From contig JAXLNO010003457.1 of the NCBI GenBank assembly GCA_038087875.1, forward strand, positions 1 through 64,000: a stretch of 64,000 nt of DNA, in the 5' to 3' direction. Under the pieces are notes generated by a model, which was not told the origin of the DNA, made no database searches, and was given only the letters and a program-made list of their open reading frames with translations. Made by a program: the position numbers and the translations under genes. This DNA comes from Malacoraja senta (lineage: Eukaryota). The first letter of the stretch is position 1. Each line of letters starts with the position of its first letter. Below, one piece after another: positions 1 through 64,000 of this stretch.

Positions 1-330
1 GCGAGAATAACTCACTGTGTCACGGGTAGCAAGTAGGTCTTTCTTAACACTTTCTGTCTGACAACAAACTCTGCGCATAAATGTACCGAATGAACGGTGA
101 GAATGCACGCGATACGCTTGGGCTGTTTGTTCACAGAGTCGCTCTACAACCGTTGTCCCGTCATTTTGGGCTCATTCTATTTCAATATTCCAGATGACAT
201 CAGGTGTAATACCACGGGCGAGTTTGGTGACAATATCAGCTATATATGCGTTATGTGTAAACATTTGGAAGTGTAAGGCGGTGAATAAATAAGCTGATTT
301 AACGCGCTGTGACAACACTTGCTTTGACAG

Positions 331-552
331 GATCCTGCACATTTAGCGGGTGAACAGTCCCTGGGGACAACCCTCTCAGAAGGATGGGATGACATGACGA
401 ATGTGAGGGGCAAAGTGCGGCTTATCCGCAACGCCGTTCACCAGGGCCGGTCCCCGCGGCAGAATAACAAGCCCCGCAAAAAGTCGAAGAAAAAGGGTTG
501 TTTCCGATTGCGGATGGACAAGATAGGCGCAATGAGCAAGTTGGGCTGTTAG
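331..552 (+). CDS. nppc: CNP-like prepropeptide, copy 1, exon 2 coding part (exon 1 expected ~75-160 bp left of the window): DPAHLAGEQSLGTTLSEGWDDMTNVRGKVRLIRNAVHQGRSPRQNNKPRKKSKKKGCFRLRMDKIGAMSKLGC*
   Basis: Acceptor ttgacag|GAT at 330/331. Open frame to TAG 550-552. The 17-residue Cys ring (499-549) matches the natriuretic motif CFxxxxDxIGxxSxLGC, with a stop directly after the second Cys (CNP hallmark). Donor CG|GTAAGT at 572/573. Confidence 0.93.
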   Translation, partial: DPAHLAGEQSLGTTLSEGWDDMTNVRGKVRLIRNAVHQGRSPRQNNKPRKKSKKKGCFRLRMDKIGAMSKLGC

Positions 553-849
553 ACACCACACTCCCAGCCACGGTAAGTTTCTGCTGCGCCCAATGCCGGC
601 ATTTATTTCACTGCGAATGTTTGTTGGGACCGAGAAACGCGGCGCTCCGCAACCTGTGGTTGTTCAGAGGAGAGTGCGTGAAACAAAGAGAGTTTCAGGC
701 AGCGAGTTGATTCAACACAAGTTCCGCTAATGTCCTCTCATCCTCCGCTTGTGCTGAAAGCGAGTTGTCCAGCGACTGCCGGGTGTCACCGTCGTTCGGC
801 CACTCTGCCTGTTACTGGCCCACTAACCGGCGCTTGTTTGTGTTGATAG

Positions 850-1230
850 GACACCGGACTCCGAACACTTTCTGGACGTCTTCTTGTTTCGCGAAAGTAG
901 CTTTTACTCCGAAAACGACGCCGTTTCTCCCGGTACGAAGAATGACATTTACCAGCGACTCTTGTGTAGAACCGCAACGGATCATGACTGTTTATTTAAT
1001 TTCTGCATAAATGTATTTATGTTTAAACTATATCTTTATAAAAGAAAGATATTTATGAAAGTTTATTTATGTAACAAACTGAAGAGAGGGTTTGTAACAC
1101 TTTAACAAGTAGAATTTGTAACATTTGTCCTAATAGCGATTACGTGTAAAATTGCATTTGACGACAGTCCGACAGTCTTTATTTATTGTAGTCGTGAAAT
1201 ACGAAATAAAAACAGACCTGCCAGCTCTCC
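850..1230 (+). other. nppc: Non-coding exon 3 (3'UTR) of CNP-like copy 1, with AU-rich elements and poly(A) signal
   Basis: Branch point CACTAAC 821-827, acceptor TAG 847-849, several ATTTA/TATTTAT motifs at ~990-1190, AATAAA 1205-1210. The 3' end is approximate. Confidence 0.75.
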
Positions 1231-1483
1231 GCTTGGTTTCCAGGCGCTTGTTTCAATTCAGCGCGGTTTGTTGGCGATTTCACTGGGATCACAGCCTCTG
1301 CTCCGCCCGCATTCCCGTTTTTCCTGACACAATTCCTGCCAAAATAGAGGGATTACACTTCCGTCAGTATTACCGCACACGCCAACATCCCGCCCGCACT
1401 CTCCGCCCCGCAACTCTCTGCTCGAGTGAAATACAAATGCGGGAGGAAGTCAGCGGGTCAGGCAGCGTCGTGGAGGGAATGGA

Positions 1484-1683
1484 CGGGGGGCTGTGGGGGG
1501 GGGGGGGTGAGAAGGAGCTGTGGGGGGTGGGTGGGAGGAAGCTGTGAGGGTGAGATGGGGCTGTGGGAGGGGGTTGGTGGTGGGGGCTGTGAGGGTGAAG
1601 AGGGCTGTGGGAGGGGACTGTGGGGGGGGTCTGTTGGGGGGGGGGTGGGGGGGTGGGAGGGGACTGTGGGGGGGGGGTGGTTG
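1484..1683 (+). repeat. G-rich low-complexity minisatellite (GGGGGCTGTG-like), G-quadruplex-prone; mirror at ~7435-7612
   Basis: Many G runs of 4-10 nt. Collapsed in copies 3 and 4 (~33280-33322, ~52612-52654). Confidence 0.8.
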
Positions 1684-1804
1684 GCTTGACCCAGGAGGTG
1701 AGGTGTGGACCGTGCACGCTCTGGACTCTTCACCCTCCAGCTGAGTCCCGTGGCAATCATTGCGGGCAAGATCCAATTGAACAAATCCGACAATATTTTA
1801 TATT

Positions 1805-1985
1805 GAGTCATACAGTGTGACCGTGTGGAAACAGGCCCCTCGGCCCAACCTGCCCACACCGGCCAGCATGTCCCAGCAACACTAGTCCCACCTGCCTGCG
1901 CTTGGGCCATATCCCTCCAAACCTGTCCTATCCCATGTACCTGTCTAACTGTCTCATAAACAATGGGATAATCTCAGCCTCCAGC
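1805..1985 (-). mobile_element. CR1-family 3' end fragment (mirror ~7128-7311; also ~32985-33170, ~52305-52490)
   Basis: Resembles the LDRYMD...EGYG ORF2 end plus 3'UTR seen in the CR1 at 14010-15115. Confidence 0.6.
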
Positions 1986-2437
1986 ACTTTGTATCTTCTT
2001 CCCTTTCACATTATGGGACAGACCTCATTTTAACGGAAGTCAACGTGACGTTATTTTACAAGTAATCTGTTAGCATCGAAAACATAATTACTTATAAAAT
2101 AAAGAATGATGAAAAATATACTTTTTAGAAATTCACGTCGGTGCAATGGAGAACGCCGGGGTCTATTGATCTATAATTTGACTCGACCAGACCAATGGGC
2201 GAACAGAAAGGTGCGGTCCTGATGTCATTTCAAAGGCTGAGTAGAAATTAGTATGTGATTTGTCTTCCGATTTTATTTCAAATCTGACCATCGGAACTCA
2301 GGAAAACGTTAAATCATTCAGATTCCGATCAGTTTATTGTCTTAAACACCAGAGTGCAATGAAATTCACTGTTGACATGAAACTTACAGAGTAAACAGTA
2401 TCCATATCGCAGCAGAATGGCGCAGGTCTGGACTGCT

Positions 2438-2680
2438 GTTATAAGGTCATAAGTGATAGGAGCAGAATTAGGCCATTCGGCCCATCATGTCTACGCCTTT
2501 CCATCATAGCTGATCTATCTCTCCCTCCCAACCCCATTCTCCTGCCTTTCCCCCCATAACCCCTGACACCTGTACTAATCAAGCATCTATCAATCTCTGC
2601 CTTAAACATATCCATTGATTTGGCCTCCATAGCCTTCTGTGGCAAAGCATTCCACAGATTCACCACCTTCTGACTAAAGA
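2438..2680 (-). mobile_element. CR1 LINE 3' fragment (mirror ~6413-6650)
   Basis: Encodes SQKVVNLWNALPQKAMEA...FKAEIDRCL...GYG, the CR1 ORF2 C-terminus, plus the 3'UTR stem and tail. Confidence 0.85.
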
Positions 2681-3255
2681 CTCTGTCTGCAGTAGTGCAT
2701 GAAATACCACCGTACAATAACGGGCTAACGGGTTGAGCTCAGGGTGAGAGGATGCTGCAGAGCCTTCGGGAGACAGCGAGATACAGGAGTCAGAGAGCGC
2801 GGGGAAGAGGCGCTTCTGAAGCCGGGACGTCCGGGATGGTCTTTGGCGGGTAGATGAATGGGGCACCAGGGTTCGCTATCCCAGTAGAGTTGGCCGGGTA
2901 TTATTCTCCCAGTGGCCCTGCCTGTGGTGAATATAGAAAATGGGGATCATCGGTGTTAGTCTTCCCGTCGCAGTCTCTGCACTGACAGCACCAGTGAACG
3001 GCTCAAATGTCATCCGTTGTTCAGTGTTCAAGGCTTCATTACGTCGGGCGCATCTTTGTACCGATTTACAACAATATAAACAAAGTGTGAAAAACCGAGG
3101 CGATGTGTCACCTTCAAAAACGTGTCCCATCAAAGACCACCAAGCTTGGTGGATGGAGTGCAGACACGGACTGAGGGTGGAAGTGGCATAAAGAGGGCGG
3201 GATATCAAATACGAACATTAAATTAATATGCAAACCAGTAAGGAATGAAGTAGCT

Positions 3256-4821
3256 AACGGATTCGTTCCGTCTGAAACATAACGCGCGATATAGGGGGGT
3301 TGCACGTAAGGTCAACGGGTCAAAGGGCGTTACGCACGGAGCAGCTCAATCCTTCTGGAGGACATGGCAGCTTCGGCATACACTGTTAACACACGAAAAC
3401 GCGTACTTTCTTCCCTGTTAAAAACCGCCGAAATAGTCAATTTTTGCGCTGTAAATAATTGTGGAGGGTGAATGAGCGCTCTGAACCAAATGCTCTAGTA
3501 TCTTTGCTCTGAACCCGAGCACCAAGGTGTAAGCGGCCGAACATCCTCGAGACAGCCCCCACTCCCCCCCTGTGGTCAGCGCTGTCCGGCCACGGCCGCT
3601 CTCCGCCCACCCTCCCCCTATGCGGCCGCACCGTGACGGGCTGTGAGTCGGCAGCGCACACACACGGGGAGGAATACCTGGCAACGTCCCCGTCAGCTGC
3701 AGCAGAGTTGGGGACAGTCTGGTCCCTCCGCCCACCCAGAGTCACTGACCCCCCAACGAACACCCCCCCCCCACGGACCACTCCCCCTCCCCCACCGATC
3801 CCCCTCCCCCGTCCACCCCCACCCCACCCCACCCACATCCACGCCCCCCACCCCTCCAACCACCACCCCGGACCACCCGGCAACATCTCCGCCAGCTGCA
3901 ACAGAGTTGGGGACATTCTGGTTCCTCCGCTCACACACAGTCACTGACCGTGCTGCACCGACACCCCCCCCCCCCGTTTTCAGGGAGACAGTGGGGGTGG
4001 GACTGATGATTGAGGGCGCCGATTGGATGAGAGAGATGTTGGTAAGCAGGCAGTGGGGGGGGGGGGACATGATGATTCAGCGCGTTGATTGGAGGAGGGA
4101 GGTGTCGGTCAGAGGCGGAAGTAGCGGGTTGGACTGAGGATAGAGCGCGGTGATTGGAGGAGGGAGACGTCCTGGTGGAGCAAAGTTCATAGAGCGGAGC
4201 ATGAATCAGCCGTTCGTTGGGCCTTTCATCGCCCGGCGCGGCTTAAATCGGCCGCGGGATGTTCCACCGCCCCGCGGTCAAATTGCTGCATCGAGGCGAT
4301 CGAGGCTCCCGATGTTGAAGCCCCTGCCGGGCGATGGAAGATCCCGCGGCCGGTTTTAAGCCGCGCTGGGCGACGAAAGGCCCCGCGAACGGGACGATTG
4401 AAGCCCCACGATACGGGGTGGGCGAAGCTGCTGTTGCTGGAGTTTGGAGTTGGTCACCAACCAGCTCAGCTCCCGATGTTTCCGTCCACAGGGCCCACAG
4501 CTGAAGCCTCGCACGTGTGTGTGTGTGTGTGTGTGTTGTGTGTGCGCGCATGCGCGTGCAGGCACCAGAAAATTGTGTCCCCCCCCATGGTTTGATAGCG
4601 ATTTCCCGCCTACTGCCGGAAGACATGGTAAGTTCACCGCGTGTACTCCGGTTGGCGCTGTGTAGCAACAGTACGGGTCATGGGTCGTGAGCTCGACTGC
4701 AGTACAAACTCCCTATAGATGCTGCCTCACCCGCTGAGTTTTGCCAGCATTTTTTATCTACCCAGGTTGGTACATTTGTTGGTTTATATCGTGCGTTAGG
4801 TTTCGGACGAACGAATCCGTT
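3256..4821. mobile_element. Putative non-autonomous DNA transposon bounded by imperfect ~38-bp terminal inverted repeats
   Basis: aacggattcgttccgtctgaaacataacgcgcgatata (3256-3293) vs tatatcgtgcgttaggtttcggacgaacgaatccgtt (4785-4821). No TSD or transposase seen. Confidence 0.45.
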
Positions 4822-5545
4822 GCATGCTCCTTTATAACATTTTACATAACATTTTACATTACAACTTGATTATTAAAACAAGGACAGCTTCAATTCTTGA
4901 TTTAAAAAATGTATACAACAATGACCCTAATCATCCCATTCAAACCACTCATTACTCTTGACTCAACCAAAATTATTTCTGAAATATTGGTCATAAATCT
5001 GGTGCAAAAATGCTCCAAAATTAAGCTCAGAATGTACCAGAGAGCATCTAAAACGCCAGAGCTTCCAGGGCCCGCTTAAGGGTCCCGGCCGCAAGGGTCT
5101 TTCAGCTCCGTGCTTGTGATATGCGTTGCGTGCACTTATTTCACATAAAATTCTTGTAATCCTGCCATGCCACCCCCCTTTTTGAAAAGCTTCTTACGGG
5201 CCTGGTGTATAATATTGTTGACACTGTCATAGGCCTTTCTTACATATGCTGTCACAACGCACTGTAGTCTCTAAACAACATTCAGTAATTTTCCTTGCGC
5301 TCCATTTCAGAATAATGGTGTTTTAAGCTGATAACTCGACACTAGCACATGCAATAAATAAATAAATAAATAAAAAGCGCAGCTTTCCAGCCCTTATCTC
5401 ATTGGCCACGCTCGGCTGCACATCGGTGTCAATCTGGTGGACTCTTCCATCTTCCTCTCGTCGTGGGGATGGGGGATTGGGAGGGGTCTCACAAGTGGAA
5501 TAGCCTAGGGCCTCTCTTCATCTAAATCCTGCCCTGGATGCCTCC

Positions 5546-8500
5546 TTCGGCCGCTTACACCTTGGTGCTCGGGTTCAGAGCAAAGATACTAGAGCATTTG
5601 GTTCAGAGCGCTCAGTCACCCTCCACAATTATTTACAGCGCAAAAATTGACTATTTCGGCGGGTTTTAACAGGGAAGAAAGTACGCGTTTCGTGTGTTAA
5701 CAGTGTATGCTGGAAGCTGCCATGTCCTCCAGAAGGATTGAGCTGCTCCGTGCGTCACGCCCTTTGACCCGTTGACCTTACGTGCAACCCCCCTGTATCG
5801 CGCGTTATGTTTCAGACGGAACGAATCCGTTAGCTACTTCATTCCTTACTGGTTTGCATATTAATTTAATGTTCGTACTTGATATCCCGCCCTCTTTATG
5901 CCACTTCCACCCGCAGTCCGTGTCTGCACTCCATCCACCAAGCTTGGTGGTCTTTGATTGGACACGTTTTTGAAGGTGACACATCGCCTCGGTTTTTCAC
6001 ACTTTGTTTATATTGTTGTAAATCGGTACAAAGATGCGCCCGACGTAATGAAGCCTTGAACTCTGAACAACGGATGACATTTGAGCCGTTCACTGGTGCT
6101 GTCAGTGCAGAGACTGCGACGGAAAGACTAACACCGATGATCCCCTTTTTTATATTCACCACAGGCACGGCCACTGGGAGAATAAATAATACCCGGCCAA
6201 CTCTACTGGGATAGCGAACCCTGGTGCCCCCTTCATCTACCCCCCAAAGACCTTCCCGGACGTCCCGGCTTCAGAAGCGCCTCTTCCCCGCGCTCTCTGA
6301 CTCCTGTATCTCGCTGTCTCCCGAAGGCTCTGCCGCCTCCTCTCACCCTGAGCTCAACCCGTTATCCCGTTATTGTACGGTGGTATTTCATGCACTACTG
6401 CAGACAGAGTCTTAAGTCAGAGGGTGGTGAATCTGTGGAATGCTTTGCCACAGAGGGCTATGGAGGCCAAATCAATGGATATGTTTAAGGCAGAGATTGA
6501 TAGATGCTTGATTAGTACAGGTGTCAGGGGTTATGGGGAAAAGGCAGGAGAATGGGGTTGGGAGGGAGAGATAGATCAGCTATGATGGAATGGCGTAGAC
6601 ATGATGGGCCGAATGGCCTAATTCTGCTCCTATCACTTATGACCTTATAACAGCAGTCCAGACCTGCGCCATTCTGCTGCCTGTGCCCGTCGTTATATTG
6701 ATCATCGCGATATGGATACTGTTTATTCTGTAAGTTTCATGTCAACAGTGCATTTCATTGCACTCTGGTGTTTAAGACAATAAACTGATCGGAATCTGAA
6801 TGATTTAACGTTTTCCTGAGTTCCGATGGTCAGATTTGAAATAAAATCGGAAGACAAATCACATATAATTTCTACTCAGCCTTTGAAATGATATCAGGAC
6901 CGCACCTTTCTGTTCGCCCATTGGTCTGGTCGAGTCAAATTATAGATCAATAGACCCCGGCGTTCTCCCATTGCACCGACGTGAATTTCTAAAAAGTATA
7001 TTTTCATCATTCTTTATTTTATAAGTAATTATGTTTTCGATGCTAACAGATTACTTGTAAAATAACGTCGCGTTGACTTCCGTTAAAATGAGGTCTGTCC
7101 CATAATGTGAAAGGGAAGAAGATACAAAGTGCTGGAGGCTGAGATTATCCCATTGTTTATGAGACAGTTAGACAGGTACATGGATAGGACAGCTTTGGAG
7201 GGATATGGCCCAAGCGCAGGCAGGTGGGACTAGTGTTGCTGGGACATGCTGGCCGGTGTGGGCAGGTTGGGCCGAGGGGCCTGTTTCCACACGGTCACAC
7301 TGTATGACTCAATATATAAGATATTGTCGGATTTGTTCGGTTGGATCTTGGCCGCAATGATTGCCACGGACTCAGCTGGAGGGTGAAGAGTCCAGAGCGT
7401 GCACGGTCCACACCTCACCTCTTGGGTCAAGCCAACCCCCCCCCCACAGTCCCCTCCCACCCCCCCCCCCACAGACCACCCCCACCCCCCCCCCACAGCC
7501 CCCACCACCAACCCCCCCCCGCAGCCCCATCTCACCCTCACAGCTCCCTCCCACCCACCCCCCACAGCCCCTCCCCACCCCCCCCCACGCCCCCCCCACA
7601 GCCCCCCGTCCATTCCCTCCACGACGCTGCCTGACCCGCTGACTTCCTCCCGCATTTGTATTTCACTCGAGCAGAGAGTTGCGGGGCGGAGAGTGCGGGC
7701 GGGATGTTGGCGTGTGCGGTAATACTGACGGAAGTGTAATCCCTCTATTTTTGGCAGGAATTGTGTCAGGAAAAACGGGAATGCGGGCGGAGCAGAGGCT
7801 GTGATCCCAGTGAAATCGCCAACAAACCGCGCTGAATTGAAACAAGCGCCTGGAAACCAAGCGGAGAGCTGGCAGGTCTGTGTTTATTTCGTATTTCACG
7901 GACTACAATAAATAAAGACTGTCGGACTGTCGTCAAATGCAATTTTACACGTAATCGCTATTAGGACAAATGTTACCAATTCTACTTGTTAAAGTGTAAC
8001 AAACCCTCTCTTCAGTTTGTTACATAAATAAACTTTCATAAATATCTTTCTTTTATAAAGATATAGTTTAAACATAAATACATTTATGCAGAAATTAAAT
8101 AAACAGTCATGATCCGTTGCGGTTCTACACAAGAGTCGCTGGTAAATGTCATTCTTCGTACCGGGAGAAACGGCGTCGTTTTCGGAGGAAAAGCTACTTT
8201 CGCGAAACAAGAAGACGTCCAGAAAGTGTTCGGAGTCCGGTGTCCTATCAACACAAACAAGCGCCGGTTAGTGGGCCAGTAACAGGCAGAGTGGCCGAAC
8301 GGCGGTGACACCCGGCAGTCGCTGCGTCAACTCGCTTTCAGCACAAGCGGAGGATGAGAGGACATTAGCGGAACTTGTGTTGAATCAACTCGCTGCCTGA
8401 AACTCTCTTTGTTTCACGCACTCTCCTCTGAACAACCACAGGTTGCGGAGCGCCGCGTTTCTGGGTCCCAACAAACATTCGCAGTGAAATAAATGCCGGC

Positions 8501-9093
8501 ATTGGGCGCTGCAGAAACTTACCGTGGATGGGAGTGTGGTGTCTAACAGCCCAACTTGCTCATTGCGCCTATCTTGTCCATCCGCAATCGGAAACAACCC
8601 TTTTTCTTCGACCTTTTGCGGGGCTTGTTATTCTCCCGCCGGGGCCGGCGTTCGGGAACCGCGTTGCGGATAAGCCGCACTTTGCCCCTCACATTCGTCA
8701 TGTCATCCCATCCTTCTGAGAGGGTTGTCCCCAGGGACTGTTCACCCGCTACATGTGCAGGATCCTGTCAAAGCAAGTGTTGTCACAGCGCGTTAAATCA
8801 GCTTATTTATTCACCGCCTTACACTTCCAAATGTTTACACATAACGCATATATAGCTGAAATTGTCACCAAACTCGCCCGTGGTATTACACCTGATGTCA
8901 TCTGGAATATTGAAATAGAATGAGCGCAAAATGACGGGACAACGGTTGTAGAGCGACTCTGTGAACAAACAGCCCAAGCGTATCGCGTGCATTCTCACCG
9001 TTCATTCGGTACATTTATGCGCAGAGTTTGTGTCAGACAGAAAGTGTTAAGAAAGACCTACTTGCTACCCGTGACACAGTGAGTTATTCTCGC
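5546..9093 (-). repeat. Right arm of the inverted segmental duplication
   Basis: Reverse complement of 1-3541 with few substitutions or indels. Confidence 0.95.
7865..8244 (-). other. nppc: 3'UTR exon 3 of CNP-like copy 2
   Basis: Exon 2 donor at 8523/8522, acceptor at 8245-8247, ATTTA-rich, AATAAA at 7888-7883. Confidence 0.72.
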
Positions 9094-9251
9094 CGCTGTG
9101 GTAGTTAGTGCACACGGTGAAACGCGGGGCGCGGGGATGTGCAGATGAACACATTTCATCCGGTTACCTGGATCGACGGAGTCAAAGGTTTGGCCTCCGC
9201 GGAGAGTAGAAGCAGTAAGAGTCCGGACAGCACCAGCGAGCAGAGGAACAT
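8543..9251 (-). CDS. nppc: CNP-like prepropeptide, copy 2, join(9251..9168, 8764..8543), 101 aa: MFLCSLVLSGLLLLLLSAEAKPLTPSIQ|DPAHVAGEQSLGTTLSEGWDDMTNVRGKVRLIRNAVPERRPRRENNKPRKRSKKKGCFRLRMDKIGAMSKLGC*
   Basis: Exon 1 has 28 codons with a hydrophobic signal peptide and EAKP, as in vertebrate CNP precursors. Phase-0 GT-AG intron of 403 bp (CAG|GTAACC ... ttgacag|GAT). Ring then stop. No frameshift. Confidence 0.95.
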
Positions 9252-9362
9252 CCCTTCTTCAAACGTCGGCGGGTCCCCGCCTCGACCCCTGTAATGAGTT
9301 TGTCGGAGTCGCGTCTGTCCGCGGTTCTAGAGGCGAATGGTGTTTCTCGCCGCTTCCCATCA

Positions 9363-9551
9363 TTTTATAACATGCAGTGACGTCAGCCAACGCCCCTTTT
9401 TCCAACTTGTTGGGACAGAGGAAGAAAAGCCGGATCCCCCTCCCTTCCCTCCCCCTCCCACCTCTCCCTCCCCTCCCCCTCCCTCCCCCATTCCCCAACC
9501 ACATGGTCTCCAATACTGAGTCCATGTGATGGAATTGGTGCGTTCGCCAAT
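9363..9551 (-). promoter_or_regulatory. Promoter of CNP-like copy 2: TATAAAA, palindromic CRE, GC-box-like motif, polypurine tract, inverted CCAAT
   Basis: TATAAAA 9369-9363; TGACGTCA 9378-9385; GGGGCGTTGG ~9387-9396; G/A tract ~9436-9490; CCAAT on the + strand at 9547-9551. The TATA box is ~110 bp upstream of the ATG. Confidence 0.8.
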
Positions 9552-9725
9552 GCGGGAAGGCGGCGGCTTCACAGTCGGAGCGGGCGATGGGTGGTTGGAC
9601 CATTTGATAATCAATTGACACATAAACCGATCCGGTGCGGATGCAGATCAAATTTTGATCGATTAAGAAACCACACGGATCACCCGTTGGTATCGCCCCT
9701 TACATATCCACCAACATGCTCGTGA

Positions 9726-11377
9726 CATGCTTAAACACGCAGGCTTATACCGAAAATAAACTACCAGAAACTTTAGCAGAATCAACAATAACGCTTATAC
9801 CCAAAAAAGATAAAGATTTAGATGAACCGGGTTCTTACAGAGCTATATCACTTTTAAATACGGATCTGAACATTTTAGCAAACATTCTAGCAAGAAGACT
9901 GAATAATTATATTAATAAATTGGTAAACCCGGATCAAACGGGATTTATACCCAAAAGACAATCATTTAATAACTTGAGAAGGCTTTTCAATATAATGTAC
10001 TCTCACAAAGAGGACATTGAAGATATTTCAGTCGTTACGCTGGATGCAGAGAAGGCATTTGATCAGGTAGAATGGCAGTATTTATATAATGTACTCGAAA
10101 AATTTAATACGGGAGAGAATTTTATTAGATGGGTTAAACTACTTTATGATAAACCTACGGCAAGAATATTAACTAACAATATGTTATCTTCAAAATTTTA
10201 TTTATCAAGGGGTAATAGGCAGGGTTGTGCCTTATCACCATTGCTATTTGCCCTTATGATAGAACCGCTGGCTGAAAGGATTAGAAATCATCCGAATATT
10301 CACGGATATAATACCAAGGACTCAAAGAATAAAATTTCATTATATGCTGATGATATTCTTTTATATATTACTAATACACAAACGAGTATTCCCACCTTAT
10401 TAACACTAATTGAGGAATTTGGTTCTTTTTCAGGATATAGAATAAAATGGAATAAAAGCGTACCTGATAAAGATCCCGAAAGATAGATGGGAAAAGTATC
10501 TGATGAATACACATAATTGTTCCATTAATGCAAGACATAATTTAATTCAATTTAAATTATTACACAGACTATATTATTCAAAAACGAGGTTGAATAAATT
10601 TTACACAAATGTCTCTCCCAGATGCGATAAATGTTTGTTTCAAAATGCCAATATAACGCATTCATTTGTAGGATGTACAAAGTTGAATACATTTTGGAGC
10701 GATATATTTGATATATTTACAAAGCTCTTCAAGTCAAGAATAGAACCTAATATGGAATGGATTATATTTGGAATAATATTAGAAGATAGCAATTTAAACA
10801 AAGACCAAAAAGTATTCTTTAATTATGGGTTAATAATTGGAAAGAAATTGATAATTTTGGAAAAATACAGCTATACCAACTATTAAAATGTGGATTAGGA
10901 ATATGACGGACATAGCACACCTTGAAGAAACGAGACTCCGCCTAATAGATAAATATGACCAATTCTTAAGGAGTTGGTCCCCTTTCATCGACTTTTTGGA
11001 ATCATGTGATGCAGCAGTACCGTAAAGATTACTGATTTCAGGTCAGGTCGTGGATAGATTTACATCTCCAAACAAAGATTTGAAAATTTCTTTTTTAAGG
11101 GTCTTTTTCTACTATTTCTACTTTCTATTTTTTCTTTTCTTATATACACACTTCACGTTTTTCTATTTTCTACTATTTATTTTTCCTCTTTCTTTTCTCA
11201 ATTTTTTTTTTCTTTCTTTTAAAAAAATTTTTTTTTTACCTCTTTTTCAAAAACATAAAACTAGAGGTTGTACATAGAATGCATTACGTTATGACATAGT
11301 TGGCACCTAAAATTAGGTACCACTGTATTGTTTTGTATTGTATTAACTTCTAATAAAATAAACAAAACAAAAAAAAA
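9726..11377 (+). mobile_element. 5'-truncated, internally deleted L1-clade LINE with poly(A) tail and 61-bp flanking duplication
   Basis: ORF 9716-10486 has RT motifs (YRAISLLN, LDAEKAFD, RQGCALSP, YADD). 10503-10886 has a C-terminal CDKC..H..C knuckle. AATAAA plus A-tail to ~11379. Absent from units 2 and 3. Confidence 0.92.
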
Positions 11378-11920
11378 AAGAAACCACACGGATCACCCGT
11401 TGGTATCGCCCCTTACATATCCACAAACATGCTCGTGAAAAACTAGTAAATATTCTGTGAAGTCGGGGGAATCTGACGAGCAGCTAATGTTATTTTACCG
11501 ATATCTAGCTGAGGTTTATCGAGATGCTAACACATCTTTGCGAAAGAATTGCAGAGAAACGATAGCCAAATCTTTGTTAATACTAAAACAGCATTAAAAT
11601 ATTGGCGTTATTTTAAAATGACTAATATTGTAAAGATATTTTATATTTAATTAACAGTGAATCCGGGATTGGACTTTAAACGATGGAACGGTACCAAATA
11701 ATTCGTTCATATTTCCACTCCTTTGTTTTAAAATTGGGTGTCGGTAATAATCAGGCACAAGGAACCGCAACGTATTTTCAGCAAAACACAAAGTACTGGA
11801 GTAACTGAGCCGGTCAGGCAACATCTGTGGAGGGAACGGACAGATGACGTTTAGAGTCGGGACCCTTCTTCAGACTGAAGGATCGCAGTCAGTCCATCCT
11901 GAGGATGCTATGAGAATGCA

Positions 11921-12175
11921 ACGTCACCTATCCATCCCCTCCACAGATGCTGCCTGACCCGCTGAGTTACTCCAGCACTCTGTGAAACGTCACCTATCCA
12001 TGTTCTCCACAGATGCTGCCTGACCCGCTGAGTTACTCCAGCACTCTGTGAAACGTCACCTATCCATGTTCTCCACAGATGCTGCCTGACCCGCTGAGTT
12101 ACTCCAGCACTCTGTGAAACGTCACCTATCCATGTTCTCCACAGATGCTGCCTGACCCGCTGAGTTACTCCAGCA
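11921..12175 (+). repeat. 66-bp tandem repeat x4 derived from a Penelope-like terminal repeat (x3 at ~35836-36012, x2 at ~55107-55220); inverted partner at ~11785-11878
   Basis: GAAACGTCACC at 11984, 12050 and 12116. The same motif ends the Penelope-like fragment at ~20575-20655. Confidence 0.8.
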
Positions 12176-14009
12176 TTTTGTGTTTGACGACTTAGGCAAC
12201 CGGCGAAAAATTATTCTTGCAAAAAGTGCAAATCTATGAGTGAAGTTGGAAGGAACTCTCAATGCTTCAGAAACGGTAAAAACAAAACCTTCACAAGACA
12301 TAATGTTTTGGTGTAAATCTGCAATTACCGCTTCGCCCCTCGGTTGGTCCGCGAAAGCCGCACTGCCCGAATTTTGAGAAGGATTAGTTTCTAATTTTCC
12401 TTCACACACCAATGGAATTCTGCCACTTTGTGCAACGGTCGCGTTTAATGTGTGACGCCAGATATAGGTTGGTATGATTAGCAATGGGATCCGCGCGATG
12501 CTGAAGAATGTGAATTAATGGTACGGTTTGGTCAATTCTCAGCTTGGTTCTGTCTGCCAACGAGGACACCGCGAAACAGCATTAATTAAACACACCGGAG
12601 ATTCTCGTTAAAATGCACGCTTTGTATATAAACACGAACAACTGTATTTGATGGTTAGTAGGCGCTTCCCTGTCTAAATCACAGCAAAGACTCGGTGATC
12701 ACTGACGGGCCTGAAATGCGAGGTGTGCTTTTCTGATCTTGATCCCGCACCTGCACTGGTAGAGCTGGAAGCCTCGTTTAGTGAAAGGCGGCGTGTCAGA
12801 CCGACCAGTATTCGTTCATAATAAAACAATATGCCATAGATTTCAAACAATGACTTAAACGGTTTGTTTTTAAGAAGGTAAACGCACATATTCCCCGCGC
12901 ATCTGTGTGAACTGGGACACTGTACAAACACAGAACTTGGCCACGCTCACCGCAGAGTTTTCCTCTTGAAATTGCAATGATGACATTGTCCAAGAAATGT
13001 ACGCGGGGATTCCTCGTTAACGGGTCGGACACACATTCCTCGCTAACGAGTCTCAACCCGAATCGTCACCTATTCCTTCTCTCCAGAGATGCTGCCTGTC
13101 CCGCTGAGTTACTCCAGCATTGTGTGTGTATTTTAGGAACAATGTCTGCCTTACGTCTGACTGAAGCGGCACATTAGCGGTTCTGAGATTCCCGGCAAGA
13201 TGAGCGATGCCCGTACGTGTCTCTGGTGTTGTTGCAGCTTCTGTACTTCCCGCTTGCCCGGCGACAATCTCAATACCTCTCCGGACATTTTATGAGCAGG
13301 GTCCTGGTTCCTTGTAGATTGTTAGCGGAGGCGCGATCCAGCCTCGCCGATTTAATTTGTGTTCAGGTTGTGTGTGTCTGCGGGGGGAATTATCTTCGTG
13401 GTGTCCCAACTGCATGGACGGGCTGCGACCACCCGACCTCGCCACCCCACCCGGACAACTCCAGTGCGCACCAGACTACGGCGGTCCGGCACGATCCTTA
13501 ACACTAACCCTAACCCCGTTCATGGGCCTAGAAAGAAACATAAATTGGTCAACCGGGCGTAGGAAGAGGGCAGAGAGGAAATGGATGGAAGCGTTAAAGG
13601 CGCGAGAGCACAACGGCCTTAATCTAGCAACAACTCAAACCTCGGGTGGACCCTGACTGACTCCTACAAATCTACAGAAGGGCAAGTGTAAAGGCGAGTA
13701 GATTTGGACGAGGGAGATGAGACCGTGGGTCAGACCAAAGTGGCAGTACACGGTGAAAAGGAATCTCCAGGGGGAGATCAGTGAGCACGAGGCATTTTGT
13801 CCCACTGCCCAATAAATGATAACCTAACCCCGTTTCATGTTTAGGATCAAAGCCCGACAAAGCCACCGAACGCAGCTCAACCGACAGCGAGGAAAACAAC
13901 CAAAGCAACATAAAGCGAATACATTTGGTACCAAGGTCTGTTTTTACGGTGACATTCAGTCATTTTCTGTGTGGCGCTGTCAAAATGTGAAACCTCATTT
14001 AGCAAGTAT

Positions 14010-15115
14010 AAATAGTGGAGTAGCAAGATGGATTCAACAGTGGCTGAATGGGAGATACCAGAGAGTAATGGTGGATGGCTGTTTGTCAGGTTGGAGGCCG
14101 GTGACTAGTGGGGTGCCTAAGGGGTCTGTGTTGGGTCCACTGTTGTTTGTCATATACATCAATGATCTGGATGATGGTGTGGTAAATTGGATTAGTAAGT
14201 ATGCAGATGATACTAAGATAGGTGGTGTTGTGGATAATGAAGTAGATTTTCAAAGTCTACAGAGAGATTTAGGCCTTGGGAGATTGGGCTGAAAGATGGC
14301 AGATGGAGTTTAATGCTGATAAGTGTGAGGTGCTACATCTTGGCAGGACAAATCAAAATAGGACGTACATAGTAAATGGTAGCGAATTGAGGAATGCAGT
14401 TGAACAGAGGGATCTAGGAATAACTGTGCATTGTTCCCTGAAGGTGGAATCTCATGTAGATAGGGTGGTAAATAAAGCTTTTGGTGTGCTGGCCTTTATA
14501 AATAACAGCATTGAGTACAGAAGTTGGGATATAATGTTAAAATTGTACAAGGCATTGGTGAGGCCAATTCTAGACTATGGTGTACAATTCTGGTCGCCAA
14601 ATTATAGGAAAGATGTCAATAAAATAGAGAGAGTACAGAGGAGATTTACTAGAATGTTGCCTGGGTTTCAGCACCTAAGTTACAGAGAAAGGTTGAACAA
14701 GATAGGTCTTTATTCTTTGGAGCGCAGAAGGTTAAGGGGGGACTTGATAGAGATCTTTAAAATTATGAGAGGGATCGACAGAGTTGACGTGGATAAGCGT
14801 TTTCCATTGAGAGTAAGGAAGTTTCAAACAAGAGGGCATGATTTGAGAATTAAGGGACAAAAGTTTAGGGGCAACATGAGGGGGGACTTCTTTACTCAGA
14901 GGGTGGTAGCTGTGTGGAATGAGCTTCCAGTGGAAGTGGTGAAGGCAGGTTCGATTTTATCATTTAAAAATAAATTGGATAGGTATATGGACGGGAAAGG
15001 AATGGAGGGTTATGGTCTGCGTGCAGGTAGATGGGACTAGGCGGGAGTAAGTGTTCGGCACGGACTAGAAGGGCCGAGATGGCCTGTTTCCGTGCTGTAA
15101 TTGTAATATGGTTAT
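14010..15115 (+). mobile_element. CR1 LINE 3' fragment (RT C-terminal half), frameshifted; copies ~37850-38912 and ~57055-58165
   Basis: SGVP(Q/K)[29 protein letters not shown] motifs. Confidence 0.92.
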
Positions 15116-15591
15116 AAGAGTCAGGCGCGATCAGTCGGGGCTCAAACTCGTCGCGATTATCGGTAACGTCGGTGAGAATTTCCAATCCTTATAGAATCCC
15201 ACTGGTTTGCAGCTTTGTTTAATTCCCCTGGTGTTGATTTCTCTCTCCCCCCCCCATCCCACCACATTTTGGCCGTTGGTTTTCAGTGCCGAACCACCCC
15301 CCCCCCCCCCGCCGCCCGACCCCCACCCTGCACCCTGATCTCAGGTTCCATCCGACATCCACTTTCCGCCGCTCCCTCGTCCGTTCTGCGCCAGTTCTGC
15401 TCTGCTCTGGCCCGGGTGTAACGCTGGGCCCACTTTGAGGATGTTGTACAACTTTCCGGAGCGGGGCCGCCACGGAATCGGCCAATGATTACAATCGGCC
15501 AAGTGTAGCAGTTGCGCCACTTTCACCTCGTTTACAAATCACTGCGTTTATTGCCGCGAACGGCGATGAAACGTCGATAGTAAATGCTCTC

Positions 15592-18500
15592 ATAGATACA
15601 TAGAAATTAGGTGCAGGAGTAGGCCATTCGGCCCTTCGAGCCTGCACCGCCATTCAATACGATCATGGCTGATCATCCAACTCAGTATCCCGTACCTGCC
15701 TTCTCTCCATACCCCCTGATCCCTTTAGCCACAAGGGCCACATCTAATTCCCTCTTAAATATAGCCAATGAACTGGCCTCAACTACCCTCTGTGGCAGAG
15801 AGTTCCAGAGATTCACCACTCTCTGTGTGAAAAAGTTTTTCCTCATCTCGGTCTTAAAGGATTTTCCCCTTATCCTTAAGCTGTGACCCCTTGTCCTGGA
15901 CTTCCCCAACATCGGGAACAATCTTCCTGCATCTAGCCTGTCCAACCCCATAAGAATCTTGTACGTTTCTATAAGATCCCCTCTCAATCTCCTAAATTCT
16001 AGCGAGTATAAGCCAAGTCTATCCAGTCTTTCTTCATATGAAAGTCCTGACATCCCAGGAATCAGTCTGGTGAACCTTCTCTGCACTCCCTCTATGGCTA
16101 TAATGTCCTTCCTCAGATTTGGAGACCAAAACTGTACGCAATACTCCAGGTGTGGTCTCACCAAGACCCTGTACAACTGCAGTAGAACCTCACTGCTCCT
16201 ATACTCAAATCCTCTTGCTATGAAGGCCAACATACCATTCGCTTTCTTCACTGCCTGCTGCACCTGCATGCCTACTTTCAATGACTGGTGTACCATGACA
16301 CCCAGGTCTCGCTGCATCTCCCCATTTCCTAATCGGCCACCATTTAGATAATAGTCTGCCTTCCCGTTTTTGCTACCAAAGTGGATAACCTCACATTTAT
16401 CCACATTATACTGCATCTGCCAAACATTTGCCCACTCACCCAGCCTATCCAAGTCACCTTGCAGTCTCCTAGCATCCTCCTCACAGCTAACACTGCCCCC
16501 CAGCTTAGTGTCATTCGCAAACTTGGAGATGTTGCTTTCAATTCCCTCGTCCAGATCATTAATATAAATTGTAAATAGCTGGGGTCCCAGCACTGAGCCT
16601 TGTGGTACCCCACTAGTCACTGCCTGCCATTGTGAAAAGGACCCGTTTACTCCTACTCTTTGCTTCCTGTTTGCCAGCCAGTTCTCTATCCACATCAATA
16701 CTGAACCCCCAATACCGTGTGATTTAAGTTTGTATCCTAATCTCTTATGTGGTACCTTGTCGAAAGCCTTCTGAAAGTCCAGATACAACACATCCACTGG
16801 TTCTCCCCTATCCACTCTACTAGTTACATCCTCGAAAAATTCTATAAGATTCGTCAGACACGATTTACCTTTCGTAAATCCATGCTGACTTTGTCCAATG
16901 ATTTCACCACTTTCCAAATGTGCTGCTATCCCATCTTTAATAACTGACTCTAGCAGTTTCCCCACTACCGATGTTAGACTAACTGGTCTGTAATTCCCCG
17001 TTTTCTCTCTCCCTCCCTTCTTAAAAAGTGGGGTTACGTTTGCTACCCTCCAATCCTCAGGAACTACTCCAGAATCTAAAGAGTTTTGAAAAATTATCAC
17101 TAATGCATCCACTATTTCTGGAGCTACTTCCTTAAGTACTCTGGGATGCAGCCTATCTGGCCCTGGTGATTTATCGGCCTTTAATCCATTCAATTTACCC
17201 AACACCACTTCCCGACTAACCTGGATTTCACTCAGTTCCTCCATCTCCTTTGACCCGCGGCCCCCTGCTATTTCCGGCAGATTATTTATGTCTTCCTTAG
17301 TGAAGACGGAACCAAAGTAGTTATTCAATTGGTCTGCCATATCCTTGTTCCCCATGATCAATTCACCTGTTTCTGACTGCAAGGGACCTACATTTGATTT
17401 AACTAATCTCTTTCTCTTCACATATCTATAAAAACTTTTGCAGTCAGTTTTTATGTTCCCTGCCAGTTTCCTTTCATAATCTATTTTCCCTTTCCTAATT
17501 AAGCCCTTTGTCCTCCTCTGCTGGTCTCTGAATTTCTCCCAGTCCTCTGGTATGCTGCTTTTTCTGGCTAATTTGTACGCATCATCTTTTGCTTTGATAC
17601 TATCCCTGATTTCCCTTGTTATCCACGGATGCACTACCTTCCTTGATTTATTCTTTTGCCACACTGGGATGAACAATTTTTGTAGTTCATCCATGCAGTC
17701 TTTAAATGCCTTCCATTGCATATCCACCGTCAACCCTTTTAGAACTAATTGCCAGTCAATCTTGGCCAATTCACGTCTCATACCCTCAAAGTTACCTTTC
17801 TTTAAGTTCAGAACCGTTGTTTCTGAATTAACAATGTCACTCTCCATCCTAATGAAGAACTCAACCATATTATGATCACTCTTGCCCAAGGGGGCACGCA
17901 CAACAAGTCTGCTAACTAACCCTTCCTCATTACTCAATACCCAGTCTAGAATAGCCTGCTCTCTCGTTGGTTCCTCTACATGTTGGTTTAGATAACTATC
18001 CCTCATACATTCCAAGAAATCCTCTTCCTCAGCACCCCTGCCAATTTGATTCACCCAATCTATATGTAGATTGAAGTCACCCATTATAACTGTTTTGCCT
18101 TTGTTGCACGCATTTCTAATTTCCTGTTTGATGCCATCCCCAACTTCACTACTACTGCTAGGTGGCCTGTACACAACGCCCACCAGCGTTTTCTGCCCCT
18201 TAGTGTTTCGCAGCTCTACCCATACCGATTCCACATCCTCCAAGCTAATGTCCTTCCTTTCCACTGCGTTAATCTCCTCTCTAACCAGCAACGCCACCCC
18301 ACCTCCTTTTCCTTTCTCTCTATCCCTCCTGAATATTGAATATCCCTGGATGTTCAGCTCCCAGCCTTGGTCACCTTGGAGCCATGTCTCCGTGATCCCA
18401 ACTATATCATAATCATTAATTGCTATCTGCACGTTCAACTCATCCACCTTATTACGAATGCTCCTTGCATTGAGACACAAAGCCTTCAGACTTGTTTTTA

Positions 18501-19203
18501 CAACGCTCTTACCCCTTATACAATTATGTTGAAAAGTGGCTCTTTTTGATTTTTGCCCTGGATTTGTCTGCCTGCCACTTTTACCTTTCACCTTGCTACC
18601 TATTGCTTCCGCCCGCATTTTACACCCCTCTGTTTCTCTGCTCACCCATTTAAGAACCCCACCACCTCTTATTCTCTGTTTATTATTGTTTTCTTCTTTC
18701 CCCCCTACATGTTGGGTCTGAGTGCTTTCCTTCTCTGCCTCCTGCCTCACACACTGTCTAATAGCATTCTCTATTTGAGTCCCTCCCCCCAACCATTCTA
18801 GTTTAAAGTCTCCCCAGTAGCCTTTGCAGATCTCCCCGCCAGGATATCGGTCCCCCTCAGGTTCAAGTGCAACCCATCCTTTTTGTACAGGTCGAACCTT
18901 CCACAAAAGAAGTCCCAATGATCCAGAAATTTGAATCCCTGCCTTCTGCACCAGTCCTTCAGCCACGCATTTATCCTCCACCTCGCTCCATTCCTACTCT
19001 CACTGTCGCGTGGTACAGGCAGTAATCCCGAGATTGTTACCTTTGCTGTCCTTCTCTTTAACTCCCCTCCTAACTCCCTAAATTCTCCTTTCAGGACCTC
19101 TTCTCTTTTTTTACCTATGTCATTGGTACCTATATGTATCACGACCTCGGGTTCCTCTCCCTGCCCTTTCAGGATGTCTTGGACACGTTGGGACACATCA
19201 CAA
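15592..19203 (-). mobile_element. CR1 LINE, 5'-truncated in ORF1, with uninterrupted ORF2; private to unit 1
   Basis: Empty site aaatgctctc|cgatgatgc is present at ~39370-39389. The ORF1 tail has esterase motifs (HIGTND, DGLHLN). No TSD visible. Confidence 0.95.
15682..18981 (-). CDS. CR1 ORF2: apurinic endonuclease + reverse transcriptase (true start probably downstream of the annotated one); catalytic FADD mutated to FAND
   Basis: [61 protein letters not shown]. Confidence 0.92.
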   Translation of the reverse strand: MEDKCVAEGLVQKAGIQISGSLGLLLWKVRPVQKGWVALEPEGDRYPGGEICKGYWGDFKLEWLGGGTQIENAIRQCVRQEAEKESTQTQHVGGKEENNNKQRIRGGGVLKWVSRETEGCKMRAEAIGSKVKGKSGRQTNPGQKSKRATFQHNCIRGKSVVKTSLKALCLNARSIRNKVDELNVQIAINDYDIVGITETWLQGDQGWELNIQGYSIFRRDREKGKGGGVALLVREEINAVERKDISLEDVESVWVELRNTKGQKTLVGVVYRPPSSSSEVGDGIKQEIRNACNKGKTVIMGDFNLHIDWVNQIGRGAEEEDFLECMRDSYLNQHVEEPTREQAILDWVLSNEEGLVSRLVVRAPLGKSDHNMVEFFIRMESDIVNSETTVLNLKKGNFEGMRRELAKIDWQLVLKGLTVDMQWKAFKDCMDELQKLFIPVWQKNKSRKVVHPWITREIRDSIKAKDDAYKLARKSSIPEDWEKFRDQQRRTKGLIRKGKIDYERKLAGNIKTDCKSFYRYVKRKRLVKSNVGPLQSETGELIMGNKDMADQLNNYFGSVFTKEDINNLPEIAGGRGSKEMEELSEIQVSREVVLGKLNGLKADKSPGPDRLHPRVLKEVAPEIVDALVIIFQNSLDSGVVPEDWRVANVTPLFKKGGREKTGNYRPVSLTSVVGKLLESVIKDGIAAHLESGEIIGQSQHGFTKGKSCLTNLIEFFEDVTSRVDRGEPVDVLYLDFQKAFDKVPHKRLGYKLKSHGIGGSVLMWIENWLANRKQRVGVNGSFSQWQAVTSGVPQGSVLGPQLFTIYINDLDEGIESNISKFANDTKLGGSVSCEEDARRLQGDLDRLGEWANVWQMQYNVDKCEVIHFGSKNGKADYYLNGGRLGNGEMQRDLGVMVHQSLKVGMQVQQAVKKANGMLAFIARGFEYRSSEVLLQLYRVLVRPHLEYCVQFWSPNLRKDIIAIEGVQRRFTRLIPGMSGLSYEERLDRLGLYSLEFRRLRGDLIETYKILMGLDRLDAGRLFPMLGKSRTRGHSLRIRGKSFKTEMRKNFFTQRVVNLWNSLPQRVVEASSLAIFKRELDVALVAKGIRGYGEKAGTGY

Positions 19204-20135
19204 CGATGATGCAAGTCCGAGTTTGGTGTTTGGGTCTCGGTTTCGCGTAGAGTTTAGATCCCGGCCCGTCAATGTAATTGTGTTAATATTAATGTGAACT
19301 CTGGTGAGGTACTTTACAGAACATGTAGATACTAACACGGTTGTGCTATTCCAGAGACACAACATGCTGGAGTAACACAGCGGGTCAGGCAGCAATGCTG
19401 TGCCCGCGTTACGGTTATTTTGTATCACAAATGCTTTAGAAACATAGAAAAATAGGCGCAGGAGTAGGCCATTCGGCCCTTCGAGCCAGCACCGCCATTC
19501 AATATGATTATGGCTGATCATCTAAAATCAGTACTCCGTTCCTGCTTTTTCCCCATATCCCTTGATTCCTTTAAGAACTAAATGTAACTCTCTCTTGAAA
19601 GTGACCCACCTGGTTCGTCCTATTGCTTACCATCTCCCGCCACCCCCCCCCCTCACCTCTTTAAACGAGCTCTCTCCCATTAACACTGTCATGTTCCTGC
19701 ATAATCTCCACAGGAAACAATCTACCCCTTTGCTTCCACAGATGCTGCCTGACCCACCGAATTTCTCTAGAAAATCGTTTATTGCATGCATGTTTTGTGA
19801 TGTACTTACTGTTCCCAGCAATGATGTACTTTAATGTTCCCAGCTTTTAACATGGTACAGTACTTTCGTAATGCAAAACAATTATGCTTGAGATTGTTAT
19901 TTTAACATTCCTTGATTCGCCATAATATTTTCCAATACCCTGGAATTGGACCCTGTGACAGTTTGCTTGCAGGAAAGACCAGTAATAGAGAATCATTGCT
20001 AGATATTAAAATGTTTAACGACACAGAAATAAAATAATATTTTCAGAAAATGACCTGTCACCCCACCCAAAATACAATGCCCCGCACTTCACACACCTCC
20101 GCATTTGGCACATAGCCTCAGCAACCCTAGTTTGT

Positions 20136-20670
20136 ACAAGGTGAGGCAGAGGTTCACGCACCTCCTCCAACCTCATCTACTGTATCCACTGTTCCAGTTG
20201 TCAACTCCTGTACATCGACTAGACCAAGCGCAGGCTCGGCGATCGTTCCGCTGAACACCTCCGCTCAGTCCGTCTTATCCTACCTGATCTCCCGGTTGCT
20301 CAGCACTTTAACACCCCCTCACATTCCCAATCTGACCTTTCTGTCCTGGGCCTCCTCCATTGTCAGAGTGAGGCCCAGCGCAAATTGGAGGAACAGCACC
20401 TCATATTTCGCTTGGGCAGGTTACACCTCAGCGGTATGAACATTGACTTATCTAAATTCAAGTAACCCTTGCTTTCCCTCTCCCTCCATCCCCTCCACCT
20501 TTCCAGTTTTCCCACCAGTCTTAATGTCTGTGACTATATTCTATCTCTGTCCTGCCCACTCCCCTGAAATCAGTCTGAAGAAGGGTCTCGACCCAAAACG
20601 TCACCCATTCCTTCTCTCCAGACATGCTGCCTGTCTCGCTGAGTTACTCCAGCTTTTTGTGTCTATCTTT
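20136..20670 (+). mobile_element. Penelope-like element 3' fragment (decayed GIY-YIG endonuclease + terminal repeat); copies ~40163-40695, ~58858-59395, inverted ~32296-32723, ~51615-52047
   Basis: Translates to SNLIYCIHCSSCQLLYI(D/G)xTKRRLGDR..EHLRSVR...EEQHLIFRLG..MNID, followed by CTGAAGAAGGGTCTCGACCCAAAACGTCACC. Confidence 0.8.
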
Positions 20671-23354
20671 GTACAAGTATCTAACAAGCTTGCAGCAATT
20701 GTACACTGTCCAAATATTCACCATCCAAATAAAGCTTAAATCTTATAACTCCCTCTAACAGTGGAGTTATTCACAATTTGTTGGGCAAATTATTCAATAA
20801 CGCCAAAGAAATCAAAAGCAACATTATCACCCAATTATCTGACGTCTTTTAAAATTATATACCAGATATTTTAAAGAATTACCTACAAAGAACTAAATAT
20901 GTACAATTGGAAACAACCCGTCCTATTATTTTAATGCAATTGATCGTCAATCTCTTGATCAATATACAGTGTTTTAATTATTCTTTAAAATCAATTCAGT
21001 AAAATAATTCATGTATCTTTACATATATCCGGGCAGTACTTCAATAACAGTGATGGGCCAAAGGATTGTGTCCCCATCCCCCATGAATGATGTAAAAATG
21101 TATGGACAATACATAAACACACATTGTAATTATCATACAAGACAAGCTTAGTCAGCATTCATATTCAAAGTATGCTTCAGTACTCAACAGAGGAGGATTA
21201 ACGGAAAAGTGTTCCGCCCGCTACCTAAGCGCTATAAGCAAATAATAATTATATTATATACTAATTATATACACTGCAAATACCGACAGCTAAAAAAATA
21301 CACAGCAACAATTTTAAAACTATTCCGCATTTTCACCTATTTGTTTCCCCCTAAATATTGCAAAAAATGTTTGTGGGAACAATGAAGGATGAGCTCAAGG
21401 TGCTTCATCTAACTCAAGATTGTCAATGTATCAAACATATTCAGAGCTCTATTACGTATCAATCCCATCGCTGATCCCAATTGCACATCCATAATCCACC
21501 AAACCCGCATCACTGTATTCATTTACCGAAAATCTTTTGCACAAAAATAACTACATGACTATTTTAAGGGACCATTAATACTCCCACACTACTTCATTTT
21601 ACTGCACACCAAATGCCAAACAACAACCGTGTTTACTAATACCGAAGTCGCTTACAGTAAATTATACCTTTAATGCAAACAACCCTTTTTCTGCACTTCA
21701 TGACTATGCAACAGTTCATTACATGATTCGCTTTACTGTAATCCATTACCTGATCCCTAATGTTGTACCCAACTTCATTCCAAATCTCCTTTGCTGCAAT
21801 CCTTTACAACAGATGGGCATTACCGCAAGCAATTGCCATTTCGTGCCCTCCTTACTATTCACCATTACCTCGCCAAATCCTGCTTATTGTCCCCGGTGCG
21901 TCAGATCACTTTCACTGCATTAGACTCTCATTATTGTGCCAGATACCTATTATCTGTGAGTGCGTTTATTTTTGAGTTATTTTTCACTCTTATCCCGTTT
22001 CAATTCCCAGCAGAAGTTGCGGATCACCCAGTGTCAAATGACCAGGTCATACTCACGAACATGGTACAACAGTATTTATTGAAAGGCACTCATAACATGC
22101 TGCAGCATGTTGCTTCAGCTGTGTTGCCGTGTAGATTAAATGCGATAATATGAACAGTGTAGTAGGCGGAGCTTCTAGTAATAAAGCACTACATTGGTTA
22201 GTAAGTGAAGTAACCAATCTACATCTTTCCTTGCAGAAATAAAAGTGGTGCACATCTAAATCTAGGTGACCTATAAGAATAAACACACCACTACGTGATG
22301 ACTGAATAATATAGATCCGCGTCTGCTCCCTTCTGTGGGTAAATAACCGGGGACCCATGCGGCGAGAGCACTGGAGACCTGGGGGGTGAACACGGCGAAG
22401 CTGGCGAGTGCGGCACCGAACGTTGTGGTGAGGGCATAGCTGGTCTGCAGCAGCAGAGCATGAGGGAAGAGACAGTCCGACAGTAGAAGGGTAGATCGGA
22501 CGCGTGGCCTCTGGATACGAGACCACAGGACGTGGTTCCTACACAGGAAGGACATGTTGACGGTTGCTTGTGGTATTCTTGAACAAACTAGCGTATTCCA
22601 GCCAATCTATACCCAGTTTATCCAAGCTCAGTATCTTCTCGTAGCTCCTCATCCAAAACTTCAGGGAGAGACTCAGATACTTACACGCAGACACACCTGC
22701 TGATTGATTGCGCCACGAGGAGGATTTCTTAGAGTTCGTGATTTGAATTGTAATAAGTGGATATTTTTGTAGGTTAGAGTTCATTCCTTCTCCAACAAAA
22801 TGGGAAACCACGCCAATGAAGACATGACCGCTGACTCCGTCGGTCCTCTGCAATAAATATGGAGTGAATTTCCAAAGGGAAATTGTTTTTTATTTTTTTA
22901 ATATCATTTTTATTTATTAGAAGCAGTGTACAAAAATATAACCAGCGGCATATGACATAATACATTTATTGTACAGCTTCAATTTCAATTTTTAGCTATA
23001 GCTAAGAGAAAAGAAGAGAGAAAAAGCAAGAGAGAGAAAAAGTGGATGTGCAAGGATAGAACCCCTAGACTACCAAATTGGTGTAGCCAAAGAGTGAGTA
23101 AGTAAAATAAATAAGGAAGACATAGAGAGTGGTGAATCTGTGGAATTCTCTGCCACAGAAAGTAGTTGAGGCCAGTTCATTGGCTATATTTAAGAGGGAG
23201 TTAGATGTGGCCCTTGTGTCTAAAGGGATCTGGAGGTATGGAGAGAAGGCAGGTACAGGATACTGAGTTGGATGATCAGCCATGATCATATTGAATGGCG
23301 GTGCAGGCTCGAAGGGCCGAATGGCCTACTCCTGCACCTATTGTCTATGTTTCT

Positions 23355-24722
23355 ATACCTAGACCAGGTTGCCTCAAGGATTTGTCAACTCGCCTACATT
23401 GTTTTCCAGGTGTCTGCAGGATCAGCTAAGTACATTAAAGTTTAAAATGAATTCCACATTGGTGCAGTATGTTGATGACCTATTGGTAGCAAGTAAGGAT
23501 GAATCCAGTAATCGGGAAGACTCTGCACAATTACTGAATCATCTAGCCGATCTAGGATATGTGGTTTCCCCATCTAAGGTATTAGTAGCTCAGGAGAAAG
23601 TAACATTTCTAGGGATTATAATTTCGGCCACCGAAAGAAGTCTTGAGAAGAGCAGACTCTAACCTATTTGTCAATTTCCAGTTCCAAAAGAAGCCAAACA
23701 AGTGAGGCAATGGCTTGGCATGGTCAATTATTGCAGACCCTGGATTCCAAATATAGCTCTAGAGACCAAGGAGCTAACACCCTATACCAGCAAGGAGGGT
23801 GAATTTAAAGTGACATGAGAGGCACAGGAAGGATTTGATGACTTGAAAAGATCATTGATGCGAGTCCCGCCATTGGGAAGGCCATTATACGATCGTCCCT
23901 TCCAGCTGCATTGTACAATTCTATCTGATTGTGCAACTTCAGTATTAATGCAAAAGCATGGGGATAGACATAGGCCAGTTGCATACTACTCCTCTAAATT
24001 AGACCAAGTACTCAAATCTCAGTACTCAGTAGATTTGCACTCAAATCTTAACTGCAATCTACAATAGTTTACAATCGGCTGCTAATTTGACACTCCAGCA
24101 GCAAATTGTAGTGTACAGTTCACATTCGGTATCGGCATTGTTGGGGCAGCTTCAAACCCAGCATTTGACAATGGCCTGCCGAAATAAGTATGAGATCTAC
24201 CTGCTAAACAATCTGAAATTACAGTTCAAGCACTGTACATTAATTAACCCAGCCTCTTTTCTTATTTCACCCCCAGAAGAGCGAGCAGAAGCAGGACACG
24301 ACTGTCTATTTGTTACAGAGGAGGAAAAATCAGTGAGAGAGGACTTGAGGGATGTACCCAGGGAAAACCCTGACATCACATTATATGTGGACGGTAGTGC
24401 ATTCATTGGACCGCGAGGTGAGAGGTTGTCTGGGTATGCAATTATTAATCAAAGAATGGAAATTGTAGAAGCAGCTGCTTTTGAATGACCATATTCAGCA
24501 CTACAATCTGAATTATTCACTTTAATTAGGGCGTATTATTGGGGAAGATCTGAAAGTAAGCATTTACACTGATTCTCGATATGCATTTGGAGTGGTGCAT
24601 GATTTCGGACAATTATGGAAAAATAGAGGATTTCTAACTTCTGCCGGAACCCAAATATCACACGAACAATTGGTGATAAATTTATTGAAGGCCTCAATGC
24701 TACCCAGACAAATCTCCGTAAT
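23355..24722 (+). mobile_element. Decayed class I (epsilon/gamma-like) endogenous retrovirus pol fragment: RT, tether, RNase H
   Basis: TRLPQGFVNSPTLF, LVQYVDDLLVAS, KVTFLG, RPVAYYSSKLD, LYVDGSAF, YTDSRYAFGVVHDFGQLWKNRGFLTS. In-frame stops present. Confidence 0.9.
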
Positions 24723-24723
24723 A

Positions 24724-25080
24724 AAATAATAATAATAATAATAATAATAAATTTTATTTATGGGCGCCTTTCAAGAGTCTCAAGGACACCTTACAAAATT
24801 TAACATATAGTGTAAAAACATGTAAGCGGAATGAAATAAATAGTAAAGACATCACCAGTACACAAATTAAAGACAGAATTCAATCCGAAAACAAAAATCA
24901 AAAACACAATATGAAAGAGAGAGCAGCGGCTGCTAAAACTAGCAAGCGTCCACCCCCCCCTTCCGGCAGCCATCTTGGACACAGAATAAAATAATCATTT
25001 ACACACAAAAATCATCCCCCCACAATGATTACCACTGTGGGGGTAGGCACAATGTCCAGTCCCCAACCCCAGTTCTCTGA
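24724..25080 (-). mobile_element. L2-type LINE/SINE 3' end with (TTA)n tail; copy ~44751-45107
   Basis: The minus strand ends gtgtccttgagactcttgaaaggcgcccataaataaaattt(att)n, resembling fish L2-type 3' tails. Confidence 0.55.
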
Positions 25081-25195
25081 GAGTCTGCACCAATGTGGAA
25101 TTCATTTTAAACTTTAATGTACTTAGCTGATCCTGCAGACACCTGGAAAACAATGTAGGCGAGTTGACAAATCCTTGAGGCAACCTGGTCCAGGT

Positions 25196-28100
25196 ATAGA
25201 AACATAGAAAATAGGTGCAGGAGTAGGCCATTCGGCCTTTCGAGCCTGCACCGCCATTCAATATGATCATGGCTGATCATCCAACTCAGTACCCTATACC
25301 CGCCTTCTCTCCATACCCCCTGATCCCATTAGCCACAAGGGCCACATCTAACTCCCTCTTAAATATAGCCAATGAACTGGCCTCAACTACCTTCTGTGGC
25401 AGAGAGTTCCAGAGATTCACCTGTGTGAAAAATGTTTTTCTCATCTCGGTCCTAAAGGATTTCCCCTTAACCTTTAAACTGTGACCCCTTGCCCTAGACT
25501 TCCCCAACATTGGGAACAATCTTCCTGCATCTAGCCTGTCCAACCCCTTAAGAATTTTGTAAGTTTCTATAAGATCCCCCCTCAATCTTCTAAATTCTAG
25601 CGAGTACAAGCCGAGTCTATCCAGTCTTTCTTCATATGAAAGTCCTGACATCCCAGGAATCAATCTGGTGAACCTTCTCTGTACTCCCTCTATGGCAAGA
25701 ATGTCTTTCCTCAGATTTGGAGACCAAAACTGTACGCAATACTCCAGGTGTGGTCTCACCAAGACCCTGTACAACTGCAGTAGAACCTCCCTGCTCCTAT
25801 ACTCAAATCCTTTTGCTATTAATGCTAACATACCATTCGCCTTCTTCACTGCCTGCTGCACCTGCATGCCTACTTTCAATGACTGGTGCACCATGACACC
25901 CAGGTCTCGTTGCATCTCCCCTTTTCCTAATCGGCCACCATTTAGATAATAGTCTACTTTCCTGTTTTTGCCACCAAAGTGGATAACCTCACATTTATCC
26001 ACATTATACTGCATCTGCCATGCATTTGCCCACTCACCCAGCCTATCCAAGTCACCTTGCAGCCTCCTAGCATCCTCCTCACAGCTAACACTGCCCCCCA
26101 GCTTCCTGTCATCCGCAAACTTGGAGATGTTGCATTCAATTCCCTCGTCCAAATCATTAATATATATTGTAAATAGCTGGGGTCCCAGCACTGAGCCTTG
26201 CGGTACCCCACTAGTCACTGCCTGCCATTCTGAAAAGGACCCGTTTACTCCTACTCTTTGCTTCCTGTTTGCCAGCGAGTTCTCTATCCACATCAATACT
26301 GAACCCCCAATACCGTGTGCTTTAAGTTTGTATACTAATCTCTTATGTGGGACCTTGTCGAAAGCCTTCTGAAAGTCCAGATATAACACATCCACTGGTT
26401 CTCCCTTATCCACTCTACTAGTTACATCCTCGAAAAATTCTATAAGATTCGTCAGACATGATTTATCTTTCATAAATCCATGCTGACTTTGTCCAATGAT
26501 TTCACCACTTTCCAAATGTGCTGCTATTCCATCTTTAATAACTGACTCTAGCAGTTTCCCCACTACCGATGTTAGACTAACTGGTCTGTAATTCCCCATT
26601 TTCTCTCTCCCTCACCTTTTAAAAAGGGGGGTTACATTAGCTACCCTCCAATCCTTAGGAACTACTCCAGAATCTAAGGAGTTTTGAAAAATTATCATTA
26701 ATGCATCCACTATTTCTGGGGCCACTTCCTTAATACTCTGGGATGCAGCCTATCTGGCCCTGGGGATTTATCGGCCTTTAATCCATTCAATTTACCTAAC
26801 ACCACTTCCCGGCTAACCTGGATTTCACTCAGTTCCTCTATCTCATTTGACCGGCGGTCCCCTGCTATTTCTGGCAGATTATTTATGTCTTCCTTAGTGG
26901 TTATTCAATTGGTCTGACATATCCTTGTTCCCCATGATCAATTCACCGGTTTCTGACTGCAAGGGACCTACATTTGTTTAAACTAATCTCTTTCTCTTCA
27001 CATATCTATAAAAACTTTTGCAGTCAGTTTTTATGTTCCCTGCCAGTTTTCTTTCATAATCTATTTTCCCTTTCCTAATTAATCCCTTTGTCCTCCTCTG
27101 CTGGACTCTGAATTTCTCCCAGTCCTCTAGTAGGCTGCTTTTTCTGGCTAATTTGTACGCTTCATCTTTTGTTTTGATACTATCCCTGATTTCCCTTGTT
27201 ATCCACGGATGCACTACCTTCCCTGATTTATTCTTTTGCCAAACTGGGATGAACAATTTTTGTAGTTCGTCCATGCAGTCTTTAAATGCCTTCCATTGCA
27301 TATCCACCGTCAACCCTTTAAGAATCAATTGCCAGTCAATCTTGGCCAATTCACGTTTCATACCCTCAAAGTTACCTTTCTTTAAGTTCAGAACCATTGT
27401 TTCTGAATTAACAATGTCACTCTCCATCCTAATGAAGAACTCAACCATATTATGGTCACTCTTGCTCAAGGGGCCACGCACAACAAGACTGCTAACTAAC
27501 CCTTCCTCATTACTCAATACCCTGTCTAGAATAGCCTGCTCTCTCGTTGGTTCCTCTACATGTTGGTTTAGAAAACTATCCCGCATACATTCCAAGAAAT
27601 CCTCTTCCTCAGCACCCTGCCAATTTGATTCACCCAATCTATATGTAGATTGAAGTCACCCATTATAACTGTTTTACCTTTGTTGCATGCATTTCTAATT
27701 TCCTGTTTGATGCCATCCCCAACTCCACTACTACTGTTAGGTGGCCTGTACACAACACCAACTAGCGTTTTCTGCCCCTTAGTGTTTCAGAGCTCTACCC
27801 ATATCGATTCCACATCCTCCAAGCTAATATCCTTCCTTTCCATTGCGTTAATCTCCTCTCTAACCAGCAACGCTACCCCACCTCCTTTTCCTTTCTGTCT
27901 ATCCCTCCTGAATATTGAATATCCCTGGATGTTCAGCTCCCAGCCTTGGTCTCCCTGGAGCCATGTCTCCGTGATCCCAACTATATCATAATCATTAATA
28001 GCTATCTGCACATTCAACTCATCCACCTTATTACGAATGCTCCTTGCATTGAGACACAAAGCCTTCAGGCTTGTTTTTACAACGCTCTTACCCCTTATAC

Positions 28101-29500
28101 AATTATGTTGAAAAGTGGCCCTTTTTGATTTTTGCCCTGGAATTGCCTGCCTGCCACGTTTACTTTTCACCATGCTACCTATTGCTTCTACCCTCATTTT
28201 ACACCCCTCTGTCTCTCTGCTCACACATTTAAGAAACCCACCACCTCTTATTCTCTGTTTATTATTTTTTTCTTCTTCCCCCCTACCTGTTGCATCTGAG
28301 TGCTTCCCTTCTCTGCCTCCTGCCTCACACACTGTCTACAAGCTTTCTCTATTTGAGTCCCTCCCCCCAACCGTTCTAGTTTAAAGTCTCCACCGTAGCC
28401 TTTGCAAATATCCCCGCCAGGATATTGATCCCCCTCGGGTTCAAGTGCAACCCGTCCTTTTTGTACAGGTCACACCTTCCCCAAAAGAGGTCCCAATGAT
28501 CCAGAAACTTGAATCCCTGCCCACTGCACCAGTCCTTCAGCCACGAATTTATCCTCCACCTCGCTCCATTCCTACTCTCACTGTCGCGTGGCACAGGCAG
28601 TAATCCTGAGATTGTTACCTTTGCGGTCCTTCTCCTTAACTCTCCTCCTAACTCCCTAAATTCTCCTTTCAGGACCTCTTCCCTTTTTCTACCTATGTCA
28701 TTGGTACCTATTTGTACCACGACCTCAGTCTCCTCTCCCTCCCATTTCAGGATATCTTGGACACGTTCAGACACATCCCGGACCCTGGCATCAGGGAGGC
28801 AAATTACCATCCGGGTCTCCTGACTGCGTCCACAGAATCGCCTATCTGACCCCCTAACTATAGAGTCCCCTATTACTACTGCCCTCCTCTTCTTTTCCTT
28901 ACCCTTCTGAGCAACAGGACCGGTCTCTGTACCGGAGGCCTGGCCGCTGTCGCTACCCCCAGATAGGCTGTCCCCCCCAACAGTACTCAAACAGGAGTAC
29001 TTATTGTCAAGGTGTACAGCCACTGGGGTACTCTCTAGTCCCTGCCTGTGCCCCTTGCCCCTCCTAACCGTGACCCACTTGCCTGCCTCCTGTGGTCTTG
29101 GAGTCACCACCTCTCTATAACTCCTCTCTATGACTTCCTAACTCTCCCTGACCAGACGGAGGTCATCGAGCTGCTGCACCAGGTTCCTAATACGGTCCCT
29201 CAGGAGCCCCATCTCGACACGCCTGCCGCAGATGTGGACGTCTGGATGGCTATCAGACTCCTTGACCTCCCACATCTGACATCCAGAACAGTAAACTGCC
29301 CTGGCCCTCATACTCCTCCTGTACCTAGGATACAATACAATACAATACAAGTACAATACAAAGTACAATCTGCTGGAAGAAATCTGCAGGGATCTGACTC
29401 CCAATCAACTGCTTCCTCTAGTCCGCTTCCACCAATCAGCGGCTTCCTCAAGCCCACTTGTTTTGGATTGTAAACTGCGAATGGAACGTTACCGATTTGG
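25196..29500 (-). mobile_element. Near full-length CR1 LINE (ORF1 zinc-finger/esterase, ORF2 broken by frameshifts and stops); 5' end approximate
   Basis: ORF1 MRARAVYCSGCQMW (ATG 29311) ... IGDSIVRG ... IGTND ... DGLHLN. ORF2 pieces at 27787-28332, 26978-27637 and 25286-26599. Confidence 0.93.
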
Positions 29501-29516
29501 GTTCCTCCTCCCTCAC

Positions 29517-29871
29517 CAACAGCTCCAACAGCTCCAACAGCTCCAACAGCTCCAACAGCTCCAACAGCTCCCGGCCTCTGTGGAACGAAGCCCCGCGATG
29601 GGGTTTTGTACTCACCGCCCGGACTTTACTCCTCCCACACCAACAGCTCCAACAGCTCCAACAGCTCCAACAGCTCCCGGCCTCTGTGGAACGAAGCCCC
29701 GCGATGGGATTTTGTACTCACCGCCCGGACTTTACTCCTCCCTCACCAACAGCTCCAACAGCTCCAACAGCTCCAACAGCTCCCGGCCTCTGTGGAACGA
29801 AGCCCCGCGATGGGGTTTTGTACTCACCGCCCGGACTTTACTCCTCCCACACCAACAGCTCCAACGGCTCC
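29517..29871. repeat. Compound VNTR: (CAACAGCTC)n nested in a 106-bp unit x3; unit 2 has (CAACAGCTC)12 and a single large unit (49544-49740)
   Basis: CCGGCCTCTG at 29571, 29677 and 29783. Confidence 0.9.
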
Positions 29872-32800
29872 CGGGTCTCTCTTCATGAGGCCATGTCTTC
29901 ATTGACGTGGTTTCCCATTTTGTTGGAGAAGGAAGGAACTCTAACCTACTCGCACCTCTTAACAATTTCCCTTTTAATTTTGAAATTAACAAATTCGTTT
30001 TTGGACAAATTTCAAATCAAAATGTTCCAGGACGCAGCCAATCACACTCACATGCGTTTCGAAGCCCATCTCCTATCCTCGATCTTAATCTGAATACATG
30101 TAAATGAATTCTAGGCACATGAGCAAAATTGAACACAAAAAGGAAATTAGTCCACTTATCAGAAGTATACCTAACCACACTCCTGCATAAATCAAAAACA
30201 TCCACTTATTACAATTCAAATCACGAACTCTAAGAAATCCTCCTCGTGGCGCAATCAATCAGCAGGTGTGTCTGCGTGTAAGTATCTGAGTCTCTCCCTG
30301 AAGTTTTAGATGAGGAACTACGAGAAGATACTGAGCTTGGATAAACTGGGTATAGATTGGCCGGAATACGCTAGTTTGTTCATGAATACCGCAAGCAACC
30401 GTCAACATCTCCTTCCTGTGTAGGAACCACGTCCCGTGCTCTCGTATCCAGAGGCCACGCGTCCGATCTACCCTTCTACTGTCGGACTGTCTCTTCCCTC
30501 ATGCTCGGCTGCTGCAGACCAGCTATGCCCTCACCACAACGTTCGGTGCCCCACTCGCCAGCTTCGCCGTGTTCACCCCCCAGGTCTCCAGTGCTCTCGC
30601 CGCATGGGTCCCCGGTTATTTACCCGGAGAAGGGAGCAGACGCGGATCTATATTATTCAGTCATCACATAGTGGTGTGTTTATTCTTATAGGTCACCTAC
30701 ATTTAGATGTGCACCACTTTTATTTCTACAAGGAAAGATGTAGATTGGTTACTTCACTTACTAATCAATGTAGTGCTTTATTACTAGAAGCTCCGCCTAC
30801 TACACTGTTCATATTATCGCATTTAATCTGCACGGCAACACAGCTGAAGCAACATGCTGCAGCATGTTATGAGTGCCTTTCAATAAATACTGTTGTACCA
30901 TGTTCGTGAGTATGACCTGGTCATTTGACACTGGGTGATCCGCAACTTCTGCTGGGAATTGAAACGGGATAAGAGTGAAAAATAACTCAAAAATAAACGT
31001 ACTCACAGATAATAGGTATCTGGCGCAATAATGAGAGTCTAATGCAGTGAAAGTGATCTGACGCACCGGGGACAATAAGCAGGATTTGGCGAGGTAATGG
31101 TGAATAGTAAGGAGGGCACGAAATGGCAATTGCTTGCGGTAATGCCCATCTGTTGTAAAGGATTGCAGCAAAGGAGATTTGGAATGAAGTTGGGTACAAC
31201 ATTAGGGATCAGGTAATGGATTACAGTAAAGCGAATCATGTAATGAACTGTTGCATAGTCATGAAGTGCAGAAAAAGGGTTGTTTGCATTAAAGGTATAA
31301 TTTACTGTAAGCGACTTCGGTATTAGTAAACACGGTTGTTGTTTGGCATTTGGTGTGCAGTAAAACGAAGTAGTGTGGGAGTATTAATGGTCCCTTAAAA
31401 TAGTCATGTAGTTATTTTTGTGCAAAAGATTTTCGGTAAATGAATACAGTGATGCGGGTTTGGTGGATTATGGATGTGCAATTGGGATCAGCGATGGGAT
31501 TGATACGTAATAGAGCTCTGAATATGTTTGATACATTGACAATCTTGAGTTAGATGAAGCACCTTGAGCTCATCCTTCATTGTTCCCACAAACATTTTTT
31601 GCAATATTTAGGGGGAAACAAATAGGTGAAAATGCGGAATAGTTTAAAAATTGTTGCTGTGTATTTTTTTAGCTGTCGGTATTTGCAGTGTATATAATTA
31701 GTATATAATATAATTATTATTTGCTTATAGCGCTTAGGTAGCGGGCGGAACACTTTTCCGTTAATCCTCCTCTGTTGAGTACTGAAGCATACTTTGAATA
31801 TGAATTCTGACTAAGCTTGTCTTGTATGATAATTACATTGTGTGTTTATGTATTGTCCATACATTTTTACATCATTCATGGGGGATGGGGACACAATCCT
31901 TTGGCCCATCACTGTTATTGAAGTACTGCCCGGATATATGTAAAGATACATGAATTATTTTACTGAATTCATTTTAAAGAATAATTAAAACACTGTATAT
32001 TGATCAAGAGATTGACGATCAATTGCATTAAAATAATAGGACTTGGGTTGTTTCCAATTGTACATATTTAGTTCTTTATAGGTAATTCTTTAAAATATCT
32101 GGTATATACTTTTAAAAGACAAGTCAGATAATTGAGTGATAATGTTGCTTTTGATTTCTTTGGCGTTATTGAATAATTTGCCCAACAAATTGTGAATAAC
32201 TCCACTGTTAGTGGGAGTTATAGGATTTAAGCTTTATTTGGATGGTGAATATTTGGACAGTGTACAATTGCTGCAAGCTTGTTAGATACTTGTACAAAGA
32301 TAGACACAAAAAGCTGGAGTAACTCAGCGAGACAGGCAGCATCTCTGGAGAGAAGGAATGGGTGACGTTTTGGGTCGAGACCCTTCTTCAGACTGATTTC
32401 AGGGGAGTGGGCAGGACAGAGATAGAATATAGTCACAGACATTAAGACTGGTGGGAAAACTGGAAAGGTGGAGGGGATGGAGGGAGAGGGAAAGCAAGGG
32501 CTACTTGAATTTAGATGTCAATGTTCATACCGCTGAGGTGTAAGCTGCCCAAGCGAAATATGAGGTGCTGTTCCTCCAATTTGCGCTGGGCCTCACTCTG
32601 ACAATGGAGGCCCAGGACAGAAAGGTCAGATTGGGAATGTGAGGGGGTATTAAAGTGCTGAGCAACGGGGAGATCAGGTAGGATAAGACGGACTGAGCGG
32701 AGGTGTTCAGTGAAACGATCGCCTTTCTACTCAGCCTTTGAAATGATATCAGGACCGCACCTTTCTGTTCGCCCATTGGTCTGGTCCAGTCAAATTACAG

Positions 32801-33459
32801 ATCAATCGACCCCGGCGTTCTCCCATTGCACCGACGTGAGTTTCTAAAAAGTATATTTTCATCATTCTTTATTTTATAAGTAATTATGTTTTCGATGCTA
32901 ACAGATTACTTGTAAAATAACCTCGCGTTGACTTCCGTTAAAATGAGGTCTGTCCCATAATGTGAAAGGGAAGAAGATACAAAGTGCTGGAGGCTGAGAT
33001 TATCCCATTGTTTATGAGACAGTTAGACAGGTACATGGATAGGACAGGTTTGGAGGGATATGGCCCAAGCGCAGGCAGGTGGGACTAGTGTTGCTGGGAC
33101 ATGCTGGCCGGTGTGGGCAGGTAGGGCCGAGGGGCCTGTTTCCACACGGTCACACTGTATGACTCAATATAAAATATTGTCGGATTTGTTCGGTTGGATC
33201 TTGGCCGCAATGATTGCCACGGACTCAGCTGAAGAGTCCAGAGCGTGCACGGTCCACACCTCACCTCTTGGGTCAAGCCAACCCCCCCCCCCCACAGTCC
33301 CCTCCCAACCCCGCCCCACAGTCGGAAGTGTAATCCCTCTATTTTTGGCAGGAATTGTGTCAGGACAAACGGGAATGCGGGCGGAGCAGAGGCTGTGATC
33401 CCAGTGAAATCGCCAACAAACCGCGCTGAATTGAAACAAGCGCCTGGAAACCAAGCGGA

Positions 33460-33838
33460 GAGCTGGCAGGTCTGTTTTTATTTCGTATTTCTCGGACTAC
33501 AATAAATAAAGACTGTCGGACTGTCGTCAAATGCAATTTTACACATAATCGCTATTAGGACAAATGTTACCAATTCTACTTGTTAAAGTGTTATAAACCC
33601 TCTCTTCAGTTTGTTACATAAATAAACTTTCATAAATATCTTTCTTTTATAAAGATATAGTTTAAACATAAATACATTTATGCAGAAATTAAATAAACAG
33701 TCATGATCCGTTGCGGTTCTACACAAGAGTCGCTGGTAAATGTCATTCTTCGTACCGGGAGAAACGGCGTCGTTTTCGGAGGAAAAGCTACTTTCGCGAA
33801 ACAAGAAGACGTCCAGAAAGTGTTCGGAGTCCGGTGTC
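33460..33838 (-). other. nppc: 3'UTR exon 3 of CNP-like copy 3
   Basis: Donor 34117/34116, acceptor 33839-33841, AATAAA 33482-33477. Confidence 0.72.
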
Positions 33839-34136
33839 CTATCAACACAAACAAGCGCCGGTTAGTGGGCCAGTAACAGGCAGGGTGGCCGAACGGCGGT
33901 GACACCCGGCAGTCGCTGCGTCAACTCGATTTCAGCACAAGCGGAGGATGAGAGGACATTAGCGGAACTTGTGTTGAATCAACTCGCTGCCTGAAACTCT
34001 CTTTGTTTCACGCACTCTCCTCTGAACAACCACAGGTTGCGGAGCGCCGCGTTTCTCGGTCCCAACAAACATTCGCAGTGAAATAAATGCCGGCATTGGG
34101 CGCAGCAGAAACTTACCGTGGCTGGGCGTGTGGTGT

Positions 34137-34845
34137 CTAACAGCCCAACTTGCTCATTGCGCCTATCTTGTCCATCCGCAATCGGAAACAACCCCTTTTC
34201 TTCGACCTGTTGCGGGGCTTGTTATTCTCCCGCCGGGGCCGGCGCTCGGGAACGGCGTTGCGGATAAGCCGCACTTTGCCCCACACATTCGTCATGTCAT
34301 CCCATCCTTCTGAGAGGGTTGTCCCCAGGGACTGTTCACCCGCTACATGTGCAGGATCCTGTCAAAGCAAGTGTTGTCACAGCGCGTTAAATCAGCTTAT
34401 TTATTCACCGCCTTACACTTCCAAATGTTTACACATAACGCATATATAGCTGAAATTGTCACCAAACTCGCCCGTGGTATTACACCTGATGTCATCTGGA
34501 ATATTGAAATAGAATGAGCGCAAAATGACGGGACAACGGTTGTAGAGCGACTCTGTGAACAAACAGCCCAAGCGTATCGCGTGCATTCTCACCGTTCATT
34601 CGGTACATTTATGCGCAGAGTTTGTGTCAGACAGAAAGTGTTAAGAAAGACCTACTTGCTACCCGTGACACAGTGAGTTATTCTCGCCGCTGTGGTAGTT
34701 AGTGCACACGGTGAAACGCGGGGCGCGGGGATGTGCAGATGAACACATTTCATCCGGTTACCTGGATCGACAGAGTCAAAGGTTTGGCCTCCGCGGAGAG
34801 TAGAAGCAGTAAGAGTCCGGACAGCACCAGCGAGCAGAGGAACAT
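34137..34845 (-). CDS. nppc: CNP-like prepropeptide, copy 3, join(34845..34762, 34358..34137), 101 aa: ...AEAKPLTLSIQ|DPAHVAGEQSLGTTLSEGWDDMTNVWGKVRLIRNAVPERRPRRENNKPRNRSKKRGCFRLRMDKIGAMSKLGC*
   Basis: Same exon lengths (84 + 222 nt), intact splice sites, 403-bp intron, intact ring. Confidence 0.95.
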
Positions 34846-34956
34846 CCCTTCTTCAAACGTCGGCGTGTCCCCGCCTCGACCCCTGTAATGAGTTTGTCGG
34901 AGCCGCGTCTGTCCGCGGTTCTAGAGGCGAATGGTGTTTCTCGCCGCTTCCCATCA

Positions 34957-35145
34957 TTTTATAACATGCAGTGACGTCAGCCAACGCCCCTTTTTCCAAC
35001 TTGTTGGGACAGAGGAAGAAAAGCCGGATCCCCCTCCCTTCCCTCCCCCTCCCACCTCTCCCTCCCCTCCCCCTCCCTCCCCCATCCCCCAACCACATGG
35101 TCTCCAATACTGAGTCCATGTGATGGAATTGGTGCGTTCGCCAAT
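34957..35145 (-). promoter_or_regulatory. Promoter of CNP-like copy 3 (TATA + CRE)
   Basis: TATAAAA 34963-34957; TGACGTCA 34972-34979; polypurine tract and CCAAT as in copy 2. Confidence 0.8.
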
Positions 35146-38100
35146 GCGGGAAGGCGGCGGCTTCACAGTCGGAGCGGGCGATGGGTGGTTGGACCATTTG
35201 ATAATCAATTGACACATAAACCGATCCGGTGCGGATGCAGATCAAATTTTGATCGATTAAGAAACCACACGGATCACCCGTTGGTATCGCCCCTTACATA
35301 TCCACAAACATGCTCGTGAAAAACTAGTAAATATTCTGTGAAGACGGGGGAATCTGACGAGCAGCGAATGTTATTTTAACGATATCTAGCTGAGGTTTAT
35401 CGAGATGCGAACACATCTTTGCGAAAGAATTGCAGAGAAACGCGAGCCAAATCTTTGTTAATACTAAAACAGCATTAAAATATTGGCGTTATTTTAAAAT
35501 GACTAATATTGTAAAGATATTTTATATTTAATTAACTGTGAATCCGGGATTGGACTTTAAACGATGGAACGGTACCAAATAATTCGTTCATATTTCCACT
35601 CCTTTGTTTTTAAATTGGGCGTCGGTAATAATCAGGCACAAGGAACCGCAACGTATTTTCAGCAAAACACAAAATACTGGAGTAACTGAGCCGGTCAGGC
35701 AACATCTGTGGAGGGAATGGACAGATGACGTTTAGAGTCGGGACCCTTCTTCAGACTGAAGGATCGCAGTCAGTCCATCCTGAGGATGCTATGAGAATGC
35801 AAGGTGACTTGGACAGGTTGTCTATTGTCTATTGTCCATCCCCTCCAGAGATGCTGCCTGACCCGCTGAGTTACTCCAGCACTCTGTGAAACGTCACCTA
35901 TCCATGTTCTCCACAGATGCTGCCTGACCCGATGAGTTACTCCAGCACTCTGTGAAACGTCACCTATCCATGTTCTCCACAGATGCTGCCTGACCCGCTG
36001 AGTTACTCCAGCATTTTGTGTTTGACGACTTAGGCAACCGGCGAAAAATTATTCTTGGAAAAAGTGCAAATCTATGAGTGAAGTTGGAAGGAACTCTCAA
36101 TGCTTCAGAAACGGTAAAAACAAAACCTTCACAAGACATAATGTTTTGGTGTAAATCTGCAATTACCGCTTCGCCCCTCGGTTGGTCCGCGAAAGCTGCA
36201 CTGCCCGAATTTTTAGAAGGATTAGTTTCTAATTTTCCTTCACACACCAATGGAACTCTGCCACTTTGTGCAACGGTCGCGTTTAATGTGTGACGCCAGA
36301 TATAGGTTGGTATGATTAGCAATGGGATCCGCGCGATGCTGAAGAATGTGAATTAATGGTACGGTTTGGTCAATTCTCAGCTTGGTTCTGTCTGCCAACG
36401 AGGACACCGCGAAACAGCATTAATTAAACACACCGGAGATTCTCATTAAAATGCACGCTTTGTATATAAACACGAACAACTGTATTTGATGGTTAGTAGG
36501 CGCTTCCCTGTCTAAATCACAGCAAAGACTCGGTGATCACTGACGGGCCTGAAATGCGAGGTGTGCTTTTCTGATCTTGATCCCGCACCTGCACTGGTAG
36601 AGCTGGAAGCCTCGTTTAGTGAAAGGCGGCGTGTCAGACCGACCAGTATTCGTTCATAATAAAACAATATGCCATAGATTTCAAACAATGACTTAAACGG
36701 TTTGTTTTTAAGAAGGTAAACGCACATATTCCCCGCGCATCTGTGTGAACTGGGACACTGTACAAACACAGAACTTGGCCACGCTCACCGCAGAGTTTTC
36801 CTCTTGAAATTGCAATGATGACATTGTCCAAGAAATGTACGCGGGGATTCCTCGTTAACGGGTCGGACACACATTCCTCGCTAACGAGTCTCAACCCGAA
36901 TCGTCACCTATTCCTTCTCTCCAGAGATGCTGCCTGTCCCGCTGAGTTACTCCAGCATTGTGTGTGTATTTTAGGAACAATGTCTGCCTTACGTCTGACT
37001 GAAGCGGCACATTAGCGGTTCTGAGATTCCCGGCAAGATGAGCGATGCCCGCACGTGTCTCTGGTGTTGTTGCAGCTTCTGTACTTCCCGCTTGCCCGGC
37101 GACAATCTCAATACCTCTCCGGACATTTTATGAGCAGGGTCCTGGTTCCTTGTAGATTGTTAGCGGAGGCGCGATCCAGCCTCGCCGATTTAATTTGTGT
37201 TCAGGTTGTGTGTGTCTGCGGGGGGAATTATCTTCGTGGTGTCCCAACTGCATGGACGGGCTGCGACCACCCGACCTCGCCACCCCACCCGGACAACTCC
37301 AGTGCGGGCCAGACTACGGCGGTCCGGCACGATCCTTAACACAAACCCTAACCCCGTTCATGGGCCTAGAAAGAAACATAAATTGGTCAACCGGGCGTAG
37401 GAAGAGGGCAGAGAGGAAATGGATGGAAGCGTTAAAGGCGCGAGAGCACAACGGCCTTAATCTAGCAACAACTCAAACCTCGGGTGGACCCTGACTGACT
37501 CCTACAAATCTACAGAAGGGCAAGTGTAAAGGGGAGTAGATTTGGACGAGGGTGATGAGACCGTGGGTCAGACCAAAGTGGCAGGACACGGTGAAAAGGA
37601 ATCTCCAGGGGGAGATCAGTGAGCACGAGGCATTTTGTCCCACTGCCCAATAAATGATAACCTAACCCCGTTTCATGTTTAGGATCAAAGCCCGACAAAG
37701 CCACCGAACGCAGCTCAACCGACAGCGAGGAAAACAACCAAAGCAACATAAAGCGAATACATTTGGTACCAAGGTCTGTTTTTACGGTGACATTCAGTCA
37801 TTTTCAGTGTGGCGCTCTCAAAATGTGAAACATCGTTTAGCAAGTAGTAAATAATGGAGTAGCAAGATGGATTCAAAAGTGGCTGAATGGGAGATACCAG
37901 AGAGTAATGGTGGATGGCTGTTTGTCAGGTTGGAGGCCGGTGACTAGTGGGGTGCCTCAGGGATCTGTGTTGGGTCCACTGTTGTTTGTCATATACATCA
38001 ATGATCTGGATGATGGTGTGGAAAATTGGATTAGTAAGTATGCAGATGATACTAAAATAGGTGGTGTTGTGGATAATGAAGTAGATTTTCAAAGTCTACA

Positions 38101-41100
38101 GAGAGATTTAGGCCATTTGGAAGATTGGGCTGAAAGATGGCAGATGGAGTTTAATGCTGATAAGTGTGAGGTGCTACATCTTGGCAGGACAAATCAAAAT
38201 AGGACGTACATAGTAAATGGTAGCGAATTGAGGAATGCAGTTGAACAGAGGGATCTAGGAATAACTGTGCATAGTTCCCTGAAGGTGGAATCTCATGTAG
38301 ATAGGGTGGTAAAGAAAGCTTTTGGTGTGCTGGCCTTTATAAATCAGAGCATTGAGTATAGAAGTTGGGATATAATGTTAAAATTGTACAAGGCAATGGT
38401 GAGGCCATTTCTGGAATATGGTGTGCAATTCTGGTCGTCAAATTATAGGAAAGATGTCAATAAAACAGAGAGAGTACAGAGGAGATTTACTAGAATGTTG
38501 CCTGGGTTTCAGCACCTAAGTTACAGAGAAAGGTTGAACAAGATAGGTCTTTATTGTTTGGATAGAGATCTTTAAAATTATGAGAGGGATAGACAGAGTT
38601 GACGTGGATAAGCGTTTTCCATTGAGAGCAGAGAAGTTTCAAACAAGAGGACATGATTTGAGAATTAAGGGACACAAGATTAGGGGCAACATGAGGGGAA
38701 ACTTCTTTACTCAGAGGGTGGTAGCTGTGTGGAATGAGCTTCCAGTGGAAGTGGTGAAGGCAGGTTCGATTTTATCATTTAAAAATAAATTGGATAGGTA
38801 TATGGACGGGAAAGGAATGGAGGTAGATGGGACTAGGTGGGAGTAAGTGTTCCGCACGGACTAGAAGGGCCGAGATGGCCTGTTTAGGTGCTGTAATTGT
38901 TATATGGTTATAAGAGTCAGGCGCGATCAGTCGGGGCTCAAACTCGTCGCGATTATCGGTAACGTCGGTGAGAATTTCCAATCCTTATAGAATCCCACTG
39001 GTTTGCAGCTTTGTTTAATTCCCCTGGTGTTGATTTCTCTCTCCCCCCCCCAACCACATTTTGGCCGTTGGTTTTCAGTGCCGACCACCCCCCCCCCCCC
39101 CCCGCCCGACCCTCACCCTCCACCCTGATCTCAGGTTACATCCGACATCCACTTTCCGCCGCTCCCTCGTCCGTTCTGCGCCAGTTCTGCTCTGCTCTGG
39201 CCCGGGTGTAACGCTGGGCCCACTTTGAGGATGTTGTACAACTTTCCGGAGCGGGGCCGCCATGGAATCGGCCAATGATTACAATCGGCCAAGTGCAGCA
39301 GTTGCGCCACTTTCACCTCGTTTACAAATCACTGCGTTTATTGCCGCGAACGGCGATGAAGTCGATAGTAAATGCTCTCCGATGATGCAAGTCCGAGTTT
39401 GGTGTTTGGGTCTCGGTTTCACGTAGAGTTTAGATCCCGGCCCGTCAATGTAATTGTGTTAATATTAATGTGAACTCTGGTGAGGTACTTTACAGAACAT
39501 GTACATACTAACACGGTTGTGTTGAGCCAGCACCGCCATTCAATATGATTATGGCTGATCATCTAAAATCAGTACTCCGTTCCTGCTTTTTCCCCATATC
39601 CCTTGATTCCTTTAAGAACTAAATGTAACTCTCTCTTGAAAGTGACCCACCTGGTTCGTCCTATTGCTTACCATCTCCCGCCACCCCCCCCCCTCACCTC
39701 TTTAAACGAGCTCTCTCCCATTAACACTGTCATGTTCCTGCATAATCTCCACAGGAAACAATCTACCCCTTTGCTTCCACAGATGCTGCCTGACCCACCG
39801 AATTTCTCTAGAAAATCGTTTATTGCATTCATGTTTTGTGATGTACTTACTACACTTTAATGTTCCTAGCTTTTAACATGGTACAGTACTTTCGTAATGC
39901 AAAAACAATTATGCTTGAGATTGTTATTTTAACATTCCTTGATTCGCCATAATATTTTCCAATACCCTGGAATTGGACCCTGTGACAGTTTGCTTGCAGG
40001 AAAGACCAGTAATAGAGAATCATTGCTAGATATTAAAATGTTTAACGACACAGAAATAAAATAATCTTTTCAGAAAATGACCTGTCACCCCACCCAAAAT
40101 ACAATGCCCAGCACTTCACACACCTCCGCATTTGGCACATAGCCTCAGCAACCCTAGTTTGTACAAGGTGAGGCAGAGGTTCACGCACCTCCTCCAACCT
40201 CATCTACTGTATCCACTGTTCCAGCTGTCAACTCCTGTACATCGACGAGACCAAGCGCAGGCTCGGCGATCGTTTCAGTGAACACCTCCGCTCAGTCCGT
40301 CTTATCCTACCTGATCTCCCGGTTGCTCAGCACTTTAACACCCCCTCACATTCCCAATCTGACCTTTCTGTCCTGGGCCTCCTCCATTGTCAGAGTGAGG
40401 CCCAGCGCAAATTGGAGGAACAGCACCTCATATTTCGCTTGGGCAGCTTACACCTCAGCGGTATGAACATTGACTTATCTAAATTCAAGTAACCCTTGCT
40501 TTCCCTCTCCCTCCATCCCCTCCACCTTTCCAGTTTTCCCACCAGTCTTAATGTCTGTGACTATATTCTATCTCTGTCCTGCCCACTCCCCTGAAATCAG
40601 TCTGAAGAAGGGTCTCGACCCAAAACGTCACCCATTCCTTCTCTCCAGACATGCTGCCTGTCTCGCTGAGTTACTCCAGCTTTTTGTGTCTATCTTTGTA
40701 CAAGTATCTAACAAGCTTGCAGCCATTGTACACTGTCCAAATATTCACCATCCAAATAAAGCTTAAATCTTATAACTCCCTCTAACAGTGGAGTTATTCA
40801 CAATTTGTTGGGCAAATTATTCAATAACGCCAAAGAAATCAAAAGCAACATTATCACCCAATTATCTGACGTCTTTTAAAATTATATACCAGATATTTTA
40901 AAGAATTACCTACAAAGAACTAAATATGTACAATTGGAAACAACCCGTCCTATTATTTTAATGCAATTGATCGTCAATCTCTTGATCAATATACAGTGTT
41001 TTAATTATTCTTTAAAATCAATTCAGTAAAATAATTCATGTATCTTTACATATATCCGGGCAGTACTTCAATAACAGTGATGGGCCAAAGGATTGTGTCC

Positions 41101-43381
41101 CCATCCCCCATGAATGATGTAAAAATGTATGGACAATACATAAACACACATTGTAATTATCATACAAGACAAGCTTAGTCAGCATTCATATTCAAAGTAT
41201 GCTTCAGTACTCAACAGAGGAGGATTAACGGAAAAGTGTTCCGCCCGCTACCTAAGCGCTATAAGCAAATAATAATTATATTATATACTAATTATATACA
41301 CTGCAAATACCGACAGCTAAAAAAATACACAGCAACAATTTTTAAACTATTCCGCATTTTCACCTATTTGTTTCCCCCTAAATATTGCAAAAAATGTTTG
41401 TGGGAACAATGAAGGATGAGCTCAAGGTGCTTCATCTAACTCAAGATTTTCAATGTATCAAACATATTCAGAGCTCTATTACGTATCAATCCCATCGCTG
41501 ATCCCAATTGCACATCCATAATCCACCAAACCCGCATCACTGTATTCATTTACCGAAAATCTTTTGCACAAAAATAACTACATGACTATTTTAAGGGACC
41601 ATTAATACTCCCACACTACTTCATTTTACTGCACACCAAATGCCAAACAACAACCGTGTTTAGTAATACCGAAGTCGCTTACAGTAAATTATACCTTTAA
41701 TGCAAACAACCCTTTTTCTGCACTTCATGACTATGCAACAGTTCATTACATGATTCGCTTTACTGTAATACATTACCTGATCCCTAATGTTGTACCCAAC
41801 TTCATTCCAAATCTCCTTTGCCTCAATCCTTTACAACAGATGGGCATTACCGCAAGCAATTGCCATTTCGTGCCCTCCTTACTATTCACCATTACCTCGC
41901 CAAATCCTGCTTATTGTCCCCGGTGCGTCAGATCACTTTCACTGCATTAGACTCTCATTATTGTGCCAGATACCTATTATCTGTGAGTGCGTTTATTTTT
42001 GAGTTATTTTTCACTCTTATCCCGTTTCAATTCCCAGCAGAAGTTGCGGATCACCCAGTGTCAAATGACCAGGTCATACTCACGAACATGGTACAACAGT
42101 ATTTATTGAAAGGCACTCATAACATGCTGCAGCATGTTGCTTCAGCTGTGTTGCCGTGTAGATTAAATGCGATAATATGAACAGTGTAGTAGGCGGAGCT
42201 TCTAGTAATAAAGCACTACATTGGTTAGTAAGTGAAGTAACCAATCTACATCTTTCCTTGCAGAAATAAAAGTGGTGCACATCTAAATCTAGGTGACCTA
42301 TAAGAATAAACACACCACTACGTGATGACTGAATAATATAGATCCTCGTCTGCTCCCTTCTCCGGTTAAATAACCGGGGACCCATGCGGCGAGAGCACTG
42401 GAGACCTGGGGGGTGAACACGGCGAAGCTGGCGAGTGCGGCACCGAACGTTGTGGTGAGGGCATAGCTGGTCTGCAGCAGCAGAGCATGAGGGAAGAGAC
42501 AGTCCGACAGTAGAAGGGTAGATCGGACGCGTGGCCTCTGGATACGAGACCACAGGACGTGGTTCCTACACAGGAAGGAGATGTTGACGGTTGCTTGTGG
42601 TATTCTTGAACAAACTAGCGTATTCCGGCCAATCTATACCCAGTTTATCCAAGCTCAGTATCTTCTCGTAGCTCCTCATCGAAAACTTCAGGGAGGGACT
42701 CAGATACTTACACGCAGACACACCTGCTGATTGATTGCGCCACGAGGAGGATTTCTTAGAGTTCGTGATTTGAATTGTAATAAGTGGATGTTTTTGTAGG
42801 TTAGAGTTCATTCCTTCTCCAACAAAATGGGAAACCACGCCAATGAAGACATGACCGCTGACTCCGTCGGTCCTCTGCAATAATATGGAGTGAATTTCCA
42901 AAGGGAAATTGCTTTTTTATTTTTTTAATTTCATTTTTATTTATTAGAAGCAGTGTACAAAAATATAACCAGCGGCATATGACATAATACATTTATTGTA
43001 CAGCTTCAATTTCAATTTTTAGCTATAGCTAAGAGAACAGAAGAGAGAAAAAGCAAGAGAGAGAAAAAGTGGATGTGCAAGGATAGAACCCCTAGACTAC
43101 CAAATTGGTGTAGCCAAAGAGTGAGTAAGTAAAATAAATAAGGAAGACATAGAGAGTGGTGAATCTGTGGAATTCTCTGCCACAGAAAGTAGTTGAGGCC
43201 AGTTCATTGGCTATGTTTAAGAGGAAGTTAGATGTGGCCCTTGTGTCTAAAGGGATCTGGAGGTATGGAGAGAAGGCAGGTACAGGATACTGAGTTGGAT
43301 GATCAGCCATGATTATATTGAATGGCGGTGCAGGCTCGAAGGGCCGAATGGCCTACTCCTGCACCTATTGTCTATGTTTCT

Positions 43382-44750
43382 ATACCTAGACCAGGTTGCC
43401 TCAAGGATTTGTCAACTCGCCTACATTGTTTTCCAGGTGTCTGCAGGATCAGCTAAGTACATTAAAGTTTAAAATGAATTCCACATTGGTGCAGTATGTT
43501 GATGACCTATTGGTAGCAAGTAAGGATGAATCCAGTAATCGGGAAGACTCTGCACAATTACTGAATCATCTAGCCGATCTAGGATATGTGGTTTCCCCAT
43601 CTAAAGTATTAGTAGCTCAGGAGAAAGTAACATTTCTAGGGATTATAATTTCGGCCACCGAAAGAAGTCTTGAGAAGAGCAGACTCTAACCTATTTGTCA
43701 ATTTCCAGTTCCAAAAGAAGCCAAACAAGTGAGGCAATGGCTTGGCATGGTCAATTATTGCAGACCCTGGATTCCAAATATAGCTCTAGAGACCAAGGAG
43801 CTAACACCCTATACCAGCAAGGAGGGTGAATTTAAAGTGACATGAGAGGCACAGGAAGGATTTGATGACTTGAAAATATCATTGATGCGAGCCCCGCCAT
43901 TGGGAAGGCCATTATACGATCGTCCCTTCCAGCTGCATTGTACAATTCTATCTGATTGTGCAACTTCAGTATTAATGCAAAAGCATGGGGATAGACATAG
44001 GCCAGTTGCATACTACTCCTCTAAATTAGACCAAGTACTCAAATCTCAGTACTCAGTAGATTTGCACTCAAATCTTAACTGCAATCTACAATAGTTTACA
44101 ATCGGCTGCTAATTTGACACTCCAGCAGCAAATTGTAGTGTACAGTTCACATTCGGTATCGGCATTGTTGGGGCAGCTTCAAACCCAGCATTTGACAATG
44201 GCCCGCCGAAATAAGTATGAGATCTACCTGCTAAACAATCTGAAATTACAGTTCAAGCACTGTACATTAATTAACCCAGCCTCTTTTCTTATTTCACCCC
44301 CAGAAGAGCGAGCAGAAGCAGGACACGACTGTCTATTTGTTACAGAGGAGGAAAAATCAGTGAGAGAGGACTTGAGGGATGTACCCAGGGAAAACCCTGA
44401 CATCACATTATATGTGGACGGTAGTGCATTCATTGGACCGCGAGGTGAGAGGTTGTCTGGGTATGCAATTATTAATCAAGGAATGGAAATTGTAGAAGCA
44501 GCTGCTTTTGAATGACCATATTCAGCACTACAATCTGAATTATTCACTTTAATTAGGGCGTATTATTGGGGAAGATCTGAAAGTAAACATTTACACTGAT
44601 TCTCGATATGCATTTGGAGTGGTGCATGATTTCGGACAATTATGGAAAAATAGAGGATTTCTAACTTCTGCCGGAACCCAAATATCACACGAATAATTGG
44701 TGATAAATTTATTGAAGGCCTTAATGCTACCCAGACAAATCTCCGTAATA
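43382..44750 (+). mobile_element. ERV pol fragment, unit 2 copy
   Basis: Near-identical to 23355-24722. Confidence 0.9.
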
Positions 44751-45222
44751 AAATAATAATAATAATAATAATAAATTTTATTTATGGGCGCCTTTCAAGA
44801 GTCTCAAGGACACCTTACAAAATTTAACATATAGTGTAAAAACATGTAAGCGGAATGAAATAAATAGTAAAGACATCACCAGTACACAAATTAAAGACAG
44901 AATTCAATCCGAAAACAAAAATCAAAAACACAATATGAAAGAGAGAGCAGCGGCTGCTAAAACTAGCCAGCGTCCACCCCCCCCCCCTTCCGGCAGCCAT
45001 CTTGGACACAGAATAAAATAATCATTTACACACAAAAATCATCCCCCCACAATGATTACCACTGTGGGGGTAGGCACAATGTCCAGTCCCCAACCCCAGT
45101 TCTCCGAAAGTCTGCACCAATGTGGAATTCATTTTAAACTTTAATGTACTTAGCTGATCCTGCAGACACCTGGAAAACAATGTAGGCGAGTTGACAAATC
45201 CTTGAGGCAACCTGGTCCAGGT

Positions 45223-48200
45223 ATAGAAACATAGAAAATAGGTGCAGGAGTAGGCCATTCGGCCTTTCGAGCCTGCACCGCCATTCAATATGATCATGGC
45301 TGATCATCCAACTCAGTACGCTGTACCCGCCTTCTCTCCATACCCCCTGATCCCATTAGCCACAAGGGCCACATCTAACTCCCTCTGAAATATAGCCAAT
45401 GAACTGGCCTCAACTACCTTCTGTGGCAGAGAGTTCCAGAGATTCACCTGTGTGAAAAATGTTTTTCTCATCTCGGTCCTAAAGGATTTCCCCTTAATCT
45501 TTAAACTGTGACCCCTTGCCCTAGACTTCCCCAACATTGGGAACAATCTTCCTGCATCTAGCCTGTCCAACCCCTTAAGAATTTTGTAAGTTTCTATAAG
45601 ATCCCCCCTCAATCTTCTAAATTCTAGCGAGTACAAGCCGAGTCTATCCAGTCTTTCTTCATATGAAAGTCCTGACATCCCAGGAATCAATCTGGTGAAC
45701 CTTGTCTGTACTCCCTCTATGGCAAGAATGTCTTTCCTCAGATTTGGAGACCAAAACTGTACGCAATACTCCAGGTGTGGTCTCACCAAGACCCTGTACA
45801 ACTGCAGTAGAACCTCCCTGCTCCTATACTCAAATCCTTTTGCTATTAATGCTAACAAACCATTCGCCTTCTTCACTGCCTGCTGCACCTGCATGCCTAC
45901 TTTCAATGACTGGTGCACCATGACACCCAGGTCTCGTTGCATCTCCCCTTTTCCTAATCGGCCACCATTTAGATAATAGTCTACTTTCCTGTTTTTGCCA
46001 CCAAAGTGGATAACCTCACATTTATCCACATTATACTGCATCTGCCATGCATTTGCCCACTCACCCAGCCTATCCAAGTCACCTTGCAGCCTCCTAGCAT
46101 CCTCCTCACAGCTAACACTGCCCCCCAGCTTCCTGTCATCCGCAAACTTGGAGATGTTGCATTCAATTCCCTCGTCCAAATCATTAATATATATTGTAAA
46201 TAGCTGGGGTCCCAGCACTGAGCCTTGCGGTACCCCACTAGTCACTGCCTGCGATTCTGAAAAGGACCCGTTTACTCCTACTCTTTGCTTCCTGTTTGCC
46301 AGCGAGTTCTCTATCCACATCAATACTGAACCCCCAATACCGTGTGCTTTAAGTTTGTATACTAATCTCTTATGTGGGACCTTGTCGAAAGCCTTCTGAA
46401 AGTCCAGATATAACACATCCACTGGTTCTCCCTTATCCACTCTACTAGTTACATCCTCGAAAAATTCTATAAGATTCGTCAGACATGATTTATCTTTCAT
46501 AAATCCATGCTGACTTTGTCCAATGATTTCACCACTTTCCAAATGTGCTGCTATTCCATCTTTAATAACTGACTCTAGCAGTTTTCCCACTACCGATGTT
46601 AGACTAACTGGTCTGTAATTCCCCATTTTCTCTCTCCCTCACCTTTTAAAAAGGGGGGTTACATTAGCTACCCTCCAATCCTCAGGAACTACTCCAGAAT
46701 CTAAGGAGTTTTGAAAAATTATCATTAATGCATCCACTATTTCTGGGGCCACTTCCTTAATACTCTGGGATGCAGCCTATCTGGCCCTGGGGATTTATCG
46801 GCCTTTAATCCATTCAATTTACCTAACACCACTTCCCGGCTAACCTGGATTTCACTCAGTTCCTCTATCTCATTTGACCGGCGGTCCCCTGCTATTTCTG
46901 GCAGATTATTTATGTCTTCCTAAGTGGTTATTCAATTGGTCTGACATATCCTTGTTCCCCATGATCAATTCACCGGTTTCTGACTGCAAGGGACCTACAT
47001 TTGTTTAAACTAATCTCTTTCTCTTCACATATCTATAAAAACTTTTGCAGTCAGTTTTTATGTTCCCTGCCAGTTTTCTTTCATAATCTATTTTCCCTTT
47101 CCTAATTAATCCCTTTGTCCTCCTCTGCTGGACTCTGAATTTCTCCCAGTCCTCTAGTAGGCTGCTTTTTCTGGCTAATTTGTACGCTTCATCTTTTGTT
47201 TTGATACTATCCCTGATTTCCCTTGTTATCCACGGATGCACTACCTTCCCTGATTTATTCTTTTGCCAAACTGGGATGAACAATTTTTGTAGTTCGCCAA
47301 TGCAGTCTTTAAATGCCTTCCATTGCATATCCACCGTCAACCCTTTAAGAATCAATTGCCAGTCAATCTTGGCCAATTCACGTTTCATACCCTCAAAGTT
47401 ACCTTTCTTTAAGTTCAGAACCATTGTTTCTGAATTAACAATGTCACTCTCCATCCTAATGAAGAACTCAACCATATTATGGTCACTCTTGCTCAAGGGG
47501 CCACGCACAACAAGACTGCTAACTAACCCTTCCTCATTACTCAATACCCTGTCTAGAATAGCCTGCTCTCTCGTTGGTTCCTCTACATGTTGGTTTAGAA
47601 AACTATCCCGCATACATTCCAAGAAATCCTCTTCCTCAGCACCCTGCCAATTTGATTCACCCAATCTATATGTAGATTGAAGTCACCCATTATAACTGTT
47701 TTACCTTTGTTGCATGCATTTCTAATTTCCTGTTTGATGCCATCCCCAACTCCACTACTACTGTTAGGTGGCCTGTACACAACACCAACTAGCGTTTTCT
47801 GCCCCTTAGTGTTTCAGAGCTCTACCCATATCGATTCCACATCCTCCAAGCTAATATCCTTCCTTTCCATTGCGTTAATCTCCTCTCTAACCAGCAACGC
47901 TACCCCACCTCCTTTTCCTTTCTGTCTATCCCTCCTGAATATTGAATATCCCTGGATGTTCAGCTCCCAGCCTTGGTCTCCCTGGAGCCATGTCTCCGTG
48001 ATCCCAACTATATCATAATCATTAATAGCTATCTGCACATTCAACTCATCCACCTTATTACGAATGCTCCTTGCATTGAGACACAAAGCCTTCAGGCTTG
48101 TTTTTACAACGCTCTTACCCCTTATACAATTATGTTGAAAAGTGGCCCTTTTTGATTTTTGCCCTGGAATTGCCTGCCTGCCACGTTTACTTTTCACCTT

Positions 48201-49530
48201 GCTACCTATTGCTTCTACCCTCATTTTACACCCCTCTGTCTCTCTGCTCACACATTTAAGAAACCCACCACCTCTTATTCTCTGTTGATTATTTTTTTCT
48301 TCTTCCCCCCTACCTGTTGCATCTGAGTGCTTCCCTTCTCTGCCTCCTGCCTCACACACTGTCTACAAGCTTTCTCTATTTGAGTCCCTCCCCCCAACCG
48401 TTCTAGTTTAAAGTCTCCACCGTAGCCTTTGCAAATATCCCCGCCAGGATATTGATCCCCCTCGGGTTCAAGTGCAACCCGTCCTTTTTGTACAGGTCAC
48501 ACCTTCCCCAAAAGAGGTCCCAATGATCCAGAAACTTGAATCCCTGCCCACTGCACCAGTCCTTCAACCACACATTTATCCTCCACCTCGCTCCATTCCT
48601 ACTCTCACTGTCGCGTGGCACAGGCAGTAATCCTGAGATTGTTACCTTTGCGGTCCTTCTCCTTAACTCTCCTCCTAACTCCCTAAATTCTCCTTTCAGG
48701 ACCTCTTCCCTTTTTCTACCTATGTCATTGGTACCTATTTGTACCACGACCTCAGGCTCCTCTCCCTCCCATTTCAGGATATCTTGGACACGTTCAGACA
48801 CATCCCGGACCCTGGCACCAGGGAGGCAAATTAACATCCGGGTCTCCTGACTGCGTCCACAGAATCGCCTATCTGACCCCCTAACTATAGAGTCCCCTAT
48901 TACTACTGCCCTCCTCTTCTTTTCCTTACCCTTCTGAGCAACAGGACCGGTCTCTGTACCGGAGGCCTGGCCGCTGTCGCTACCCCCAGATAGGCTGCCC
49001 CCCCCAACAGTACTCAAACAGGAGTACTTATTGTCAAGGTGTACAGCCACTGGGGTACTCTCTAGTCCCTGCCTGTGCCCCTTGCCCCTCCTAACCGTGA
49101 CCCACTTGCCTGCCTCCTGTGGTCTTGGAGTGACCACCTCTCTATAACTCCTCTCTATGACTTCCTAACTCTCCCTGACCAGACGGAGGTCATCGAGCTG
49201 CTGCTCCAGGTTCCTAATACGGTCCCTTAGGAGCCCCATCTCGACACGCCTGCCGCAGATGTGGACGTCTGGATGGCTATCAGACTCCTTGACTTCCCAC
49301 ATCTGACATCCAGAACAGTAAACTGCCCTGGCCTTCATACTCCTCCTGTACCTAGGATACAATACAATACAATACAAGTACAATACAAAGTACAATCTGC
49401 TGGAAGAAATCTGCAGGGATCTGACTCCCAATCAGCTGCTTCCTCTAGTCCGCTTCCACCAATCAGCGGCTTCCTCAAGCCCACTTGTTTTGGATTGTAA
49501 ACTGCGAATGGAACGTTACCGATTTGGGTT
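45223..49530 (-). mobile_element. Near full-length CR1, unit 2 copy, with the same disablements
   Basis: ORF coordinates are offset by exactly 20027 from unit 1. Confidence 0.93.
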
Positions 49531-52500
49531 CCTCCTCCCTCACCAACAGCTCCAACAGCTCCAACAGCTCCAACAGCTCCAACAGCTCCAACAGCTCCAA
49601 CAGCTCCAACAGCTCCAACAGCTCCAACAGCTCCAACAGCTCCAACAGCTCCCGGCCTCTGTGGAACAAAGCCCCGCGATGGGGTTTTGTACTCACCGCC
49701 CGGACTTTACTCCTCCCACACCAACAGCTCCAACGGCTCCCGGGTTTCTCTTCATGAGGCCATGTCTTCATTGACGTGGTTTCCCATTTTGTTGGAGAAG
49801 GAAGGAACTCTAACCTACTCGCACCTCTTAACAATTTCCCTTTTAATTTTGAAATTAACAAATTCGTTTTTGGACAAATTTCAAATCAAAATGTTCCAGG
49901 ACGCAGCCAATCACACTCACATGCGTTTCGAAGCCCATCTCCTATCCTCGATCTTAATCTGAATGCATGTAAATGAATTCTAGGCACATGAGCAAAATTG
50001 AACACAAAAAGGAAATTAGTCCACTTATCAGAAGTATACCTAACCACACTCCTGCATAAATCAAAAACATCCACTTATTACAATTCAAATCACGAACTCT
50101 AAGAAATCCTCCTCGTGGCGCAATCAATCAGCAGGTGTGTCTGCGTGTAAGTATCTGAGTCTCTCCCTGAAGTTTTGGATGAGGAGCTACGAGAAGATAC
50201 TGAGCTTGGATAAACTGGGTATAGATTGGCCGGAATACGCTAGTTTGTTCAAGAATACCACAAGCAACCGTCAACATCTCCTTCCTGTGTAGGAACCACG
50301 TCCCGTGCTCTCGTATCCAGAGGCCACGCGTCCGATCTACCCTTCTACTGTCGGACTGTCTCTTCCCTCATGCTCTGCTGCTGCAGACCAGCTATGCCCT
50401 CACCACAACGTTCGGTGCTTCGCCGTGTTCACCCCCCAGGTCTCCAGTGCTCTCGCCGCATGGGTCCCCGGTTATTTACCCGGAGAAGGGAGCAGACGCG
50501 GATCTATATTATTCAGTCATCACATAGTGGTGTGTTTATTCTTATAGGTCACCTACATTTAGATGTGCACCACTTTTATTTCTACAAGGAAAGATGTAGA
50601 TTGGTTACTTCACTTATTAACCAATGTAGTGCTTTATTACTAGAAGCTCCGCCTACTACCCCCAACCGTTCATATTATCGCATTTAATCTACACGGCAAC
50701 ACAGCTGAAGCAACATGCTGCAGCATGTTATGAGTGCCTTTCAATAAATACTGTTGTACCATGTTCGTGAGTATGACCTGGTCATTTGACACTGGGTGAT
50801 CCGCAACTTCTGCTGGGAATTGAAACCGGATAAGAGTGACAAATAACTAAAAAATAAACGCACTCACAGATAATAGGTATCTGGCACAATAATGAGAGTC
50901 TAATGCAGTGAAAGTGATCTGACGCACCGGGGACAATAAGCAGGATTTGGCGAGGTAATGGTGAATAGTAAGGAGGGCACGAAATGGCAATTGCTGTCGG
51001 TATTTGCAGTGTATATAATTAGTATATAATATAATTATTATTTGCTTATAACGCTTAGGTAGCGGGCGGAACACTTTTCCGTTAATCCTCCTCTGTTGAG
51101 TACTGAAGCATACTTTGAATATGAATTCTGACTAAGCTTGTCTTGTATGATAATTACAATGTGTGTTTATGTATTGTCCATACATTTTTACATCATTCAT
51201 GGGGGATGGGGACACAATCCTTTGGCCCATCACTGTTATTGAAGTACTGCCCGGATATATGTAAAGATACATGAATTATTTTACTGAATTGATTTTAAAG
51301 AATAATTAAAACACTGTATATTGATCAAGAGATTGACGATCAATTGCGTTAAAATAATAGGACTTGGGTTGTTTCCAATTGTACATATTTAGTTCTTTGT
51401 AGGTAATTCTTTAAAATATCTGGTATATACTTTTAAAAGACGTCAGATAATTGGGTGATAATGTTGCTTTTGTTTTCTTTGGCGTTATTAAATAATTTGC
51501 CCAACAAATTGTGAATAACTCCACTGTTAGAGGGAGTTATAAGATTTAAGCTTTATTTGGATGGTGAATATTTGGACAGTGTACAATTGCTGCAAGCTTG
51601 TTAGATACTTGTACAAAGCTAGACACAAAAAGCTGGAGTAACTCAGCGAGACAGGCAGCATCTCTGGAGAGAAGGTATGGGTGACGTTTTGGGTCGAGAC
51701 CCTTCTTCAGACTGATTTCAGGGGAGTGGGCAGGACAGAGATAGAATATAGTCACAGACATTAAGACTGGTGGGAAAAGTGCAAAGGTGGAGGGGATGGA
51801 GGGAGAGGGAAAGCAAGGGTTACTTGAATTTAGATAAGTCAATGTTCATACCGCTGAGGTGTAAGCTGCCCAAGCGAAATATGAGGTGCTGTTCCTCCAA
51901 TTTGCGCTGGGCCTCACTCTGACAATGGAGGAGGCCCAGGACAGAAAGGTCAGATTGGGAATGTGAGGGGGTGTTAAAGTGCTGAGCAACCGGGAGATCA
52001 GGTAGGATAAGACGGACTGAGCGGAGGTGTTCAGTGAAACGATCGCCTTTCTACTCAGCCTTTGAAATGACATCAGGACCGCACCTTTCTGTTCGCCCAT
52101 TGGTCTGGTCGAGTCAAATTACAGATCAATAGACCCCGGCGTTCTCCCATTGCACCGACGAGAATTTCTAGAAGTATATTTTCATCATTCTTTATTTTAT
52201 AAGTAATTATGTTTTCGATGCTAACAGATTACTTGTAAAGTAACGTCGCGTTGACTTCCGTTAAAATGAGGTCTGTCCCATAATGTGAAAGGGAAGAAGA
52301 TACAAAGTGCTGGAGGCTGAGATTATCCCATTGTTTATGAGACAGTTAGACAGGTACATGGATAGGACAGCTTTGGAGGGATATGGCCCAATCGCAGGCA
52401 GGTGGGACTAGTGTTGCTGGGACATGCTGGCCGGTGTGGGCAGGTTGGGCCGAGGGGCCTGTTTCCACACGGTCACACTGTATGACTCAATATAAAATAT

Positions 52501-52789
52501 TGTCGGATTTGTTCGGTTGGATCTTGGCCGCAATGATTGCCACGGACTCAGCTGGAGGGTGAAGAGTCCAGAGCGTGCACGGTCCACACCTCACCTCTTG
52601 GGTCAAGCCAATCCCCCCCCCCCCACAGTCCCCTCCCAACCCCGCCCCACAGTCGGAAGTGTAATCCCTCTATTTTTGGCAGGAACTGTGTCAGGAAAAA
52701 CGGGAATACGGGCGGAGCAGAGGCTGTGATCCCAGTGAAATCGCCAACAAACCGCGCTGAATTGAAACAAGCGCCTGCAAACCAAGCGG

Positions 52790-53169
52790 AGAGCTGGCAG
52801 GTCTGTGTTTATTTCGTATTTCACGGACTACAATAAATAAAGACTGTCGGACTGTCGTCAAATGCAATTTTACACGTAATCGCTATTAGGACAAATGTTA
52901 CCAATTCTACTTGTTAAAGTGTTACAAACCCTCTCTTCAGTTTGTTACATAAATAAACTTTCATAAATATCTTTCTTTTATAAAGATATAGTTTAAACAT
53001 AAATACATTTGTGCAGAAATTAAATAAACAGTCATGATCCGTTGCGGTTCTACATAAGAGTCGCTGGTAAATGTCATTCTTCGTACCGGGAGAAACGGCG
53101 TCGTTTTCGGAGGAAAAGCTACTTTCGCGAAACAAGAAGACGTCCAGAAAGTGTTCGGAGTCCGGTGTC
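52790..53169 (-). other. nppc: 3'UTR exon 3 of CNP-like copy 4
   Basis: Donor 53448/53447, acceptor 53170-53172, AATAAA 52813-52808. Confidence 0.72.
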
Positions 53170-53467
53170 CTATCAACACAAACAAGCGCCGGTTAGTGGG
53201 CCAGTAACAGGCAGAGTGGCCGAACGGCGGTGACACCCGGCAGTCGCTGGGACAACTCGCTTTCAGCACAAGCGGAGGATGAGAGGACATTAGCGGAACT
53301 TGTGTTGAATCAACTCGCTGCCTGAAACTCTCTTTGTTTCACGCACTCTCCTCTGAACAACCACAGGTTGCGGAGCGCCGCGTTTCTGGGTCCCAACAAA
53401 CATTCGCAGTGAAATAAATGCCGGCATTGGGCGCAGCAGAAACTTACCGTGGCTGGGAGTGTGGTGT

Positions 53468-54176
53468 CTAACAGCCCAACTTGCTCATTGCGCCTATCTT
53501 GTCCATCCGCAATCGGAAACAACCCTTTTTCTTCGACCTGTTGCGGGGCTTGTCATTCTCCCGCCGGGGCCGGCGCTCGGGAACGGCGTTGCGGATAAGC
53601 CGCACTTTGCCGCTCACATTCGTCATGACATCCCATCCTTCTGAGAGGGTTGTCCCCAGGGACTGTTCACCCGCTACATGTGCAGGATCCTGTCAAAGCA
53701 AGTGTTGTCACAGCGCGTTAAATCAGCTTATTTATTCACCGCCTTATACTTCCAAATGTTTACACATAACGCATATATAGCTGATATTGTCACCAAACTC
53801 GCCCGTGGTATTACACCTGATGTCATCTGGAATATTGAAATAGAATGAGCGCAAAATGACGGGACAACGGTTGTAGAGCGACTCTGTGAACAAACAGCCC
53901 AAGCGTATCGCGTGCATTCTCACCGTTCATTCGGTACATTTATGCGCAGAGTTTGTGTCAGACAGAAAGTGTTAAGAAAGACCTACTTGCTACCCGTGAC
54001 ACAGTGAGTTATTCTCGCTGCTGTGGTAGTTAGTGCACACGGTGAAACGCGGGGCGCGGGGATGTGCAGATGAACACATTTCATCCGGTTACCTGGTTCG
54101 ACGGAGTCAAAGGTTTGGCCTCCGCGGAGAGTAGAAGCAGTAAGAGTCCGGACAGCACCAGCGAGCAGAGGAACAT
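53468..54176 (-). CDS. nppc: CNP-like prepropeptide, copy 4, join(54176..54093, 53689..53468), 101 aa: ...AEAKPLTPSNQ|DPAHVAGEQSLGTTLSEGWDVMTNVSGKVRLIRNAVPERRPRRENDKPRNRSKKKGCFRLRMDKIGAMSKLGC*
   Basis: Same exon lengths, intact splice sites, 403-bp intron, intact ring. Confidence 0.95.
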
Positions 54177-54287
54177 CCCTTCTTCAAACGTCGGCGGGTC
54201 CCCGCCTCGACCCCTGTAATGAGTTTGTCGGTGTCGCGTCTGTCCAAGGTTCTAGAGGCGAATGGTGTTTCTCGCCGCTTCCCATCA

Positions 54288-54476
54288 TTTTATAACATGC
54301 AGTGACGTCAGCCAACGCCCCTTTTTCCAACTTGTTGGGACAGAGGAAGAAAAGCCGGATCCCCCTCCCTTCCCTCCCCCTCCCACCTCTCCCTCCCCTC
54401 CCCCTCCCTCCCCCATTCCCCAACCACATGGTCTCCAATACTGAGTCCATGTGATGGAATTGGTGCGTTCGCCAAT
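54288..54476 (-). promoter_or_regulatory. Promoter of CNP-like copy 4 (TATA + CRE)
   Basis: TATAAAA 54294-54288; TGACGTCA 54303-54310. Confidence 0.8.
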
Positions 54477-57400
54477 GCGGGAAGGCGGCGGCTTCACAGT
54501 CGGAGCGGGCGATGGGTGGTTGGACCATTTGATAATCAATTGACACATAAACCGATCCGGTGCGGATGCAGATCAAATTTTGATCGATTAAGAAACCACA
54601 CGGATCACCCGTTGGTATCGCCCCTTACATATCCACAAACATGCTCGTGAAAAACTAGTAAATATTCTCTGAAAACGGGTGAATCTGACGTGCAGCGAAT
54701 TTTATTTTACCGATATCTAGCTGAGGTTTATCGAGATGCGAACACATCTTTGCGAAAGAATTGCAGAGAAACGCGAGCCAAATCTTTGTTAATACTAAAA
54801 CAGCATTAAAATATTGGCGTTATTTTAAAATGACTAATATTGTAAAGATATTTTATATTTAATTAACAGTGAATCCGGGATTGGACTTTATAACGATGAA
54901 ACGGTACCAAATAATTCGTTCATATTTCCACTCCTTTGTTTTTAAATTGGGTGTCGGTAATAATCAGGCACAAGGAACCGCAACGTATTTTCAGCAAAAC
55001 ACAAAGTACTGGAGTAACTGAGCCGGTCAGGCAACATCTGTGGAGGGAATGGACAGATGACGTTTAGAGTCGGGACCCTTCTTCAGACTGAAGGATCGCA
55101 GTCAGTCCGTCCCCTCCACAGATGCTGCCTGACCCGCTGAGTTACTCCAGCACTTTGTGAAACGTCACCTATCCATGTTCTCCACAGATGCTGCCTGACC
55201 CGCTGAGTTACTCCAGCATTTTGTGTTTGAAGACTTAGGCAACCGGCGAAAAATTATTCTTGCAAAAAGTGCAAATCTATGAGTGAAGTTGGAAGGAACT
55301 CTCAATGCTTCAGAAACGGTAAAAACAAAACCTTCACAAGACATAATGTTTTGGTGTAAATCTGCAATTACCGGTTCGCCCCTCGGTTGGTCCGCGAAAG
55401 CTGCACTGCCCGAATTTTGAGAAGGATTAGTTTCTAATTTTCCTTCACACACCAATGGAACTCTGCCACTTTGTGCAACGGTCGCGTTTAATGTGTGACG
55501 CCAGATATAGGTTGGTATGATTAGCAATGGGATCCGCGCGATGCTCAAGAATGTGAATTAATGGTACGGTTTGGTCAATTCTCAGCTTGGTTCTGTCTGC
55601 CAACGAGGACACCGCGAAACAGCATTAATTAAACACACCGGAGATTCTCATTAAAATGCACGCTTTGTATATAAACACGAACAACTGTATTTGATGGTTA
55701 GTAGGCGCTTCCCTGTCTAAATCACAGCAAAGACTCGGTGGTCACTGACGGGCCTGAAATGCGAGGTGTGCTTTTCTGATCTTGATCCCGCACCTGCACT
55801 GGTAGAGCTGGAAGCCTCGTTTAGTGAAAGGCGGCGTGTCAGACCGACCAGTATTCGTTCATAATAAAACAATATGCCATAGATTTCAAACAATGACTTA
55901 AACGGTTTGTTTTAAAGAAGGTAAACGCACATATTCCCCGCGCATCTGTGTGAACTGGGGCACTGTACAAACACAGAACTTGGCCACGCTCACCGCACAG
56001 TTTTCCTCTTGAAATTGCAATGATGACATTGTCCAAGAAATGTACGCGGGGATTCCTCGTTAACGGGTCGGACACACATTCCTCGCTAACGAGTCTCAAC
56101 CCGAATCGTCACCTATTCCTTCTCTCCAGAGATGCTGCCTGTCCCGCTGAGTTACTCCAGCATTGTGTGTGTATTTTAGGAACAATGTCTGCCTTACGTC
56201 TGACTGAAGCGGCACATTAGCGGTTCTGAGATTCCCGGCAAGATGAGCGATGCCCGCACGTGTCTCTGGTGTTGTTGCAGCTTCTGTACTTCCCGCTTGC
56301 CCGGCGACAATCTCAATACCTCTCCGGACATTTTATGAGCAGGGTCCTGGTTCCTTGTACATTGTTAGCGGAGGCGCGATCCAGCCTCGCCGATTTAATT
56401 TGTGTTCAGGTTTTGTGTGTCTGCGGGGGGAATTATCTTCGTGGTGTCCCAACTGCATGGACGGGCTGCGACCACCCGAGCTCGCCACCCCACCCAGACA
56501 ACTCCAGTGCGGGACAGACTACGGCGGTCCGGCACGATCCTTAACACAAACCCTAACCCCGTTCATGGGCCTAGAAAGAAACATAAATTGGTCAACCGGG
56601 CGTAGGAAGAGGGCAGAGAGGAAATGGATGGAAGCGTTAAAGGCGCGAGAGCACAACGGCCTTAATCTCGCAACAACTCAAACCTCGGATGGACCCTGAC
56701 TGACTCCTACAAATCTACAGAAGGGCAAGTGTAAAGGCGAGTAGATTTGGACGAGGGAGATGAGACCGTGGGTCAGACCAAAGTGGCAGTACACGGTGAA
56801 AAGGAATCTCCAGGGGGAGATCAGTGACCACGAGGCATTTTGTCCCACTGCCCAATAAATGATAACCTAACCCCGTTTCATGTTTAGGATCAAAGCCCGA
56901 CAAAGCCACCGAACGCAGCTCAACCGACAGCGAGGAAAACAACCAAAGCAACATAAAGCGAATACATTTGGTACCAAGGTCTGTTTTTACGGTGACATTC
57001 AGTCATTTTCAGTGTGGGGCTGTCAAAATGTGAAACCTCGTTTAGCAAGTAGCAAATAGTGGAGTAGCAAGATGGATTCAACAGTGGCTGAATGGGAGAT
57101 ACCAGAGAGTAATGGTGGATGGCTGTTTGTCAGGTTGGAGGCCGGTGACTAGTGGGGTGCCTCAGGGATCTGTGTTGGGTCCACTGTTGTTCGTCATATA
57201 CATCAATGATCTGGATGATGGTGTGGTAAATTGGATTAGTAAGTATGCAGATGATACTAAGATAGGTGGTGTTGTGGTAATGAAGTAGATTTTCAAAGTC
57301 TACAGAGAGATTTAGGCCATTTGGAAGATTGGGCTGAAAGATGGCAGATGGAGTTTAATGCTGATAAGTGTGAGGTGCTACATCTTGGCAGGACAAATCA

Positions 57401-60400
57401 AAATAGGACGTGCATAGTAAATGGTAGCGAATTGAGGAATGCAGTTGAACAGAGGGATCTAGGAATAACTGTGCATAGTTCCCTGAAGGTGGAATCTCAT
57501 GTAGATAGGGTGGTAAAGAAAGCTTTTGGTGTGCTGGCCTTTATAAATAACAGCATTGAGTATAGAAGTTGGGATATAATGTTAAAATTGTACAAGGCAT
57601 TGGTGAGGCCAATTCTAGAGTATGGTGTACAATTCTGGTCGCCAAATTATAGGAAAGATGTCAATAAAATAGAGGAGAGTACAGAGGAGATTTACTAGAA
57701 TGTTGCCTGGGTTTCAGCACCTAAGTTACAGAGAAAGGTTGAACAAGATAGGTCTTTATTCTTTGGAGCGCAGAAGGTTAAGGGGGACTTGATAGAGATC
57801 TTTAAAATTATGAGAGGGAATAGACAGAGTTGACGTGGATAAGCGTTTTCCATTGAGAGTAGGGAAGTTTCAAACAAGAGGACATGATTTGAGAATTAAG
57901 GGACAAAAGTTTAGGGGGCAACATGAGGGGAACTTCTTTACTCAGAGAGTGGTAGCTGTGTGGAATGAGCTTCTAGTGGAAGAGGTGAAGGCAGGTTCGA
58001 TTTTATCATTTAAAAATAAATTGGATATATATATGGACGGGAAAGGAATGGGGGGTATGGTCTGCGTGCAGGTAGATGGGACTAGGTGGGAGTAAGTGTT
58101 CGGCACGGACCTAGAAGGGCCGAGATGGCATGTTTCCGTGCTGTAATTGTTATATGGTTATAAGAGTCAGGCGCGATCAGTCGGGGCTCAAACTCGTCGC
58201 GATTATCGGTAACGTCGGTGAGAATTTCCAATCCTTATAGAATCCCACTGGTTTGCAGCTTTGTTTAATTCCCCTGGTGTTGATTTCTCTCTCCCCCCCC
58301 ACCCCACCACATTTTTGGCCGTTGGTTTCTCTTGAAAGTGACCCACCTGGTTCGTCCTATTGCTTAACATCTCCCGCCACCCGCCCCCCTTCACCTCTTT
58401 AAACGAGCTCTCTCCCATTAACACTGTCATGTTCCTGCATAATCTCCACAGGAAACAATCTACCCCTTTGCTTCCACAGATGCTGCCTGACCACCGAATT
58501 TCTCTAGCAAATCGTTTATTGCATTCATGTTTTGTGATGTACTTACTACACTTTAATGTTCCCAGCTTTTAACATGGTACAGTACTTTCGTAATGCAAAC
58601 AATTATGCTTGAGATTGTTATTTTAACATTCCTTGATTCGCCATAATATTTTCCAATACCCTGGAATTGGACCCTGTGACAGTTTGCTTGCAGGAAAGAC
58701 CAGTAATAGAGAATCATTGCTAGATATTAAAATGTTTAACGACACAGAAATAAAATAATCTTTTCAGAAAATGACCTGTCACCCCACCCAAAATACAATG
58801 CCCAGCACTTCACACACCTCAGCATTTGGCACATAGCCTCAGCAACCCTAGTTTGTACAAGGTGAGGCAGAGGTTCACTTGCACCTCCTCCAACCTCATC
58901 TACTGTATCCACTGTTCCAGCTGTCAACTCCTGTACATCGACGAGACCAAGCGCAGGCTCGGCGATCGTTTTTAGTGAACACCTCCGCTCAGTCCGTCTT
59001 ATCCTACCTGATCTCCCCGTTGCTCAGCACTTTATCACCCCCTCACATTCCCAATCTGACCTTTCTGTCCTGGGCCTCCTCCATTGTCAGAGTGAGGCCC
59101 AGCGCAAATTGGAGGAACAGCACCTCATATTTCGCTTGGGCAGCTTACACCTCAGCGGTATGAACATTGACTTATCTAATTCAAGTAACCCTTGCTTTCC
59201 CTCTCCCTCCATCCCCTCCACCTTTCCAGTTTTCCCACCAGTCTTAATGTCTGTGACTATATTCTATCTCTGTCCTGCCCACTCCCCTGAAATTAGTCTG
59301 AAGAAGGGTCTCGACCCAAAACGTCACCCATTCCTTCTCTCCAGAGATGCTGCCTGTCTCGCTGAGTTACTCCAGCTTTTTGTGTCTATCTTTGTACAAG
59401 TATCTAACAAGCTTGCAGCAATTGTACACTGTCCAAATATTCACCATCCAAATAAAGCTTAAATCTTATAACTCCCTCTAACAGTGGAGTTATTCACAAT
59501 TTGTTGGGCAAATTATTCAATAACGCCAAAGAAATCAAAAGCAACATTATCACCCAATTATCTGACTTGTCTTTTAAAAGTATATACCAGATATTTTAAA
59601 GAATTACCTATAAAGAACTAAATATGTACAATTGGATAAACCCAAGTCCTATTATTTTAATGCAATTGATCGTCAATCTCTTGATCAATATACAGTGTTT
59701 TAATTATTCTTTAAAATCAATTCAGTAAAATAATTCATGTATCTTTACATATATCCGGGCAGTACTTCAATAACAGTGATGGGCCAAAGGATTGTGTCCC
59801 CATCCCCCATGAATGATGTAAAAATGTATGGACAATACATAAACACACATTGTAATTATCATACAAGACAAGCTTAGTCAGAATTCATATTCAAAGTATG
59901 CTTCAGTACTCAACAGAGGAGAATTAACGGGAAAGTGTTCCGCCCGCTACCTAAGCGCTATAAGCAAATAATAATTATATTATATACTAATTATATACAC
60001 TGCAAATACCGACAGCTAAAAAAATACACAGCAACAATTTTTAAACTATTCCGCATTTTCACCTATTTGTTTCCCCTAAATATTGCAAAAAATGTTTGTG
60101 GGAACAATGAAGGATGAGCTCAAGGTACTTCATCTAACTCAAGATTTTCAATGTATCAAACATATTCAGAGCTCTATTACGTATCAATCCCATCGCTGAT
60201 CCCAATTGCACATCCATAATCCACCAAACCCGCATCACTGTATTCATTTACCGAAAATCTTTTGCACAAAAATAACTACATGACTATTTTAAGGGACCAT
60301 TAATACTCCCACACTACTTCGTTTTACTGCACACCAAATGCCAAACAACAACCGTGTTTAGTAATACCGAAGTCGCTTACAGTAAATTATACCTTTAATG

Positions 60401-61857
60401 CAAACAACCCTTTTTCAGCACTTCATGACTATGCAACAGTTCATTACATGATTCGCTTTACTGTAATCCATTACCTGATCCCTAATGTTGTACCCAACTT
60501 CATTCCAAATCTCCTTTGCTGCAATCCTTTACAACAGATGGGCATTACCGCAAGCAATTGCCATTTCGTGCCCTCCTTACTATTCACCATTACCTCGCCA
60601 AATCCTGCTTATTGTCCCCGGTGCGTCAGATCACTTTCACTGCATTAGACTCTCATTATTGTGCCAGATACCTATTATCTGTGAGTGCGTTTATTTTTGA
60701 GTTATTTTTCACTCTTATCCCGTTTCAATTCCCAGCAGAAGTTGCGGATCACCCAGTGTCAAATGACCAGGTCATACTCACGAACATGGTACAACAGTAT
60801 TTATTGAAAGGCACTCATAACATGCTGCAGCATGTTGCTTCAGCTGTGTTGCCGTGTAGATTAAATGCGATAATATGAACAGTGTAGTAGGCGGAGCTTC
60901 TAGTAATAAAGCACTACATTGGTTAGTAAGTGAAGTAACCAATCTACATCTTTCCTTGTAGAAATAAAAGTGGTGCACATCTAAATCTAGGTGACCTATA
61001 AGAATAAACACACCACTATGTGATGACTGAATAATATAGATCCGCGTCTGCTCCCTTCTCCGGGTAAATAACCGGGGACCCATGCGGCGAGAGCACTGGA
61101 GACCTGGGCGGTGAACACGGCGAAGCTGGCGAGTGGGGCACCGAACGTTGTGGTGAGGGCATAGCTGGTCTGCAGCAGCAGAGCATGAGGGAAGAGACAG
61201 TCCGACAGTAGAAGGGTAGATCGGAAGCGTGGCCTCTGGATACGAGAGCACGGGACGTGGTTCCTACACAGGAAGGAGATGTTGACGGTTGCTTGCGGTA
61301 TTCTTGAACAAACTAGCGTATTCCGGCCAATCTATACCCAGTTTATCCCAAGCTCAGTATCTTCTCGTAGCTCCTCATCCAAAACTTCAGGGAGAGACTC
61401 AGATACTTACACGCAGACACACCTGCTGATTGATTGCGCCACGAGGAGGATTTCTTAGAGTTCGTGATTTGAATTGTAATAAGTGGATGTTTTTGATTTA
61501 TGCAGGAGTGTGGTTAGGTATACTTCTGATAAGTGGACTAATTTCCTTTTTGTGTTCAATTTGCTCATGTGCCTAGAATTCATTTACATGCATTCAGATT
61601 AAGATCGAGGATAGGAGATGGGCTTCGAAACGTATGTGAGTGTGATTGGCTGCGTCCTGGAACATTTTGATTTGAAATTTGTCCAAAAACGAATTTGTTA
61701 ATTTCAAAGTTAAAAGGGAAATTGTTAAGAGGTGCGAGTAGGTTAGAGTTCCTTCCTTCTCCAACAAAATGGGAAACCACGCCAATGAAGACATGACCGT
61801 TGACTCCGTCGGTCCTCTGCAAGAAATATGCAGTGAATTTCCAAAGGGAAATTGTTT

Positions 61858-62540
61858 TTTATTTTTTTAATTTCATTTTTATTTATTAGAAGCAGTGTAC
61901 AAAAATATAACCAGCGGCATATGACATAATACATTTATTGTACAGCTTCAATTTCAATTTTTAGCTATAGCTAAGAGAAAAAGAGAGAGAAAAAGCAAGA
62001 GAGAGAAAAAGTGGATGTGCAAGGATAGAACCCCTAGACTACCAAATTGGTGTAGCCAAAGAGTGAGTAAGTAAAATAAATAAGGAAGACATAGAGAAAT
62101 AAAAAGACAAAAATAGAAAGAAAAACAAAAGGTGATGATATACCTGCCTCGCATCCCTCCCCACCCATCACCCAACCCGTAATTAGATTTAACTCCAAAA
62201 TTGTGTTGCACCATACTATCCTTGTAATAAATCAATGAATGGTGTCCACGTCTTCGAAAAATGCTCTGGTTTTTCTGCTGACAAGTCTAATATTTTCAAG
62301 ATGTAGCGTCTCAGACATGTTTGTAATCCACATTTTAAGAGCGGGGACAGATGTATGTTTCCAAAATTTGAGCAGAAGTTTTTTTGCTGTTATCAGACCA
62401 TAATTGAGGAAACGTCTTTGAAATATTGATAGCTCAGAGCAGGCTTCTGATGTTCCTAGAATAATCAGTTTCGTGTCGGGGTCAAATTTTGTTTTTAATG
62501 TTTTTGAGAGAATTTCAAAAATTTCTCTCCAAACGTTATG
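61858..62540 (-). mobile_element. L1-clade 3' fragment with A-rich tail (shorter remnants ~22880-23120 and ~42910-43150)
   Basis: ORF 62232-62555 (WREIFEILSKTL..IILG..GLITAKKLLLKFWK..W) is homologous to the C-terminus of the L1 at 10503-10980. Confidence 0.8.
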
Positions 62541-62542
62541 TA

Positions 62543-64000
62543 AGCCTGAAGCCAAAGTCTTTTCAATAGTTGACTTACAACATGCATTCTTTTCTCTTCC
62601 TCTTCATGAAGACAGCCTGTATTTGTTTGCCTTCACCTATAAGGGACAACAATATACACAGTTTAAGGATAAAGGGGAAGTCTTCTAGCATCGAGATGAA
62701 AACATTTTTTTTCACACAAAGAGTGGTGAATCTGTGGAATTCTCTGCCACAGAAAGTAGTTGAGGCCAGTTCATTGGCTATATTTAAGAGGGAGTTAGAT
62801 GTGGCCCTTGTGTCTAAAGGGATCAGGAGGTATGGAGAGAAGGCAGGTACAGGTTACTGAGTTGGATGATCAGCCATGATCATATTGAATGGCGGTGCAG
62901 GCTCGAAGGGCCGAATGTCCTACTCCTGCACCTATTGTCTATGTTTCTATACCTAGACCAGGTTGCCTCAAGGATTTGTCAACTCGCCTACATTGTTTTC
63001 CAGGTGTCTGCAGGATCAGCTAAGTACATTAAAGTTTAAAATGAATTCCACATTGGTGCAGTATGTTGATGACCTATTGGTAGCAAGTAAGGATGAATCC
63101 AGTAATCCGGAAGACACTGCACAATTACTGAATCATCTAGCCGATCTAGGATATGTGGTTTCCCCATCAAACGTATTAGTAGCTCAGGAGAAAGTAACAT
63201 TTCTAGGGATTATAATTTCGGCCACCGAAAGAAGTCTTGAGAAGAGCAGACTCTAACCTATTTGTGAATTTCCAGTTCCAAAAGAAGCCAAACAAGTGAG
63301 GCAATGGCTTGGCATGGTCAATTATTGCAGACCCTGGATTCCAAATATAGCTCTAGAGACCAAGGAGCTAACACCCTATACCAGCAAGGAGGGTGAATTT
63401 AAACTGACATGAGAGGCACAGGAAGCATTTGAGAACTTGAAAAGATCATTGATGCGAGCCCCGCCATTGGGAAGGCCATTATACGATCGTCCCTTCCAGC
63501 TGCATTGTACAATTCTATCTGATTGTACAACTTCAGTATTAATGCAAAAGCATGGGGATAGACATAGGCCAGTTGCATACTACTCCTCTAAATTAGACCA
63601 AGTACTCAAATCTCAGTACTCAGTAGATTTGCACTCAAATCTTAACTGCAATCTACAATAGTTTACAATCGGCTGCTAATTTGACACTCCAGCAGGAAAT
63701 TGTAGTGTACAGTCCACATTCGGTATCGGCATTGTTGGGGCAGCTTCAAACCCAGCATTTGACAATGGCCCGCCGAAATAAGTATGAGATCTACCTGCTA
63801 AACAATCTGAAATTACAGTTCAAGCACTGTACATTAATTAACCCAGCCTCTTTTCTTATTTCACCCCCAGAAGAGCGAGCAGAAGCAGGACACGACTGTC
63901 TATTTGTTACAGAGGAGGAAAAATCAGTGAGAGAGGACTTGAGGGATGTACCCAGGGAAAACCCTGACATCACATTATATGTGGACGGTAGTGCATCCAT
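62543..64000 (+). mobile_element. ERV pol fragment, unit 3 copy, interrupted by a short CR1 3' insertion (~62658-62947, TATAC duplicated)
   Basis: VDLQHAFFSLPLHEDSLYLFAFTYKGQQYT | CR1 | YT*TRLPQG. Confidence 0.9.

Follow-up and report, generated by a model that had tools for sequence, protein, structure and literature searches.

Gene structure and arrangement of the array

The window, meaning the whole stretch of DNA analysed here (64,000 nucleotides of Malacoraja senta, assembly GCA_038087875.1, contig JAXLNO010003457.1, positions 1-64,000, forward strand), contains a natriuretic-peptide gene of three exons in exactly four copies, designated c1 to c4. Three copies (c2, c3 and c4) are complete and lie on the minus strand with their ATG at 9251, 34845 and 54176, while c1 lies on the plus strand, is truncated by the window start and is present from its exon 2 at 331 onwards. 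The missing exon 1 of c1 is explained by the window beginning within its intron 1. A six-frame scan for C-x15-C-stop gave four matches with a single ring sequence throughout, CFRLRMDKIGAMSKLGC, and a tblastn search of the precursor against the window found no copy or fragment beyond these four. This agrees with a first-pass annotation of the same DNA, which had proposed at least four CNP-like genes, three complete and one truncated. The skate genome thus carries at least four nearly identical genes for a small secreted hormone related to C-type natriuretic peptide, CNP. Features of the locus are as follows.

1-9093: inverted duplication, arms 1-3541 and 5546-9093, 96% identical, spacer about 2 kb
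331-572, plus strand: c1 exon 2 (CDS 331-549, stop 550-552, ring 499-549); exon 1 beyond the window start
499-552, plus strand: c1 ring and stop, from the six-frame C-x15-C-stop scan
850-1225, plus strand: c1 exon 3, 3'UTR with 6 ATTTA pentamers and AATAAA; end approximate
7870-8244, minus strand: c2 exon 3 (3'UTR), AATAAA at 7888-7883; 3' end approximate
8523-8764, minus strand: c2 exon 2 (CDS 8764-8546, stop 8545-8543, ring 8596-8546)
8543-8596, minus strand: c2 ring and stop, same scan
9168-9251, minus strand: c2 exon 1 coding part, 28 codons (20-aa signal peptide and KPLTPSIQ)
9363-9385, minus strand: c2 promoter motif, TGACGTCA (CRE-like) then TATAAAA, about 110 nt upstream of the ATG
31672-64000: direct tandem units, period 19,321 bp, carrying c3 and c4 and extending to the window end
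33465-33838, minus strand: c3 exon 3 (3'UTR); end approximate
34117-34358, minus strand: c3 exon 2 (CDS 34358-34140, stop 34139-34137)
34137-34190, minus strand: c3 ring and stop, same scan
34762-34845, minus strand: c3 exon 1 coding part
34957-34979, minus strand: c3 CRE-like and TATA motif, exact match
52795-53169, minus strand: c4 exon 3 (3'UTR); end approximate
53448-53689, minus strand: c4 exon 2 (CDS 53689-53471, stop 53470-53468)
53468-53521, minus strand: c4 ring and stop, same scan
54093-54176, minus strand: c4 exon 1 coding part
54288-54310, minus strand: c4 CRE-like and TATA motif, exact match

Each complete copy encodes a precursor of 101 aa, which consists of a signal peptide (a hydrophobic leader of 20 aa ending in AEA, ahead of KP), a basic prosegment and the 17-residue ring, followed at once by the stop. 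The coding part of exon 1 comprises 84 nt or 28 codons (MFLCSLVLSGLLLLLLSAEA followed by KPLTPSIQ), intron 1 is inserted in phase 0 after codon 28, and exon 1 is found 403 nt upstream of exon 2 in c2, c3 and c4. Exon 2 encodes 73 aa and the stop, with an ATG-led portion of 52 aa. Intron 2 is a 3'UTR intron of 278 nt that begins 20 nt past the stop, and exon 3 is non-coding. All splice sites are GT..AG and the same in every copy. The order of elements given by the first-pass annotation, from the signal exon and phase-0 intron to the immediate stop, is present in full, and its lengths for exon 1 (28 codons) and the ATG-led part of exon 2 (52 aa) agree with ours. Upstream, the CRE-like and TATA motif is identical in c2, c3 and c4 (3 exact matches compared to 0 expected by chance), and each 3'UTR contains 6 ATTTA pentamers and an AATAAA.

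The copies are carried by segmental duplications of about 19 kb. While c1 and c2 are placed tail to tail in the inverted duplication around its spacer of about 2 kb, c3 and c4 belong to the direct tandem units, which are 96.6-99.1% identical (31672-35780, for example, matches 50993-55112). Extra LINE insertions at 9725-11378 and 15592-19199 lengthen the unit between c2 and c3 to about 25.6 kb. Among the copies, DNA identity is 96-99%, non-coding DNA is about 1% apart and the ring is identical in all four, so that describing them as divergent, as had been done, was an overstatement. An array running past both window edges had also been proposed. This holds on the left, where the edge cuts c1; on the right the repeat unit goes on as far as the edge, with 58328-64000 matching 39632-44433, but this does not show a further gene past it.

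The copy number is taken from one assembly, and units that are 97-99% identical could reflect haplotype duplication or mis-joined repeats by which one or two real genes were inflated to four. A single contig on this stretch from organism A, the likely source organism, with uncalibrated depth, would fit such an error. We nevertheless consider it very improbable, as private substitutions occur in roughly equal numbers across the four copies, a 283-nt G-rich tract is restricted to c1 and c2, LINE insertions of 1.65 and 3.6 kb are found in one unit only, and orientation differs as well. The organism-A contig itself shows 10 differences from c2, and at the four of these that are listed its state is absent from all four window copies, which hints at further variants beyond them.

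Transcription and splicing

RNA contigs from two other organisms match both predicted junctions to the base. A contig of 712 nt from organism K runs through exons 3, 2 and 1 and skips exactly 8245-8522 and 8765-9167, each with GT..AG on the minus strand, while a contig from organism D spans the junction of exon 1 and exon 2. The splicing that had been predicted from the letters alone is thereby confirmed. In c2, exon 1 reaches 5' to at least 9324, where the RNA contig ends. Neither contig is demonstrably from M. senta, and in exon 2 each is about 10% different from c2; what they document is splicing and transcription in related organisms. The earlier proposal of a recent lineage-specific expansion holds in part: the recent duplication stands, while a gene confined to M. 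senta does not, given transcription of this gene type in at least two other organisms.

A CNP-type peptide with an altered ring

All four exon-2 translations matched the Pfam ANP family (PF00212). Its curated gathering threshold is 27 bits, and they scored 31.1-33.4 bits with E 5e-8 to 2.7e-7. Taken with the base-exact RNA junctions, these scores speak against a chance resemblance. Among solved structures, the best match was CNP (1jdp_H, E 6.8e-4), followed by lebetin 2 and ANP. Neighbours from a language model, which we treat as a lead only, included CNP clusters at rank 2-3. The natriuretic ring signature is C-F-G-x3-D-R-I-x3-S-G-L-G-C. All four copies encode a 17-residue C-x15-C ring, presumably closed by a disulfide, which reads C-F-R-L-R-M-D-K-I-G-A-M-S-K-L-G-C; it keeps F, D, I, S and LGC of the consensus and departs from it at three positions, CFG having become CFR, DRI DKI and SGLGC SKLGC. 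The Arg in place of Gly is the reason why a strict regular expression of the ring consensus, which requires CFG, found no match in six frames of the window. With three departures from consensus, activity on guanylyl-cyclase receptors is not assured.

Several further traits are those of the CNP subtype. There is no C-terminal tail, the stop following directly after the second ring Cys in all copies. A signal peptide and prosegment precede the predicted cleavage sites, which are basic and lie ahead of a peptide of about 22 aa; RLIR occurs in every copy, and KR, KK or NR is found before S-K-K-K/R-G-Cys. In NPPC, the signal peptide and first pro-residues are encoded by exon 1 and the remainder by exon 2, and the same layout is found here. 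The CNP-type architecture named by the first-pass annotation is therefore present, including the 17-residue ring, the missing tail and the 3'UTR intron. Within a known hormone family, the array stands out as an unusual variant that has been amplified.

Compared to CNP itself (NPPC; human CNP-22, PDB 1JDP chain H), the skate peptide has the same tail-less 17-residue ring, presumably disulfide-closed as in CNP, with 11 of 17 ring residues identical, and in both a dibasic site is followed by five residues and then the first Cys. Both signal peptides end in EA before KP, and both genes have three exons with intron 1 after the first few pro-residues. The skate ring differs in carrying Arg for Gly (CFG), Lys for Arg (DRI) and Lys for Gly (SGLGC), the precursor is shorter (101 aa), and the skate gene is multi-copy whereas that of human CNP is single-copy. 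By calculation, the skate 22-mer carries a net charge of +6 and the 40-mer one of +12, whereas CNP-22 has +2. The fast evolution of the skate prosegment also contrasts with the description of CNP as the natriuretic peptide that is conserved most strongly (PMC10454581).

ANP has 12 of 17 ring residues in common with the skate ring, including the R-M-D and I-G-A stretches, and a three-exon layout with intron 2 just past the ring, but ANP has a C-terminal tail and the skate peptide stops at the ring Cys. In teleosts, several CNP-type genes per genome encode tail-less 22-aa peptides that are cut at dibasic or furin sites (PMC10454581, PMC8215749). Multiple CNP-type genes per genome are thus common to teleosts and the skate. 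Teleost CNP1-4, however, are old, dispersed and single-copy and keep the ring consensus, while the skate copies are about 1% apart and form one inverted-plus-tandem array.

In the collections searched, the precursors had no counterpart. With either exon 2 (73 aa) or the 101-aa precursor as query, word-indexed protein searches gave no candidate with three shared 5-residue words. Nor did an exhaustive phmmer search with exon 2 match any of 1.84 billion representatives at E<=0.001, although such a search has low power with a short query and a huge library, and a lack of relatives does not follow from it. Look-ups of exact products (the 52-aa ATG-led parts of c1 and c2 and the three 101-aa precursors) returned no gene record, and literature searches found nothing on a natriuretic gene expansion in skates and no paper containing the ring string.

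Substitution pattern

Differences between the copies are concentrated in the prosegment, where 16 of 168 sites vary, compared to 24 of 1143 in non-coding DNA (Fisher p=1e-5) and 0 of 51 in the ring. The prosegment differs by 3-7% among copies, nearly all of it amino-acid-changing and at processing sites, and its amino-acid-changing substitutions are in 3-10-fold excess over flanking non-coding DNA. Variable coding sites comprise 16 non-synonymous and 2 synonymous ones, a ratio that on its own does not depart from neutral (binomial p=0.16). The split between c1 and c2-c4 is more striking: all 8 of its 8 coding changes are non-synonymous, where 0.77 would be expected from flanking DNA (Poisson p=1.5e-6). 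Comparison with the other species gives 25 differing sites out of 242 in exon 2 and 16 out of 470 in exons 1 and 3 (p=3e-4). Copy-specific differences in the window fall, for example, in codons 54, 65-72 and 78-79.

Selection had earlier been proposed on the grounds that all copies are intact amid decayed surroundings. This was overstated, as intact 303-nt frames are expected by chance in copies only about 1% diverged, and a nearby LINE frame is intact as well. The intactness of such young copies is little evidence on selection; the excess of coding changes is a better argument, although it could also come from gene conversion. CpG hypermutation was ruled out as a source of the clustered changes, which are mostly C/G transversions and not at CpG transitions.

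Perhaps the copies are young, redundant duplicates under no special selection, with coding clusters caused by conversion from a divergent paralogue, by GC-biased conversion or by some local peculiarity of mutation. Non-coding divergence of only about 1%, a star-like site pattern and the position of 7 of the 8 changes between c1 and the rest inside 45 nt (8655-8613) are consistent with this. A diverged copy lying beyond the window could have donated the cluster in one gene-conversion event. Half of the 8 changes, moreover, are AT-to-GC towards c2-c4, as biased gene conversion would give, with 0 in the opposite direction; the other four, as C/G transversions, are not of the kind that biased conversion promotes. 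In c2-c4 the altered stretch makes up a perfect 6-bp inverted repeat (CGCCGG-CC-CCGGCG) that is imperfect in c1, and the contigs of organisms K and D show the c1 state at 8650, 8640, 8635 and 8613, so the two types may be old. Two types persisting despite homogenised flanks would, however, itself imply selection. Later changes within c2-c4 also fit poorly with plain redundancy: 8 in exon 2 (6 non-synonymous, 2 synonymous) and 2 in exon 1, both non-synonymous, with codon R54 changed twice independently, to W and to S. In the comparison of species, too, exon 2 changes at about three times the rate of the UTR exons. We regard redundancy without special selection as unlikely.

Possible function of the array

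Overall, the locus is probably best explained as a real, transcribed and recently amplified gene family of CNP-type natriuretic peptides in a skate. The signal peptide would be cut off after AEA, and proprotein convertases could then cleave at RLIR, which we take to be the counterpart of the RLLR site yielding mammalian CNP-53, to release a 40-aa peptide. A second cut at the dibasic KR/KK, 5 residues ahead of the ring, would give a 22-aa peptide composed of SKKKG and the ring. This predicted 22-mer has the length and layout of CNP-22 with a net charge of +6 instead of +2. Its most likely targets would be natriuretic-peptide receptors, GC-B, the clearance receptor or both, for which it would serve as a ligand. 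Receptor selectivity has probably changed, given that basic residues now occupy three consensus positions of the ring. Inverted and then tandem segmental duplication raised copy number and so, probably, dosage, and the ring is constant while the residues before it change fast, with putative processing and glycosylation sites included and new NVS and NRS sequons among them.

Alternatively, the peptide could have left hormone signalling and been co-opted as a cationic secreted ring peptide for host defence or exocrine secretion (skin mucus, a reproductive or another gland), the amplification serving mass production in parallel to the venom natriuretic peptides of snake, lizard and platypus. The net charges of +6 (22-mer) and +12 (40-mer) against +2 in CNP-22, the replacement of three receptor-consensus residues by Arg or Lys, the multi-copy genes and the fast change outside the ring would all be in line with such a role, and the AU-rich 3'UTR suggests inducible expression. 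Human natriuretic peptides have reported antimicrobial activity, and both the snake BPP-CNP precursors and platypus CNP are venom natriuretic peptides. Like the skate genes, venom natriuretic peptides are CNP-derived and rapidly evolving, in their case after recruitment to a new use. Their N-terminal extension is basic or proline-rich, and lebetin 2 from viper venom (Macrovipera, PDB 1Q01), the second-best solved-structure match, aligns by its basic extension with exon 2 residues 45-73. The venom peptides matched retain CFG, DRI and SGLGC, however, and skates are non-venomous and lack a venom apparatus. Families of defence and venom peptides typically combine a variable mature peptide with conserved signal and pro parts, whereas the ring is invariant here. 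Co-option away from hormone signalling is therefore not the likely reading, and a CNP-type hormone remains preferred.

In sharks, cardiac CNP drives chloride secretion by the rectal gland, and CNP is described as the sole natriuretic peptide of elasmobranchs. The skate array belongs to the same peptide family and animal group, and the IGAMS stretch of its ring presumably agrees with that of shark CNP, but the shark ring is canonical and the skate ring is not. Shark CNP is a circulating hormone from the heart (PMC11000733). The array might be the skate orthologue of this single elasmobranch CNP, amplified and altered, with the canonical CNP then missing in skates. The IGAMS stretch would support this, but no host gene flanks the array in the window for synteny, and loss of the most conserved peptide of the family would be unexpected (PMC10454581), so that orthology appears improbable. 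A tentative, though somewhat more plausible, possibility is that skates possess an additional CNP-derived family beside the canonical hormone, tandemly amplified, fast-evolving and highly cationic, whose receptor selectivity is new or whose role is non-hormonal, for instance in defence or exocrine secretion.

The elasmobranch natriuretic system is the textbook case of one built on a single peptide, CNP. If skates do have such an added CNP-derived family, this picture would be overturned, and cartilaginous fish would have their first known case of this kind of recruitment. A multi-copy, expressed gene of CNP type whose ring pharmacophore is altered and whose processing region changes rapidly would give the elasmobranch system a second branch and provide a fresh case of hormone-gene amplification and repurposing. 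The skate ring would also serve as a natural experiment to identify the ring residues that determine the choice of receptor, a question that bears on the CNP analogues used in growth disorders (PMC10454581).

Other content of the window

Pfam scans of 20 other ORFs in the window revealed LINE domains only (reverse transcriptase, endonuclease, GDSL esterase and zf-RVT), and therefore no flanking host gene is usable for synteny. Rfam and tRNA scans gave no matches. One LINE ORF near the copies, 1099 aa in length, is intact.

Gene copies and transcripts

The CNP-type gene described here is multi-copy and its ring is non-canonical, although the group to which skates belong is described as having one conserved CNP. 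In a word-indexed search of 5.8 billion protein clusters no protein had even three 5-residue words in common, a result set by the limits of the search and not proof of absence. An exact-product look-up returned no recorded gene with these products, though automatic genome annotation may still list the genes, and a literature search found no paper with the ring string or on skate natriuretic gene expansion, which again does not prove absence.

A six-frame scan of the gap-free window for a stop-terminated 17-residue Cys-to-Cys ring detected four rings, CFRLRMDKIGAMSKLGC, in copies c1 to c4, and tblastn with the deduced precursor gave no fifth match in the window. An 84-nt open exon (product MFLCSLVLSGLLLLLLSAEA/KPLTPSIQ, 3' boundary CAG/GT) lies 5' of every minus-strand copy. 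The layout of c3 and c4 is that of c2, while c1 is truncated inside intron 1 by the window start.

Ring positions and gene model of c2
499-552, plus strand: ring and stop, c1
8543-8596, minus strand: ring and stop, c2
34137-34190, minus strand: ring and stop, c3
53468-53521, minus strand: ring and stop, c4
9251, minus strand: ATG of c2
9168, minus strand: end of c2 exon 1
9167-8765, minus strand: c2 intron 1 (403 nt, phase 0)
8764-8523, minus strand: c2 exon 2 (stop 8545-8543)
8522-8245, minus strand: c2 intron 2 (278 nt, beginning 20 nt past the stop)
8244 to ~7870, minus strand: c2 exon 3

Splice sites, Kozak context, six ATTTA pentamers and AATAAA are invariant across the copies. A CRE-like TGACGTCA followed by TATAAAA lies ~110 nt upstream of each ATG (3 exact matches, 0 expected by chance). 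The gene models bear out the 28-codon exon 1, the 52-aa ATG-led part of exon 2, the AEA/KP boundary and the junctions CAG/GAT and CACG/GAC of the first-pass annotation.

Among public sequencing-run contigs matched to the window (sources coded A, D and K), a 712-nt RNA contig from organism K covers exons 3, 2 and 1 and omits exactly both predicted introns, each bounded by GT..AG on the minus strand, and the exon 1-exon 2 junction is present in a contig from organism D. Spliced transcripts, whose absence had been named as evidence against the genes, are thus present in these relatives. The spliced contigs differ from c2 at 25/242 sites in exon 2, 9/312 in exon 3 and 7/158 in exon 1. Organism A is probably the source species; its contig (run X1, window 7870-9370) spans the full stretch without splicing and differs from c2 at 10 sites. 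At four listed differences it agrees with 0/4 window copies: 8640 has the c1 state, 8651 and 8660 have the state common to c1, c3 and c4, and the change at 8942 is absent from all of them. Either this contig is chimeric or it represents another copy or allele.

Family assignment and possible function

All exon-2 translations score 31-33 bits against the Pfam ANP family (cut-off 27). Human CNP ranked best among solved structures, followed by lebetin 2, a viper peptide, and then ANP, and CNP clusters stood at ranks 2-3 among language-model neighbours, which is a lead only. As in CNP, the ring is tail-less and its first Cys is separated by five residues from a dibasic site, and the exons are laid out as in NPPC. 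Relative to the consensus the ring has three replacements (Gly to Arg in CFG, Arg to Lys in DRI and Gly to Lys in SGLGC), and it is identical to human CNP at 11/17 residues and to ANP at 12/17. The predicted 22-mer, five residues plus the ring, has a net charge of +6, compared with +2 for CNP-22.

The product would be a secreted peptide with CNP-like processing that acts on natriuretic-peptide receptors with shifted selectivity, its gene having been amplified for dosage. As a package this is likely; the receptor action with shifted selectivity, taken alone, stands at about even chances. The main functional alternative, in which the cationic peptide was co-opted for defence or exocrine secretion, seems unlikely.

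Divergence among the copies

In pairwise comparison the copies diverge at ~1% of non-coding sites, at 3-7% of the 168 prosegment coding positions and at 0/51 ring positions. Over all four copies, 16/168 prosegment sites are variable vs 24/1143 non-coding sites (p=1e-5), and 16/18 variable coding sites are amino-acid-changing. The split between c1 and c2-c4 comprises 8 coding changes, 8/8 of them amino-acid-changing, where 0.77 would be expected from the flanks (p=1.5e-6). HQGRSPRQ in c1 corresponds to PERRPRRE in c2-c4, a type that gains a new polybasic RRPRR site and looks derived, because the organism K and D contigs carry the c1 state at four of the eight split sites. After the split R54 changed twice, to W and to S, while later changes altered the dibasic site ahead of the 22-mer (KR, KK, NR) and added N-glycosylation sequons (NRS in c3 and c4, NVS in c4).

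Taken alone, the ratio of non-synonymous to synonymous changes does not reach significance (p=0.16), and the invariance of the ring against the prosegment is only nominally significant (p=0.026) and not unusual against the 1% background. Intactness of the copies, previously read as a sign of selection, is not evidence for it, as copies with ~1% non-coding divergence are too young. The c1 changes are tightly clustered and could stem from one conversion tract of a diverged copy beyond the window; half of these changes are AT-to-GC.

The fast-changing coding stretch of c2-c4 is a perfect 6-bp inverted repeat, CGCCGG-CC-CCGGCG (c2 8639-8652; same place in c3 and c4), with two mismatches in c1. Two of the eight type-defining substitutions, one per arm, complete this palindrome; template switching could account for this, as could chance in GC-rich sequence.

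Arrangement of the array and neighbouring repeats

When the window is compared with itself, c1 and c2 are arranged tail to tail within an inverted duplication whose arms, 1-3541 and 9093-5546, are 96% identical, and c2 to c4 form direct repeats. From c3 to c4 the period is 19,321 bp (96.6-99.1% identity), and this unit extends as far as the end of the window; LINE insertions make the c2-c3 unit ~6 kb longer. Both arms of the inverted duplication are marked by a G-rich tract (~283 nt; GGGG(T)GGG runs on the gene strand) that directly follows the c1 and c2 genes and is missing from the matching place in c3 and c4.

G-rich tracts
1364-1646: tract downstream of c1
7475-7728: tract downstream of c2

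The insertions differ between units, the 283-nt tract is limited to c1 and c2, the copies are in mixed orientation, and private substitutions occur in roughly equal numbers per copy, all of which argues against a simple assembly duplication.

In each repeat unit a LINE-rich core is also flanked by two 2.5-kb inverted repeats, which are 98% identical and could have promoted the inversions and unequal exchanges by which the array was built. Tandem repeats of 66 bp (2.7-4 copies), and a 106-bp repeat with (CCAACAGCT)n, vary in copy number between units. The remaining Pfam-scoring sequence in the window is all LINE-derived.

Repeats and LINE reading frames
20238-22769 and 30193-32723: 2.5-kb inverted repeats
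40265-42796, 58961-61495 and 50062-52047: equivalents of the 2.5-kb repeats
11920-12182, 35843-36020, 29534-29871 and 49543-49652: 66-bp tandem repeats and the 106-bp repeat
15682-18981, minus strand: intact LINE ORF2, 1099 aa, with endonuclease and reverse-transcriptase domains
28376-29110 and 48403-49137, minus strand: 244-aa ORF with a GDSL esterase/lipase domain

The 1099-aa ORF2 sits in a 3.6-kb insertion (15592-19199), 94% identical to decayed LINEs at 25196-28777 and 45223-48804. This insertion is found in one repeat unit only and therefore looks like a younger, possibly active element. The 244-aa ORF adjoins the LINE reverse transcriptase and probably represents ORF1, of the esterase type, from a CR1/L2-like LINE.

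Follow-up and report, generated by a model that had tools for sequence, protein, structure and literature searches.

Which force drives apart the copies of a peptide gene that lie in tandem on a contig of Malacoraja senta, when nearly all of their coding differences change amino acids? The window (the whole 64,000-nucleotide stretch analysed) holds the first four copies (c1 to c4) of a LINE-rich tandem array; the whole contig measures 169,765 bp and carries eight gene copies, seven of them distinct (c6 and c7 are identical). The segment 34137-54176 spans from the stop codon of c3 to the start codon of c4, both of which are two-exon, CNP-like natriuretic peptide genes. The gene model comprises an exon 1 of 84 nt, a 403-nt intron with GT..AG borders and an exon 2 of 222 nt including the stop codon, with a product of 101 amino acids. 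The features are:

1-552, plus strand: copy 1 (c1), partial intron and exon 2 (331-552); exon 1 is missing, the contig start cutting the gene
8543-9251, minus strand: copy 2 (c2), whole gene
34137-34845, minus strand: copy 3 (c3), whole gene
34137-34358, minus strand: c3 exon 2 (73 codons and a stop), which supplies the bulk of the prosegment, the basic cleavage sites and the 17-residue ring (from the translation and the splice acceptor)
34140-34190, minus strand: c3 ring, CFRLRMDKIGAMSKLGC, with the stop codon directly after it (34137-34139)
34195-34254, minus strand: hypervariable 60-nt GC-rich tract (gene columns 592-651, codons 63-83)
34359-34761, minus strand: c3 intron 1, 403 nt, GT..AG
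34762-34845, minus strand: c3 exon 1, 28 codons, with the 20-residue signal peptide and the start of the prosegment
34958-34979, minus strand: c3 promoter, with a perfect CRE, TGACGTCA (34972-34979), and TATAAA (34958-34963)
34846-53467, no strand: spacer between c3 and c4, part of a 19-26 kb repeat unit, largely LINE fragments
53468-54176, minus strand: copy 4 (c4), whole gene (exon 2 53468-53689, intron 53690-54092, exon 1 54093-54176)

The reading frames were intact in all eight copies, and no indel was found in any of the coding sequences. The CRE and TATAAA of c3 lie 133 and 117 nt upstream of the ATG, respectively; this promoter is kept in c2-c7, which are identical in promoter and splice sites, and the CRE of c8 is mutated. 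The repeat units are 97.4-99.5% identical to each other and range from 19.3 to 25.9 kb in length, with two copies inverted, and the unit equivalent to the c3-c4 spacer carries reverse transcriptase, endonuclease and GDSL-esterase ORFs.

The predicted peptide matched the Pfam ANP family (PF00212) over residues 77-101 with 32.1 bits, against a curated cut-off of 27, and all eight copies scored 29.3-33.3 bits in a genome scan with this profile. Every copy has a 17-residue ring (C85-C101) that gave gap-free alignments with those of CNP, ANP and lebetin, and among solved structures human CNP-22 (PDB 1jdp chain H) matched best (E = 1.6e-4). In all the copies C101 is immediately followed by the stop codon, leaving no C-terminal tail, as in the CNP subtype. 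The layout of the CNP (NPPC) precursor is also shared: signal peptide, prosegment, basic cleavage sites and C-terminal peptide, with the signal peptide and eight further residues in exon 1, the remainder in exon 2, and the basic sites RxxR (R68, R71) and KK[K/R] before G84 in all the copies. The ring retains F, D, I, G, S, L and G. Three positions that are constant in four solved peptides with alignments shown are altered in all eight copies (G3R, R8K and G14K, from the alignment of the c3 ring to human CNP-22), position 14 having gone from K to N in c5 and c8 (K98N). The ring thus reads CFR, DKI and SKLGC, and also LRM, where CNP has CFG, DRI, SGLGC and LKL, and the gene is found in eight or more tandem copies, whereas CNP is present in one.

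The 1.94-Gb assembly was searched by Pfam profile, by two degenerate patterns and by protein query, and no canonical natriuretic ring came up elsewhere; the matches outside the array were only chance hits, one retrotransposon and unrelated frames. The array copies are the only natriuretic-peptide genes detectable in this assembly, and therefore some of them probably supply the hormone. A word-based homologue search with the 101-residue protein gave no candidate, a full phmmer search of exon 2 against 1.8 billion representatives returned only a spurious repeat protein, the exact look-up of six copy proteins in a protein collection gave no match, a search for RNA runs with the gene yielded none, and a literature search found no paper with this ring sequence or such an array.

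The original prediction was that the coding sequence diverges faster than the intron and mostly non-synonymously, with the signal peptide and the ring frozen. The counts behind it were reproduced for c1-c4: exactly 15 of the 101 amino-acid sites vary (25, 27, 33, 49, 54, 65, 66, 67, 69, 70, 72, 74, 78, 79 and 83), all of them between signal peptide and ring; there are exactly two synonymous differences (gene columns 592 and 601, both in c2); and site 54 reads R, R, W and S. All seven coding differences between c3 and c4 change amino acids, with three differences in the intron, and c2 and c3 differ at six coding positions (four changing, two silent) and at none in the intron. When all the copies were included, 21 of 306 coding columns varied (19 amino-acid-changing and 2 silent), against 7 of 403 in the intron (p = 0.0007), so that the faster change of the coding sequence stood, although the intron itself is not significantly conserved with respect to other non-coding DNA (6/403 vs 87/3403, p = 0.23) and its low divergence in the two pairs is within chance. 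Since the appropriate reference is the non-coding flank at large, the comparison with one 403-nt intron overstates the signal: c3 and c4 differ at 48 of 3251 flanking positions (1.48%), and c2 and c3 at 37 of 3251 (1.14%), and the exon divergence of 2.3% and 2.0%, respectively, is about 1.5-1.7 times this rate. Over all the copies, about 2.4-2.9% of the flanking non-coding positions vary.

The signal peptide and the ring proved to be less variable than the rest, but not frozen: among the four further copies on the same contig, c8 carries F2Y in the signal peptide, and c5 and c8 carry K98N in the ring; P22S was also seen in c5. This lower variability of ring and signal peptide has modest support (p = 0.010, or p = 0.12 without the c1 changes), and gene conversion runs across the whole unit and is not ring-specific. 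Site 54 was rejected as a special signal, as about two pairs of changes sharing a codon are expected by simple arithmetic from 21 changes in 101 codons; so was the identity of the c2 and c3 introns as a conversion tract, a difference-free run of 488 nt being unexceptional (estimated P about 0.2) with 43 differences in about 3.9 kb.

A ratio of dN to dS above 1 persisted when further copies were added (19 changing vs 2 silent differences, ratio about 3.3). The maximum-likelihood omega, from our own codon-model fit, was 3.6-4.4 for all the copies (p 0.013-0.039), 2.5-3.1 without c1 (p 0.08-0.18) and 2.5 for the four window copies alone (p 0.16-0.19). A count test on the 19:2 proportion, for which 5.7 silent changes were expected, gave P = 0.05, and p = 0.12 when clustered changes were collapsed to single events. 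Amino-acid-changing sites were 2-3.2 times as variable as the neighbouring non-coding DNA (p from 0.037 to 0.0005), and the silent rate equalled the non-coding one (2.5-3.7% vs 2.4-2.9%); among c2-c6, some non-coding windows were more variable than exon 2. By domain, omega was about 0.9-1.4 for the signal peptide and mature peptide and about 5 for the prosegment (heterogeneity p 0.004-0.011; test of omega = 1 in the prosegment, all copies, p = 0.007), under a partition of sites chosen after the data were seen. All six exonic variants common to several copies were amino-acid-changing, and these were three times denser than shared non-coding ones (p = 0.025). Three compositional causes were discarded: CpG hypermutability (one CpG transition among the 21 coding changes; CpG observed/expected about 0.95), GC content (8.8 variable exon sites expected vs 21 observed) and GC-biased conversion (no weak-to-strong excess on inspection of the variable columns).

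The amino-acid excess rests on two places, a cluster in c1 and the 60-nt GC-rich tract. The latter codes for the furin-type site (RxxR) and for the tail at the N-terminus of the mature peptide as predicted; it also contains the quasi-palindrome CGCCGG-CC-CCGGCG. The tract holds 12 of the 21 variable coding columns, including both silent ones (10 of 44.4 changing sites and 2 of 15.6 silent sites), and its silent rate, 12.8% vs a background of about 2.9%, points to a mutational hot spot. Outside it, changing sites varied at 1.7 times the background (p = 0.10) and none of 63 silent sites varied. The exons were enriched in C<>G transversions (7/21 vs 13/109, p = 0.02). Seven amino-acid changes are specific to c1, five of them within 21 nt, and the private changes of this copy are concentrated in its exon (7 vs 6 in about 1500 nt of non-coding sequence, p = 0.0005); no donor for the cluster was found elsewhere in the assembly. 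The copy-specific changes of c2-c8 (six changing, two silent) occur at the non-coding rate and look neutral.

The four-gamete test was failed by 183 of 435 informative-site pairs, indicating that the copies swap sequence, and the non-coding tree was star-like, with bootstraps of 25-60. Recombination of this kind and multi-nucleotide events both inflate codon selection tests.

The gene model, copy number, counts and mosaicism were demonstrated, as was an omega marginally above 1, and from these patterns we infer which force produced the excess. The reading that we favour, at about even chances, attributes the excess over neutrality to relaxed constraint acting together with a GC-rich tract of putative local hypermutability and with a small number of conversion or multi-nucleotide events, above all in c1. 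At least eight young CNP-like paralogues lie in a tandem array rich in LINEs, between whose units sequence is still being exchanged. Their precursor would be modular in its evolution: purifying selection would hold the signal peptide and the 17-residue ring, and the prosegment, the furin-type site and the mature N-terminal tail would change at or above the neutral rate. Relaxed constraint alone predicts a dN no higher than neutral, and the observed value is 2-3.2 times the non-coding one; the prosegment test, the 1.7-fold rate at changing sites outside the tract with no silent change at 63 sites there, and the uniformly changing shared exonic variants count against this reading as well. Sustained diversifying selection is plausible but less likely, and we hold it only tentatively; it would drive divergence between copies around the processing site and in the tail that tunes receptor potency or processing, with a conserved ring and signal peptide, as in venom, defence and reproductive peptide families. 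The 19:2 proportion, the omega values for all the copies and for the prosegment, the raised rate at changing sites and the lack of a CpG or weak-to-strong bias argue for it, as do the Arg residues at P1 and P4 of RxxR, which are kept in all the copies while their neighbours vary, the N-R-S sequon created by K78N, and contigs of one related species that are about 95% identical over the intron and flanks and break at both edges of exon 2. Yet significance was lost in the window copies, without c1 and with clusters collapsed, the partition was post hoc, the tests are open to inflation by recombination and multi-nucleotide events, silent changes too are more frequent in the GC-rich tract, and the young private changes look neutral, so that selection for diversity, as originally predicted, is supported only marginally.

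That redundant copies are drifting towards pseudogenes, with neutral differences and a conserved ring and signal peptide arising by chance in a very young array, appears improbable. Intact frames are weakly informative here (the probability of no stop is about 0.48, and of no indel about 0.25), the deficit in ring and signal peptide weakens to p = 0.12 without c1, and c8 combines a mutated CRE with F2Y; but all eight frames are open, the promoters and splice sites of c2-c7 are identical, the domains are heterogeneous (p 0.004-0.011), and some copies of what are the only detectable natriuretic-peptide genes probably supply the hormone. An assembly artefact, either consensus errors or haplotypes wrongly placed in tandem, is more improbable still. 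The contig is unplaced, consists of the array only and starts within a gene, and the identity of c6 and c7 might represent a false duplication; against this, two units are identical over 11,308 bp, which makes consensus error unlikely, the coding sequences lack indels, unit lengths differ, two copies are inverted, and in related species the locus is present in several contigs. The majority letters at columns 563, 612, 623 and 651 were recovered independently in read-derived (Logan) contigs from two runs of the same organism, which also speaks against an artefact. These contigs, which drop rare variants, did not show the letters private to c3, a point in favour of one; confirmation of the variants in reads was partial.

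CNP is central to salt and volume control in sharks and rays, and it is regarded as their only natriuretic hormone. Natriuretic signalling in this lineage would have to be studied differently, given at least eight intact tandem copies whose ring is non-canonical and an assembly in which no canonical gene was found. It is doubtful, though conceivable, that the whole picture holds, namely a CNP-derived gene amplified in a cartilaginous-fish lineage to at least eight copies, with a cationic ring re-tooled at three otherwise constant positions, providing the only natriuretic genes of the animal and with processing site and tail under real diversifying selection. If true, a hormone at the core of osmoregulation would have given rise to a rapidly evolving peptide family with multiple isoforms, comparable to the families known from venoms or host defence, and this would be one of few cases in which a core endocrine peptide evolves in the manner of a toxin or defence peptide. 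The selection signal is marginal at present; the practical value lies in the defined copies, sites and tests.

The natriuretic peptides of venoms arose as recruited paralogues, and their flanks evolve fast. Viper lebetin 2 (PDB 1q01) was the second-best match, with an alignment that reaches into the N-terminal tail (xNKP...GCF), and taipan TNP-c (PDB 8s9y) is a further venom peptide of this kind; unlike the array ring, the venom peptides with alignments shown retain the canonical G, DRI and SGLGC residues. Conotoxins, amphibian skin peptides and defensins, secreted families with a hypervariable mature region, share with the array tandem amplification, a near-invariant signal peptide, a surplus of differences that change amino acids and sequence exchange among the copies, and the array shows the first two in its eight copies on one contig and a single change in 20 signal-peptide codons. 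In contrast to those families, omega above 1 is marginal in the array, and it is the mature core (the ring) that is conserved, whereas the prosegment and tail vary.

The window lies at the start of an unplaced contig of 169,765 bp, of which it covers the first 64 kb. This contig consists solely of an array of eight gene copies, whose repeat units measure 19-26 kb each and are 97.4-99.5% identical; two of the eight copies are inverted and copy 1 is cut off by the contig start. The stretch under study, bounded by two minus-strand copies, extends from the stop codon of copy 3 (34137) to the start codon of copy 4 (54176). Each copy comprises an exon 1 of 84 nt, a GT..AG intron of 403 nt and an exon 2 of 222 nt, encoding a 101-aa precursor. 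It begins with a signal peptide of 20 residues, continues as a prosegment, carries basic cleavage sites and ends in a disulfide ring of 17 residues (C85-C101), after which the stop codon follows directly. In copies 2 to 7 alike, the ATG is preceded by a perfect CRE at 133 nt and by a TATA box at 117 nt, and the remainder of each unit is LINE debris.

Features of the array within the window
15682-18981, minus strand: open LINE ORF of 1099 aa with endonuclease and reverse transcriptase domains, in the array spacer
28376-29110, minus strand: separate GDSL-esterase-type ORF, in the array spacer
34231-34244, exon 2 of copy 3: quasi-palindrome CGCCGG-CC-CCGGCG, perfect in copies 2-4 and broken in copies 1 and 5-8
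34958-34979, minus strand, copy 3: perfect CRE TGACGTCA, 133 nt before the ATG, and TATA box, 117 nt before it

The precursor matched the Pfam ANP model at 32.1 bits (cut-off 27), and the closest solved structure was human CNP-22, followed by viper lebetin 2 and then ANP. Compared with the solved peptides whose alignments were listed, the ring differs at three positions that are constant in them: the G after the Phe is R, DRI reads DKI and SGLGC reads SKLGC. Outside the array contig, neither a canonical ring (CFGxKLDRIG or DRIGxxSGLGC) nor a further Pfam ANP match above the cut-off was present in the 1.94-Gb assembly; natriuretic-peptide genes of either kind, canonical or non-canonical, were not detectable elsewhere in this assembly, which may be incomplete, and the array may hold the only natriuretic-peptide genes of the animal. 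Judged by its sequence, the family is a non-canonical CNP-like array, which we consider a more interesting object than its divergence pattern.

A recount among the four window copies returned the figures of the original prediction: 15 variable residues (25, 27, 33, 49, 54, 65-67, 69, 70, 72, 74, 78, 79 and 83), two silent differences, seven coding versus three intron differences between copies 3 and 4, six versus none between copies 2 and 3, and R/R/W/S at site 54 in copies 1 to 4. The observation is real and was correctly counted. The signal peptide and ring, described as frozen, are conserved but not strictly invariant, since the copies beyond the window show K98N in the ring and F2Y in the signal peptide, the latter carried by copy 8 (contig 149693-150401) together with a mutated CRE; a further change contributed by these copies is P22S. 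Coding sequence was also said to diverge faster than the intron, and the contrast is significant with all copies (p = 0.0007), but between intron and flank no significant difference was seen (p = 0.23), and the contrast therefore overstates the effect. Among copies 2-6, variable columns amounted to 13/306 (4.25%) in exons, 6/403 (1.5%) in the intron and 2.6-2.9% in the flank (3.4 kb). Measured against all non-coding DNA, exon variability was 1.5-2.7 times as high. CpG hypermutability was ruled out as the cause (1 of 21 changes), and consensus error is unlikely, part of the evidence being that copies 6 and 7 are identical over 11,308 bp (contig 91288-102595 and 117235-128542). For kilobases past that block the two units differ by single mismatches only, and the duplication is either very recent or a product of the assembly.

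The pattern had been attributed to diversifying selection, here placed on the middle of the precursor. Random coding changes drawn from the local mutation spectrum (observed ts:tv 0.70) are expected to be silent in 26% of cases, and 2 of 21 were (P = 0.05). Amino-acid-changing sites varied 2.0-3.2 times more than non-coding DNA (p = 0.037 for copies 2-8, p = 0.0005 with copy 1), while silent sites equaled it. Our own Goldman-Yang-type codon model gave a dN/dS of 3.6-4.4 with all copies (likelihood-ratio p = 0.013-0.039); the value was about 5 for the prosegment and about 1 for the signal peptide and mature peptide taken together (p = 0.004-0.011). Significance was lost, however, without copy 1 (2.5-3.1, p = 0.08-0.18), with the four window copies alone (2.5, p = 0.16-0.19), and in the changing-to-silent test when clusters were collapsed (p = 0.12); moreover, the data had already been inspected when the finding was picked and the domains were delimited. 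The array is a mosaic: of the 435 informative site pairs, 183 failed the four-gamete test, among them 12 within the gene, and the non-coding tree of the copies was star-like, which makes tests that rely on a tree unreliable here. The gene conversion invoked originally is real, but acts over the whole unit with no specificity for intron or ring.

Hypermutability of one tract together with relaxed constraint would also produce the excess of changes. A 60-nt GC-rich tract around the quasi-palindrome (codons 63-83; 34195-34254 in copy 3) holds 12 of the 21 coding changes, including both silent ones; its silent rate of 12.8% and the clustering of C<>G transversions round the quasi-palindrome (7/21 exon changes versus 13/109 non-coding, p = 0.02) suggest a mutational hot spot. 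Copy 1 has seven private changes, an excess over its flank (p = 0.0005), and five of the seven fall in a span of 21 nt, a cluster that looks like one or a few events, for which no donor sequence was found in the assembly. The private changes of copies 2-8 (six changing, two silent) occur at non-coding density and look neutral. On the side of selection, changing sites outside the tract still vary at 1.7 times background with zero silent changes, and exon variants common to several copies are all amino-acid-changing (6/6) and three times denser than shared non-coding ones (p = 0.025). The variable residues flank an RxxR site whose arginines are both invariant, and continue into the N-terminal tail of the peptide, which is predicted to have 30 residues. 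In one related species, contigs span the intron and flanks at ~95% identity and break at both exon 2 edges (34137-34358 equivalent), which would fit exon 2 being the most copy-variable part in that species as well. Diversifying selection is thus plausible but not established, and we lean somewhat away from it, as a hypermutable tract with relaxed constraint fits the data slightly better. Evolution of the precursor is modular, with signal peptide and ring conserved and the middle either free or pushed.

The locus was present in related species (read runs X3 and X6) at an identity of at least 90%, and in the species with the interrupted contigs the intron and 3' flank were contiguous. Non-coding differences between array units were rich in transversions (ts:tv 45:64), a bias also seen in read-derived contigs of M. 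senta and two related species. CpG observed/expected was ~0.95 in the array contig, hence without CpG depletion; both this and the transversion excess are unusual for vertebrate germline DNA.
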